64,000 nt of DNA from positions 1-64,000 of IMG/VR virus record IMGVR_UViG_3300005096_000071; one strand, given 5' to 3'. The position numbers and the translations under genes were made by a program. This document shows, in pieces, positions 1 through 64,000 of this stretch; within the stretch, counting starts at the first letter, position 1, and each line of letters starts with the position of its first letter. This DNA comes from a virus. The notes beneath the pieces are model-generated. The model was given only the letters and a program-made list of their open reading frames with translations, made no database searches and was not told the origin of the DNA.

Positions 1-57
1 GAGGGCGACATTACTTGGGCGGCCTTCGGCCCGACAACGTGAGCAAACGAGTAGAGC

Positions 58-909
<852 letters not shown>

Positions 910-999
910 ACTCCCGCAAGTCAATCAAAAAGAAACCGATGCTCGGCGGAGCCCGTCCTTTGACGACCAGCCCGCTCGCTAACCAATCAGGAGACAGAC

Positions 1000-2412
1000 A
1001 TGTCCACCCCGAGCATCGGCAGCTTCATTCCCAGCCTCGCGTTTCTAGACGCCCTCGTTCAGGACAGTACCCTGATGCGAGTGTTTCACGACGCCCTGTA
1101 CCCCAAGCTGCTCTACCGTATGGAAGCGTACGCCGAGCGATGGGACGCCGGTGTCGGCGATCGGAAGGTCTTCACACGCTCCAGCTTGCTCTCGGCAACC
1201 CCCGAGGCCTTGGAGCCCGATGCTGATCCGACTCCGGTCAACGAAGAGTACGAGCAGTGGCAGGTGCTTGCGCGCCAGCTCGCCAAGACGACCGACGTCA
1301 ATACGGCGGTCAGTCGCACCACGCTGGCGTCGCTGTTCCTGCGCAAGGCGAAGACCCTCGGGCTCAACGCGGGCCAGTCGCTCAACCGGCTGAGTCGCAA
1401 CCGGCTGTTTTGCGCGTACGTCGGCGGCCACACCGTCACGGACAACGCCGCGGCTCCCGGCACGAGCGTGATCGTTGCGTCGATCAACGGCTTCACCGAG
1501 GTCGTCGTGAATGGCCAGCTTTTGGGTGTGTCGACGGCGAACCCGTTGGCGATCACCGTTGGAGGCGACGCCGCCAGCGTCACGGCCGCGACCCCGTTGG
1601 ACGCCGCGGTGCCACTCGGACCCGGTACCCTGACGCTTGCGGCCGGTATCACCTTCGCGGCTGGCGAAACTGTGGTGGCGTCGACGGCCGCGACTGTCAT
1701 CCGCTCCGGCGGCGGGACATCGGTTGATGCCCTCGCGGCGACTGACATCCTCGCGCTTGCTGACGTTCGTCGAGCCGTCGCGATCCTGCGGGCCAACTCG
1801 GTACCGCCGCACCCCGACGGGTTCTTCCACGTCCACCTCGACCCCATCGCCGAGGATCAGTTGTTCTCGGACAACGAGGTCCAGCGTCTCAACGAGACGC
1901 GGTTCGACGGGGCGATGTACAAGGATGCCGCGGTCGGCAAGCTCATCCGGTCCATCTTCTACGGCAACGAGGAAAGCCCCGGGGCGATCAACGGCACGGC
2001 GTCCTCGAACGTCGGCGTCCTCGTCCAGTCGCGACCGACCAATGCCGCGTTGGCGTTCCTCGGTCCCGAGATCTGGGCCGAGGTGATCAACGACGTGGGC
2101 GTCCCAATCATTCGGACGATCGTCACCGGCGGCGGCGCGCTTTACGAGTGCTACGTGGACGAGTCGGAGTACATGACGGAGGCCGGCAATCAGGGCAAGA
2201 TCGGCGAGTTCGCCGTCATCAATGGCGGCATCCAAGTCTCGACCGAGCGGATCCGCTACATCATTCGCGCGCCGCAGGATCGGCTGCAGCAGCAGGTCTC
2301 GCAGACCTGGAGCTGGACGGGTGACTTCGGCGTACCAAGCGATCAGCTCGGAGGCCGCACCGGCGCCCGCTTCAAGCGCGCCGTGGTCATCGAGTCCGGG
2401 GTGAGCACCTAA
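1000..2412 (+). CDS. major capsid protein (HK97 fold, probably N4-gp56-like)
   Basis: 470 aa; AGGAGA RBS; LADVRRAVAILRANSVPP..DGFFHVHLDP and DRLQQQVSQTWSW motifs; follows the scaffold. Confidence 0.85.
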   Translation: MSTPSIGSFIPSLAFLDALVQDSTLMRVFHDALYPKLLYRMEAYAERWDAGVGDRKVFTRSSLLSATPEALEPDADPTPVNEEYEQWQVLARQLAKTTDVNTAVSRTTLASLFLRKAKTLGLNAGQSLNRLSRNRLFCAYVGGHTVTDNAAAPGTSVIVASINGFTEVVVNGQLLGVSTANPLAITVGGDAASVTAATPLDAAVPLGPGTLTLAAGITFAAGETVVASTAATVIRSGGGTSVDALAATDILALADVRRAVAILRANSVPPHPDGFFHVHLDPIAEDQLFSDNEVQRLNETRFDGAMYKDAAVGKLIRSIFYGNEESPGAINGTASSNVGVLVQSRPTNAALAFLGPEIWAEVINDVGVPIIRTIVTGGGALYECYVDESEYMTEAGNQGKIGEFAVINGGIQVSTERIRYIIRAPQDRLQQQVSQTWSWTGDFGVPSDQLGGRTGARFKRAVVIESGVST

Positions 2413-2428
2413 GCAACCTCGTGGAGCA

Positions 2429-2447
2429 GGGGGCCCGCTGGGCCCCC
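2429..2447 (+). terminator. GC hairpin after the capsid gene (no U tract)
   Basis: GGGGGCCC-GCT-GGGCCCCC, 8-bp stem. Confidence 0.4.
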
Positions 2448-2478
2448 GTAACCTCAATCATCACCCAGGACCAAGACC

Positions 2479-2868
2479 ATGAGCGACACGATCGAAACCA
2501 AGCTGGACAAGTGCAACCCCAATGATGTGCTCGCGTTCATGCGCAAGCTCAACGATCCCACCACGGGTGTGGGATTCGGCGGGATGCTGGCCGCGATGCG
2601 TCCACGCAACCGCACTCGCACCGTTGCATCGTCCACCACTCAGATCCACGACGTGGCCGCCGTGATCTACAGCGTGGAGTCCCCCGTGGGCACCCCGTTG
2701 GCGATCGTGTCCGGCGGCACCGCAGGGGCCGGCGAGTGCAGCGTGGACTACGACGCCGTGACGGGCGTCCCCACGCTGGAGTTCGCCGGCGCGGTGACAA
2801 CCTATACCGTGTCGAGCGGCGGACCTCTGCCGCAGACCCTTGCGGCCAATATGGCCGCCCTGGTCTAA
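2479..2868 (+). CDS. putative head decoration/virion protein
   Basis: AGGA RBS, directly after the capsid gene, beta-rich. Confidence 0.5.
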   Translation: MSDTIETKLDKCNPNDVLAFMRKLNDPTTGVGFGGMLAAMRPRNRTRTVASSTTQIHDVAAVIYSVESPVGTPLAIVSGGTAGAGECSVDYDAVTGVPTLEFAGAVTTYTVSSGGPLPQTLAANMAALV

Positions 2869-2892
2869 GGGTAGCCCACACCTCGATCTGAT

Positions 2893-2931
2893 GAAGCGGG
2901 CGCCCGTCCTCCGGGGCGGCCGCCCGCTTTC
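2893..2931 (+). terminator. putative intrinsic terminator
   Basis: GAAGCGGGCG..CGCCCGCTTTC long stem-loop ending in a short T run. Confidence 0.55.
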
Positions 2932-2948
2932 GTAACAAGGACCCAACG

Positions 2949-3494
2949 ATGGCCAGCAAGAAGCCCAGTAAAGCAACGAAGCCCGCGGACAAGCCGGAAC
3001 CCTCGGGCGCGGACAAGCCAGGACCCTCGGCCGCCGAACTCACCGCGATGGCTGAGGACTCCGAGGAGTCGGCACGGGCTGACCGGGAGATGCGAGAGAA
3101 GGCAGACGCGGACGCCGCAGCGAAGGCTGACGCAGAGGCGAAGTCGGAGGCGGCAGCGAAAGTCGAGACGGCCCCAGTTCCACCTCCCGGCCACGACCCC
3201 GTCGCCGCGATCATGGCGGAGCTTCACAAGATCAAGGTCGATCTACAGCTAGCGAACGACAAGCTAGACGAGCTGATGTCGGCGCCACGATCCTCGGGCG
3301 GGTCGTCCGACGACTGCCTCGCAATGGACGAGGTCAAGGCGATCCTAAAACAGGATTCGACCACGTCGTTCCGTGTGATCGAAGACTTCAAGCACATGAG
3401 TACGCACTTCGGCAAAGGCCGAGTCGTGCAGGGACGACGCTACAAGCACTTCGTCGCGTTCGTTGGCTCCGGTCTGAAGGTGATCAAGGTCTGA
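2949..3494 (+). CDS. hypothetical protein (head region)
   Basis: AAGGA RBS, tiles with its neighbours. Confidence 0.7.
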   Translation: MASKKPSKATKPADKPEPSGADKPGPSAAELTAMAEDSEESARADREMREKADADAAAKADAEAKSEAAAKVETAPVPPPGHDPVAAIMAELHKIKVDLQLANDKLDELMSAPRSSGGSSDDCLAMDEVKAILKQDSTTSFRVIEDFKHMSTHFGKGRVVQGRRYKHFVAFVGSGLKVIKV

Positions 3495-3501
3495 GGGTAG
3501 C

Positions 3502-3912
3502 GTGGCGCTGAACGACGCAGAGAAGGAGCGGGTTCGCTACCACATGGGGTACCTCAACGTCGGGGTACCTCGGACGATCTCGCTCGGCGTCCCCTCTGCG
3601 GGCCAGCCTCAGTTCATCCTCGAATCGGCGATGAACGACATACTCCCGGACGGGGAACCCGGGGTCCGTCGATGCATCCAAGAGCTGGACTGTATCGAGG
3701 ACCAGCTCAGCAAGTTCCGCAGCTCGCTCGAAGTCAAAAAGACCGGCGGCGGTGTGGAGCTTCGCGGACGCGAGGCCTTCGACATCCTCGGTGATCAGTA
3801 TGTCGATTGGGCCAGCCAGCTCGCCGACACCCTCGGCTCCCCTCTGAATCCGTTTGGCCAGCGGCTTGCTCGCTTTGGTGCTGGCCCAGGCACCGTGCTC
3901 GAACCTTGCTAG
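3502..3912 (+). CDS. putative head-tail adaptor
   Basis: 136 aa helical protein, EKERVRYHMGY N-terminus, position after the capsid gene. Confidence 0.55.
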   Translation: MALNDAEKERVRYHMGYLNVGVPRTISLGVPSAGQPQFILESAMNDILPDGEPGVRRCIQELDCIEDQLSKFRSSLEVKKTGGGVELRGREAFDILGDQYVDWASQLADTLGSPLNPFGQRLARFGAGPGTVLEPC

Positions 3913-3928
3913 GAAAGGACCCCAGACC

Positions 3929-4333
3929 ATGGCGATCAACACCATCCGGACCACTGTACGCAACTCGATGTGCGATGCGTTTGTCGACGACATCGACACC
4001 GGATCGACCGACACCGGCGGCGACCTCCAGATCCACACGGCGGCCTTTGCTGCCCTCCTGGCGGAGATGGAGTTCTCCGCCACAGCGTTCGGCGTGGCGG
4101 GTGCCTCCAACCCTGGCGAAGCAATTGCGGCGGCGGTGTCGGACGAGACCAGCGCGCCGGCGACTGGTACGGCGGCGGTTACCCGCATCCTCGGCCAGGA
4201 CAACGCGACACACTCGCAAGGTACAGCGGGCGGCACGGGCTCGGGTGAAGACGTGGAGATGAACACCACGAGCGTCACGACGGGCGACACCGTTTCGGTG
4301 ACCTCCGCCCTGATCACGATGCCCGCCGGTTAG
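3929..4333 (+). CDS. small virion structural protein
   Basis: AAGGA RBS before ATG 3929; Thr/Gly/Ala beta-rich protein of the kind preceding fibre-like genes. Confidence 0.6.
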   Translation: MAINTIRTTVRNSMCDAFVDDIDTGSTDTGGDLQIHTAAFAALLAEMEFSATAFGVAGASNPGEAIAAAVSDETSAPATGTAAVTRILGQDNATHSQGTAGGTGSGEDVEMNTTSVTTGDTVSVTSALITMPAG

Positions 4334-4348
4334 TGGTACAACAGGGGC

Positions 4349-4732
4349 ATGATCGGCAAGCTCAGAATCCCGATGTGGATCCCGCTGAGTCAGGGGCTCT
4401 ACTTGCTCGGCCGGGACGCAAAGCAAAAGTGCCCGGGTGAGGTTGCCGATCACGTTGCCGACGAGTGCGCCAAAATGGCGGCGAAGTTCGGCGACACCAA
4501 GGTGTTGCTGATGATCCCCGCGGCCGACCTGTTCGCGTACGCGTGCGATGGGATGCGGGAGCGGGGAGACACAGACGCGGTCGAGGCCCTGGAGCAGCTG
4601 GTGAAGCTGGTCAAAGATGGCAAGAATCGGAAGGTGCTCGCTACGATGCAGTACGGGATCCGGTCCGAGAAAGAGCTAGACGAGACGCTGGCGAAGCTCC
4701 GCACCCAGGCCGTCATCATCGCGAACGAATGA
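4349..4732 (+). CDS. hypothetical protein
   Basis: Tiles; TGG-TACAAC 6 nt before the ATG. Confidence 0.65.
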   Translation: MIGKLRIPMWIPLSQGLYLLGRDAKQKCPGEVADHVADECAKMAAKFGDTKVLLMIPAADLFAYACDGMRERGDTDAVEALEQLVKLVKDGKNRKVLATMQYGIRSEKELDETLAKLRTQAVIIANE

Positions 4733-4743
4733 GAGCCTGAGCC

Positions 4744-7700
4744 GTGCCCGCGCTCGACATCATCACCGGCACATCGAACGGCGACTCCGACGGCAACGGC
4801 ACGGACGCCAACTCGTTTACGACCGAGTGCGAGACCGCCAGCGCATTGTTGGACGGCATCTCGTATCTCGTGTTGTACGACGGCGGTGCCAACATGGACG
4901 GCACGCCCAGTGACGGGGCCGAGTGCCAGCTTGAGTTCGACGGAGTCGAGCATGGGTTCTCCGCGACGAACGGGTTCGCGTTCAACCCACCCGACGGCGG
5001 GGTCGCCCGCCCGCTCTCTGGCGCCACCATAATCGAGGGGGACGGGTCCGAGACCGTCACGATCCAGTGCCGCCACACCGGCACCACGGGGGTCGAGTAC
5101 ATGTGGCAGGGCGGGTCGCTGATCTGCATCCCGCTCGATCAGCTCACTCGCAACCGCGACTATTGGTTCGGCGGCGGCGGGACGGTCGGCAACTCAAGCA
5201 CGCTCGGGGTCAACAGCACGACGGCCGTGCTCACGCCAGCGAGTTCGGCAGCGTGGGCGCAGATCGGAACAGCGGTACGCGTGACGGCGGTCGAGACGGG
5301 CCCGCACCTGATCGTCCTCACTGCAGAGGCGCAATACCAGAGCGACGCCAACGCCGACGAGATCAGACTCCGCCCTCGGCAGACCTCGGACGTTGGCGGG
5401 TCACCGACCACGGCGACGATGGGGGTAGGGTCGGGCGGCGGTACTCCAGAGATTCGGATCCAAGGGCGAGCCTCGGACGCCGAAACAGAGTCAAACTCGA
5501 ACCGATACTCGGAGACCGTTACCCTTACGGCGGGTGTTACGTACGACTTTTTCCTCGAAGCCGAGGGGGTCAACGGCGACGTTGAGTACCGACGCGCGCG
5601 CTACATCGTCGTCGACGGCTCAGCGTTCGGTGAAATGTCCACATTCGAGGACACCACCGGCGTGCAAGAAGCCGCGCCGACCACGACCGTCGTGGGGCCG
5701 CTGACGATCGCCGACCCTGGCACCGCGTACGACTACGTGGTGATCGCCTCGACCTCGTTTCAGAACAACGGCAGCTGGCATCAGATGCGGATCGACCTGG
5801 ACGGCACCGACAATGTCACGAACGGAGGCCGCGGATCGGCGGGGTCGAACAACGGCACCGCGACCACGGACGACTACCACTGGCTGTCCATGGCGTGGCC
5901 GGTGAACATCCCAGCGACCTCGACGCCCGACTACGAGATCAACCTAAGCGTGACGATAACGCTGGCCACCGACTGTCCGATCGGGTTCGAGCCAGGCGGC
6001 GAGGCGGCCGATTCGATCCGACAAACGATCACCGCGTGGCGCATGGAGGTGATCCGGCTGAACGCCGAGGTCGACGCGTCGTTGTTGCTGCCGACGATGG
6101 CCGCATCGGCGACCGTCACTGGTTCGGCGAACAACATCACGATGGACGCGGCGCTCCCCCTGCCGGTGATGGACACGGCCGCGGTTGCAGGGACGCAAGC
6201 AACGATCGACACGACGCTGCCGATCCCCACAGCGACGATCGACGCCCGGATCTTAGTTGAGGCGGCGATGGACGCCGATCTGCCGCTGCCGCTCTCCGCC
6301 ATCTTGGCAACGGTGGCGACCTCGGCGGCGATGGACGCCGATCTGCCGCTGCCGCTGATGGACGCCGCGGCGGTGACGTCGAGCGTACTCACGGCCGCGA
6401 TGGACGCGGACCTGCCCCTCCCCGTGATGGACGCGGCAGCAATCGACGCAACGGCGACGGCGATGGACGCGGCGCTTCCGATGCCGGTGATGGACGCGGT
6501 GACATCCCGGGGTCTCAGCGGGGCGATGGACGCGGATCTTCCGCTCCCTACGGCCGACATCGCGGCCGGGATCGTTGGCGAGGTCACGATGGACGCCGCG
6601 CTTCCCCTTCCCGTGATGGACGCCACAACGGTCCGGGCGTTATCCGGGGCGATGGACGCGGACCTCCTCGTCCCGGTGATGGCAGCAGGGGCGATCATCG
6701 TGGGGGCGCCGACCAATGCGGTCCTGGACGCGAACCTCCCGCTGCCCACGATGGACGCTGTGACGACGTCGGGCCTCGCGGCAGCGATGGACGCGGACCT
6801 CCCGATCCCGACCGCGATGATCGCGGCCACGGCGGCCCACCTCGCAGCGATGGACGCGGACCTCCTCGTTCCCACGATGGACACAGCCACAGTGGTCGCC
6901 ACGGCGGTAGCGATGGACGCGGACCTTCCGGTGCCAACGATGGCGGCGGCGACGGTCCGGGCTGCGTCTGGAGCCCTGGACGCTACCCTGCTGGTCCCCA
7001 CTATGGTGGCGGTCGCGAACGTCACGCTCCCCCCCGAGGCAGCGATGGACGCAGATCTTCCGATGCCGGTGATGGACGCGGTCGCCGCGGTGCTGATCGA
7101 TGCAGCGATGGACGCGGACCTCCCCCTACCCACGATGGACGCGATCGTTGCCGCGATGACCTCGGCGGCCCTGGATGCCTCCCTTCCGCTCCCGCTGGCG
7201 GCGATCGCCACGGCGGCCCTGCCCAACATCACGATGGACGCGGCGCTCCCCCTGCCGGTGATGGATGCCGTAGCGGATGCGCCACCCCTCCCCGGAGGAG
7301 GAGGCGTAGGCGGGTCGCTCGTGTGGACCCCCGAGCTGCGGGTCCCCGAGGCGGTGGTGTCCGAGGTCTGGGCCCCCGAGGTGTGGGCCACGCGGGCCGG
7401 AGGCGACATCCTGGCGGCCTTGGGTGACACGTTCGGGGGCGCAAGCCTGGATCCGTCCTGGACTGTCGAGGACATCAACGCGGCGCTTGACGGGGCCTCT
7501 GGCGTGTCTGGAGGGGAGTACAACCTCCGGATGTCAGCCGGTGGTGCGGCGGGCTCGTGGTGGTCTGACGACAACGCCGGGATCCTGATCTACAAGGAAA
7601 TCGTTGGCCCGTTCATGATGCGGTGCCGCGTGCGGGTTCGGAACGACGCCGACTCGGGCGCGCCACCCACCGGGGCGCTCGGGAAGTACTGCGGCCTCGC

Positions 7701-8166
7701 TGCGCACGACCCAGATCGCACAGCTCTGAACTACGTGCACCTTGTGGCCGGCTCCGACGTCGCGGCCTCTGTCGAGTGGCAGACGACCGACGCCATCGCG
7801 GGCGGATCGACTGACACGACGGCACGGGACCCACTCACGGCCCCACCGAACGGGACAGTGGAGATCGATCTCCAACTCGTGCGCCGCGCGAGCGACCAAC
7901 AGATCTTTGATCTGTCCTACCGGGATGCGACCGGCGGCCACACGCTCGCGAACGACGTGGTCCCTTTCACCGCACTGCAGACGATCGACCGGACCGACAA
8001 CACGACGCCAGGACGGGCAGCCAGCGGGGCAGCGGCCGACGTGGCCGTTTCGCTCCCGGCACGCCTCCGCGTCGGGATGGTAGGGTACTCAGTGCAAGCA
8101 GCGGACGACGTGCAAGGGTTTTTCGAGGAGATCATCGTCTCCCGCGATCACCCTTCGATCACCTAG
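4744..8166 (+). CDS. large fibre-like virion protein with 19 shaft repeats and a beta-rich C-terminal domain
   Basis: 1140 aa; repeats of MDADLPLPxMDA; globular N- and C-terminal regions. Confidence 0.7.
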   Translation: MPALDIITGTSNGDSDGNGTDANSFTTECETASALLDGISYLVLYDGGANMDGTPSDGAECQLEFDGVEHGFSATNGFAFNPPDGGVARPLSGATIIEGDGSETVTIQCRHTGTTGVEYMWQGGSLICIPLDQLTRNRDYWFGGGGTVGNSSTLGVNSTTAVLTPASSAAWAQIGTAVRVTAVETGPHLIVLTAEAQYQSDANADEIRLRPRQTSDVGGSPTTATMGVGSGGGTPEIRIQGRASDAETESNSNRYSETVTLTAGVTYDFFLEAEGVNGDVEYRRARYIVVDGSAFGEMSTFEDTTGVQEAAPTTTVVGPLTIADPGTAYDYVVIASTSFQNNGSWHQMRIDLDGTDNVTNGGRGSAGSNNGTATTDDYHWLSMAWPVNIPATSTPDYEINLSVTITLATDCPIGFEPGGEAADSIRQTITAWRMEVIRLNAEVDASLLLPTMAASATVTGSANNITMDAALPLPVMDTAAVAGTQATIDTTLPIPTATIDARILVEAAMDADLPLPLSAILATVATSAAMDADLPLPLMDAAAVTSSVLTAAMDADLPLPVMDAAAIDATATAMDAALPMPVMDAVTSRGLSGAMDADLPLPTADIAAGIVGEVTMDAALPLPVMDATTVRALSGAMDADLLVPVMAAGAIIVGAPTNAVLDANLPLPTMDAVTTSGLAAAMDADLPIPTAMIAATAAHLAAMDADLLVPTMDTATVVATAVAMDADLPVPTMAAATVRAASGALDATLLVPTMVAVANVTLPPEAAMDADLPMPVMDAVAAVLIDAAMDADLPLPTMDAIVAAMTSAALDASLPLPLAAIATAALPNITMDAALPLPVMDAVADAPPLPGGGGVGGSLVWTPELRVPEAVVSEVWAPEVWATRAGGDILAALGDTFGGASLDPSWTVEDINAALDGASGVSGGEYNLRMSAGGAAGSWWSDDNAGILIYKEIVGPFMMRCRVRVRNDADSGAPPTGALGKYCGLAAHDPDRTALNYVHLVAGSDVAASVEWQTTDAIAGGSTDTTARDPLTAPPNGTVEIDLQLVRRASDQQIFDLSYRDATGGHTLANDVVPFTALQTIDRTDNTTPGRAASGAAADVAVSLPARLRVGMVGYSVQAADDVQGFFEEIIVSRDHPSIT
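6067..7275 (+). repeat. 19 degenerate 21-24 aa coding repeats; exact 42-bp duplicate at 6132-6173 and 7224-7265
   Basis: Counted in the translation; CAACATCACGATGGACGCGGCGCTCCCCCTGCCGGTGATGGA occurs twice. Confidence 0.9.
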
Positions 8167-8179
8167 GGATACCCAGCCA

Positions 8180-8659
8180 ATGCCATTCGAAACCGACAAC
8201 ATGCTCCACGACAAGCGGTGGCGACAACTCCGCGACAACGGTGGTGGCGGCGTGTCTGCCGACGCGGACTTCACCGATCCCGCCAACCTCGCTGCGTTCA
8301 TTGCCCTCGTGCCACAGAGCACGCCGAGCCGAACACCCGACGGCGACGAGGTCAAGCAGATCGTGTTCTACGTCGTCGGGTACAACGCGGCTGGGGCCGT
8401 CCTCGCGCGTGGGTCGGCGGCATTCGACCTCCTGGTGTACGAGTTCATCCGGACACACGACATAAGGGAGAATGACCTCGCTGGTGTCAGCATCCCGTCG
8501 GCGGTGATCGACTCGGCCCCGATCTCGACGAACGTCACGCTGTCCCGGAAGATCGCGATCAACGCCAAGGGGATCAACCGATTTCAGATCGGGATCCAGA
8601 ACCTCGCGAACATGCCGGCGACACTCGACCGGTTCCGGATCTTCTGGCGTCCCGAGTAA
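8180..8659 (+). CDS. hypothetical protein, possibly virion-associated
   Basis: Last gene of the head block. Confidence 0.65.
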   Translation: MPFETDNMLHDKRWRQLRDNGGGGVSADADFTDPANLAAFIALVPQSTPSRTPDGDEVKQIVFYVVGYNAAGAVLARGSAAFDLLVYEFIRTHDIRENDLAGVSIPSAVIDSAPISTNVTLSRKIAINAKGINRFQIGIQNLANMPATLDRFRIFWRPE

Positions 8660-8731
8660 GATGGGAGAGGGACTCGAACCCTCGACCTACGGCTTAACAG
8701 GCCGCAGCTCTACCGACTGAGCTACCCCATC
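8659..8731 (-). tRNA. tRNA-Asn(GTT), U73, no encoded CCA
   Basis: GATGGGG/TCCCATC acceptor, GCTC/GAGC D stem, GCGGC-CTGTTAA-GCCGT anticodon arm, GAGGG-TTCGAGT-CCCTC T arm. Confidence 0.9.
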
Positions 8732-8738
8732 AATAAGT

Positions 8739-8773
8739 TAGGCCGCGGGGGATCGAACCCCACGATGGGCCCA
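8739..8773 (-). ncRNA. tRNA minihelix-like remnant (T arm plus acceptor-like stem)
   Basis: TGGGC-CCAT-CGTGGGG-TTCGATC-CCCCGCG-GCCTA. Confidence 0.45.
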
Positions 8774-8777
8774 GAGA

Positions 8778-9044
8778 TCAGCGCGAGCGCTTGGAGGCCG
8801 CTCGCATCGCGGGCGTTTTCTTCGCGCTCGTTCGTTTCTTTGCCGGCTTAGCTTTAGCCTTCGCGATCTTCGCGATCTTGGCGAGCGCCTCGGCCGCCTT
8901 CTTTGCCTCCGCGGCTTGACGGCCGGCCTCCAGCTGGGCGGCCTTCATCCGGGTAGGATCGTCCTTGATCTCCTCGCTGTTGGCGAGAGTTCGGGCGTCG
9001 TTCTCGGCCCGCCACTTTTTGTCTTGCGCGCTTAGTGTACTCAT
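8778..9044 (-). CDS. small basic phage protein
   Basis: WRAENDARTL..EEIKDDP.R motif, Lys/Ala tail; start overlaps the upstream stop. Confidence 0.7.
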   Translation of the reverse strand: MSTLSAQDKKWRAENDARTLANSEEIKDDPTRMKAAQLEAGRQAAEAKKAAEALAKIAKIAKAKAKPAKKRTSAKKTPAMRAASKRSR

Positions 9045-9424
9045 TGCTCCGGTTCCTTCGCGTCGCCATCCTCGGCGGCGCTCTCGTCGTCATAGTTCTC
9101 CGCGACCCAGTCTTCAAGGATCTGCGACGCAACGGTGCGATGCGTGATCTTGCGTTTCGAGTCTTCCTGGCGGTCGGCGGCCTCGGCGATCAGCGACTCC
9201 TCGACGAATCCCGTCGTCCGAACGCTGATCACCTTCGACTTGACGAGCCTCGGATCTTTCCGCCGGCGTTCCTTCGAAGCCTGGGCGATGCCCAGCCGTC
9301 GGCGTTGCCGGCCGACCGTCCAATGGGAAACGGTGTGGCCTTTCTCGGCGAGCGACCGCTGGATCTCGGCGTCGGTCTCTTGGCCAAGAGGTAGTGATTC
9401 CCAGTCGATTTCATGTGCACGCAT
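9041..9424 (-). CDS. putative DNA-binding protein (HTH-like plus RHH-like)
   Basis: DAEIQRSL..GHTVSHWTVGRQRRRLGI, then the KVISVR strand and two helices. Confidence 0.55.
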   Translation of the reverse strand: MRAHEIDWESLPLGQETDAEIQRSLAEKGHTVSHWTVGRQRRRLGIAQASKERRRKDPRLVKSKVISVRTTGFVEESLIAEAADRQEDSKRKITHRTVASQILEDWVAENYDDESAAEDGDAKEPEQ

Positions 9425-9439
9425 AGTTCTTGCCCGGCA

Positions 9440-9468
9440 ATGGTACACTGTACACCGGTCGCGTGCAA
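9440..9468 (-). promoter_or_regulatory. variant promoter element TTGCAC-N17-TACCAT with tandem GTACAC boxes
   Basis: GTACAC at 9443 and 9450, GTGCAC at 9415. Confidence 0.6.
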
Positions 9469-9663
9469 CCTAGGTAATCCCGCGACGGAACGGGGCGATC
9501 GGTCGTAGCCGACACGGGCGCTGCCCGGGGTGGTCGCACTCGACCGACACGGGTTCGCCGACAGTCCCCGATCGGACGACCTTCGATTGCTTGCACCAAT
9601 ACAGCCCTGGGCTGGGATCGCGGCAGTGGGCCCGCACGCCTCGCGCCCCGATCGTGATCGTCG

Positions 9664-10230
9664 TCATAACCGATCCCAGGCTTCGTCGAGCAAGTCGAGG
9701 AGCGTCCGGATATCGACGATCGAGATCGAGATGCCGGTGGCGAGCGACCGGCCCTGCCACGAGGATATCGCCACCTCTGGCCCAGTGTGATCGATGTGAC
9801 TCCGCGGCTTACCGTCCGAGCAGAACCCGAGGACCATCAGCCGCTCCACCTCCGCCATGGCCTCGGCTTCGCTCGCCGCGAACAGGTTCTGTCCGTTTGC
9901 GTAGTACTCGGCGTCCACGGCGATAGATGCCTCGGCGGTTTCGTACAGGACGATCTGTCCGAGCGACACCAATTTAGGAGACCACCGCGTGTTGCTGGGG
10001 TGCCAGTCATCCAGGACAGCGCAGATCACTTCAGTGTGCCGGGTGTGGGGGTTCGCCCTCATGGTGAACGACGAGCGGTGCGAGTGATGCCAGTGGCTGG
10101 TTTTGCACCACTGGTTTGCGGCATCCAGGACAAAAAGCGGCTTGATCTCTTGATCATACTTGCTCGGTTTCCGAGCGAAACGGGTGGCGGGGTCGGCAGC
10201 GATGAGCTTACGGATTTCGGCGATCTTCAT
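9664..10230 (-). CDS. hypothetical protein
   Basis: MKIAEIRKL start, protein-like composition. Confidence 0.6.
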   Translation of the reverse strand: MKIAEIRKLIAADPATRFARKPSKYDQEIKPLFVLDAANQWCKTSHWHHSHRSSFTMRANPHTRHTEVICAVLDDWHPSNTRWSPKLVSLGQIVLYETAEASIAVDAEYYANGQNLFAASEAEAMAEVERLMVLGFCSDGKPRSHIDHTGPEVAISSWQGRSLATGISISIVDIRTLLDLLDEAWDRL

Positions 10231-10482
10231 GGGTGTCCACTGCGATGAAGTAGTTTGCCCCGTGTCGGTCGTGGGCCAACCGGCGATCGCAAGGCCGTGG
10301 CCCTCCACGAGGATCTCGACGAACGCCCGCCGCCACGACTCGCCAAGCGACGACGAGGCATCGTTGCAGGAGTGGGCCAAGCTCATGCGCGACTCGGGTG
10401 TCACCGTTTGCCATTGCACTGCGGCTAGCCCCGCCGCTCAGCGCTTTCGCGCCGCGGTCCGGGTCCACCCCTCGCGGGGTGC

Positions 10483-10725
10483 CTAAAACAGATCCGACCA
10501 TGCGGAGTAGCTCCCCTGCAGGCTCCGACGGACCCGCCAAGCCGAGCCGGGATCCTCCTTTGCGCACCGGTTAGCGCAAGCCTCGGCGTCGCTCAGGTGC
10601 GTAAACGAGTCCATGATGTCCCCCGGTCCCGTTTTGTCACCGTACGGCGCAGGGTTGGCGTGGACCGCCCCGACGGGGCTGGCGGAGTTCTCCGGATGGC
10701 GGATGGTGGCGTCGCTGTTGGTCAT
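10483..10725 (-). CDS. cassette protein (MTNSDAT..)
   Basis: Preceded by the repeated element, GCA-ATG. Confidence 0.75.
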   Translation of the reverse strand: MTNSDATIRHPENSASPVGAVHANPAPYGDKTGPGDIMDSFTHLSDAEACANRCAKEDPGSAWRVRRSLQGSYSAWSDLF

Positions 10726-10737
10726 TGCTCAGTGAGC

Positions 10738-10776
10738 GTACACTAACCCGGGCGCATTGCAACCGGGTTAGTGTAC
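10738..10776 (-). promoter_or_regulatory. repeated promoter/operator element 1 (perfect 14-bp inverted repeat)
   Basis: GTACACTAACCCGG-TTGCAATGCGC-CCGGGTTAGTGTAC; -10 TACGCT. Confidence 0.85.
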
Positions 10777-10780
10777 AAAG

Positions 10781-11110
10781 TCAAAACGAGTCGAAAGCCC
10801 GAATGATCTCGTCTAGTTCGGACCGTTTTATGACGATCCCGCTGGCGACCGTCAGTCGGACGACCCGATCATCTCCCCGAGAAACATCCCACGAGATGTC
10901 GGCCAACTCGAACCGACCCGCGACGACGATCGGACGACCGCGATCCGCCAGGTTCACGCGTGGAGCTTCGCGTGTGGGATGGCTCGCGCGTTGAGCCTGG
11001 AGCTGTCGCCGAAGCCTGATCACCTCGGCCTCGGCCGTCATTGCAGCGGAGCGCGCCTCGGCTATCACGGTGCCACACTCGCGTAGCACCTCGGATAGCA
11101 ACACGCTCAT
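10781..11110 (-). CDS. hypothetical protein
   Basis: Start overlaps the upstream stop (ATGA). Confidence 0.65.
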   Translation of the reverse strand: MSVLLSEVLRECGTVIAEARSAAMTAEAEVIRLRRQLQAQRASHPTREAPRVNLADRGRPIVVAGRFELADISWDVSRGDDRVVRLTVASGIVIKRSELDEIIRAFDSF

Positions 11111-11295
11111 CGGGAGTAGCTCCCCTCGCTGCTGCCCTGCTTTGGGACATGGACCGTGAGGGTCCCACTGGATGATGCGCTCCGGACCCTCAAGCCATAC
11201 GACCGCAGAATGTCGTCCGAGTAGCCCGCGCTGGCGCGGTTGAAGTTCGCGGACGGGGCGGCGGTGAGGTCGACCGTTTCGGAGTAGTTCGTCAT
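11107..11295 (-). CDS. cassette protein (MTNYSET..)
   Basis: Element plus GCA-ATG. Confidence 0.7.
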   Translation of the reverse strand: MTNYSETVDLTAAPSANFNRASAGYSDDILRSYGLRVRSASSSGTLTVHVPKQGSSEGSYSR

Positions 11296-11307
11296 TGCTC
11301 GATTAAC

Positions 11308-11347
11308 GTACACGATCACGGGCGGCAAATCAACCCTTGTCGTGCAC
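11308..11347 (-). promoter_or_regulatory. repeated element 2
   Basis: GTGCAC-N8-TTGATT-N17-TACGTT. Confidence 0.85.
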
Positions 11348-11656
11348 TTTCTTTGCGCGGCGTTTCTCTCGCTTGCGGGCGAGGTTGAGATCGTTCTGGC
11401 GCTTGTGCTCGCGAGCCTTCCGGATGTTCATCTCGCGCGCGGTCACCCGGATCTCCTCGCACGCGTCGGGATCGTCGAGGAGCGTGGCGAGTTGGGTCCA
11501 CTCGTCGTCGGGCGTCCCCTTGAGTGACATCAACCCCGATAGGATCCCAGCCTCCCCGGCCAGGGCGAGGAGCCGCAGACGGTAGGCGCCGATGTCAGCG
11601 CGGTGCTCTTCTTCCGCATCGAGGAGCGCCCGCCGTGCGAGTTCGTCGGGGTTCAC
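11330..11656 (-). CDS. hypothetical helical protein
   Basis: GTG start; stop lies inside element 2. Confidence 0.55.
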   Translation of the reverse strand: MNPDELARRALLDAEEEHRADIGAYRLRLLALAGEAGILSGLMSLKGTPDDEWTQLATLLDDPDACEEIRVTAREMNIRKAREHKRQNDLNLARKREKRRAKKVHDKG

Positions 11657-12194
11657 GCGTCCCGGCCCACCTGGTACAGATCGAAGAGAAGGTCCCTCGG
11701 GGGGAGGTGTTGGACGGTCCACAGCATGGCGGCGCGCTATTCCGGGACGGGTTCGAAGTCGGCGTGGAGTGTGCCCAGATGCTGAATAAACGCACCCTGG
11801 CAACTCTCACAGAGAGACATTGATCCGATCCTACCGTCGGCCCCCGGCTTGCGCTCGGTTGCGATGACGGTCGGCGGCGCGGCGCAGCGGCGACGGTAGC
11901 CGTTGGCGGGGTCGCCCGGGATCCCGCCCATCTGGAACGGCCCCGCGGTCGGGATCTCGGCCTGGCACCGTTCCAGGTCGGGCGGGGTCAGGGGGACCGG
12001 TTCTGCTTTTCCGAGTAAGAGATCGCCCATAGCTAGCTCGGGTGTGGGTACAAAGTGAACGACAGGCCGTCGAGGTCGACCCCGTGGCATTCGCAGCCAT
12101 CCAACGCGTCGCGGGCCTTTTGCTCGGCGGCCTCCTGGTCGACACCCGCAAGCGGTAAGTCTCCCACTATATCCTCCAGGTCGACCTCGATCGC

Positions 12195-12455
12195 TTAGGC
12201 GTGCTCGATACCCTCGACCGGGCCAGCCTTGGGCGACATCGAGCCGATCCCCTTCATGGCCCAGATGATGCCGTCGAACAGGGTCCAGACAGCGTTCGCG
12301 CTACCGCGCGGGCCGGTGATGTCGAGGCCGTCGGCGTCGATGTTGCTCACGGTCCCCTTGACGAACCCGACACCCTGGACGGAGATCTTCACTTTGTCGC
12401 CGACTTTGAGGTCGAGGAGCGTTTTGGCGGTGTCGGTGGCGGTTGCGTTGGTCAT
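12195..12455 (-). CDS. cassette protein (MTNATAT..), SH3/KOW-like
   Basis: LKVGDKVKI..GTVSNID; element upstream. Confidence 0.75.
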   Translation of the reverse strand: MTNATATDTAKTLLDLKVGDKVKISVQGVGFVKGTVSNIDADGLDITGPRGSANAVWTLFDGIIWAMKGIGSMSPKAGPVEGIEHA

Positions 12456-12467
12456 TGCTCCGATAAT

Positions 12468-12506
12468 GTACACTGCCCCGGGCGCACTGCAACCCCCGGG
12501 GTGCAC
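12468..12506 (-). promoter_or_regulatory. repeated element 3
   Basis: GTGCAC-N8-TTGCAG-N16-TACATT. Confidence 0.9.
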
Positions 12507-12516
12507 TTTGTTCGAA

Positions 12517-12732
12517 CTATTTCGCGGGCCCCTCGATCCGGATCTCTTTGTTGTAGTGAGCGTGGGCGGAGATGAGGCCGTGCTGCTGGAGTTCGGCGCA
12601 CACGCGGATGGTGGCTTTCGCGTTGCGGCTGAAGGTGAGATGCTTGCCAGCGGCGAAGTACGCGCCCCATCGCTTCATAAAGCGGGTGGCTTTGGGAGAT
12701 AGTTCGGCGGGGGTGGTGTCGGCGTTCGTCAT
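12517..12732 (-). CDS. cassette protein (MTNADTT..), possibly winged-helix
   Basis: Element upstream; CAELQQHGLIS motif. Confidence 0.7.
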   Translation of the reverse strand: MTNADTTPAELSPKATRFMKRWGAYFAAGKHLTFSRNAKATIRVCAELQQHGLISAHAHYNKEIRIEGPAK

Positions 12733-12744
12733 TGCCTGTACATA

Positions 12745-12783
12745 GTACACCATCACGCGGGCATTGCAACCGGGGTAGTGCAC
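12745..12783 (-). promoter_or_regulatory. repeated element 4
   Basis: GTGCAC-N8-TTGCAA-N16-TACTAT. Confidence 0.9.
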
Positions 12784-12873
12784 TTTATCGTGCTCGCGAT
12801 CGAGACGATCGCTCGCTGGCCCGCCGGGCGTCCAGCAAGGGGACCCCCCCTCCCGCGTGGGGCGCGCCCGGCC

Positions 12874-13065
12874 CTAGCAGTGGGCGAGCCAGTTGGTAGC
12901 CTCGGCGGCGGTATCGAAGGTCTCGCGGTGAGAGTGGAGCCGGCCCGTCTCAAGGCTGGTCCAGTCGGTCACCACGTGCCAGACCTTTGCGGCCAGGCCT
13001 TGCTTGGCTACGATTCCGGTCTCGATGCGGCGGGTCTTGGCGGGGGTTGGCGTCGTGTCGGTCAT
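12874..13065 (-). CDS. cassette protein (MTDTTPT..)
   Basis: Element upstream; FDTAAEATNWL motif. Confidence 0.75.
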   Translation of the reverse strand: MTDTTPTPAKTRRIETGIVAKQGLAAKVWHVVTDWTSLETGRLHSHRETFDTAAEATNWLAHC

Positions 13066-13077
13066 TGCTCAGCCATC

Positions 13078-13115
13078 GTACACTATCACGGGCGCATTAC
13101 AACCGTGGCGTGCAC
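13078..13115 (-). promoter_or_regulatory. repeated element 5
   Basis: GTGCAC-N7-TTGTAA-N16-TACGAT. Confidence 0.85.
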
Positions 13116-13380
13116 TTTGTTTGAAGAAAGATCAGCCGACCCGCGGCAACCCCTGCCGGTAGGCGCTCGCGACCATCCGGCCCCATGGCGTGATCGACAC
13201 AAGCGGGGTCTCTTCGGGGCCGTCGGGCCACTCGATCGCGAGCACGTAGTCCACGATCAAGCCCGCGTCATAGAGCGCGTACCGTGTTCAACTCACGCGG
13301 GGCCGTCCCCTCGGGCCGAGCTGATAGGCGTATCAGCGCGGTGCACATCGGGCGCGTGACGTCGTTCCGGTTCGCTGGCC

Positions 13381-13623
13381 TCACACCGGCGATGCCCCGC
13401 GCGGCGTACCGGGCGGGGCTGGGCGCTGGTGGCTCCGCACGTCCAGGTTGCTCTCGTGCTCGATACCCTCGACGGCAAACGAGGTGGCGAAGAAGTACAG
13501 GCGCGCGATCTTGTGGCCGTGGGTGTTGGTCTCGACTCGCCAACCGTCGATCGTGGTGTTGTTGAAGTCACCAACGAAGGTGCGGGCGGCGGCTCGGGTT
13601 CAGATGTCGTTGCGCGTTGTCAT
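13381..13623 (-). pseudogene. cassette ORF with in-frame TGA at codon 8
   Basis: MTTRNDI*TRAAARTFVGDFNNTTIDGWRVE..; TGA at 13602-13600. Confidence 0.65.
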
Positions 13624-13635
13624 TGCTCAATCAAT

Positions 13636-13674
13636 GTACACTACTGGGAGCGGATCGCAAGTAGTGCGGTGCAC
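13636..13674 (-). promoter_or_regulatory. repeated element 6
   Basis: GTGCAC-N8-TTGCGA-N16-TACATT. Confidence 0.9.
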
Positions 13675-13716
13675 TTTATCCGAAGGAAGATGAGGATTCC
13701 ACCGCCACACCGGGGC

Positions 13717-13923
13717 CTATGCCTCAAAGGAGGATGGGTCGGAGCAGTAGCCCTTGGCGCGGTGTGTGGCGACAAGTAACCCCGCGGTGTGCTCGGATAC
13801 CAAGCCGAGGACCTTGAGGTGCCTCACGGCGGCCGGCGAGAAGTCGCGAACACGACGAGAACCGGTGCGAAGTGAGGCAAGGGTTGCGCGGCAGGAGAGA
13901 GTAATGGCGGTCGGCGTCGGCAT
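13717..13923 (-). CDS. cassette protein (MPTPTAI..), winged-helix-like
   Basis: AVRHLKVLGLVS..LVATHRA; element upstream. Confidence 0.65.
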   Translation of the reverse strand: MPTPTAITLSCRATLASLRTGSRRVRDFSPAAVRHLKVLGLVSEHTAGLLVATHRAKGYCSDPSSFEA

Positions 13924-13935
13924 TGCTCCACTGTT

Positions 13936-13974
13936 GTACACTATCCCGCGACGCATGCAAGCGCCGCGGTGCAC
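13936..13974 (-). promoter_or_regulatory. repeated element 7
   Basis: GTGCAC-N8-TTGCAT-N16-TACAAC. Confidence 0.85.
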
Positions 13975-13990
13975 TTTGTTTGAAGAAAGA

Positions 13991-14239
13991 TCAGAAGTCG
14001 ATCGGCGGGGCCGGGAGCAGCGGCCCGGACTCCCGTTTGGTCCGGCCGATCATCTGCGGCCAGAGGATCGTGCGGTACAGGCCCGACATCGTGTCGTCCC
14101 GGATCGACGGCATCAGGCACTCCAGGAACCGCGACAACGTCCAGATCCACACGTGGTGCTGATACCCGCCACGGGCGGCGAGCTTGCGGGCCACACGTCG
14201 CGGCCGCTTGCGGCGCGGTGCCTTGGCTCGGAGCTTCAT
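13991..14239 (-). CDS. basic hypothetical protein
   Basis: Coupled start; shares the APRRKRPRRxAxKLA motif with 36644-36871. Confidence 0.6.
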   Translation of the reverse strand: MKLRAKAPRRKRPRRVARKLAARGGYQHHVWIWTLSRFLECLMPSIRDDTMSGLYRTILWPQMIGRTKRESGPLLPAPPIDF

Positions 14240-14555
14240 GTGCCAACCCCGGTCCTGCGGATGGTGAACTCGACGCGCTCACCAGAAGTCGTCACCGCCG
14301 GGATCGTCTCGCCGTCGATCAATTCTAGCAGGGAACGATCCCCCGCACTTGGCCGACGGAACGAACCGTGCACGAGCAACCCGAGCCCTGCTTGCCCGAA
14401 TGTCAGACCGACCTGAACCGTGATCCGTGGCATCAGCCAACCCCCACGAACGTGCACGAACCCCGGCGATCCGCATCGTCGGCCAGCCACGACTCGGCGG
14501 CGGGCGGAACAGAGCGACTCCAAACGATTTTTTCTGCGGCCATTGCTCAGTTAAT

Positions 14556-14602
14556 ATACACGGCACACGGCACACGAGCACGGCGCAACCCGGTTCGTGC
14601 AC
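14556..14602 (-). promoter_or_regulatory. repeated element 8, spacer lengthened by a 7-bp duplication
   Basis: GTGCAC-N8-TTGCGC-N24-TATATT; CACGGCA twice on the + strand. Confidence 0.7.
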
Positions 14603-14762
14603 TTTATTCGGTCTTTTCTCGGGGTCAACGCGCGCGCGCGATCTAGAGATCAAACGCCGATCCGGTCGGTCCCAAAACGCCGATCCGGGCTGGCTGACTC
14701 GTTTTGCGGGGCTCGAACGCCGGTCGCGAAAAACCCCCGGGGCTCGGAGCCGCACGGGGGAA

Positions 14763-14834
14763 TGTTCACGGTAGGATTCGAACCTACAAAATCCCGGGCG
14801 AGAGCCCGGAGCTTTGCCGTTTGCTTACGTGAAC
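14763..14834 (-). tRNA. tRNA-like gene, Glu(CTC)-like with a 6-nt anticodon loop
   Basis: GTTCACG/CGTGAAC acceptor, AGC/GCT D stem, CCGGG-CTCTCG-CCCGG, GTAGG-TTCGAAT-CCTAC. Confidence 0.7.
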
Positions 14835-14838
14835 GAAG

Positions 14839-14921
14839 ATGAGACCGCGGCCCACTGCGCGCTCGTGCCCATAATCGGGCGCTCACCGTCTGCAATGACT
14901 CACAGGGGCCAGCGGTCTCAT
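14839..14921 (-). ncRNA. putative structured RNA (multi-branch hairpin)
   Basis: ATGAGACCGC/GCGGTCTCAT and GGCCC/GGGCC stems with internal hairpins. Confidence 0.4.
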
Positions 14922-14975
14922 TGCCGATGCCCCGGCCGATTGCTCGGTCGGGGCTGGCTCGGACTCAGCAGCGGG

Positions 14976-15125
14976 TTAGCTCGCGACCCACTCGCTGAAC
15001 GTTTTGGCACCCTGGACACCATGGCAGTCCAGGTAGATCTCGTATTCCCACTGGAGCCTTTGCGGCGCGTCGGATGCGGCGGAGAGTAGGGAGCGGTACT
15101 TGCGGGTGGCGGCTGCGTTGGTCAT
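14976..15125 (-). CDS. 49-aa cassette protein (MTNAAAT..EYEIYLDC..KTFSEWVAS)
   Basis: Translated by hand; element upstream. Confidence 0.7.
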   Translation of the reverse strand: MTNAAATRKYRSLLSAASDAPQRLQWEYEIYLDCHGVQGAKTFSEWVAS

Positions 15126-15137
15126 TGCCTAGACACC

Positions 15138-15176
15138 GTACACCATCGGGCGAGCATTGCAACCCCGGTGGTGCAC
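15138..15176 (-). promoter_or_regulatory. repeated element 9
   Basis: GTGCAC-N8-TTGCAA-N16-TACGGT. Confidence 0.9.
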
Positions 15177-15190
15177 TTTGTCCGATGTTC

Positions 15191-15493
15191 CTACAGGCGC
15201 CCGATGGACTGGACGATCTCCACGTTGCCGTTTCGGCGGCGGAGCGCCATATAGAGCGTTTTGGCGCGGGGGCTGTCGAGGACGACACCGAGATCTTCGG
15301 CCATGGATGGGGCCGCGCGGCGGGTGTTGGGTCCTGCGCAGGTGGCAACGTGCACGCGGTAGGTGCGCCCGTTTGTCGCGGTTACCAGGGAGCCAACGGC
15401 GGTCGGCGTGATGGCGGCTTGGCGGTAGGCCTCGGCGGCCACGAAAGCGGTGTGGGCGGTCAGGGCGGCGGCGGAGTCGGTTGCGTTCGTCAT
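15191..15493 (-). CDS. cassette protein (MTNATDS..)
   Basis: Element upstream. Confidence 0.75.
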   Translation of the reverse strand: MTNATDSAAALTAHTAFVAAEAYRQAAITPTAVGSLVTATNGRTYRVHVATCAGPNTRRAAPSMAEDLGVVLDSPRAKTLYMALRRRNGNVEIVQSIGRL

Positions 15494-15505
15494 TGCAAGG
15501 TCACT

Positions 15506-15544
15506 GTACACTATCGGGGAGCGGTTGCAAGGTCGGTGGTGCAC
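15506..15544 (-). promoter_or_regulatory. repeated element 10
   Basis: GTGCAC-N8-TTGCAA-N16-TACAGT. Confidence 0.9.
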
Positions 15545-15699
15545 TTTGTTCGAAGTGTGTTTCAGGCGGCGGCAGCTGCCAGGGACTGAACGGCGCACAC
15601 CGCTCTACTGGTGCGTCGGACAGTGGCCCGTGTCTCCTCGCCGTAGAGTTCCAACTCGTCGCCGAGGGCCAGCATCGCATCGGAAAGGGATGCGGCGGC

Positions 15700-15920
15700 G
15701 GCGGACGCACGGTCACAGCAAAACGGGACGCACTCGTGCCGTCGAACGACGTGGCCCCGTGGTGACTGCAGAGCGAGATCCGCTTGCGGGTGTTGACCCG
15801 CCCGACATGGACGACGCAGCCATGCTCGCGGCCAAGGTCGCACCACTCGGGCAGGCTCTGTAACTTCCAATCGGTAGACCCACCGATGAAGATCCCGACG
15901 CGCTCGCCGAGCAAAGGAGC
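15700..15920 (-). pseudogene. C-terminal fragment of a phage TIM-barrel (tRNA-guanine transglycosylase-like) protein
   Basis: GIFIGGSTDWK..HVGRVNT.KR..SFDGTS motifs; in-frame stop about 25 codons upstream. Confidence 0.45.
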
Positions 15921-16142
15921 GTACCGGATGTACCGGATGCGACCATGACGCGATCTCCGCGTCTTTCTCCATGGTCGACTGTGAGCCTATGTGGGTCGTC
16001 ACCATCCGCGCGCTTGCTGGCCGATTCCGCGCACCGGTCGAGGTCGAGGACTCAGCCAGCGACCTGCAGAGCGCGGGGGAAGGGGCCCAACGCTCCTACC
16101 TACTGCGGCTCGGCCGTGGTGACATCCGCCACGCGTAATAAA

Positions 16143-16182
16143 GTGCACATATTCACTTGCGCTCCACCCGGTAGTAGTGCAC
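16143..16182 (+). promoter_or_regulatory. repeated element 11
   Basis: GTGCAC-N8-TTGCGC-N17-CACAGT. Confidence 0.8.
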
Positions 16183-16194
16183 AGTAGTGGAGCA

Positions 16195-16551
16195 ATGACG
16201 ATGACAGCGCCAACCGCCGCCAATCCTGCCAAGCTCTCCGACGGATCGTGGGGCGCCCGCGTCAAGGGTGCCGTCTCCATCGGAGACGAGTTGCTCGTTA
16301 CCACCCGCGCGGGCAAGTCTTGGGCCGCGACCGTGGCGGACGTCGTGAGTGAGCGTGACGGAGTCTCGCTGGTCTCGACCGAAAGCCGCAAGGCTGCCCC
16401 GAGGCGCGGTAGTTCGAGGCGCAGCTCGGGGGGAATCTGTGATAACTGCGACGAGCCGCGGCGGAATCTCCAGTCGGCTGTCGACACCTCGGGCATCGGG
16501 GGACGGGTCTGCCCTAGATGCGTACGCGAGGGGGACCTCAGTTTCGCGTAA
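16195..16551 (+). CDS. cassette protein with C-terminal CxxC..CxxC; paralog of 47649-48152
   Basis: KLSDGSWGARV..GDELLV..GKS. Confidence 0.75.
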   Translation: MTMTAPTAANPAKLSDGSWGARVKGAVSIGDELLVTTRAGKSWAATVADVVSERDGVSLVSTESRKAAPRRGSSRRSSGGICDNCDEPRRNLQSAVDTSGIGGRVCPRCVREGDLSFA

Positions 16552-16834
16552 AAAAGCGCACGGGGCCGGCTCCGCCGAGTTGCGTAGGTCGCAACTCGGG
16601 TCCATTCGTCCATTCGGCGCACCCCGAGTTCCTTACTGTCTCGATCGCTCACGAGCGGCGTAGTCCTCCGCTGCCTGATCGACCATTTCGCGCGTGACGA
16701 ACTCCTGTGCTGGACCCTACCAAATCGTGGAAAGGCGTCACCGACCCAGGCAGTCTACGGCAGCAAAACTGCAGGCCAGCCAGCTGGCTGGCCTGCGACT
16801 CGGCCGGGCGACACCTGATCTTTCTTCGGAAAAA

Positions 16835-16873
16835 GTGCACAACCCCGCTTGCACCTCGACCACGATAGTGTAC
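16835..16873 (+). promoter_or_regulatory. repeated element 12
   Basis: GTGCAC-N8-TTGCAC-N16-TACAGT. Confidence 0.9.
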
Positions 16874-16885
16874 AGTGACTGAGCA

Positions 16886-17068
16886 ATGACAAACGCAAAC
16901 AACACCGCCCTCATCGAGACCCTCACCACCGCAGACCAGGCTCGCGCCGACGCCATCACAGCCGCACGTCTTATGGACGACCCAGAGCCCTATGTCTCGA
17001 CCGAGGATCCAGTGAGACGCGGTTGGGGTTACGGCGAAGCGTGGCTCGCTGAAGAGAACCAAGGATGA
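16886..17068 (+). CDS. cassette protein (MTNANNT..)
   Basis: Element upstream. Confidence 0.7.
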   Translation: MTNANNTALIETLTTADQARADAITAARLMDDPEPYVSTEDPVRRGWGYGEAWLAEENQG

Positions 17069-17072
17069 ATAG

Positions 17073-17549
17073 ATGCCTACACCTGAACCGAACATCACCT
17101 TAGAGACCCTCGGTGGTGACACCGAGGACGCGATCGCGGCGATCGGTCGCGCGTGCGAGTCCGCCGCGATCGCGTTCGAGTCCGAGATACAGCCACAGCG
17201 CAAGGGCGACGCCGAGGAACAGGAGCGAACCACACACGACATCGGGAACGCAGTGGAGGGTTTCCGCGCAGGGTTCGGAGCTGGCGCAGTGTCGGTGCTC
17301 GATGCTGTCCTGAACGCGTTCGGTGGCGAGCAGGCCGCCGAGATCGCGAAGCTCATTGGGGGCGACCACACCTTCGCAGCTCACCTCGACCTAGCCGCGA
17401 CGGGCCTCGCCAAGCCAACCCCTCCACCCCCGGACGTGTTCTTGCGCACCGCGGCAGATATTCTATGGGAGGTCAGCGACGAGCTAGGCATTGCGATGGT
17501 GGCCGACTACCTTTGCTCACTGGCGCACCTATCCAAAGGCAGCTCCTGA
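17073..17549 (+). CDS. hypothetical protein
   Basis: AAGGA RBS, tiles. Confidence 0.65.
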   Translation: MPTPEPNITLETLGGDTEDAIAAIGRACESAAIAFESEIQPQRKGDAEEQERTTHDIGNAVEGFRAGFGAGAVSVLDAVLNAFGGEQAAEIAKLIGGDHTFAAHLDLAATGLAKPTPPPPDVFLRTAADILWEVSDELGIAMVADYLCSLAHLSKGSS

Positions 17550-17747
17550 TGTCGTGCGCACCCTACGGCCACAACCCCATCAGAAACACGGCAGACCTCC
17601 CCGCCGAGGTACGGATGGAATTGCTCGCCGCCGACGCTGGCGGGCGCCCGCTTCACGCGATCGCACAGGTCTGCCGCGAGTGCGGCGTGGTGTTCGTCGC
17701 CGCCGAGGCCCTCGCCCCTTTGACCGACCTCGTTAGGGCAAGTACCG

Positions 17748-18401
17748 GTGGGTAGGCCTAGGCCAGGGCGACCGGTGCTCCGGCACGCGGGTAGGGCGGC
17801 CGAAACGGAGGCCCGGATGATCGAGGCTACGCGGCTCGATCCCCCGACGCACTCGGGGCGCACGCTCGTGGCGCTCCACATCGGGACCCACGAAAGCGTG
17901 GTGGGTCTTATGGCCGCCACGCGCTCCGGCCTCAATGCGTTCCGGACCTCCGAGGGTGCCATGATAGGCCGCGCCGATCTCATCGCGGCCGCGGAGTACA
18001 TAGACGGGCTGGGGCCGAGCCTGACCCTGATCCAACGCCGAGCGCTCTGGGCTGGCGCTCGCGATGCTCGCACCCTGAAGACCGTTCGATCGTTGGAGGG
18101 CCGCGGGCTAGCTAAACACGACCCCGACGCCAACACGGTGGCTCTGACCGGGCTCGGCCAGTACGTCGCCGAGGCTGTCGCGTTCATCGGGAAAGCCCGC
18201 TGGCGGGCGCCGTGGTTCATGAGGCTGGCCGCCGAGGAGTGGCCCGAGGACGCCGAGGCCGTGACGACAGAGCCGCGCCCGATCGGGTTCGTCGGAGCAT
18301 CGAACCGGATGAGGGAGCGCCACCGCGGGATCGCGGCCGCACTCGATCGGCTACTGCCGGATCTCGAACGGTCTGAGCTGTTTCGCGACAGTGCACTTTA
18401 G
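17748..18401 (+). CDS. hypothetical protein with a winged-helix-like segment
   Basis: TVRSLEGRGLA..LTGLG; stop lies inside element 13. Confidence 0.55.
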   Translation: MGRPRPGRPVLRHAGRAAETEARMIEATRLDPPTHSGRTLVALHIGTHESVVGLMAATRSGLNAFRTSEGAMIGRADLIAAAEYIDGLGPSLTLIQRRALWAGARDARTLKTVRSLEGRGLAKHDPDANTVALTGLGQYVAEAVAFIGKARWRAPWFMRLAAEEWPEDAEAVTTEPRPIGFVGASNRMRERHRGIAAALDRLLPDLERSELFRDSAL

Positions 18402-18430
18402 AGGTTGCGGCCTCGCGCTGGGTCGTGTAC
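18391..18430 (+). promoter_or_regulatory. repeated element 13
   Basis: GTGCAC-N8-TTGCGG-N17-TACGTT. Confidence 0.85.
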
Positions 18431-18442
18431 GTTGGGGGAGCA

Positions 18443-18658
18443 ATGCCGAAGGCTACACGAACCCAGGTTCCTCGGAGCGGGGAGGAGCTGCGGATCAAGC
18501 CGCGCGAGACCGGGGAGTGCGAGGTGCACGACTGGCCATCCGAGGGGATGGGCCTGCGGCTAGTCCAGGCAATGCGGGACCGGCTCGCCAAGGGGATCAA
18601 CGCGTGTCGGCCCTGCCTCGATCGCGCGCTGGCCGACGCTAAGAAAGCCCGATCATGA
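18443..18658 (+). CDS. small Zn-binding-like protein
   Basis: CEVH..CRPC; element upstream. Confidence 0.65.
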   Translation: MPKATRTQVPRSGEELRIKPRETGECEVHDWPSEGMGLRLVQAMRDRLAKGINACRPCLDRALADAKKARS

Positions 18659-19020
18659 GCATCACGATCCAGCCGACGCCGTCTGCCAAGCGGTACCGGG
18701 ACCCCGGGGCCCCCACATTGAACGTGGGGATCGGAAACCTCGCCCCGCTGTTCGCGGTGGTCGGGATCGACCCCGGGGAGTACCACGCCGGAGACATCCC
18801 GGCGTCCGACGTGTGGGCCGCCTACCTGCTCTGCAATGCCGCGATGGCGGCGACCCCCGAGGCCTTTCTGGCGAGGGCTCGCATGATGCGGGGGGTGGTG
18901 CACGTCGGCCGCTTCACGGTGAACGCGGCGACCGATGAGGCCGCACTCCTGCGGCTCCGCGGCTTGAGCGACGTCCTACACTGGGCCGCCGTCGACAAAC
19001 GGGGGATCTCGTGGGATTGA
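18655..19020 (+). CDS. hypothetical protein
   Basis: ATGA coupling. Confidence 0.65.
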   Translation: MSITIQPTPSAKRYRDPGAPTLNVGIGNLAPLFAVVGIDPGEYHAGDIPASDVWAAYLLCNAAMAATPEAFLARARMMRGVVHVGRFTVNAATDEAALLRLRGLSDVLHWAAVDKRGISWD

Positions 19021-19022
19021 GG

Positions 19023-19529
19023 ATGCGGCCGCACAGCCTGTTCTGGGACGGCATCGGGTGGGCCGACGAGCGCTGCGGGTGCCGCTACCACCCAGACGAC
19101 GACAACGGCACCCACGGCGGTGCGCCCCACGTGCACCACTGCGCGGCGCATACTCCTGGCGTCCCCGCGGCGGTGGTCCGGCTCCGCGGCCGAATGGCGG
19201 CCTCCAAGTCGCTGTGGCGCCACCGTCGGAAGCTCCAGGGCAAGCGCCACCGGGAGCGGATGGACGTCCGCATGGCGTGGCTAAGGAGCGCCAAGGCGAA
19301 GCGGCACGAGTTATACGTGGCGCTGAAGCGGGCCGAGTCCGAGGCGCAGATGTACCGCGAGGCGCGGGACGTCGAGCGCGCAAAACTGGCCGAGATCGCG
19401 ACCGCAGTCTCCGACTCTATCCTCGCGGCGATCCGCAAGTTTCGCGCGATGAGTGACGAGGAGCGGTACGTGCTTGCGCAACTCGCCGAGCACCTTGAAA
19501 CGTTGATCGAAAACGACGCACTCGAATAG
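19023..19529 (+). CDS. hypothetical protein
   Basis: CGCRYH motif then coiled coil. Confidence 0.55.
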   Translation: MRPHSLFWDGIGWADERCGCRYHPDDDNGTHGGAPHVHHCAAHTPGVPAAVVRLRGRMAASKSLWRHRRKLQGKRHRERMDVRMAWLRSAKAKRHELYVALKRAESEAQMYREARDVERAKLAEIATAVSDSILAAIRKFRAMSDEERYVLAQLAEHLETLIENDALE

Positions 19530-19593
19530 ACCACCGCGCCCGCCGTCGCCCCGTCCTTCGCCTGCAGTGGGTGAGCGGCGGGGCATCGTGGGT

Positions 19594-19869
19594 ATGAGCC
19601 AGAAGATCATCGGCGACGCGTGGGAGTCGTATCAGGACGAACTGCTACAGAACGCGGGCACGATTCAACGCGTCGAAACCCGCAAGGCGTTCTACGCTGG
19701 CGCCATCGCTTGCCATGCCGGTGTGCTCGGCAAAATAAGCGACGACGTCGAACCGACCGCCGAGGATGTCGATGTGATCAAGGGGCTGGTCGCCGAGTTC
19801 GCCGAGTTCGCCGAGTTCGCGGCAGAGATGAAAGCGCTCGCCGAGCAAGTCAACGAAACGGCAAACTGA
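19594..19869 (+). CDS. conserved phage hypothetical protein
   Basis: QRVETRKAFYAGA motif; GCCGAGTTC x3 inside. Confidence 0.7.
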   Translation: MSQKIIGDAWESYQDELLQNAGTIQRVETRKAFYAGAIACHAGVLGKISDDVEPTAEDVDVIKGLVAEFAEFAEFAAEMKALAEQVNETAN

Positions 19870-20594
19870 TGTCAAAGACCATCGTCCAAACGAAACAGGG
19901 CCCGCTGGAGGTCATTCGTCGGATCAACGCGGCCGGACTTGTGACCGGCCGCGCCGTCGGACAGACCTTCAAGGCTGCCACGTGGGAGGAGGTCGAGACC
20001 TCGATCAAAGCCGCTTTTGCGAAGCCGCTCGAAATGACGGCGTACAAGGTGGTGAACGCAAGCGGGTTGCTCGACTACGACGACGTGCTCAGCGTCGAGG
20101 ATGCGAAGGTCTCGAACTACTTCGAAGGCCGCGGGCGGATAGTCGAGCGCCGCGGGTGGGGTGGGCGCTGGCACGATGACAAAACGGTCGCCGATGCTTT
20201 GAACCTCCACGACGACCGGGCCACGGTCGCATTCGAGACGACCGACGTTCGCGCCGCGACTCTCGAAGCGTGGAGAGTCGAGATCGAGGCGCACCACAGG
20301 ACGCTCCACGCCGCATTCCGCTGCCCCGATGAAGTTGTGATCGGGTTGCTCGATGCGGGCCGACCGTTGGCCGACTTGCTTGAAATCGGCGACGACTTAC
20401 TACGCAAAGAGGAGGCCGCCAAAGAGGCCGAACGCGCAGCGCGGATGGTATCTTACGGCGAGGATTGTACTGCGTGTGGGGCTCGCGGCCTGGACGGCGA
20501 CATGGCCGGCTGTGACGAGTGCGGGGCGGACGGGTGCCTGGCATGCATCAAAGACGACATCTGCGGGGACTGTCGCGCCCAGGGGGCCAAGTGA
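19869..20594 (+). CDS. hypothetical protein with a C-terminal Cys-rich Zn finger
   Basis: TGATG coupling; four CxxC pairs. Confidence 0.65.
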   Translation: MSKTIVQTKQGPLEVIRRINAAGLVTGRAVGQTFKAATWEEVETSIKAAFAKPLEMTAYKVVNASGLLDYDDVLSVEDAKVSNYFEGRGRIVERRGWGGRWHDDKTVADALNLHDDRATVAFETTDVRAATLEAWRVEIEAHHRTLHAAFRCPDEVVIGLLDAGRPLADLLEIGDDLLRKEEAAKEAERAARMVSYGEDCTACGARGLDGDMAGCDECGADGCLACIKDDICGDCRAQGAK

Positions 20595-20832
20595 AGCTCG
20601 CCCGTTGTGCCTGCGGCCGTCCTCAGCCATCGAAGATTACGATCGAGGGCATCGGCGGCGGCGAGGTCTCGGCGTACTACGACCCGGAGGCTGGGTCCTG
20701 GTATTACAAGACCCACACCGGGTCAGGAGGTGCAATCAGGACCGCCGCCGAGGTGATGTATTGGGCCGGCTACTGGGACGGGCGCCGCGCGCAGTCGTCC
20801 GATGTCGCCGCGGTGCTTAGCCCCGAGCGACC

Positions 20833-22614
20833 CTAGGCGGCCGCCGCGAACGCGAACGTCTCTCGGACTGCCCGCCATGCCATCAGCGGCGAGTTGCTCA
20901 GCTCGTCGTCGGTGTTACCTGCGCCGCCGGTGTTGTCGACCTCGAACTCCTCGGGCCACGCCGCGTCGGGGTCGCGGTTCGGCATGGTACTGCCCACCGA
21001 GCCGCGCGTCCGGTATTCGGTCGCCGCTCCAGCCGTCGACCCCAACCCGCCGCCGCCCGCTGGGGTGAAGTCGTCCCACGTCCCGCGCTCGTCGACCCAT
21101 TTGTCGGTGTGGCCATTCTCGCCCGCGCCCTGCCCGTTCTCCGCAAAGAAGATCGCAGTCAATGTCACGATCGCGCCGCCACCGATGAGGCCGAAGTTTA
21201 CGCCGAACGAGATCACGGCGTTGGCCCCGAGTGCTTCCGTCCCGATCTCGACGGGCGTCCCAAGCGTCATCGTGTTGTAGGCGTTTGCGGTAGTGAGGCC
21301 GAACGCACCGGTGTCCGCGATCAACGTCGGCGCCGTGGTGGATGGTGCGTCAAGTGTCGTCCACTGGTACCAACTTGTCCCGATATCCTCGTTTACCCCG
21401 AGCGCCCCGATGGCAAACCGGACCTGCGTCACCCGGGTATCGGTCCACTGCGGGGCGCCTCGGCGGAAGTGCAGACCCTCCTGGTCAATGATGCCCGGCC
21501 CGGCCGAGCCCTGGGTTCCGTGTGCCGGGTCGGTGTTTTGGTCACCGATCCACGTGTCGATGTTTCCGTTCGGGTACGCGCCGCCAGCATCTTCAAGCTC
21601 GAAGATGATCCCCGCGGGGGTGACCGATGAGAGCAGAGCCGACACGGTCGGCGTGTACGCTGACCCAAACGAGGTGGCGGGGTTCGAGATTGAGTCGTCG
21701 ACCACCAGCCGCTCGGCCGTGTCGAAGTTTCCGACAGCCACGGGGGCGTCGGCAAAGTTGCGGAATCCGACGTCGCCGGTGCTGCTCCGCCACATCACCC
21801 ACAACTCGTCGGTGGATCCGATCGCGAGCGGCTCCGGAAAGACGATAATCGATCGGTCGCCCTCGACGGCCGGAGCGGCCACGAGGAACTCGCCGAGGAT
21901 CTCGATTTCGCCAGGGTTGGCCGAGTAGGCTGGCCCTCGTCCGAGTGCCAGTAACGGCTCGAAGTCGTCGGCACCATTCGGGCGGCCTTGGATGTCCAGG
22001 CCGAGCGCTCGGCCTGTCCTGGACAGCGTTGCGCCTGGCGATTCCAGGTGCTGCATCAGCGTCCCGCCGGCCGGCGTGTACCGCAGGTTCTGCGCGGTGG
22101 CGCCGAGGAAATCACGCTGAAAGCCCCACATCCCGCGCAGTGCGGTGTCCGGTGTCATGACGCCACCGGTGAGTCGGTTCACGCCCGGCCAGTCCACGGC
22201 CGACCCGTTGACGGTGTTCGCGACCCCGAACGTGTCGAGGGCGCCGGCGACCTGGCCGGCGATGTATGCCGCCGAGCGAGCCACTCCGCCCAGGTCGATC
22301 TCAGCGTATCGCCCAGCGGGCACGTTCTGGACATCTGTCACCCAGTTGCGGGGGTCCGCGCCCGATCCGTTGTGCCGGATCGAGATCACGTAGCGCAGGC
22401 CGTCCGTGGTCCACGAAAGCCACGAGCGGGACATCTGCCCACCCACGAGCGCCCGCCGCAGGTGGAGGATGTCGACCGGGTAGAGATCCGACGCGACCGC
22501 GACAAACCGCGAGATCGGGTCTCCCACCTGTTCGCGGTTCGGGTTCGTCGTCCCGCTCCAGGGGTCGCCGCCCCACGTCCCTCCGATCGATGCCCCTACC
22601 ACCTCGGGGAGCAT
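20833..22614 (-). CDS. large beta-rich, virion-like protein
   Basis: 593 aa, Gly/Thr/Asp rich; ATG at 22614. Confidence 0.65.
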   Translation of the reverse strand: MLPEVVGASIGGTWGGDPWSGTTNPNREQVGDPISRFVAVASDLYPVDILHLRRALVGGQMSRSWLSWTTDGLRYVISIRHNGSGADPRNWVTDVQNVPAGRYAEIDLGGVARSAAYIAGQVAGALDTFGVANTVNGSAVDWPGVNRLTGGVMTPDTALRGMWGFQRDFLGATAQNLRYTPAGGTLMQHLESPGATLSRTGRALGLDIQGRPNGADDFEPLLALGRGPAYSANPGEIEILGEFLVAAPAVEGDRSIIVFPEPLAIGSTDELWVMWRSSTGDVGFRNFADAPVAVGNFDTAERLVVDDSISNPATSFGSAYTPTVSALLSSVTPAGIIFELEDAGGAYPNGNIDTWIGDQNTDPAHGTQGSAGPGIIDQEGLHFRRGAPQWTDTRVTQVRFAIGALGVNEDIGTSWYQWTTLDAPSTTAPTLIADTGAFGLTTANAYNTMTLGTPVEIGTEALGANAVISFGVNFGLIGGGAIVTLTAIFFAENGQGAGENGHTDKWVDERGTWDDFTPAGGGGLGSTAGAATEYRTRGSVGSTMPNRDPDAAWPEEFEVDNTGGAGNTDDELSNSPLMAWRAVRETFAFAAAA

Positions 22615-22619
22615 ACCGC

Positions 22620-22648
22620 TGGACAATGCCCATGGTGTCGTGTACATT
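22620..22648 (+). promoter_or_regulatory. half element (TGGACA-N17-TACATT, no upstream GTGCAC)
   Basis: GTGTACATT-N6-GCA-ATG. Confidence 0.65.
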
Positions 22649-22657
22649 GGCTGGGCA

Positions 22658-22990
22658 ATGACGCAACACAACGAAGCAGAGCGGATCGGGGTTGGCCGGA
22701 CAGACTACGCGGAGCGCCGCGAGGCCCGGGTGGACCGGCTCGAAGCGGCGGCAGCCACGGCCCAGACCAAGAGCAACGCGGCGCACGCGGGGGTCAAGGC
22801 GATCACGGACCACATCCCGATGGGACAGCCGATTTTGGTAGGGCACCACAGCGAAAAACGCGCGCGACGCGACCAGGACCGGATCCAAAACGGGACGCGC
22901 CGAGCCTTCGCGGCTGACGATGCCGAGCGGCTCCGATGCCGAGCGCGGTCCGCTGAGCGGAACACGGCGATCTCATCCGACGACTGCAGA
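22658..22990 (+). pseudogene. DUF3560-like protein, apparently truncated
   Basis: HIPMGQPILVGHHSEKRARRD and ISSDD motifs, then degenerate sequence. Confidence 0.65.
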
Positions 22991-23520
22991 GTTCGACGGT
23001 TGGCGCTTTCGCGTCCCGGACGCCGAGGGGAAACGACGAATGGATCTGTGCTCGGACTGCTTAGAAAAACGCGCGGGGGGAGAGTAGGTGGATCCGGCCG
23101 AGATCGCGCGGTTCATCGCCGAACAGCACACGCCCTGGCGGTACGTGCTGCACAAGCGATACACGGCGGACGGGATCGCGGGGTTGCTACAGCTCTTGGC
23201 GGAGACGCAAGACGAGCTAGAGAACGCCAAGAACACGCTGTCGCTGGCCACCGGAGGGTGCCTATGACGCGCAAGGGCCACAACCCCTACGGGCTCGTCA
23301 ACGACTGGCGGGGGCGTTGCTGGGGTGAAGGGTTCGCCGCCCGCGAGGCGTTGCGGGACCCCATGACGCAGCGGCAGCAGCGGGAGGGTTGCGTGGGGTC
23401 GGGTGACGTCGAGATCGCGACGGAGGTCTGGGTCACGATCTGGGACGAAAGCGGATCCAGCACGACGATCCCGCACCACACCCGCCGCGTGCCGCAGTGC
23501 TCGGCCGACGAGGTGGTCCC

Positions 23521-23850
23521 GTGATCGCCTACGACCCGTCAGCTGAGGCGGCCCGTATGGTCGCCATCGGTAACCCGGTCCGAACTGACGGCCCGGGTGG
23601 GCGAGTCCGCCGCGATCGCTGCCAGCACTGCGATCGCACAACAGGCCCCCGCGGCGACGATCCCTGCATCGAAAACCTCCCTGGCGGCATCATGAACGCG
23701 TGTTGCGGCCACGGCCATCCGGAGGTGGCGTACATCCAACACTCACCAGAACGTTTAGTCCGCGGTGCCGACGCACTCGCGACCATGAGGGCGCTTCGGC
23801 CCAGGGCGGGGCGCTCACACTGGACAGCTCCACCGGAGGTCGCGCCGTGA
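23521..23850 (+). CDS. Cys-rich phage protein
   Basis: CQHC..DPCIENLPG..NACCGHG motif. Confidence 0.6.
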   Translation: MIAYDPSAEAARMVAIGNPVRTDGPGGRVRRDRCQHCDRTTGPRGDDPCIENLPGGIMNACCGHGHPEVAYIQHSPERLVRGADALATMRALRPRAGRSHWTAPPEVAP

Positions 23851-24216
23851 TCGCCTGCGACCCGTTCGACCCTGGAGAGTTCGGACCGTGTCCGGTGTGT
23901 GGCGGCGGGCTGTCCGAAAACTGCTCGGTGCAGTGCCCCGCCCACTCGATCTCGCGGAGGCACCAGGCCATCACGTGCACGGCCTACCGCTCAGGGAAAC
24001 GTGAGCCAATGAAGCTCCCGCCGAACCCGGTTTCAATCGACCCGGATCCCACCCCGCCGGGGCCAAGGCGCCGCACGCCATCCGAGATCGCAGAGGACCT
24101 CGAAATGTGGGCCGACTGCGTGGAGTGCACCGACAAGGATCTGGCCCTGGAGGCCGCGACCCGCCTACGCGAGCACGAGACCGCCGCGCTCAGTCTCGCG
24201 GTTGCACTCGCGAAAG

Positions 24217-24256
24217 GTGCACGATAAAGCTTGCGCCGCACTCCGTGGGCGTGTAC
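24217..24256 (+). promoter_or_regulatory. repeated element 14
   Basis: GTGCAC-N8-TTGCGC-N17-TACGAC. Confidence 0.8.
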
Positions 24257-24269
24257 GACGAGCGTAGCA

Positions 24270-25532
24270 ATGACCAAAATAATCGAACTACAGGCCTGTA
24301 ACTTCAAGCGGCTAAAGGCCGTGCACATTCGCCCTGATGGCCACACGGTGGTGCTCGGCGGCGGGAATGCGGAGGGGAAGACGTCTGTGTTGGACGCGAT
24401 CCAAGCTGCATTGGGTGGGGGCCGAGCTGCACCAGTGGAGCCGATTCGCCGCGGATGCTCGCGCGCCGAGGTTAGGCTGGAGTTAGACGAGTTGATCGTC
24501 ACGCGCTCGTTCTCGGGCGCGGGCTCCAAGATTGAGGTCCGGAGCAAGGAGTTTGGTAAGCTAAAATCGCCCCAAGCTGTTCTGGACAAACTGACGGACT
24601 CGCTGTCATTCGACCCACTGGCGTTCAGCCGCATGAAACCGGCCGACCAGGCGGAGACGCTTCGCGAGTTGGTGGGCCTGGACACCGGAGGGGTGGATGG
24701 AGAGATCCTCCAGCTCACAGAGGAGCGCAAGACGGCGAACCGCGAGGTAAAGCGTCTACAGGGCGTCGCTGATAGCTGCACCTTTCACAGAGAGGCGCCC
24801 GAACTAATAGTGTTGGTGGGGGACCTCGCCAACGACCTGGAGAGAGCATCAGCGCACAACGCCGAGCGGGATGGTCTGCTGAAGTCCGCGCACGCCAGTG
24901 ATCTGAAGCGGGAGCGGCGAGAGCAGAAGATACAGGATCTTGAGGCAATGCTCGCGGAGTACCGCCAGGAGATCGAGGACCTACGAGGGGCGGCTGAGAA
25001 GTGGCGCGGCGAGGCCCACGAGGTGGATGTGAAGGACACGGACGCGATCCGTACCGACCTCAACGAGGCGGAAGCGATCAACGAAAAGGTGCGAGACAAC
25101 ATCGCCTACCGAAACGCCCAACTGGAGCTGCACGCGGCGAAGGAGGCCGCGGGCAGCTTGGACAAGTCGCTGGACGGCGCGCGTTCCCGACGCCGCGAAC
25201 TGATCGAGGCGGTCACGTTCCCGATCGAGGGACTCGCTGTTTCGGACGCCGGAGTGACGTTTCGAGGGTTCGCGTTCGACCAGGCGTCCGGTGCGGAGCA
25301 GTTGAAGGTATCGGCGGCGATCGGGATCGCGATGAACCCGGATCTACGAGTACTGCTGATCCGAGACGGGTCACTGCTGGACAACGAGTCACTGCAAGCC
25401 CTGGGGGTGTTAGCGGAGGACGCCGACGCGCAACTGTGGATCGAGCGGGTCGGCGACGGCGACGAGGTCTCGGTCGTGATCGAGGACGGCGAGGTGGCCG
25501 AGCATAGGCCGTCGACAATAAGTACACAATAA
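24270..25532 (+). CDS. SbcC/SMC-like AAA ATPase
   Basis: NFKRLK, Walker A GGNAEGKTS, coiled coil, ASGAEQ signature, LLIRDGSLLD. Confidence 0.9.
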   Translation: MTKIIELQACNFKRLKAVHIRPDGHTVVLGGGNAEGKTSVLDAIQAALGGGRAAPVEPIRRGCSRAEVRLELDELIVTRSFSGAGSKIEVRSKEFGKLKSPQAVLDKLTDSLSFDPLAFSRMKPADQAETLRELVGLDTGGVDGEILQLTEERKTANREVKRLQGVADSCTFHREAPELIVLVGDLANDLERASAHNAERDGLLKSAHASDLKRERREQKIQDLEAMLAEYRQEIEDLRGAAEKWRGEAHEVDVKDTDAIRTDLNEAEAINEKVRDNIAYRNAQLELHAAKEAAGSLDKSLDGARSRRRELIEAVTFPIEGLAVSDAGVTFRGFAFDQASGAEQLKVSAAIGIAMNPDLRVLLIRDGSLLDNESLQALGVLAEDADAQLWIERVGDGDEVSVVIEDGEVAEHRPSTISTQ

Positions 25533-25561
25533 GACTTGCGGAGCATTACTCGGCGGTGTAC
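25522..25561 (+). promoter_or_regulatory. repeated element 15
   Basis: GTACAC-N8-TTGCGG-N17-TACATA. Confidence 0.8.
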
Positions 25562-25573
25562 ATAGTAAGGGCA

Positions 25574-25801
25574 ATGGCGAAGAGAAAGAAGACACGGCGG
25601 TCGATCAGCGTGAAGGGCGCTACCTACCGCATGTTCAAGGTCCTGGCGGAGCGCCGGGGCCTCCCGGTCTCGGCGCTCACTGAGCAAGTGATGCTCCGCG
25701 AGCTTGACGGGACGGGGATCGTTGATCCAGGAGCGGCGCCGGTCGCACCGGCAACCTCAACCGAGCCCGAGGCGATTCCCTCGGCGCACTTCACGTTCTG
25801 A
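25574..25801 (+). CDS. ribbon-helix-helix DNA-binding protein
   Basis: RRSISV strand, GATYRMFKVLAERRG, LPVSALTEQVM. Confidence 0.7.
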   Translation: MAKRKKTRRSISVKGATYRMFKVLAERRGLPVSALTEQVMLRELDGTGIVDPGAAPVAPATSTEPEAIPSAHFTF

Positions 25802-26247
25802 TGGCCGTCCCAAAAAAATCGTACTCCTTCCCCGTAGGTGACTGGGAACCGGTGCGCGACGGCGAGGCTTATTGCTCGCGAGCGTGCGGTGCGAGCTGCA
25901 CCCGCGAGGCCTACGCGGCCGCTCATGAGGCAGCCGACAGACTCGCGGCGCGCCTGTACAGCGGTGTGGGTTCGCCCTGGACCACGCGAGTCTGGGAGAA
26001 CCTCGGGTGGCACTGGGAGGTCCGGTCGGATTGTGGGCACTGGTCGGTATCTCCTGCTCGTCTTTTTGGTGACACCGACGGGTACACCGCCATGCTCGGC
26101 TTGGCGGACGAATGCCATGGAGGCCGGTGGTACGCGAACGCCGACACACCCGAGAAAGCGATCGAGGAGACGCGAAAAACGGCGTTGGCTGAGATCCGCG
26201 ACCTCGCGAGCTGGCTCGGGATGAAGCTCAAAAAGGCGAAGTCGTGA
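25801..26247 (+). CDS. conserved phage hypothetical protein
   Basis: YCSRACG..WTTRVWENLGWH; coupled start. Confidence 0.7.
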   Translation: MAVPKKSYSFPVGDWEPVRDGEAYCSRACGASCTREAYAAAHEAADRLAARLYSGVGSPWTTRVWENLGWHWEVRSDCGHWSVSPARLFGDTDGYTAMLGLADECHGGRWYANADTPEKAIEETRKTALAEIRDLASWLGMKLKKAKS

Positions 26248-26534
26248 ACGGTCCCAGCATCGTCATACGAGCGGAGATCCGCCGCACTTCGGACGGTGAA
26301 GTGCGGACATACGATGAGAATTACACCGTAGACGATCCCATCGATTGCGCGGTGTACCAGTGGACCCTCGGGAACTACGGGTGCGACTGCAATCGTCGGT
26401 TGTTTTGGATGCGCGCCGATGGCCAGGAAGTGTTCGCGTGTGAACCCGATGCGCCACCTTGTACGACAGGTCTCTATGTGGTGCGCCTGCTGGTCGGAGA
26501 CAGGGTGCTGCTTGATGAGTGGGTCGAGTCATGA
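26244..26534 (+). CDS. conserved phage hypothetical protein
   Basis: W..GNYGCDCNR motif. Confidence 0.7.
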   Translation: MNGPSIVIRAEIRRTSDGEVRTYDENYTVDDPIDCAVYQWTLGNYGCDCNRRLFWMRADGQEVFACEPDAPPCTTGLYVVRLLVGDRVLLDEWVES

Positions 26535-26770
26535 GCGGGTGGGACTTACTCATCGCGTTCGGGTACGTGCACGCGACCGCGGCCATTATTGTGCTGTTGG
26601 TGATCGTTCCGTTACTGTGGGTAAAAGACAAGCGTGGGGGGGAACCAGACCAGGAGAGCGACGACGCATTCGGTACGGCCTCGCTTGAGGAGCGGCGGAA
26701 GATGATAGCTGGGGAGTACCCTTGGGCATCCATGTCCAAATCGGTTTACACCAATAAAGACACCGAGTGA
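26531..26770 (+). CDS. small membrane protein
   Basis: One hydrophobic segment. Confidence 0.55.
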   Translation: MSGWDLLIAFGYVHATAAIIVLLVIVPLLWVKDKRGGEPDQESDDAFGTASLEERRKMIAGEYPWASMSKSVYTNKDTE

Positions 26771-27258
26771 TGACGAAGCAAGATTTCACAATGGACCACT
26801 CCGGCAACATCGAGGGCGGCAGCCGTGCTTTCGCCATCGGCGAGGAGTTCGATGCGTTCGGCGAAACATGGGAAGTAGTCAGCGAGGTCGAAGTCCGTCG
26901 AGTGGCCCGAGTCAACGCCCTGACACTCGGCGATCTGTTCCTCGACGCGATGGAGGGCTCGGAGTTTGAAGCCGCGATCAGTGTGATCGAGGGAGGCGCC
27001 GGCGCCTCGGGGACAATAATCGCCTTCACGGAGGTGGTAACGGAGCTGTTCCGGGCACGAGAGAAACACGCCGATATGCCGACCCCGCACCACGGGATCG
27101 CCGTGCTCACCGAGGAACGCGACGAGCTGTGGGACGAGATCAAAAAGAAGGACGCCGACCGCGATCCGGAGGCAATGCGAACCGAGGCTACGCAGATCGC
27201 CGCGATGGCGATCCGTTTCAAGCGGGATATCTGCGATGGTGGGAAGCACGACCGATGA
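26770..27258 (+). CDS. MazG-like NTP pyrophosphohydrolase domain protein
   Basis: LTEERDELWDEIKK..EATQIAAMAIRF. Confidence 0.65.
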   Translation: MTKQDFTMDHSGNIEGGSRAFAIGEEFDAFGETWEVVSEVEVRRVARVNALTLGDLFLDAMEGSEFEAAISVIEGGAGASGTIIAFTEVVTELFRAREKHADMPTPHHGIAVLTEERDELWDEIKKKDADRDPEAMRTEATQIAAMAIRFKRDICDGGKHDR

Positions 27259-27620
27259 GACGCTTAGCCCTACACATCGCGGTTCGCATCGCCGCAGTTG
27301 CGATCGCGGCATGGTCGAGCGGTTGTGTTGGCGTCGTCGACGATGCCTTCACCGATGCCGCGACCCTCATCGAGTCGGAGGAGGAGGCCAACCCGTGCGG
27401 CCCCGTCCTGGACTGCATGATGGGAGCGTGCACGTACCAGCACCACGCCTCCGGGTCTCGGGCCCAGGGATACGTTGCCGGATGCGTCGAGGCCTGCATG
27501 GGAGTGCTCGAAGTCGCAGAGGAGGACCGGTGGGTGCGCGGAGCCGCGGGCCGAGCCTTCGCATCGTGTGAGACCGACGCCGACGACTGTGGCGATCTTG
27601 TTTTGGAGTGTGTGGAATGA
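27255..27620 (+). CDS. Cys-rich putative lipoprotein
   Basis: Signal peptide ending SSGC; many Cys. Confidence 0.6.
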   Translation: MRRLALHIAVRIAAVAIAAWSSGCVGVVDDAFTDAATLIESEEEANPCGPVLDCMMGACTYQHHASGSRAQGYVAGCVEACMGVLEVAEEDRWVRGAAGRAFASCETDADDCGDLVLECVE

Positions 27621-28437
27621 CTGACCGAATCGAATGGACAAAACGGGAGCGGGCGCACGGCGATCCGCATTGGGTTGCGAGTTTTGGGCCGTATGCGCTC
27701 ACTGTCACCGTTGGGTGCCCTTGGATCTGGACGTGGGAGATCGACCATCCCGATCACGGCGAGGAGGCGCGATCCGACGACGATTGGGACTACCAGGAGG
27801 TCGCGAAAGCGCAGCAACGTTGCGAGCTGATGGCGCGGGCGCTGCTCATCGGAGCGGACACCGACATCGGCGCGGCGGTGCCCGACGACTTCGGCGCGTC
27901 GCTCCAACTCTCACTGCTTCGCGGCGGGGTCGAGAACACGCGGGCCTCGATGGCCCTCGGCGGCAAGGCGCTCCGCGCTGCTAGCGATGGCGACACCGAG
28001 AAGGCGCTCCACCACGACGTGCTGGCGGGCCCCGGGCCTGGCCGCACCTCCCCCAGCCGCCGGACCTCGACACGGCGACGTGGCGCGCGCTGTGCCGCTA
28101 CTTGGCGAGCGGGGTCCACGGCCGAACGCCTGATCCGGCCCACTTGCGGGCAGAGCAGAAACGCAAGCTGGTGAGCGCTGGCTACATCAACAACGACGGC
28201 GCACTGACCGACAAGTGCATCGAGGCCCATGAGAAGGCCCCAATGAAGGAGTACACCGTGGTGGCGTCGTGCACGATTAGCCTGCATACGACCGTGAAGG
28301 CCAAGACCGAAGCGGAGGCGATAGAGATCGCGAACTGCCGCGACATCGGGGCGATCTTCGATCAGACCGATGCCGCCGAGGAGTGGGCAACATCAGGCGA
28401 GATCGACGGGACCCCTTTCGAGGTGTCGGTGGAAAAG

Positions 28438-28987
28438 TGAAACGGACGCCGCACATCATCCCCGATCGCCTATGGGTCCGCGAGTCGTTCCGGTTCCCTG
28501 CTGCCCAGGACGAGGTCTCACCGGCAGTCGTCGGAACTAGAAGCGTAAACGCGGGATATAACGAGCCGTGGTGTCCGACTGAATACGCCGATGGGTGCAC
28601 CAGGAACGACAACAGCGTTGGCCCGTTTGGTCGCAAGCGATCCGCGATGCACATGCCACGGTGGGCGAGCCGCATCGTCTTGGAGATCACCAATGGGACC
28701 GTTCACGACTTCGCCTTTTTGAGCTGCTCCGGGCGGAGCGCCTATGGTCCATCACAGAGGCCGAGGCGGAAGCTGAGGGCGTCGGCCAGCTTGAGCTAAT
28801 AGGACCGTCGCAACGGCTACCTCGTGACGACCAGGGACGAACGCAGGGTACCCACCCCTTCACGATCTCGTTCGCGTCCCGGTGGGACACCACCAACGCC
28901 TCGCGCGGCTTCCCGTGGGTGGACAACCCTTGGGTGTGGGTCGTCGGGTTTCGCAGGACACAAGCACATGACTCAGAATCCATTTGA
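28438..28987 (+). pseudogene. ASCH/PUA-like phage protein split across two frames
   Basis: DRLWVRE and HMPRWASRIVLEIT in one frame; ERLWSITEAEAEAEG..NPWVWV in the -1 frame. Confidence 0.7.
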
Positions 28988-37548: not shown

Positions 37549-38187
37549 ATGGCGACCCTTGTCCTGCGCGGCCCGCACGAACTGCAGGGCGCGATCATGG
37601 CGCTGGAGCGCGAGGCTACCAAGGCGGTGGAGCGATCCCTGGTGCGGGCGGGCCAGTATGGCCGGACCGTCATGCAGGCGCTCACGAAGCGCCAGGACGC
37701 GCGTGGCTCCGGGGCCTACGGAGCCAGCTTCATCACCGAAAGGATCAAGGGCGGCGCGATGATCACGAACACGGCGCGGCACTCGCTGTTCGTCGAACGG
37801 GGCCGGCGTCCGGGTCGGGCCCCTCCGCTCGATCCGATCATCGAGTGGGTGAAGGCCAAAGGGTTCGCAAAGACGGCGCTAAAGAAAGCCCGCCAGCGTC
37901 GGCGCGCGGCCTCGGGCAAGTCCAGGGTCCGGCGAAAGCCAGGCCCGAAAAAGATGAAGGGCCGGATCAAGGGCGCCCGGATCCCGCGGAAGCCGTCCGC
38001 CGCTACGGCCCGGTACCTCCGGCTGTTCAGCCATCAGATCGCGCGGCGGGTCCAGCGGAAGATCGCGAAGCGCGGCACGAAACCCCACTGGATCTTCAAG
38101 CGCTCGCTGCCGAAGATCGCGAAGAAAGCCAAGCAGCTGAGCAAGCAGGAACTGCGCAAGGTGTTCAGGTCCCCGCCGAGGAAGTAG
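37549..38187 (+). CDS. neck/tail completion protein (HK97 gp10-like)
   Basis: FVERGRRPG..PP..WV..IAKRGTKPH; basic. Confidence 0.75.
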   Translation: MATLVLRGPHELQGAIMALEREATKAVERSLVRAGQYGRTVMQALTKRQDARGSGAYGASFITERIKGGAMITNTARHSLFVERGRRPGRAPPLDPIIEWVKAKGFAKTALKKARQRRRAASGKSRVRRKPGPKKMKGRIKGARIPRKPSAATARYLRLFSHQIARRVQRKIAKRGTKPHWIFKRSLPKIAKKAKQLSKQELRKVFRSPPRK

Positions 38188-38197
38188 GATTACCGCG

Positions 38198-39049
38198 ATG
38201 GCTGAGGGCTCGACATTCATCCGCCGCCCGCGTGTCGCTGTGGATGGCGCAATTGAGGAGCCCGGCCGGTTCGCTCGCGATGGCGTCCTGCGGGTCGGGC
38301 CCGCTGGCGACACGGCGATCGTGGCCCAGCGCGACGGGACAGAGAAACTTGTCCCGAACCCGCAGGACCAAACGCAATTCGCCGCGGGGCTCACACCGGT
38401 CCAGCAAGACCGCACCCTTGACTCGTCGAGCGCGATGCAGATCGGTCTGTACTCGATGCTTCGCAACATGCGTGCGTGGCGCATTGGACTCGACGATCTC
38501 ATGAGGGAGGGCGACCTTCAGGCGTCGTCCTTCGAGTTGGCCCGCGTGTTCTTCGACTGGCCGCGTCAGGAAGATGCGATCGACCCGATGCCGTCGGCCA
38601 CCATCACCCTCCCAGAGGAGGAGGTGTACGGCCACCAGGGCATCGGCGGAGGCGTCATCCTGGAGGAGACCGCCGACCAGTGGGGGCCAGGCACGATCCT
38701 AAAAAAGACAGCGCACGCGACCACCACACTCAACCTGGTGATCTGGAGCGCCCACAAAGAGGAGCGCCGCGGGTTGAAGAAAGCACTACAGCGCGTGTTC
38801 CTGACCGAGCCGCACGAGGAGATGAGCGGCCGGCGTGTCGTCGTCCCGCAGTACTTTGACCGAGTCGCGCGGTTCGAGTTGCTTGGCATCCGCTACGATG
38901 ATGGCCAAGAAAGTGCACAATCAAACGAGTGGATCCTGGTAGCTCGGTTCGCCGCCGACATCGACGTGGTCGACCTCGTGACGCGGCCGCCGTACATGCA
39001 GCAGCCGGCGATTGCGGTCACTGCAACCTCCGCCCCCGACGACTGCTGA
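38198..39049 (+). CDS. putative tail terminator
   Basis: Between the neck and sheath genes. Confidence 0.55.
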   Translation: MAEGSTFIRRPRVAVDGAIEEPGRFARDGVLRVGPAGDTAIVAQRDGTEKLVPNPQDQTQFAAGLTPVQQDRTLDSSSAMQIGLYSMLRNMRAWRIGLDDLMREGDLQASSFELARVFFDWPRQEDAIDPMPSATITLPEEEVYGHQGIGGGVILEETADQWGPGTILKKTAHATTTLNLVIWSAHKEERRGLKKALQRVFLTEPHEEMSGRRVVVPQYFDRVARFELLGIRYDDGQESAQSNEWILVARFAADIDVVDLVTRPPYMQQPAIAVTATSAPDDC

Positions 39050-39118
39050 CGCGTTCGTCCGAGGTGGTGTTATGCTCAGCGCACCACATCCACTGCACCC
39101 ACTGCAGGAGAGACGAGC

Positions 39119-41653
39119 ATGGCGGGCTTCAAGCGAGTATTTCGAACCTTCCCCGGCTTCGATGTTCTGACGAACATCGAGTCCGTCAACATCATCGACA
39201 TCACGCCACCCGGCCGGATCGTCGGCACCGGCACCGGCACCGTGCTGCTTGTCGCCGAGTTCGAGCGCGGAGGATTCACTCCGCGCGAGGTCTTTGGCCC
39301 GACGGACCTGCAGACCAACTACGGGTCTCTGGGGCACGCGACGGTCACGAGCCAGTATGACGGCGCGGTAGCTCGTCGCTCGGGTGGTGATGAGGTGTGG
39401 AACGGTAACGGCTTCATCTGGCTGAGAAACAAGCGCTTCAGTCGGCTGGTGATCCAGCGCGTCGACAACTCCGGGGGCTCGGTCGCGTTCTCGCGGCTTG
39501 CTTGCCTCACCAGTGACGCAGTCGCACCGATCACGGGCGTGGTCACGGGTGACACTATCGAGTTCACCCGCAACGGCTCAGTGGCCGTCACCGCCACTCT
39601 CGTCGGGAACCCTGGCGTGATTGCTGGCACCGGCGGCACCTTTCCGACGCTGTTCACCGGTGGTGAAACGCTGGAGCTTCGCGTCGACGCGGACTCCACT
39701 CGGGTGATCGTCTTCACCGCGGCCGATCAAACCCGCGACAACGTCCGGGACCGGATCAACGCAACGCTGGCCCAGACCGTCGGAGTCGCCAACGCGACCG
39801 AAATCGATTTCCAGTCAGTCATCGGCGGGACCGATGGCCGCATTGAGATCGTGGGCGGCACCGGCGTGGCGACGATCGGCCATGTGGCCACCGCCGTTGC
39901 TCAGGTCTCGACCGGAACGGTCACCGCGAACGCCACGGGCGGTCCCTTCACAGTCCGCGTCAACCGGTTCACCGCTGGCGTTTCGACTGACTACGATCGC
40001 TCGTACACCGCCGGCGGTGGCGACACCACCACACAGGTGCGGGACGGTCTCCTCGCCGCGTACACGGCCGACCCGATCCCGGGGATCACGGTCACCGCTG
40101 GAGCTGGTGCCACGCTGGTATACACCGCGGCGATCAATATCCTGTTCACTCCAACGGTCACGGCTGAACCGAACGTCGGCGAGTTGACTTTCGCGGCTAC
40201 GACCACCGGCGTGGTCACAGTCGACGAGGGCGACGGCAACGTCCCGAACGTGGCCGAGATCGAGATCTCCGACGCGGTCTCGCTCCTCGACGCGCTCGCT
40301 GGCATCACCGCCGACGTCGACAACGACGGCAACATGCGGGCGTGTAACTCGGGCACCCCGGCCACCGGCACCCTGCAGGGCACTGGCGGCACCGCACTAA
40401 CGGCGTTCGGGTTCGACCTCACCACGCTGGCCGACGCGGCCGACGCGGCCGACGTCACCATCCTCGCCGGCACGCGGGTCCAGGACTCCAGCGCGACCGG
40501 GACCATATGGGTCACCATCGAGGACATCGAGACCGGCACCGCGGGGGGTTCATGGTCGGCACGTGTCCGGCCGTGGGCCGACACCGACACCGCGCTGGCA
40601 ACGTCGATCGGCAACGCGACGATCGTCCTCGACACGCTCCCCGATGGGTTCAGTGTGACGAACGCAGCGGCGATCACTCGGCTCACGCAGTCGCAGATCG
40701 AGGGCCGCTACCGCACAGCCCTGGAGTCCACACTCGACCAATCGAGCGATGCGTTCCAGGCCAACATGGTGTGCTCCGCTCGGTCGTCCGAGTCGCTCAT
40801 GCGCTACGTTCGCCAGAACGCGCTCGACGCAACCCGGCAGGGCATGTTCGCCCGCAAGGCTGTGATTCGTCCGCCCCTCGGGACCTCGCGGACTGACCTC
40901 CGCGCGTCGACCGGTGTCGGCGTAGCGAACACGACGATCGGTCGCGACGAGCGCGTCCTGTACTGCGGGATCGGATTCACGACTCAGATCCCGGAGATCC
41001 AGGAGGTCGGCACCAACGGCGGAATCGGGTTCACCTCCGACGGGATCATCGAGGTCGGCAGCGATGGGTTCTATGCCTCCGTTCGCTCGATCCTCAACCC
41101 CGAGGAGAACGCGGGCCAGCGGCTGACCGACACCAACGTGGAGGGGATCAACGTACTCACCCTGGAGGACGCGTACAACACCGCGGAGGGCGGTGTTGCG
41201 CTCACAGAGGACGACTACATCTCGTTCAAGGCGAACGGGATCATCGCGGCACGGTTCGACCGGCAGAGCGGCGCGATCTTTCAGTCCGACGTGACCAGCG
41301 TCGATCCATTGGTGGAGAGCGTGAAGGCCGACGGCAACCGCCGGTTCTTCGCTGACTTCATCATCGACACCCTCGGTGAGACGGGGCTGAAGTACGTCAA
41401 AAAGCTCCAGACCCCCAACCGTCGCCGGGCGATGCTCAGCGAACTGAGCGGGTTCCTGCGGCTGCTCAAGTCGGAGAATCAACCCGAGACTTCGCGCTTG
41501 CTCGCATACAGCATCCGCGACGACACGACCCGAGAACAGCGCGAGATCGGGATCATGGTCGTTGTCGTGCGGGTGAAGATGCACCCCGATATCAAGGCGC
41601 TCGTTTACCGGGTCGAGGTCGGTACTACCGTCCAGATCGAAGAGGCGGCCTAA
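39119..41653 (+). CDS. tail sheath protein
   Basis: 844 aa; AEFERG N-terminal motif, RRFFADFI C-terminal motif; precedes the tube gene. Confidence 0.85.
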   Translation: MAGFKRVFRTFPGFDVLTNIESVNIIDITPPGRIVGTGTGTVLLVAEFERGGFTPREVFGPTDLQTNYGSLGHATVTSQYDGAVARRSGGDEVWNGNGFIWLRNKRFSRLVIQRVDNSGGSVAFSRLACLTSDAVAPITGVVTGDTIEFTRNGSVAVTATLVGNPGVIAGTGGTFPTLFTGGETLELRVDADSTRVIVFTAADQTRDNVRDRINATLAQTVGVANATEIDFQSVIGGTDGRIEIVGGTGVATIGHVATAVAQVSTGTVTANATGGPFTVRVNRFTAGVSTDYDRSYTAGGGDTTTQVRDGLLAAYTADPIPGITVTAGAGATLVYTAAINILFTPTVTAEPNVGELTFAATTTGVVTVDEGDGNVPNVAEIEISDAVSLLDALAGITADVDNDGNMRACNSGTPATGTLQGTGGTALTAFGFDLTTLADAADAADVTILAGTRVQDSSATGTIWVTIEDIETGTAGGSWSARVRPWADTDTALATSIGNATIVLDTLPDGFSVTNAAAITRLTQSQIEGRYRTALESTLDQSSDAFQANMVCSARSSESLMRYVRQNALDATRQGMFARKAVIRPPLGTSRTDLRASTGVGVANTTIGRDERVLYCGIGFTTQIPEIQEVGTNGGIGFTSDGIIEVGSDGFYASVRSILNPEENAGQRLTDTNVEGINVLTLEDAYNTAEGGVALTEDDYISFKANGIIAARFDRQSGAIFQSDVTSVDPLVESVKADGNRRFFADFIIDTLGETGLKYVKKLQTPNRRRAMLSELSGFLRLLKSENQPETSRLLAYSIRDDTTREQREIGIMVVVVRVKMHPDIKALVYRVEVGTTVQIEEAA

Positions 41654-41679
41654 TCAGCCTGAAGTAGGAGGACCAACCG

Positions 41680-42114
41680 ATGCCCGAACAAAGAGTAAAA
41701 GGCCAGGAGACGATCCTGACCATCATCAAAGACGGCGAACTGCAAGCTCGGATCGACAGCATCTCCGACACGGAAACGACCTTCATGTTGGAGAGCCTGG
41801 AGGAGGACTACCTGGGGGAAACCGCCTCCCGGTACGACTCGATCTTCAAGGGCATGCGGATCCGGATCTCCGGCCACATGACGAACAAGCAGGTGATCGA
41901 CTTCGCCGACACGGTGGTCGCTCGCGCGCAGCGTCGCGCCGGCGGTGCCAACCGGATCGACATGGCGACGACGTTCATCTTTCCAGGTGGCGACCTCATC
42001 ACCGTCAACCTCCCGGATCTGCATTTCGCCGAGGTCCCGCTAAACACGGGCTCGCGATCCGACTACGTCCAGTTCACGCTCGAAGGCATGACCTCCGAGT
42101 ACGAGCTGCTCTAA
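41680..42114 (+). CDS. tail tube protein
   Basis: 144 aa after the sheath; AGGAGG RBS. Confidence 0.8.
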   Translation: MPEQRVKGQETILTIIKDGELQARIDSISDTETTFMLESLEEDYLGETASRYDSIFKGMRIRISGHMTNKQVIDFADTVVARAQRRAGGANRIDMATTFIFPGGDLITVNLPDLHFAEVPLNTGSRSDYVQFTLEGMTSEYELL

Positions 42115-42458
42115 GTCTCCCCCTCCTCCTTCAAGTCGTCGTTGCTCACGAAGCCGCTCGCATCATCCGGTGCGAGCGGCTTCTTTCCGTCGAGCGCTTC
42201 GCACAAGGTAGCGAGCGGCACGAGTATCGCGCTCTGCCTGACCCATCGGTGGGCGACGCGGCGCCACTTCGTTATCCACACACGCTCGGGCCCCCACTCC
42301 TCCCGGAAGGGCTTGCGGTCCTGGACCCCGATCGCGAGTGAGCACCACCCGCCGCTGTGGCTAAGGACGTGTCGCCACAGTTCGCGCCGCCGCACAACCC
42401 CGTCGCCCTCGACCGTTCCGACGATGTCGTCGATCGTGTCGGCCTCGCCATATTTCAC
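42111..42458 (-). CDS. hypothetical protein
   Basis: GTG start coupled to the DUF1643 stop. Confidence 0.5.
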   Translation of the reverse strand: MKYGEADTIDDIVGTVEGDGVVRRRELWRHVLSHSGGWCSLAIGVQDRKPFREEWGPERVWITKWRRVAHRWVRQSAILVPLATLCEALDGKKPLAPDDASGFVSNDDLKEEGET

Positions 42459-42955
42459 GTCGGAGCCACCCACGGGGACGGCTCCAGCGTTTTCCGCAGA
42501 TAGAGCGGGTGCCAGGGCTGGCCGGCTTGCGTCGTTTTGAGGCACATCAGAGGCACGCCAATAAGGAGCCCCACCACCTCGCTGACCCGCTCCGGCCTCG
42601 CGTTCCCGCCCCACCCCAGCATGACGAGCTGGGCGCTCCTGGTTGCCACGATGATGTGCTCGTCGTTCTCCGGGCCCACTGGGTCATCGACCTGCCACAA
42701 CCCCTTCGGGTCGGTAGAGCGGAGCGCGTAGAGGTTGACGATCTCCATCGAGTCGTAGCCCCACGCTCGCGAGTACCCGGCGCACCGCCGGAGCGTGGGA
42801 TCCAGGACATTCTCGTCGGCCGTGCTCGGGTTCAGCATCAGCCACACGACCCGCCCGCGCCCGCCGTGCCCCCACTCCCTCCAGAGCCGGTACCGGTAGA
42901 CACGAGACAAGCTGAAGATCGCCCCCTGGTCGGGCCAGATTGACGCCTGGGTCAT
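42455..42955 (-). CDS. DUF1643 family protein
   Basis: YRYRLWR, MLNPSTAD..DPT, NLYALRSTDP, HPLY. Confidence 0.9.
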   Translation of the reverse strand: MTQASIWPDQGAIFSLSRVYRYRLWREWGHGGRGRVVWLMLNPSTADENVLDPTLRRCAGYSRAWGYDSMEIVNLYALRSTDPKGLWQVDDPVGPENDEHIIVATRSAQLVMLGWGGNARPERVSEVVGLLIGVPLMCLKTTQAGQPWHPLYLRKTLEPSPWVAPT

Positions 42956-43803
42956 TACGAGATCGGTGCTTCAATGAAGGGGTGGTGGCTGTACCCTTCC
43001 AGCGCGAAGTGCTTGGGCTCGAACAGTTCGAACAGGTGATCCTCCGTCGGGCACAGCTTCTCCGTGTCAACGAAGGCCGTCCGGTCGAGGGCCGCCGTCG
43101 GCATCGGCCGGGTGTCCCGGAGTAGCTGGGTCCGCGCCTGATCGACGTGATTTTTGTACAGGTGCGCGCTGCCGAAGTTCATCACCAGCCGCCCGGGTTC
43201 GAGCCCGACCACGGCCGCGATGATGTGGGTGAGAGCCGCGTACATCACGATATTGAACGGGACTCCGAGGAACCAGTCCGCGGACCGCTGGACCATCATC
43301 GTGTTGAGCCGCCCCCGTTGCACGTTGAATTGGTAGTACAGGTGGCACGGCGGTAGCTGCATGGCATGGATCTCCCCGGCGTTCCACGCCGACACGATGA
43401 TCCGCCGGCTGTCCGGATTGGTCCGTAGCATGTGGACCGCATTGACCAGCTGGTCAACCGTCGCCGGCCATCCACCCTCACCGGCCGCACGCCACGCTCG
43501 CCATTGCGCGCCGTAGATGGGGCCCAGTTCGCCGTCCTTCGCCCACTTGTCCCAGTACTTCACGCCCAACCCGTGGAGACTGGCGGTGTCGGTGAACCCG
43601 TACATCATCCACGCCAGTTCTGCGATCGCCTTGGGCCACCTAACCTCCTTGGTCGTCAGGGCCGGGAACCCGTCGGCGAGGTCGCACGAGAGTTGCGGCC
43701 CCCAGACTTCAATCGTCCCCGTTCCGGTTCTGTCGTTTTGCTCGACCCCTTCGTCGAGGATTCGGGACATCACCTCCAGGTACTGCTCCTCCATCGTTGC
43801 CAT
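42955..43803 (-). CDS. thyA: thymidylate synthase
   Basis: DRTGTGT, LGPIYG.QWR, LPPCH, QRSAD..LGVPFN, HLYKNH. Confidence 0.97.
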   Translation of the reverse strand: MATMEEQYLEVMSRILDEGVEQNDRTGTGTIEVWGPQLSCDLADGFPALTTKEVRWPKAIAELAWMMYGFTDTASLHGLGVKYWDKWAKDGELGPIYGAQWRAWRAAGEGGWPATVDQLVNAVHMLRTNPDSRRIIVSAWNAGEIHAMQLPPCHLYYQFNVQRGRLNTMMVQRSADWFLGVPFNIVMYAALTHIIAAVVGLEPGRLVMNFGSAHLYKNHVDQARTQLLRDTRPMPTAALDRTAFVDTEKLCPTEDHLFELFEPKHFALEGYSHHPFIEAPIS

Positions 43804-44097
43804 CGTCTGCGCTCACTCCTGCCGGCTCTGCCGGCGGCTGGGGTTTAGGCGGTGTCAACTCGGCTTTGGGCGCGGGCTCCACCGGGGGCGCCTCTGCGGT
43901 AGGGGACGCGGTGGCCCACCCGAGAGACGCAACTGTGCCGGGAGAGCACCCAGCGGCACGGAGCGCCAACGACATCGCTTGGCGTCCCTGTCGGGACACG
44001 GCGCGCGGGTGGACGCAGTAAGTCTCGCCGGCCTCGACCGCCGCAGTCACGGCGGCCGCTTGCTCTTTGGTGGCCGGGAGAGTGATCGGAATGTGCT

Positions 44098-44322
44098 TCA
44101 TGCGGCCAAGGGTACTACGCGGAACGACACGGTCGCCCGCAGGTAGCCGCGTGTCGCGGCAAAGTTCCGCCGCACCTCGGACTCCGTCGCCCACCCGCGG
44201 AAGGCTGAGCCGCGTGCGATGTTCTTCCCGTTCGGCGCGACGAGCCTCCATTGCCAGCGGCCGCTCCGCATCTGGTAGTAGACGACGGTGGCCCGCGTGG
44301 GCTTGGCCCGCCTGCGGCTCAT
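44098..44322 (-). CDS. DUF1508/YegP-like protein
   Basis: GRWQWRLVAPNGKNIA. Confidence 0.65.
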   Translation of the reverse strand: MSRRRAKPTRATVVYYQMRSGRWQWRLVAPNGKNIARGSAFRGWATESEVRRNFAATRGYLRATVSFRVVPLAA

Positions 44323-44588
44323 CCCCGCCCCGTCTCTTTCGAGTCCTCTACCCCCGGGAGGTCTTCCTGGCCGTACCGCTCGGCCATGAGTCCGATCAAC
44401 TCCGACTCTGCGCGGAGCAAGATCCGGGTAACCGCGCGGTCGTTGGCCTTCATCGCTTTGTTTCGCGAGCGGCGGCAGCTGTTGATCGCGGTGTCGATGG
44501 GATCGACACCCTCGTCCTCGCCCTCGTCCTCGTCGGACGCGGCGGGTGTGGTGACGGGGGCGGCGTTGGTCTCGGGTGTCTGGCTCAT
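44319..44588 (-). CDS. hypothetical protein
   Basis: AGGAG RBS, coupled. Confidence 0.6.
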   Translation of the reverse strand: MSQTPETNAAPVTTPAASDEDEGEDEGVDPIDTAINSCRRSRNKAMKANDRAVTRILLRAESELIGLMAERYGQEDLPGVEDSKETGRG

Positions 44589-45184
44589 AGGGTCGTCTCC
44601 TGTTCGATGCAATTTGGTTTGGCGCTGAGGATGCGGCCGAGGTGGCCGCTCTCGGTGACGCGGAAGCGGATCCGGGTCCGCGGTCCGTTCCATCCCAGGA
44701 GGATGACGGAGATCCGCTTGCTCGGATCGCCGCGGGGGCGCCAGAAAGACACGGCGACGGGGGTTACCACAATGGGCTCCACGTCCGCGACCGGTACAGG
44801 CGCAAGCTTCCGCCGTGGCCCGATCGGGGGGATCGCCCGGCGCTTACCCTTGCGTCGTCCGTTGCCGCGGTACCGCATCATCCCGCCATCCTTCAGGTGG
44901 ACAGTCACCAGGGCTTTGCGGCCGTGCACCGCTACGTGGTCGCGCAGCTTGATCACCGCGTTGGCGTCCATCACCACGCGGCGCATCTCGACCTTACCGC
45001 GGCAGCGGACCGTTATGGTCGCGATGTCGTCCGGGTGGACGTCGTCCTGCCCCGCTCGGTCGTCCTCGGAAAAGTACCGCGTTTCGCGCCGAGGCTGCGC
45101 TCGGCCTCGCCAGACCGGTCCGGTGGACTGTGGGCGTCCGGGTTCCCTTATGAGCTTCCCGTCCGTCGGATTGAGGTATTGCAT
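44585..45184 (-). CDS. basic hypothetical protein
   Basis: TTGCGG-N17-TAGATT upstream. Confidence 0.55.
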   Translation of the reverse strand: MQYLNPTDGKLIREPGRPQSTGPVWRGRAQPRRETRYFSEDDRAGQDDVHPDDIATITVRCRGKVEMRRVVMDANAVIKLRDHVAVHGRKALVTVHLKDGGMMRYRGNGRRKGKRRAIPPIGPRRKLAPVPVADVEPIVVTPVAVSFWRPRGDPSKRISVILLGWNGPRTRIRFRVTESGHLGRILSAKPNCIEQETTL

Positions 45185-45225
45185 CGGATTGTGAATCTAT
45201 ACGGTCACGGCTAAGTCCGCAACGG

Positions 45226-45882
45226 TCAGGGTGCATTTTCACCTGGATCCCAGGCGGATGAAAAGTCACGATCGGCGAATAACTCCGCCAAACCCGTGAT
45301 CTGTTTCAGACGTAGAACCTCGTCGCTACACATCCCCAGCTCTTCCTGTATTTTCTTGTCGCGCCAGCCAGCCTTGTACAACATCCGCACGACCTCGGAC
45401 ATCGCATCGACGCGGTGCTCCCCACGCGCCCGATTGTGCTCGACAGTCGCCGCGATTCTCGACCCGTCATCAGTCCTACTCGCGCGGATCTGGGTCACTG
45501 GTAAACGACCATGCACGCTTTCGCTGACCTCCTTGATCTCCTTTCCCACACGGCTGCGATGGAACCCATCCACCACCACCACCACGCCATCGTCCACCTC
45601 GTGCGCGACGATCGGCATCGTGTACCCATTTGCCACGACGGAATGAGCGAGCAATTTCATTTCTGGCGGAGCCACAGTATTCGGGTTGTAGTCGTTGCCA
45701 CGCACGTCGTCAGCTCGGACCCACTGGACGAGGTCAACAGGGTGCTCCCGCAGAGGTGAAATCTCGTGGATGTGCAGCCTCGCAGTATTGATTGCATCGA
45801 TCCTGTCGTCGAGATCTGAGATCTCGCCGAGGGCTGTCGCAAGTTCACGAGCTAACTCGTCCGCCTTTTTTACAGTCCCCAT
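45226..45882 (-). CDS. ibrB: IbrB/YbdM-like ParB N-terminal domain protein
   Basis: NDYNPN.VAPPEMKLL..GYTMPIV, VDGFHR, HNRARG.H. Confidence 0.9.
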   Translation of the reverse strand: MGTVKKADELARELATALGEISDLDDRIDAINTARLHIHEISPLREHPVDLVQWVRADDVRGNDYNPNTVAPPEMKLLAHSVVANGYTMPIVAHEVDDGVVVVVDGFHRSRVGKEIKEVSESVHGRLPVTQIRASRTDDGSRIAATVEHNRARGEHRVDAMSEVVRMLYKAGWRDKKIQEELGMCSDEVLRLKQITGLAELFADRDFSSAWDPGENAP

Positions 45883-47105
45883 TTCGCTCGTCTCTTTCTC
45901 ATGATCTTCCTGTAACGCTGGTAAGCGCCATCCTTATTTGACTGCTGTGAGAACGACAGCCTCCGACACATCCTGTCGTTCAGGAGGATCTTCTTGGCGA
46001 CGCGTCGCCAAGACGGGGCTTTACGCTGCGCTTCGAGCTTCGGGTCGGCCTCGTCGACCATCTCCACTCCTTTGCCTCGCCAGTGCGCTATGAATACTGC
46101 GATCTTATCAGAGTAATGGTCTCTCTCCTCCTCAGGGAGGGTCTCAAGGAGGAACGAAACGTAACTCTCCCACGTTGGGTGGGAGTCTGGAAGTGTGACC
46201 TTCCCGTTCCCGAGGATATTTCCTCGTTTGCCAGCATAGAGAGCACCGTAATTTGCCCCCGCGACCCTCGCTAGTACACGGTGCCACGTATTTGGCTCTA
46301 CTACGTGCCACATACGTAGCCCCCTCCGCTGGTCGTCGCCGTATGGCTGACAAATACGCTGCTGATGGATCGGCAGCCCGGCGCGGTGCATTGAGTCATA
46401 TAAGGTGTTGTGCGGCAACCCTGTCTTGCCGTGAAAAGTCCAAATGTCCTCAGTCTTCCAATCGTAGATTGGGTAACAGTTGACCAGTCCTTCTCCCTTC
46501 CATGTGGTCCAGTGCAGACCCTCGACTCGACTCTTTCGGATTTTCGCTATAGTGCGCCATCGGTTCAGCGACTCGTCGGTCCTTATCCCCACGAGACAGG
46601 CACATGGCTCGCCTCCAGAATACCACTTTCCAAACTCAGGGACAAAGTCCTCGAATTCCATTGCACATTTTCGATCACCGTCAGTCCATGGTGGACGGTA
46701 GAAAGGGTACACATCGGGGTCCGTGACGGCGAAGTCAGGGGGAGTCCTGACCCATGATTCGGTCATCGTTGGATCCCACGATGTCCAGTATGGTTGGACA
46801 ACAGAGACAGCGTTCCGTAGGTGGATCGGGAGAGCAACCCAGTGTGGATCGATACAGTCTGCGTAGGACGCGAACATCTCTTTGATGTAGTCTATCGTGC
46901 ATTCGAACTGGGCCTCAAGATCAACGTACAAGACGCCGATACGCCTGCCGCGCCGGCGTGCTTCGGCGCATGCTAAGTGCATCATGACCCCAGAGTCCTT
47001 GCCGGAGGGTCCAGACAAGTACACTCGTCGGAAGGAATCGAAAACCCACGAGATACGTTCCTTCGCAGCGTCGAGTACGTTTTTGTCGAGCCGTATCTTA
47101 TCCAT
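45870..47105 (-). CDS. ibrA: IbrA/YbdN-like PAPS reductase-family protein with DUF3440
   Basis: SGKDS PP-loop, GIRTDESLNR, YPIYDW, QRICQPYG, APSWRR. Confidence 0.9.
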   Translation of the reverse strand: MDKIRLDKNVLDAAKERISWVFDSFRRVYLSGPSGKDSGVMMHLACAEARRRGRRIGVLYVDLEAQFECTIDYIKEMFASYADCIDPHWVALPIHLRNAVSVVQPYWTSWDPTMTESWVRTPPDFAVTDPDVYPFYRPPWTDGDRKCAMEFEDFVPEFGKWYSGGEPCACLVGIRTDESLNRWRTIAKIRKSRVEGLHWTTWKGEGLVNCYPIYDWKTEDIWTFHGKTGLPHNTLYDSMHRAGLPIHQQRICQPYGDDQRRGLRMWHVVEPNTWHRVLARVAGANYGALYAGKRGNILGNGKVTLPDSHPTWESYVSFLLETLPEEERDHYSDKIAVFIAHWRGKGVEMVDEADPKLEAQRKAPSWRRVAKKILLNDRMCRRLSFSQQSNKDGAYQRYRKIMRKRRAKWGL

Positions 47106-47637
47106 GGATCCTATCGATCTGTGCCCCACGCACAACCACCATTCGCTCCGAGGATCCTTCGTAGACTCGGTATCTGTGACCGTCCCGTAAACGATAGATC
47201 CTAACTCCATCATCGAGCACGAAGCCGTTGCGCTGGGCTGCAGAAACGTCTCGAACCCATGGGCGATCAAGGACGTTCTCAACGACCTTTAGCACTGCCG
47301 CATCGCCACCTCCATCCGCGACTCTGAGCGCCTGGAGTGGCTCGACGCTAGTGCTTTTGCCGTTTTCAAACCGGGCAAACTGTCGCTGGTGTGGGCCGCT
47401 TCGTATCTCGTACAAAACATTCTCTCGCAATAGCCATGTTGCGACAACTCCATACAGGTTCCCGCTCCATGCGGAGTGAGCGTTGCTCCAGTCGTTCATT
47501 GGAGTGATGAACGACCTGGAAAGCCCCCACTTGGGGTGAATGCCATCGATTGTCGCAACCCATGGTTTGATGGGACTTCCTCCTTTATAGTGGGCAGGCA
47601 CTTCGATCCTCAAGATCGAGAAAGGGTGTTTCTTCAT
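47098..47637 (-). CDS. hypothetical protein co-transcribed with the ibrAB-like pair
   Basis: PWVATIDG..GV..WLL..LYEI; overlaps the ibrA start. Confidence 0.7.
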   Translation of the reverse strand: MKKHPFSILRIEVPAHYKGGSPIKPWVATIDGIHPKWGLSRSFITPMNDWSNAHSAWSGNLYGVVATWLLRENVLYEIRSGPHQRQFARFENGKSTSVEPLQALRVADGGGDAAVLKVVENVLDRPWVRDVSAAQRNGFVLDDGVRIYRLRDGHRYRVYEGSSERMVVVRGAQIDRIHG

Positions 47638-47648
47638 AACCATCCCGG

Positions 47649-48152
47649 TTAGCAGTCGAACTCGTCGAACGCACATGCTCCGCAGTACCCCTCCATCGCT
47701 ACGTGGTGGGGTGCGTCGACGAGCGCGCCTCGGCACTCCTTACACCTGGTCTGCGGGCGACCGGCCCGTGGTGACCGTTTGCGTTGCACGACGCGACAGA
47801 GAAAACCGGTCCCACTCTCCACGACAGACTCCACCGTTTCTGTTTTCGTAGAGCCAGATGCCTTCATAACCTCCAACTTGCTCCCTGCCGCGGGCCGGTC
47901 CCCGTAGACCATCACCGCCCACGAGCCGTCCTCCGTTTTCGTGTAGGAGGCACCAGCAATGGCGCGTCCGGTGAATGAGCCGGCAAGCGATGCCTTGCCA
48001 GTCCACCACGCGCTTTCGTTGGGATCCCAACGAAAGCCGGCGGATCGAAGGTCGTGTCGCATCGGGTATGTGTTACCGCGCACATAATGTCGTCGTCCCT
48101 TCTTCTCGATGCTAAGCGAATCTGCGGGGCGGGTTGCGTTGGCGTCGGTCAT
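47649..48152 (-). CDS. cassette protein (MTDANAT..) with C-terminal Zn finger
   Basis: GNTYP..LRSAGFRWD..WW domain plus DGSW domain plus CxxC..CxxC. Confidence 0.8.
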   Translation of the reverse strand: MTDANATRPADSLSIEKKGRRHYVRGNTYPMRHDLRSAGFRWDPNESAWWTGKASLAGSFTGRAIAGASYTKTEDGSWAVMVYGDRPAAGSKLEVMKASGSTKTETVESVVESGTGFLCRVVQRKRSPRAGRPQTRCKECRGALVDAPHHVAMEGYCGACAFDEFDC

Positions 48153-48164
48153 TGCTCAGATGTT

Positions 48165-48204
48165 GTACACGACCGATGGGCGCGGCGCAAGCTAAATCGT
48201 GCAC
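48165..48204 (-). promoter_or_regulatory. repeated element 17
   Basis: GTGCAC-N8-TTGCGC-N17-TACAAC. Confidence 0.85.
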
Positions 48205-48205
48205 T

Positions 48206-48778
48206 TTACCATCTGGGTCGCTTCGCGATTTGGTCAAGCTCGCACGTGATGGCCGTCAGCTTGGCGTGCGTGCTTGTGATCGCGTGTCGGCGGTTCCAAG
48301 GGTTCGGCCACGTGACGGCGTGGCCCTCGCGAGCCGTGAAGGCGTCCACGTTTTTGTCGTGGTCATCGATCAGGACGATTCCCGGTCGCGCCACGGCGAT
48401 CTTGGAGTGCCCGATCAGGAACGTCCCGGGGCCAAAGTGCCGCATCAAAAAGTTCGTCTTTCCGTGTGCGCTCTCACCGGCCCCCGTTTTCGGCGGGGGT
48501 GCGGTGAGCCAGAACGTCGGGGCCAAGCGTGAACAGGCACCCCACAGTTGGAGCGCCCCCTCCAACAGTGGAAGCTCCTCCCACCATGCGGGTCCGATCG
48601 CTTTGATCTTCGCCCAGACCGCGCGCTCGTTTAGCTTGAGCACCTCGAAGGCGTCGTACGTGCCTCGTGGCCACTGCTCCAGCACCTCGGCGTGGTCGAG
48701 CTTCATCAGCCGGCAGAGCCCCGCCAGCCAGTCGGCCGCCAGCCCGTCAACATCGAGATAGATTGCGTCGATCGCCAT
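48206..48778 (-). CDS. HAD-family 5'(3')-deoxyribonucleotidase
   Basis: YLDVDG motif I, LTA, GK, LIDD. Confidence 0.85.
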   Translation of the reverse strand: MAIDAIYLDVDGLAADWLAGLCRLMKLDHAEVLEQWPRGTYDAFEVLKLNERAVWAKIKAIGPAWWEELPLLEGALQLWGACSRLAPTFWLTAPPPKTGAGESAHGKTNFLMRHFGPGTFLIGHSKIAVARPGIVLIDDHDKNVDAFTAREGHAVTWPNPWNRRHAITSTHAKLTAITCELDQIAKRPRW

Positions 48779-49125
48779 GCCCGGGATGTTACCCCACAGC
48801 CGCGAGGCGGCAGGGTGGGGCCTTGACGACCCAGGCGCCGTTGACCACGACGGCGACCGCCTCGACGCCGAGGGCCCGCGCCTCGACTGCGATCAGTTGC
48901 GCCGCCTCGGGACCGTCACAGACGGACCACGCTGGATCACCACTGAACGCGGTATTAGCCACGTCTGCAGCCGCAGTTGCAATCGTTTTTTGGTTTTGGC
49001 GGTCCATCTCGATCACCACTTGCCCGGGAATGTAGCCGGCCCCGGTAAAGGTGGCAACCTATTGGGTGCATGTTTTTACGCTATTCGCGCTTGTCCGCCG
49101 GGATGCCGCGTGAGATACCAAGGGC

Positions 49126-49635
49126 ATGAGCGACACACCCGAGAAAATCGTACGCGCGCCGCGTCCCGGCTCAGAGGGGTTCGGCGATCTACCACCAGCG
49201 GCGGCGCCAGCTGCCGCCCTTCCGTCCGGCATGATCTCCCCGGCCTCGTTCGAGAAAGAGCAACAGGCCCAACGGTTCGCGATCCCTATGAAGGACAAGT
49301 TCGGACTCGTGGTCGATCCGACATGGGGTGAGCGGTCGGATGGTGACCTCGTTTTCTATATGGTTGCGTTGACACCGGAACGCGAGGAAAAAGCGGCAGC
49401 GTCCGCTGGCATGGGCCAGAACTTCCAAGCTGTTTTTGCCGAAATGGTGACGTTGTCGGTCGCAATGATCGGGGAAGTGAAGACCCGCGGGCGCCGCGAC
49501 TACATCACTGACTGGCTAAAGCAGCTCGGGCCACGAGGACGCAAGTACGTCGACGCGGCCTATAACCGGATGTCGTCGGTCGCTGAGGCCGACCTGAACA
49601 CGTTTCTCGACGGGGGAGCGCCCGTCACGATCTAA
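49126..49635 (+). CDS. tail assembly chaperone
   Basis: Upstream of the tape measure gene; ends with GGG GGA. Confidence 0.7.
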   Translation: MSDTPEKIVRAPRPGSEGFGDLPPAAAPAAALPSGMISPASFEKEQQAQRFAIPMKDKFGLVVDPTWGERSDGDLVFYMVALTPEREEKAAASAGMGQNFQAVFAEMVTLSVAMIGEVKTRGRRDYITDWLKQLGPRGRKYVDAAYNRMSSVAEADLNTFLDGGAPVTI

Positions 49636-49918
49636 CTCGGTCGAGGAGCGGAAGCGGAAGGAAGCGGAGCAACTCGCGCTAACCAGCCCGACCCGTGCCC
49701 TGAACTACGGCTGGGCGTTGTGGTGGGGGATGCGTCGGGTCGACTGGTACGAGCACTGGAATCAGGTCGACACCGCGTGTGTCTACATCGCCAAGTACGG
49801 CGGCGGCGCCGTGTCGATGTACGACGAACCGATCAGCCGCTGGCCGATCACTCGCATTGCTCGGGTCGCTCGCAAGATCTCGGACATGATGGACCGAGAG
49901 CACAAGGCAGCCAAGTGA
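49613..49918 (+). CDS. tail assembly chaperone extension (probable -2 frameshift product)
   Basis: Frame open from 49598 across the chaperone stop. Confidence 0.55.
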   Translation, partial: GERPSRSNSVEERKRKEAEQLALTSPTRALNYGWALWWGMRRVDWYEHWNQVDTACVYIAKYGGGAVSMYDEPISRWPITRIARVARKISDMMDREHKAAK

Positions 49919-49932
49919 TGTAGGATCGGCCC

Positions 49933-52155
49933 GTGGCGGATCGCATCGAGTACGACGTCGTCGCGTGGCTCCGCATGCGCGGCGACTTCGCGCGGCAGAT
50001 GGCCCGTCAAGCGAAGGCCGCGGGCCGGTTTGGGGACAAGCTCTCCCGGATCGGCCAAAAGATGCAGTCTATGGGGTCGGCCTGGACCCGCTCCGTGATG
50101 ACCCAGGTCGCGGCTTGGGGTCGACTCGCCGCCGCTATCGGCGGGGTCATGGCGGTCGCCACCGGGGCGGCTGTGCTCTCCAACGGACTGAAATTCAACA
50201 AGACGATGGAGGACGCGCGCATGCAGGTCGCGGCCATGTACCAGATGTTCGATTTCATGGGCGACTCAACCGCGGTGCAAAGCGGAGAGATTAGTCAGTG
50301 GCAAGCGAACATCCAACTAGCCGAGCACGCGATGAAATCGCTGTACGGCATCGCGAAGAAAAGCCCCGCGACATTCAAAGAGGTAGCGAGCATTTACCAA
50401 AACGCGGCCGCCGGACTCGCAACGCAGACGGAGGACGTGGTCCGCCACCTTGAGTTCATGAAGCGGGCGAGCTTGCTCGGAGGACTGACAGGCGGTGACT
50501 ACGAGGTCCTTGGCGCGCAGGTCGGCCGCATCGTCGCTGGTAGTGCCGGCGCCGAGATGAACATTTGGAAGACGCTGCAGAAGCCGATCTCTGAGGCAGG
50601 CAAGCGCCTCGGCGTATTTAAGTCGTCAATGGGCGCCGTCGGCGACGAGGTGACGAGCGCGTTCAACAAACTGGGCGGAGACAAGCGCCTCGTCGTCATG
50701 ATGGAGGCGATGAAAAAGATAGGCCCCGACGTGGCCGCGACGTTCGCGAAGTCTATGGCCGGCATCAGTTCGACCGCGAAATCCGCGCTCGAATCAATGA
50801 CCGGTCGGCTCACAAAGCCGCTCTATGAGACGTGGAAAAACGCACTTGCTGGAGCGGTAGGCGACGGAGGGATCCTTGGCGACGACTCGATATCCAAGTT
50901 CGAAAAAGCGGCCGACTACTTCGGCAACGCGCTCGCAGGCGCCGCTACCCACCTGATCTTCAGGATCACGACTGTTCTCCAACTCATCAGGGATAACTGG
51001 CAGACCATCGCCGACACCACCTACAAAGCTTTCCAGATTGGGTCTGGGATGATCAAGGGTGCATTTGCGTACGGACTTACCAAAATGATGGCTGGTTCTG
51101 CTTTGGTCGCCGCGGGCGGTGCTCTGCGGGCCGCGGGCGGCGCCCAGAAGTATGGAGGGAAGCTTGTAGGGTTCATGGGGCGGCAGCGCCAGAAGGCCCA
51201 TCGAGGCATCGTGCGGGGCGCTCACGGCCAGGGCCGTGGACCGCTTGGGATGATGGGGAAAATGCTCGGGTCAAAGTCAGGCGGTATGGGGGATGTGTTC
51301 CGGAACATCTCGGTGATGCTGGCCAGCTTCGGATCGCTCGCTGCCGTGATGCTCGGTGTACTCCCCATTCTCTTGATGGTTGGTGTGGCTTTCGGGGCAA
51401 TCGGCGTGGCCTTCGCTGGCGTAGCCGCGTGGGTGGTGTCCAACTGGAGGGCAATCCAGAAATCAATGGTCCAGGCACTAACAGGCGGAGGGAACGTGCT
51501 CCGTCCGCTAGTTGGGGCGGCGTATGTGCTGTGGGCCCGCCTGAAGATGGTAGGGGAAGCGATGATCGGTGGGTCATCAGGCGCCGAGGTTCTCGGTGGG
51601 ATGATCTCGGTACTTTCCAGGGTGGTCATGATGGCCGCCGATACCATCTCGTTTTTCATGCGAGTGATCGCCATCTTCATCGGCACATTCGGCATCCTGA
51701 AGATGGCGTTTCAGGGAGTGATGAGGGCCGTGCTTGGGATCATAGAGGTGGCAAGTTACCTGCCTGGCGGCCCGTCGGATGACTACGTTGAGAATGCGCG
51801 TCGTAACTACAACGAGTACAAGAACGGTGTCCAAGACACGTTCACGACAGTTGACCAGTTGCTCACGAAGGCGGACGCGCTCGAACGGATCAACCTGGAC
51901 TCGCTTGACTCCGATGCGGTGGACAAGACTGCCGCCGAGCTAGAGCAGGACGTCGCGGGGTTCCTGAAGAAAATCGGATCGAAGGACAGTCCGACTGGTG
52001 GCAAGCAGCCCACCGTGAAGATCGACAAGATCGAGATGAACTGGGACCTCCGCGGCGAGGACCCTGACCGACTGATGACCGCGTTTATCGAGCCACTCGA
52101 ACGCTTGGCCGACAATCGCGTCCAGGCCTTCGACACGATCGACGGGGGTAGCTGA
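49933..52155 (+). CDS. tape measure protein
   Basis: 740 aa, Ala/Gly-rich helical, hydrophobic segments. Confidence 0.9.
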   Translation: MADRIEYDVVAWLRMRGDFARQMARQAKAAGRFGDKLSRIGQKMQSMGSAWTRSVMTQVAAWGRLAAAIGGVMAVATGAAVLSNGLKFNKTMEDARMQVAAMYQMFDFMGDSTAVQSGEISQWQANIQLAEHAMKSLYGIAKKSPATFKEVASIYQNAAAGLATQTEDVVRHLEFMKRASLLGGLTGGDYEVLGAQVGRIVAGSAGAEMNIWKTLQKPISEAGKRLGVFKSSMGAVGDEVTSAFNKLGGDKRLVVMMEAMKKIGPDVAATFAKSMAGISSTAKSALESMTGRLTKPLYETWKNALAGAVGDGGILGDDSISKFEKAADYFGNALAGAATHLIFRITTVLQLIRDNWQTIADTTYKAFQIGSGMIKGAFAYGLTKMMAGSALVAAGGALRAAGGAQKYGGKLVGFMGRQRQKAHRGIVRGAHGQGRGPLGMMGKMLGSKSGGMGDVFRNISVMLASFGSLAAVMLGVLPILLMVGVAFGAIGVAFAGVAAWVVSNWRAIQKSMVQALTGGGNVLRPLVGAAYVLWARLKMVGEAMIGGSSGAEVLGGMISVLSRVVMMAADTISFFMRVIAIFIGTFGILKMAFQGVMRAVLGIIEVASYLPGGPSDDYVENARRNYNEYKNGVQDTFTTVDQLLTKADALERINLDSLDSDAVDKTAAELEQDVAGFLKKIGSKDSPTGGKQPTVKIDKIEMNWDLRGEDPDRLMTAFIEPLERLADNRVQAFDTIDGGS

Positions 52156-53285
52156 TGTCGTTTCCGTTCATTATAAGGCAGGTCAACCTCCCCGCGCGTG
52201 TCGTAATCCTGAAGGGGCGGAGCTTGCCCTACCAGACGGTCGACTGGGGGGGGGAGATGAAGCTCGACCCCAACTGGTTCCCGGGTAACCCGGTGGCCTC
52301 GACCCAGGTGCTGGGTCCGACCTTCACGCCCACCACAATCAATGGCGAGTGGAAAGACATTTTTCTGTTCGATGAGGCGAACGCGGCAGTCCTATTCAAC
52401 TTCCCCGCCCTCTCGGGCCCAGCGAAGCCAGGGGCGACCGAGCGAGGCGGCGAGACCTTCAAGTCGGGCACGTCGCTCCCCTCGCAGTTCGGCAAGCGCG
52501 CCCGGACGCTGCGGGACGCATTCACGCTGATGCGCCGCGAGGGCGGCCTGCTTCGTGTCGAGTGGGGATCGATCGTCCGGTATGGATTCATCAAACGCGA
52601 CAACTTCCCGCATAAGCGCGAGGAGGACATCATGTTCGAGATCGAGTTCGCGTGGATCGGGGACACTGCGGCCCAACCCAGGCGGTTGCTGCCGAAGCTC
52701 GATCTGCTGAGCCTGCTTAAGGCGTTGCTCGCTGTGCTCGATGAGGTTCTGAACGCGCTCCTCGGCGTCATCCTGAAGGCTTTCCTCTTCATCACGAGGA
52801 TCCAGCAGTTCATCACGGCGCTGGGGTCGTTCGTGCGGGCGCTCATCGAGGCGCTGAAGCGGCTCACGTCATTCGTGTTTGCCCCCGCGGACATCCTCAA
52901 CAACATCCGCGCAAACCTCCGATCGATCATCCTGGAGGCCCGCGACCTGTTCGATGTACTCCAGAACGATCCATCCGCCGCGTACCAGGCCGCTCTCTCG
53001 GGGTCGGTCAAAGATGTGGTCGAGGCGAACCTGTTCCTCTCGACGTTCCGCGACCAGGTCCGCCGCCTCGCTTCCGACGCTGCAGAGAAGCAGCGCCAGA
53101 TCGAGGAGTTCAACGGCCCCGAGTTGATCGGGTTCTATACCGCGACCGGTGGCGAGTCGCTCCGCGACGTGGCGCGACAGTTCTACGACAACCCTGGCAA
53201 CTGGCGGCTACTCGCCGACTTCAACGGGATCGATCGATCGCTGCTTGTCCGCGGCACGGTCATCCGGATCCCGAGGCTCCAGTAA
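52155..53285 (+). CDS. tail tube initiator with C-terminal LysM-like domain
   Basis: ESLRDVARQFY..WRLLADFN..GTVIRIP. Confidence 0.75.
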   Translation: MSFPFIIRQVNLPARVVILKGRSLPYQTVDWGGEMKLDPNWFPGNPVASTQVLGPTFTPTTINGEWKDIFLFDEANAAVLFNFPALSGPAKPGATERGGETFKSGTSLPSQFGKRARTLRDAFTLMRREGGLLRVEWGSIVRYGFIKRDNFPHKREEDIMFEIEFAWIGDTAAQPRRLLPKLDLLSLLKALLAVLDEVLNALLGVILKAFLFITRIQQFITALGSFVRALIEALKRLTSFVFAPADILNNIRANLRSIILEARDLFDVLQNDPSAAYQAALSGSVKDVVEANLFLSTFRDQVRRLASDAAEKQRQIEEFNGPELIGFYTATGGESLRDVARQFYDNPGNWRLLADFNGIDRSLLVRGTVIRIPRLQ

Positions 53286-55022
53286 ATGCCGGCCGTCTGG
53301 TATCCCGGCTGCAAGGTTCGGCTTCAGGTTCGGTTCGAGGACTACTTGGATCTGCCGCCGATCGCTTTGCCTCCGTTGCTCCCTGGACCCGAAGCGTTCG
53401 GCCTCGGGGCTGAGCACCCGTTCGGCACCGGCGCGTTTCTATCTTCTGGTTTTGACCTCGTGCCGCTCAAGTGCACCGTCGAACGCAACAGCTACCGTAA
53501 GGCGGACACGTGTCGGATTGAGATCCCTTTCGCTCGCCTCCCGTTCGACCCAAAGATCGTCCGCTCACTGACGGTCCAGGTATTCGGCGGCGTCTTTGAT
53601 TCGGCCGAGTACGCCGACGCCGTCGGCCCTACCGACTCGACCGGCCTGCTCCTGACAGACTCGATTCCGATCGGCCGTCCCCTCGCCGGCATGTCGCAGG
53701 AGTTATTCCGCGGTTTCGCTGACGACGTGAAGCTGGTCGCCAACAAGACCGGCGCGCGCGTGTCGATCCAGGCCCGTGACCTAACCTCGTTCCTCATCGA
53801 CAACGAGGTCCCACCGAACGCGGTGCGCGACATCCCGGGAGATGTGCCGTTGGACCTTTTAATCCAACAGATTCTGTTTGGCGACGGCATACCTAACAGC
53901 CCGCGGCGACTCGGACTTCCCGGCGTGCGCGGGCTCGTAGTGGTCAACGAAGCAACCGACCCGCTGTCGTTCGATCCCGTCACGGGTGAGGTGTTCCTAC
54001 GCCAGCCGCTCCCACCGGTGACCGACTTCAAAGGCCCGCAATGGCTCGACTCGAAGCGCTCGACAAAGAAGGGGCGCAAGATGTCGGCCGGCTCATCGCA
54101 CAAAGTAACCTACTGGGATCTGATCACGGACATCTGCGTGTCCGCGGCATTCATCTGTTACATCCGGACGCCGAAGAATCCGATCGCCCTCCCGGGCGGC
54201 GGCACCATCCTTCCGTCGGCCGAGTTGGTCATCTCCCGGCCTCGTACCTACTACGCCGGCCGAGGGCAGGTCGTCCCGAGCACGGGTAACCCGGTTCCGC
54301 AGGTCCGCAAGTACATCTACGGGGTCAACGCCAACGAGGTCTCGACGACCAAGAAGTTCGCCGGTGTGAAGACCCCGACGATCGAGGTCCGGAGTTACGA
54401 CATTGTGACGGGCAAGCAACTAATCGGCCGCTTCCCTCTAATCAAGAAAAAGAACAACCGGCCGAGCGTAACGGGCACTGCCGACCACGAGGACATCAAG
54501 GTGTTCGTCCACGACGAGTTGAACTTTGGACAGGGAACGACGACCATCATCGCTCAGAAGTTTCTGGAGGAGGCCGCGCAATCGATCTATGAGCAACTCG
54601 GTCGAGGCGAGCAAACGATCAGCGTGAAGACCGTTCACATGAGCGGAATCGCTGCGAACCTCGACGATGGCAGCGTCGCGGATAACTTTCTCCTCGAAGC
54701 GGGCGACCCCATCGAGATCGGTTTCGCCGTAGCGGAGCCCGAGGAGGGCCAGGTAAACGTGCTGACCCTGTTCGAGGGTCAGGCCATCGACGGCCGAACG
54801 CAGGCGTACATCCTGGCAGGCGTCCCGCCCGCGGCGGCAGCACTCGCCGCTGCCGCCTCGCTGTCGCCGAAAGCACAGAAGCAGTACCGGACGCAACGCG
54901 TTGTGTTCGACTGGGACAACAACACCGGGTGGAGCTTTGACATCGAGGCGATCAACTACCTCGACGTGCGCGACGCGGCGGACGACGCGGCCCTCGGGGC
55001 AGACGGGATCGAGATCGTATGA
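53286..55022 (+). CDS. baseplate hub protein
   Basis: ADTCRIEI, FRGFADD, ARDLT..LID; gene position. Confidence 0.7.
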   Translation: MPAVWYPGCKVRLQVRFEDYLDLPPIALPPLLPGPEAFGLGAEHPFGTGAFLSSGFDLVPLKCTVERNSYRKADTCRIEIPFARLPFDPKIVRSLTVQVFGGVFDSAEYADAVGPTDSTGLLLTDSIPIGRPLAGMSQELFRGFADDVKLVANKTGARVSIQARDLTSFLIDNEVPPNAVRDIPGDVPLDLLIQQILFGDGIPNSPRRLGLPGVRGLVVVNEATDPLSFDPVTGEVFLRQPLPPVTDFKGPQWLDSKRSTKKGRKMSAGSSHKVTYWDLITDICVSAAFICYIRTPKNPIALPGGGTILPSAELVISRPRTYYAGRGQVVPSTGNPVPQVRKYIYGVNANEVSTTKKFAGVKTPTIEVRSYDIVTGKQLIGRFPLIKKKNNRPSVTGTADHEDIKVFVHDELNFGQGTTTIIAQKFLEEAAQSIYEQLGRGEQTISVKTVHMSGIAANLDDGSVADNFLLEAGDPIEIGFAVAEPEEGQVNVLTLFEGQAIDGRTQAYILAGVPPAAAALAAAASLSPKAQKQYRTQRVVFDWDNNTGWSFDIEAINYLDVRDAADDAALGADGIEIV

Positions 55023-55969
55023 GGCCGAAGCTGATAACCGACGGCCGGCGCATTATGTCGCCAGACCCAAACAAGATGCGCTCCGCCCTGAGCGCGCCGC
55101 CGAAGATGTCGTCATCGTTCGCGACGGTGGGGCATGTGGCCGACGAGCTGATCGGGTTGCCTGAGCCGACACCGTCGTTCGCTCGACTTGAGCAAGGCCA
55201 AGTGTTCGTCGAGGTCACGATCCAGCCGGAGGGGGATCAGGTCATCGCGCGGCTCGGCATGCCCGCGGCTGGCGTGGGCGCGGGGTGGTACATGAACCTG
55301 TCGTTCGGGTGCCGCGTGCTCCTCGAATATCCGAGAGACAACCCGACGAACGCCACGATCGTCGCGCGACTCCACGACCAGGAATGCTCATTTCCGACCG
55401 ACGTCGCCGGAGTGCAGACGGGCGCCGCCGTCGCCGTCGCCCCAAAGGTTGGCGTCCCGGCTCCGATGTGGCAGTTCATGAAGACCGCGGCGGGCGAGTT
55501 GCTCGCGATCGAGACCGGGCCGCTCGGCGACATCCTGATCCACAGCGGAGGGAGCGTCGAGATAAAGGCGGCCCCGGCCATCGGAGCGATCCATCTCAAC
55601 GGCCGCGTCGCCATGGGAGAGGGTACCTTGACCCCTCCAGTTGGCGCGACGGTCGGCCCTGCGGGCGTCACCATCCCGGGGATCCCTGCGGTGCCGTCTA
55701 TCCCGATCCCCGCCGTCCCGAACATCCCAGCGCCGCCTAAGACGATCGTCCCCTACATCGGACTGCGCGACGGCGTGGTGCGATCGAAGGATCGAATGCA
55801 GAGCCACGCGGCCGTCGATCCGGACTTCTGGCTTTGGGTCACAGCGGTGCATGCCCACCCGGTGATCCTTGCACTGCTGAGTGCGGCAGGCATCACGCCA
55901 CCGCTCGCGGTACACTCCGAGCATAGCGGGCTCGGGGGACCGGGCTCGCAGCACACCGCGAGCGACTGA
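55019..55969 (+). CDS. baseplate central spike
   Basis: OB-fold-like N-terminus, beta repeats, His-rich tip. Confidence 0.65.
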   Translation: MRPKLITDGRRIMSPDPNKMRSALSAPPKMSSSFATVGHVADELIGLPEPTPSFARLEQGQVFVEVTIQPEGDQVIARLGMPAAGVGAGWYMNLSFGCRVLLEYPRDNPTNATIVARLHDQECSFPTDVAGVQTGAAVAVAPKVGVPAPMWQFMKTAAGELLAIETGPLGDILIHSGGSVEIKAAPAIGAIHLNGRVAMGEGTLTPPVGATVGPAGVTIPGIPAVPSIPIPAVPNIPAPPKTIVPYIGLRDGVVRSKDRMQSHAAVDPDFWLWVTAVHAHPVILALLSAAGITPPLAVHSEHSGLGGPGSQHTASD

Positions 55970-56406
55970 TGCCCACCAACACCGCGATCCTCGACGCAGG
56001 TACCCCCGCCCTCGGCAACCCTCCGGACCCGGCGGACCAGGACGCGCTTCAATACGGGAACGCCCTCGCCGGCGTGTGGGGCAGCGAAGCCACCCCCTCT
56101 GGCTACGGCAGCTACCTACGGGGCAGGATCCCCACGCTGTTCGGATCCCTCAACATCACGGGCAACTCGATCGAGTTGGCCCAGCCCGGTGCGGTTATCG
56201 CGGTCGTCGTCACTACGGGGGGAGACCCGGGGGCGAAGATACTCCGGCCGTTCGGCACCCCCACGACCTCCGAGGTGCTCGTGGAGTACAACAACGACGG
56301 CACCCCGACGCTAACGTTCACGGCCGCGACCCGGTGTTACGTGCACCAGATGCTGATCCCCGCCGAGTTCGTTGCCCATTTGGACGCTGAGGCGTCGCCC
56401 CCGTGA
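55969..56406 (+). CDS. hypothetical virion protein
   Basis: Coupled within the tail operon. Confidence 0.6.
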   Translation: MPTNTAILDAGTPALGNPPDPADQDALQYGNALAGVWGSEATPSGYGSYLRGRIPTLFGSLNITGNSIELAQPGAVIAVVVTTGGDPGAKILRPFGTPTTSEVLVEYNNDGTPTLTFTAATRCYVHQMLIPAEFVAHLDAEASPP

Positions 56407-56663
56407 GCTACCGGCCGTCCCATCGCGTCTCAAAGAGGATCAGCGCGGTGCTGCTCCGGGCGATGGAGCGCGGCGTCCTCCCCGGGGCCGGCTACCTGGA
56501 GCGGTCGGCATGCGTCGAGGTCCTCACGAGCCGGGGGCTAGCCCCCGGGCAACGTGTTGTGATGGGGCGCCTATGGTGCCGATTCGGCGCGGACGTCCCT
56601 GTCGCCTTGCTCACGCCGGGCCGCACCGAGGACGACGATATGGTCCAAGCGCTCGCCGGGTAG
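56403..56663 (+). CDS. hypothetical protein
   Basis: GTGA coupling. Confidence 0.45.
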   Translation: MSYRPSHRVSKRISAVLLRAMERGVLPGAGYLERSACVEVLTSRGLAPGQRVVMGRLWCRFGADVPVALLTPGRTEDDDMVQALAG

Positions 56664-56676
56664 TACTATGGCTGGC

Positions 56677-57834
56677 ATGGCCGCGGCTCTGATCAGGATC
56701 GACCAAGCTGCGCACCCCACTGTCCCGGTAGGTACGGCGGGCCGGGCGCGCGACGACATCTTGGTGAGCCAGACGGTGACGCTGGTCAACAACAACAACA
56801 CCGGCGTACGGAGCTGGCGGTGGGAGATCGTCGATCAGCCAGACATCGCCGCCCCGGTGGCGCTGAGCAACCCGACGGCAGCGAGCCCGACGTTTGTCCC
56901 ATCCGCAACCCCGGGGACCTACCTGATCCAGTTGACGGTGAACGAGGGCCGCACCGGAGAGAAGATCCGGACTGTCGCGGCGATCCGGGACTCGAACGGC
57001 CTACGGATCCCGGCGGCCGGAGAACAGAGTGAGGCCAACTGGGACGACGCTAGCGGGAGTCCAAACCCGCGAGGGTGGCAGCCCGAGATGCGCCTGACGC
57101 TGGAGGCCGCCTCTGCTTCCGGTCCCGCCGCTGAGTACGTGCTTGACTTCTCTACTCTCGCGAGCGAGACGTTGGCGGACGCGCAGGTGACGGCACAGAA
57201 CGGCCTGGCCTGGACGGTGCAACTGGCCGCCGCGGACGATCTTTCGTTCGTCAGCGGCATTGGGTTACGGGCGCAGATCACCGACACGAACACAACGTAC
57301 GACGGCAACAGCGCGACCTGCTCGTATCTACAGGCTTCCTTTGCGGACATCTATGCGAGGCTCTCTGCGATCGCTGGAAGCGTGATCGACGTCCGCAACC
57401 GGATCGAAATCTATCTACAGTACGCAAGTCCGCCCACAGACGACAACAACCAGATCGTCGGCATCGGAGCGCGCGGGATTAGCGGCACCCCAGCGTCATC
57501 GAGCGGGCGACTGCGTGGCTCAGGTTTCGAGCACGACGGGACCCGTCAAAACGTCGTGACATTCTCCGACACACTACGCGATCTCATGCGCACCTACGAC
57601 ACGCACGACACCGCAGGGCTTATCCTTGGGCCCGGCGTCGCGCAAAGTGTCTGGGGCATATGGGCAGGGACGCTTGACGGGACCAATTTTGATGTTGAGA
57701 TGGCGCACGCCCCCCCCCAGACGACCGAGCCGATCAAGATTCCGGACAACCTTCTGGGCATCTTTTTTCGCGGCACGGCGTCGTCGTCGTACGTATCTGA
57801 CGTCGAGAGCGTGACGATTAGGGCCTACCTATGA
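56677..57834 (+). CDS. virion protein with a PKD/Ig-like domain
   Basis: SWRWEIVDQP..LSNPTAASPTF..PGTYLIQLTVN. Confidence 0.7.
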   Translation: MAAALIRIDQAAHPTVPVGTAGRARDDILVSQTVTLVNNNNTGVRSWRWEIVDQPDIAAPVALSNPTAASPTFVPSATPGTYLIQLTVNEGRTGEKIRTVAAIRDSNGLRIPAAGEQSEANWDDASGSPNPRGWQPEMRLTLEAASASGPAAEYVLDFSTLASETLADAQVTAQNGLAWTVQLAAADDLSFVSGIGLRAQITDTNTTYDGNSATCSYLQASFADIYARLSAIAGSVIDVRNRIEIYLQYASPPTDDNNQIVGIGARGISGTPASSSGRLRGSGFEHDGTRQNVVTFSDTLRDLMRTYDTHDTAGLILGPGVAQSVWGIWAGTLDGTNFDVEMAHAPPQTTEPIKIPDNLLGIFFRGTASSSYVSDVESVTIRAYL

Positions 57835-58217
57835 ACTGCGGAGCAAGCGAGATCAATGGGCCTGGCTCTGGCTCATCGGCCGACCCGTACATCGTGTGGG
57901 TCGGCCGAAACTGGGGGATCCGCGCTCGCCTTCGCGACCGCCGGACGGGCAACAGCGAAAACCTCACCGGCTACACGGGAACGGCGACGTTGCGGCGCTC
58001 CTCGGCCGACGAGGGCGTCCCCCCTGCGACCGCGACCGTCACAGTCATCACCGCCGCCTCTGGACGCTATGAGGTCACTCTAGCCGCTGACGACCTCGTG
58101 GGCATCGCCCCAGGTCGCTATGTTATGGACGCCGTGTTCGAGAACGACGTCGATGACACCGATCGGCATTTCGCCGGGTTCTTTCACCTCCTGCTCATCC
58201 GGAGCGTGACCACATGA
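57831..58217 (+). CDS. BppU-N-like Ig-fold virion protein
   Basis: NLTGYTG..G.YEVTL..PGRYVMD. Confidence 0.6.
   Translation: MNCGASEINGPGSGSSADPYIVWVGRNWGIRARLRDRRTGNSENLTGYTGTATLRRSSADEGVPPATATVTVITAASGRYEVTLAADDLVGIAPGRYVMDAVFENDVDDTDRHFAGFFHLLLIRSVTT

Positions 58218-64000: not shown

Follow-up and report, generated by a model that had tools for sequence, protein, structure and literature searches.

A repeated promoter element with paired inverted boxes and a predicted near-leaderless start heads accessory genes of an uncultured high-GC phage

The 91,158-bp (~91 kb) genome of an uncultured, high-GC phage carries a rigid 55-bp control unit that precedes at least 17 accessory genes or operons. 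Within the 64-kb stretch of this genome that we analyzed (hereafter the window), 16 intact copies share the geometry AAA-GTGCAC-N8-TTGCnn-N13/14-GTGTAC-N9-GCA-ATG. On balance, we consider it probable that each copy is a compact expression unit which is read by the host, starts translation nearly without a leader, and carries two boxes that are putative regulator sites.

Results

Architecture, copies, and enrichment of the element

The unit is built around two inverted hexamers, box1 at about -48 and box2 overlapping the -10. Box1 is GTGCAC in 14 of the 16 copies and GTACAC in the other two, and it lies N8 from the -35 in 15 copies and N7 once. The -35 holds TTG in every copy (TTGC in 14/16), and N13 or N14 separates TTGCnn from box2, which is GTGTAC in 15/16 copies and is followed by N12 (N13 once), ending in GCA, before the ATG. 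The -35/-10 spacer is 16 nt in 10 copies and 17 nt in six, while the -10 (TAnnnT) retains its TA in 15/16 copies and its final T in 12/16. Eleven canonical copies and one degenerate copy are on the minus strand and five copies are on the plus strand (ATG at 16195, 16886, 18443, 24270, and 25574). All 16 are co-directional with the headed gene and end on the ATG that opens an ORF, and they are either intergenic or overlap the preceding gene at its 3' end only. Copies and partial variants in the window are as follows.

Leftward set (minus strand)
9430..9475, minus: partial variant keeping TTGCAC-N14-GTGTAC and GGGCAA, whose ATG follows box2 by 18 nt; the 127-aa protein that it heads has a weak HTH match
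10723..10776, minus: element copy, box1 GTACAC, perfect 14-bp arms, E 4.7e-17
10483-10725, minus: gene of the preceding copy, ATG 10725, 80-aa ORFan
11293..11347, minus: element copy, -35 TTGATT; ATG 11295 opens a 62-aa ORFan, then an SD-led 109-aa gene
12453..12506, minus: element copy, E 4.8e-20; ATG 12455 opens an 86-aa ORFan
12730..12783, minus: element copy; ATG 12732 opens a 71-aa ORFan
13063..13115, minus: element copy, N7 variant that carries the shared 20-nt junction upstream; ATG 13065 opens a 63-aa ORFan
13621..13674, minus: element copy; ATG 13623, with an in-frame TGA at codon 8 and then 72 more open codons
13921..13974, minus: element copy with the shared upstream junction; ATG 13923 opens a 68-aa ORF
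14541..14602, minus: degenerate copy, box1 and -35 intact, 7-nt spacer insertion, box2 GTGTAT, E 4.9e-10
15123..15176, minus: element copy; ATG 15125 opens a 49-aa ORFan, then a tRNA-like gene at 14763-14834
15491..15544, minus: element copy, first of the leftward array; ATG 15493 opens a 100-aa ORFan
37458..37512, minus: element copy; ATG 37460 opens an 87-aa ORFan and a leftward operon to about 33806
48150..48204, minus: element copy; ATG 48152 opens a 167-aa zinc-ribbon-like ORFan
49037..49077, minus: partial variant, ATGCAC-N8-TTGCCA-N17-TACATT-cccgggcaa-GTG

Rightward set (plus strand)
16143..16197, plus: element copy, first of the rightward set, box2 GTGCAC; ATG 16195 opens a 118-aa ORFan
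16835..16888, plus: element copy with the shared upstream junction; ATG 16886 opens a 60-aa ORFan and a 4-gene operon
18391..18445, plus: element copy that overlaps the preceding gene at its 3' end; ATG 18443 opens a 71-aa ORFan and a 6-gene operon to 20836
22620..22660, plus: partial variant lacking box1, -35 TGGACA, box2 and GCAATG intact, E 1.8e-6; heads a 288-aa DUF3560 protein
24217..24272, plus: element copy, N13 before ATG; heads a 420-aa AAA_23/SbcC-like ATPase (phrog_1499)
25522..25576, plus: element copy with box1 GTACAC that overlaps the ATPase stop codon; heads the gene of a 75-aa ribbon-helix-helix (RHH) protein and an operon

All 17 positions listed by a first-pass annotation of this DNA hold the element, and since the 14556 copy has a 7-nt spacer insertion and heads an ORF of 36 codons, its count of 17 becomes 16 intact copies plus one degenerate. 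The variants that it had placed near 9440 and 22640 are both partial, and the geometry of the copies bears out its statement that the inverted boxes are 26-28 nt apart. Four copies (13078, 13636, 13936, and 16835) do share the upstream sequence CT(G/C)ATCTT(T/C)CTTC that it reported, and in two of the four the TGA of this sequence ends the preceding ORF.

The element is far more frequent than expected by chance. Against first-order Markov expectations for the 91-kb genome, GTGCAC-N8-TTG was observed 17 times (0.7 expected), TTGC-N15/16-GTGTAC 16 times (0.1 expected), and GTGTAC-N9-GCAATG 16 times (0.0 expected), while a reversed control pattern gave 0 matches and GTGCAC outside the elements occurs near chance frequency. 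Elsewhere in the genome there are one further near-canonical copy and ~6 partial variants, and an nhmmer profile retrieved members beyond the previously reported 10738-48204 range at 88542-88486 (E 3e-8), 90931-90891, 68000-67935, and 49077-49037. No close relative was found, and no relative carries the motif, so that there is no phylogenetic footprint.

Genes headed by the element

Most of the headed proteins are small ORFans without a Pfam match, and no paralogy was found among them. The proposal that the element heads small-gene cassettes needs additions: the element also heads the SbcC-like ATPase, an 8-gene operon toward the tRNA region, and an operon behind the 48150..48204 copy that holds PAPS_reduct/DUF3440, DUF1508, thymidylate synthase, and DUF1643. 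As had been noted, none of the virion-annotated genes (major head, tape measure, baseplate J, portal, and terminase) carries one. Because the core is promoter-like, all copies head genes, and most of these genes are ORFans, a common regulon of mostly uncharacterized small proteins, as first suggested, is a fair inference; the early timing or host-takeover role that the first-pass annotation also proposed for it is hypothetical.

Promoter-like core and predicted near-leaderless start

The core, TTGCnn / 16-17-nt spacer / TACnnT, reads as a housekeeping-sigma (sigma70/SigA-type) promoter, in line with the resemblance pointed out in the first-pass annotation. A Pfam scan of the 127 predicted proteins found no sigma factor, RNA polymerase, WhiB, or integrase, and the lack of a phage sigma factor or RNA polymerase is consistent with dependence on the host holoenzyme.

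The end of the -10 lies 9 nt from the ATG, with an invariant GCA directly before it, and by standard -10 spacing transcription should start 1-3 nt before the ATG; this gap thus points to a leader of 1-3 nt and not to an mRNA that begins with the AUG itself. No usable Shine-Dalgarno (SD) sequence precedes the ATG, as GGAG, where present, ends 2 nt from it. ATG is the start codon in 16/16 headed genes vs 60% of other genes. Over the first 30 coding nt, A+C reaches 73.5% in headed genes vs 55% in 120 other genes (p 7e-8), and the MFE of positions -3 to +40 is -2.6 in headed genes vs -9.3 kcal/mol in the others (p 7e-8), so that an A+C-rich, unstructured coding start is common to headed genes although their proteins are unrelated. 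An ATG placed 9 nt past the -10, no SD, and such a coding start probably account for the need of every small gene for a separate promoter. This near-leaderless layout had been missed in the first-pass annotation. With a leader of 1-3 nt, translation efficiency would depend on the host.

Elsewhere in the phage, TAnnnT stands exactly 6 nt before the start codon of seven other genes (0.39 expected) and 7 nt before that of three more (0.36 expected), their -10 often being TGGTACAnT. Judged by this 6-7-nt gap, true leaderless starts are used at these 10 genes.

Paired boxes and a candidate regulator

The invariant GTG before TAC, together with the invariant C of TAC, goes beyond what sigma requires, and partial variants keep the core with one box only, so the boxes look separable from the promoter core. 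An operator role is plausible, and the boxes are most likely docking sites for a regulator, to judge from conservation in excess of the needs of sigma. The position of each box is set by the -35 or the -10 and not by the other box, the centre-to-centre distance varying from 32 to 34 bp, a constraint that fits a promoter-element role too.

The best candidate for the regulator, on sequence and model evidence, is the protein encoded directly behind the 25522 copy:

25574..25801, plus: RHH (CopG/Arc-like) protein, 75 aa

It has 36 homologue clusters, with family members matching RHH_5, RepB-RCR_reg, RHH_3, and RHH_4, and its AF2 model (pLDDT 86) finds ParG, CopG, PutA-RHH, Arc, and omega as top fold matches. 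We found no link between this protein and GTGCAC, and two RHH homologues in other contigs lie behind ordinary SD-led starts without such boxes. A second candidate box binder is an HTH_26 protein (genome 72806-73135).

Alternative roles of the boxes

We weighed the regulator-site reading against one in which the boxes belong to promoter recognition and the element is a very strong promoter, unregulated or activator-dependent. Box1 and the AAA would then form an UP-like or activator site, the GTG of box2 a host-specific extended -10, and temporal control would come from elsewhere, e.g., from an anti-sigma-region-4 factor favoring the extended -10 promoters of virion genes. Box1 keeps a fixed distance to the -35 (N8 in 15/16) and box2 to both the -10 and the ATG, whereas the interval between the boxes changes with the spacer; this fits such a role, as do the asymmetric AAA flank, the AT-rich N8 at the proximal UP position in operon-type copies, and the second promoter class heading virion genes (TGGTACAnT without a -35). 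However, GTG-TAC is one base off the register of a canonical TGn extended -10, a perfectly palindromic box1 is paired with a box2 that is its inverted one-base variant, which would be unexpected for two unrelated polymerase contacts, and the partial variants would, by inference, function with other -10 contexts. We regard this account as rather unlikely.

The inverted arms might instead act as nucleic-acid structure, a box1-box2 hairpin in read-through RNA or extruded DNA that terminates, insulates, or processes transcripts and serves as a PeSL-like recombination joint for ORFan cassettes. In the nine array copies, native halves fold at -17.2 vs -14.35 +/- 0.97 kcal/mol when permuted (p 0.002), copy 10738 has perfect 14-bp arms, four copies have a further 20 upstream nt in common, including the upstream stop codon, and the cassette bodies are unrelated ORFans. 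Yet the effect is marginal over all 16 copies (p 0.04) and absent from in-register pair counts (p 0.28-0.8), three array copies fold worse than their own chimeras, no U-tract follows in the sense direction, and the 60 nt upstream fold like background (about -18 kcal/mol), which leaves a structural role improbable. Inverted terminal hexamers, a variable interior, and a cassette-like arrangement also recall an attC-like or MITE-like mobile element with recombinase or transposase sites at its ends and an incidental likeness to a promoter. We consider this scarcely credible and disfavor the integron attC/mobile-cassette reading: no integrase, recombinase, or transposase family occurs among the scanned proteins, the -35 and -10 are invariant, the ATG distance is exact in 16/16, all copies are co-directional with downstream genes, and structure support is weak.

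Discussion

The closest analogues are the PeSL (promoter-early stem-loop) cassettes of T4-type phages (Arbiol et al. 2010, PMC2839356; Comeau et al. 2014, PMC4122927) and the actinophage SAS/ESAS repeats. Like PeSL, the element consists of many near-identical sigma70-like promoters (early in PeSL) with an A/T-rich upstream flank, each heading a small ORFan, and they lie in an accessory region that varies and is set between conserved modules; the conserved unit could be a recombination joint, the sole hint here being the 20-nt junction in four copies. PeSL has a separate G/C stem-loop terminator by the promoter and leads to SD-led genes, whereas our element lacks a separate hairpin upstream, has its -35 flanked by the inverted boxes, and joins the ATG directly to the promoter. 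SAS and extended SAS, from Cluster K mycobacteriophages (Pope et al. 2011, PMC3203893) and Cluster EF Microbacterium phages (PMC7302621), are likewise multi-copy, gene-oriented motifs restricted to the start codons of non-structural genes, and imperfect inverted repeats lie immediately upstream of them. SAS is, however, a 13-bp SD-position motif (GGGATAGGAGCCC) located 3-8 bp from the start, while our element has no SD-like core, only GCA being invariant before the ATG, and has a clear -35/-10 with the ATG 9 nt past the -10. Leaderless expression with a -10 adjoining the ORF is known from Actinobacteria and Deinococcus-Thermus (PMC3898074, PMC4007540, PMC12340547), with which the element shares a TAnnnT near the start codon, no SD, and an AUG start; unlike canonical leaderless genes, the 16 copies have a 9-nt gap and an invariant GCA, which predict a leader of 1-3 nt.

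The boxes also resemble repressor sites of temperate phages in that one short site repeated ~15-30 times could let one protein control many units. Dispersed multi-copy sites of this kind include the phiC31 conserved inverted repeats and the P1 C1 operators. L5 stoperators are a further case, as cited in PMC3203893. Such sites serve immunity repressors and often lie inside genes, whereas our boxes are paired only inside promoters, and neither an integrase nor a CI-like immunity module was found in this phage. Short palindromic subsites that overlap the -10 and flank the -35 recall Arc/Mnt and CopG-type RHH repressors, as does a small predicted RHH protein encoded within the regulon it might shut off. 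Known RHH operators have subsites about one helical turn apart, unlike the 33-34 bp between the two boxes here. As a phage regulatory cassette, the element clearly exemplifies a kind already known and is not a new system.

We infer the transcription start, the timing, and the box binder from these features, and the host is probably an actinobacterium or some other bacterium in which leaderless mRNAs abound. Each copy would be read by the host housekeeping RNA polymerase holoenzyme through a -35 (TTGCnn) and, 16-17 nt downstream, a -10 formed by the last three bases of box2 and three more (TACnnT). By the standard 7-nt rule, either the G or the A in the invariant GCA would be the first transcribed base, and the mRNA, with a 1-3-nt leader and without an SD, would be translated like a leaderless message, aided by its A+C-rich, unstructured first 10 codons. 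Good translation would come only from a transcript starting at the gene's own promoter, which would explain why nearly every small ORFan in the 10.7-15.5-kb array has its own copy, the SD-bearing genes simply lying downstream in the operons. One phage-encoded DNA-binding protein at both boxes would switch the whole set together, and the RHH protein as box binder, made from within the regulon, would create a self-limiting shut-off loop.

A bolder reading, which we think quite unlikely, unites promoter, RHH-bound paired-box switch, and palindromic cassette joint in a three-in-one module peculiar to phages of leaderless-rich hosts. If it were true, the RHH protein would give self-timed shut-off of the whole early set, and the joint would insulate neighboring cassettes while letting unrelated ORFans swap by homologous recombination. 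Gene gain and regulation would then be mechanistically coupled, because leaderless translation forces one promoter per gene.

A repeated, predicted promoter unit at the start of mostly small genes

All sites listed in the first-pass annotation carry the element, and the repeated unit is confirmed as an observation, with 16 gene-oriented copies sharing one rigid layout. From upstream to downstream, this layout comprises an AAA flank (13 of 16 copies), box 1 (GTGCAC in 14 copies and GTACAC in two), a spacer of N8 (N7 in one copy), a -35 hexamer TTGCnn whose TTG is present in all 16, N13 or N14, box 2 (GTGTAC in 15 of 16), nnT, 6 nt, an invariant GCA, and ATG. The element exceeds chance across the whole genome, where sub-motifs occurred 17, 16, and 16 times against first-order Markov expectations of 0.7, 0.1, and 0.0, and a reversed control pattern had 0 matches. 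An nhmmer profile built from the 16 copies and run on the genome recovered the copy at 14556 (E 4.9e-10), which has a 7-nt spacer insertion and a 36-codon ORF, together with a near-canonical 17th copy and partial variants that retain the TTGCnn/TAnnnT core and have one box only or a displaced box.

Further matches to the element profile (nhmmer)
genome 88542-88486 (-), outside the window: near-canonical 17th copy, box 2 GTCTAC, E 3e-8
9475-9430: partial variant
22626-22670: partial variant
49077-49037: partial variant
genome 68000-67935: partial variant
genome 90931-90891: partial variant

Within genome 88369-88542 (-) (L017:10369-10542), the near-canonical copy heads a 39-codon hydrophobic ORF, and a GTGCAC-containing hairpin followed by a T-rich tail lies downstream of it. 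Separately, a box 1-bearing variant promoter, AAAAGTGCAC-N6-TTGTGC, is found in the replication module upstream of the RecE-like exonuclease gene (genome 73826-73851 (+), L016:9826-9851).

The phage contig is linear and 91,158 bp long (the window covering the first 64 kb), with a CheckV completeness estimate of 85% and a G+C content of 64.5%. Genes were called with a codon-bias model and annotated with Pfam and PHROGs; the proteins so annotated included no recognisable sigma factor, RNA polymerase, WhiB, or integrase.

Gene modules of the phage contig
0.06-8.7 kb (+): head genes
8.8-15.5 kb: small leftward genes
16-30 kb: rightward accessory genes
30-49 kb: mixed accessory operons
from 49.9 kb: tail genes (tape measure, baseplate J)
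65-82 kb: replication/recombination (DnaB-like helicase, SF2 helicase, RecE/RecT-like proteins, ParB-methyltransferase)
83.2 kb: terminase
84.8 kb: portal

Each canonical copy is co-directional with the gene it heads and ends exactly at the ATG of an ORF; several start 1-16 nt from the upstream stop codon or overlap that codon, and density reaches 10 promoters within 4.8 kb. As previously claimed for structural genes, no virion-annotated gene carries a copy. Pfam and PHROG searches of the element-headed proteins returned no functions besides an AAA_23 ATPase, and Rfam returned tRNAs only, with no RNA family found at the elements. Within the small-gene array, a tRNA-like gene at 14763-14834 (-) scores 43.5 bits against the Rfam tRNA model, and ARAGORN assigns it no anticodon (2-nt 'ct'). 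In the ORF of the copy at 13636 (13381-13623 (-)), codon 8 is an in-frame TGA (13600-13602) with 72 open codons after it, which could represent a nonsense mutation, read-through, or a 7-codon minigene.

Two sub-types of the element are distinguishable by their N8, which is G/C-rich in array copies and A/T-rich in operon-heading copies; the A/T-rich N8 occupies the proximal UP-element position in the copies with ATG at 16195, 18443, 24270, 25574, 37460, and 48152. The upstream stretch reported earlier for four copies is also real, these copies having 20 nt upstream of the element in common. In two of those four copies the shared 20 nt take in the upstream ORF's stop codon, hinting that the junction, and not the promoter alone, may have been copied. 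A terminator-like inverted repeat at 16771-16796 (26 nt in total, with G/C-rich 11-bp arms around a 4-nt loop) lies between the first two rightward units, 39 nt ahead of the 16835 copy, and is followed by a T-run on the - strand.

Predicted promoter core and near-leaderless starts

The core, earlier likened to a housekeeping-sigma promoter, is a good fit to one (TTGCnn, a 16/17-nt spacer, and TACnnT), and the sequence supports this promoter reading well. The final three bases of box 2 and the three that follow make up the -10. With the usual distance of 7 nt after the -10, transcription is expected to start at the G of GCA (the C-A step makes the A plausible too), and the predicted message would carry 1-3 nt ahead of its AUG.

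This predicted near-leaderless design, which we add to the earlier description, is likewise well supported by sequence, and the leaderless-type start draws on four lines of evidence. No usable Shine-Dalgarno (SD) sequence was found at the 16 copies (GGAG, where present, ends 2 nt from the ATG), while other genes of the phage show a normal AGGAG(G) between -8 and -13. ATG opens all 16 headed genes, compared with 60% of 120 others. Over the first 30 coding nucleotides, A+C makes up 73.5% in headed genes versus 55% in others (Mann-Whitney p 7e-8), and the predicted 5′ 43 nt are nearly unstructured (-2.6 versus -9.3 kcal/mol in others, p 7e-8). Although 10 of the 16 headed proteins begin M-T-N/D, self-BLASTP among the 16 found no mutual similarity, which argues that the 5′ bias resides in the nucleotide sequence and not in shared protein ancestry. 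Finally, leaderless starts are predicted elsewhere in the phage: TAnnnT precedes the start codon by exactly 6 nt in seven other genes (0.39 expected) and by 7 nt in three more (0.36 expected). This second promoter class (10 genes versus ~0.75 expected) often has TGGTACAnT, a canonical extended -10, with no -35, and serves virion and other genes starting with ATG or GTG; it predicts true leaderless late transcripts.

Second-class promoter sites
window 4330-4348
window 37531-37548
window 48779-48797
window 59187-59205
genome 64175-64193
genome 82991-83009

If a gene without an SD sequence is efficiently translated only from a transcript beginning at its own start codon, each such gene would need its own promoter, which may explain the promoter density. 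Most genes further along the operons have an SD sequence or a start codon that overlaps the preceding stop.

Possible roles of the boxes

Box 1 is a perfect palindrome; box 2 differs from it by a single C to T change, which gives the -10 its TA. Sigma recognition would not demand conservation as tight as that of the two boxes: the GTG ahead of TAC never varies and is shifted by one base from the position of a TGn extended -10, and C always occupies the third position of the -10. Our preferred reading, a plausible one, is that a single regulator would dock at the boxes. Beyond the elements GTGCAC is near chance frequency (33 versus about 30), so any protein reading this hexamer would need the box pair for specificity. 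The geometry speaks against an operator, as each box is fixed to the -35 or the -10 and not to the other box (32-34 bp centre to centre), and would also fit the rival reading of the boxes as promoter-specificity elements. A structural or insulating role of the arms is a minority reading based on predicted folding. Across all 16 copies, native halves pair only slightly better than chimeric ones (-14.3 versus -13.0 kcal/mol, permutation p 0.04); in the nine array copies the difference is larger (-17.2 versus -14.35 +/- 0.97 kcal/mol, p 0.002), with the signal coming from five or six copies and three being worse than their own chimeras, and in-register pair counts in array copies gave no signal (p 0.28). 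An antisense terminator (opposite-strand hairpin plus TTT) was rejected as inconsistent among copies, the best hairpin (10738) having no T-tract.

For the preferred docking-site reading, the following proteins are possible binders, and no evidence tying any of them to the boxes was found.

Candidate regulators
25574-25801 (+): 75-aa ribbon-helix-helix (RHH) protein by family and fold, directly behind the copy at 25522
genome 72806-73135: HTH_26 protein (Pfam HTH_26)
9041-9424: 127-aa protein, weak HTH match

The RHH protein, our modelled candidate, has no Pfam match itself; its family comprises about 36 clusters of ~75-aa proteins (P0002-P0036), with members matching RHH_5, RepB-RCR_reg, RHH_3, and RHH_4. 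Its AlphaFold model, built with the family alignment, has a pLDDT of 86 overall and 96-98 over residues 11-40, and its top PDB fold matches are nearly all ribbon-helix-helix DNA binders (MatP, ParG, StnY, CopG, PutA, Arc, and omega; TM-scores up to 0.85, normalised to target). The family has a conserved K/R-rich N-terminal arm (TRRSISVKG) and, after a variable linker, an invariant-like C-terminal HFTF motif. Two RHH homologues in other contigs (L029 and L030) have ordinary SD-led starts and no boxes, and thus provide no link between RHH and GTGCAC.

Relatives, known systems, and implications

No DNA-level match to the phage was found in 50,697 phage records, nor any prophage relatives in GTDB genomes. 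The nearest IMG/VR contigs by terminase (L018-L020) match that protein at only 43% identity and lack the element, as do the Arthrobacter phages that carry the closest AAA ATPase (40%); helicase matches are scattered across taxa. The strict element pattern has no occurrence in IMG/VR or GTDB genomes, its single JGI-metagenome match was dismissed as a chance match in 51%-GC DNA, and a looser pattern gave single chance matches only. In the 68-kb relative G001, no comparable promoter family was found; this genome has a tandem array of ~8 copies of 16-nt, TTCGTGTGTTCGTTGG-like units (L022:10967-11092). Host hints are weak, being limited to the Arthrobacter-phage matches and the phage's apparent heavy reliance on leaderless starts. 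In Actinobacteria and Deinococcus-Thermus, genes are commonly expressed from a -10 that directly adjoins the ORF (PMC3898074, PMC4007540, PMC12340547).

We regard the element as a variation on an already known kind of phage regulatory cassette. The closest system in kind is the PeSL cassettes of T4-type phages, whose hyperplastic regions hold ORFans preceded by repeated strong sigma70-like early promoters (PMC2839356, PMC4122927); PeSL cassettes are non-leaderless and have their own stem-loop terminator, whereas the element has no separate stem-loop. The start-codon-tied SAS/ESAS sequences of Cluster K mycobacteriophages and Cluster EF Microbacterium phages, with inverted repeats before them (PMC3203893, PMC7302621), resemble the element in both respects but occupy the SD position with no recognisable promoter, which the element has.

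If confirmed, the element would offer a very compact expression part, uniting promoter, switch, and start codon in ~55 bp, for use in high-GC bacteria capable of leaderless translation, and would give a simple rule for one promoter per small gene in such phages. It would also mark at least 17 transcription units, mostly ORFans, as one co-regulated set, a useful shortlist in screens for host-takeover or anti-defence proteins.
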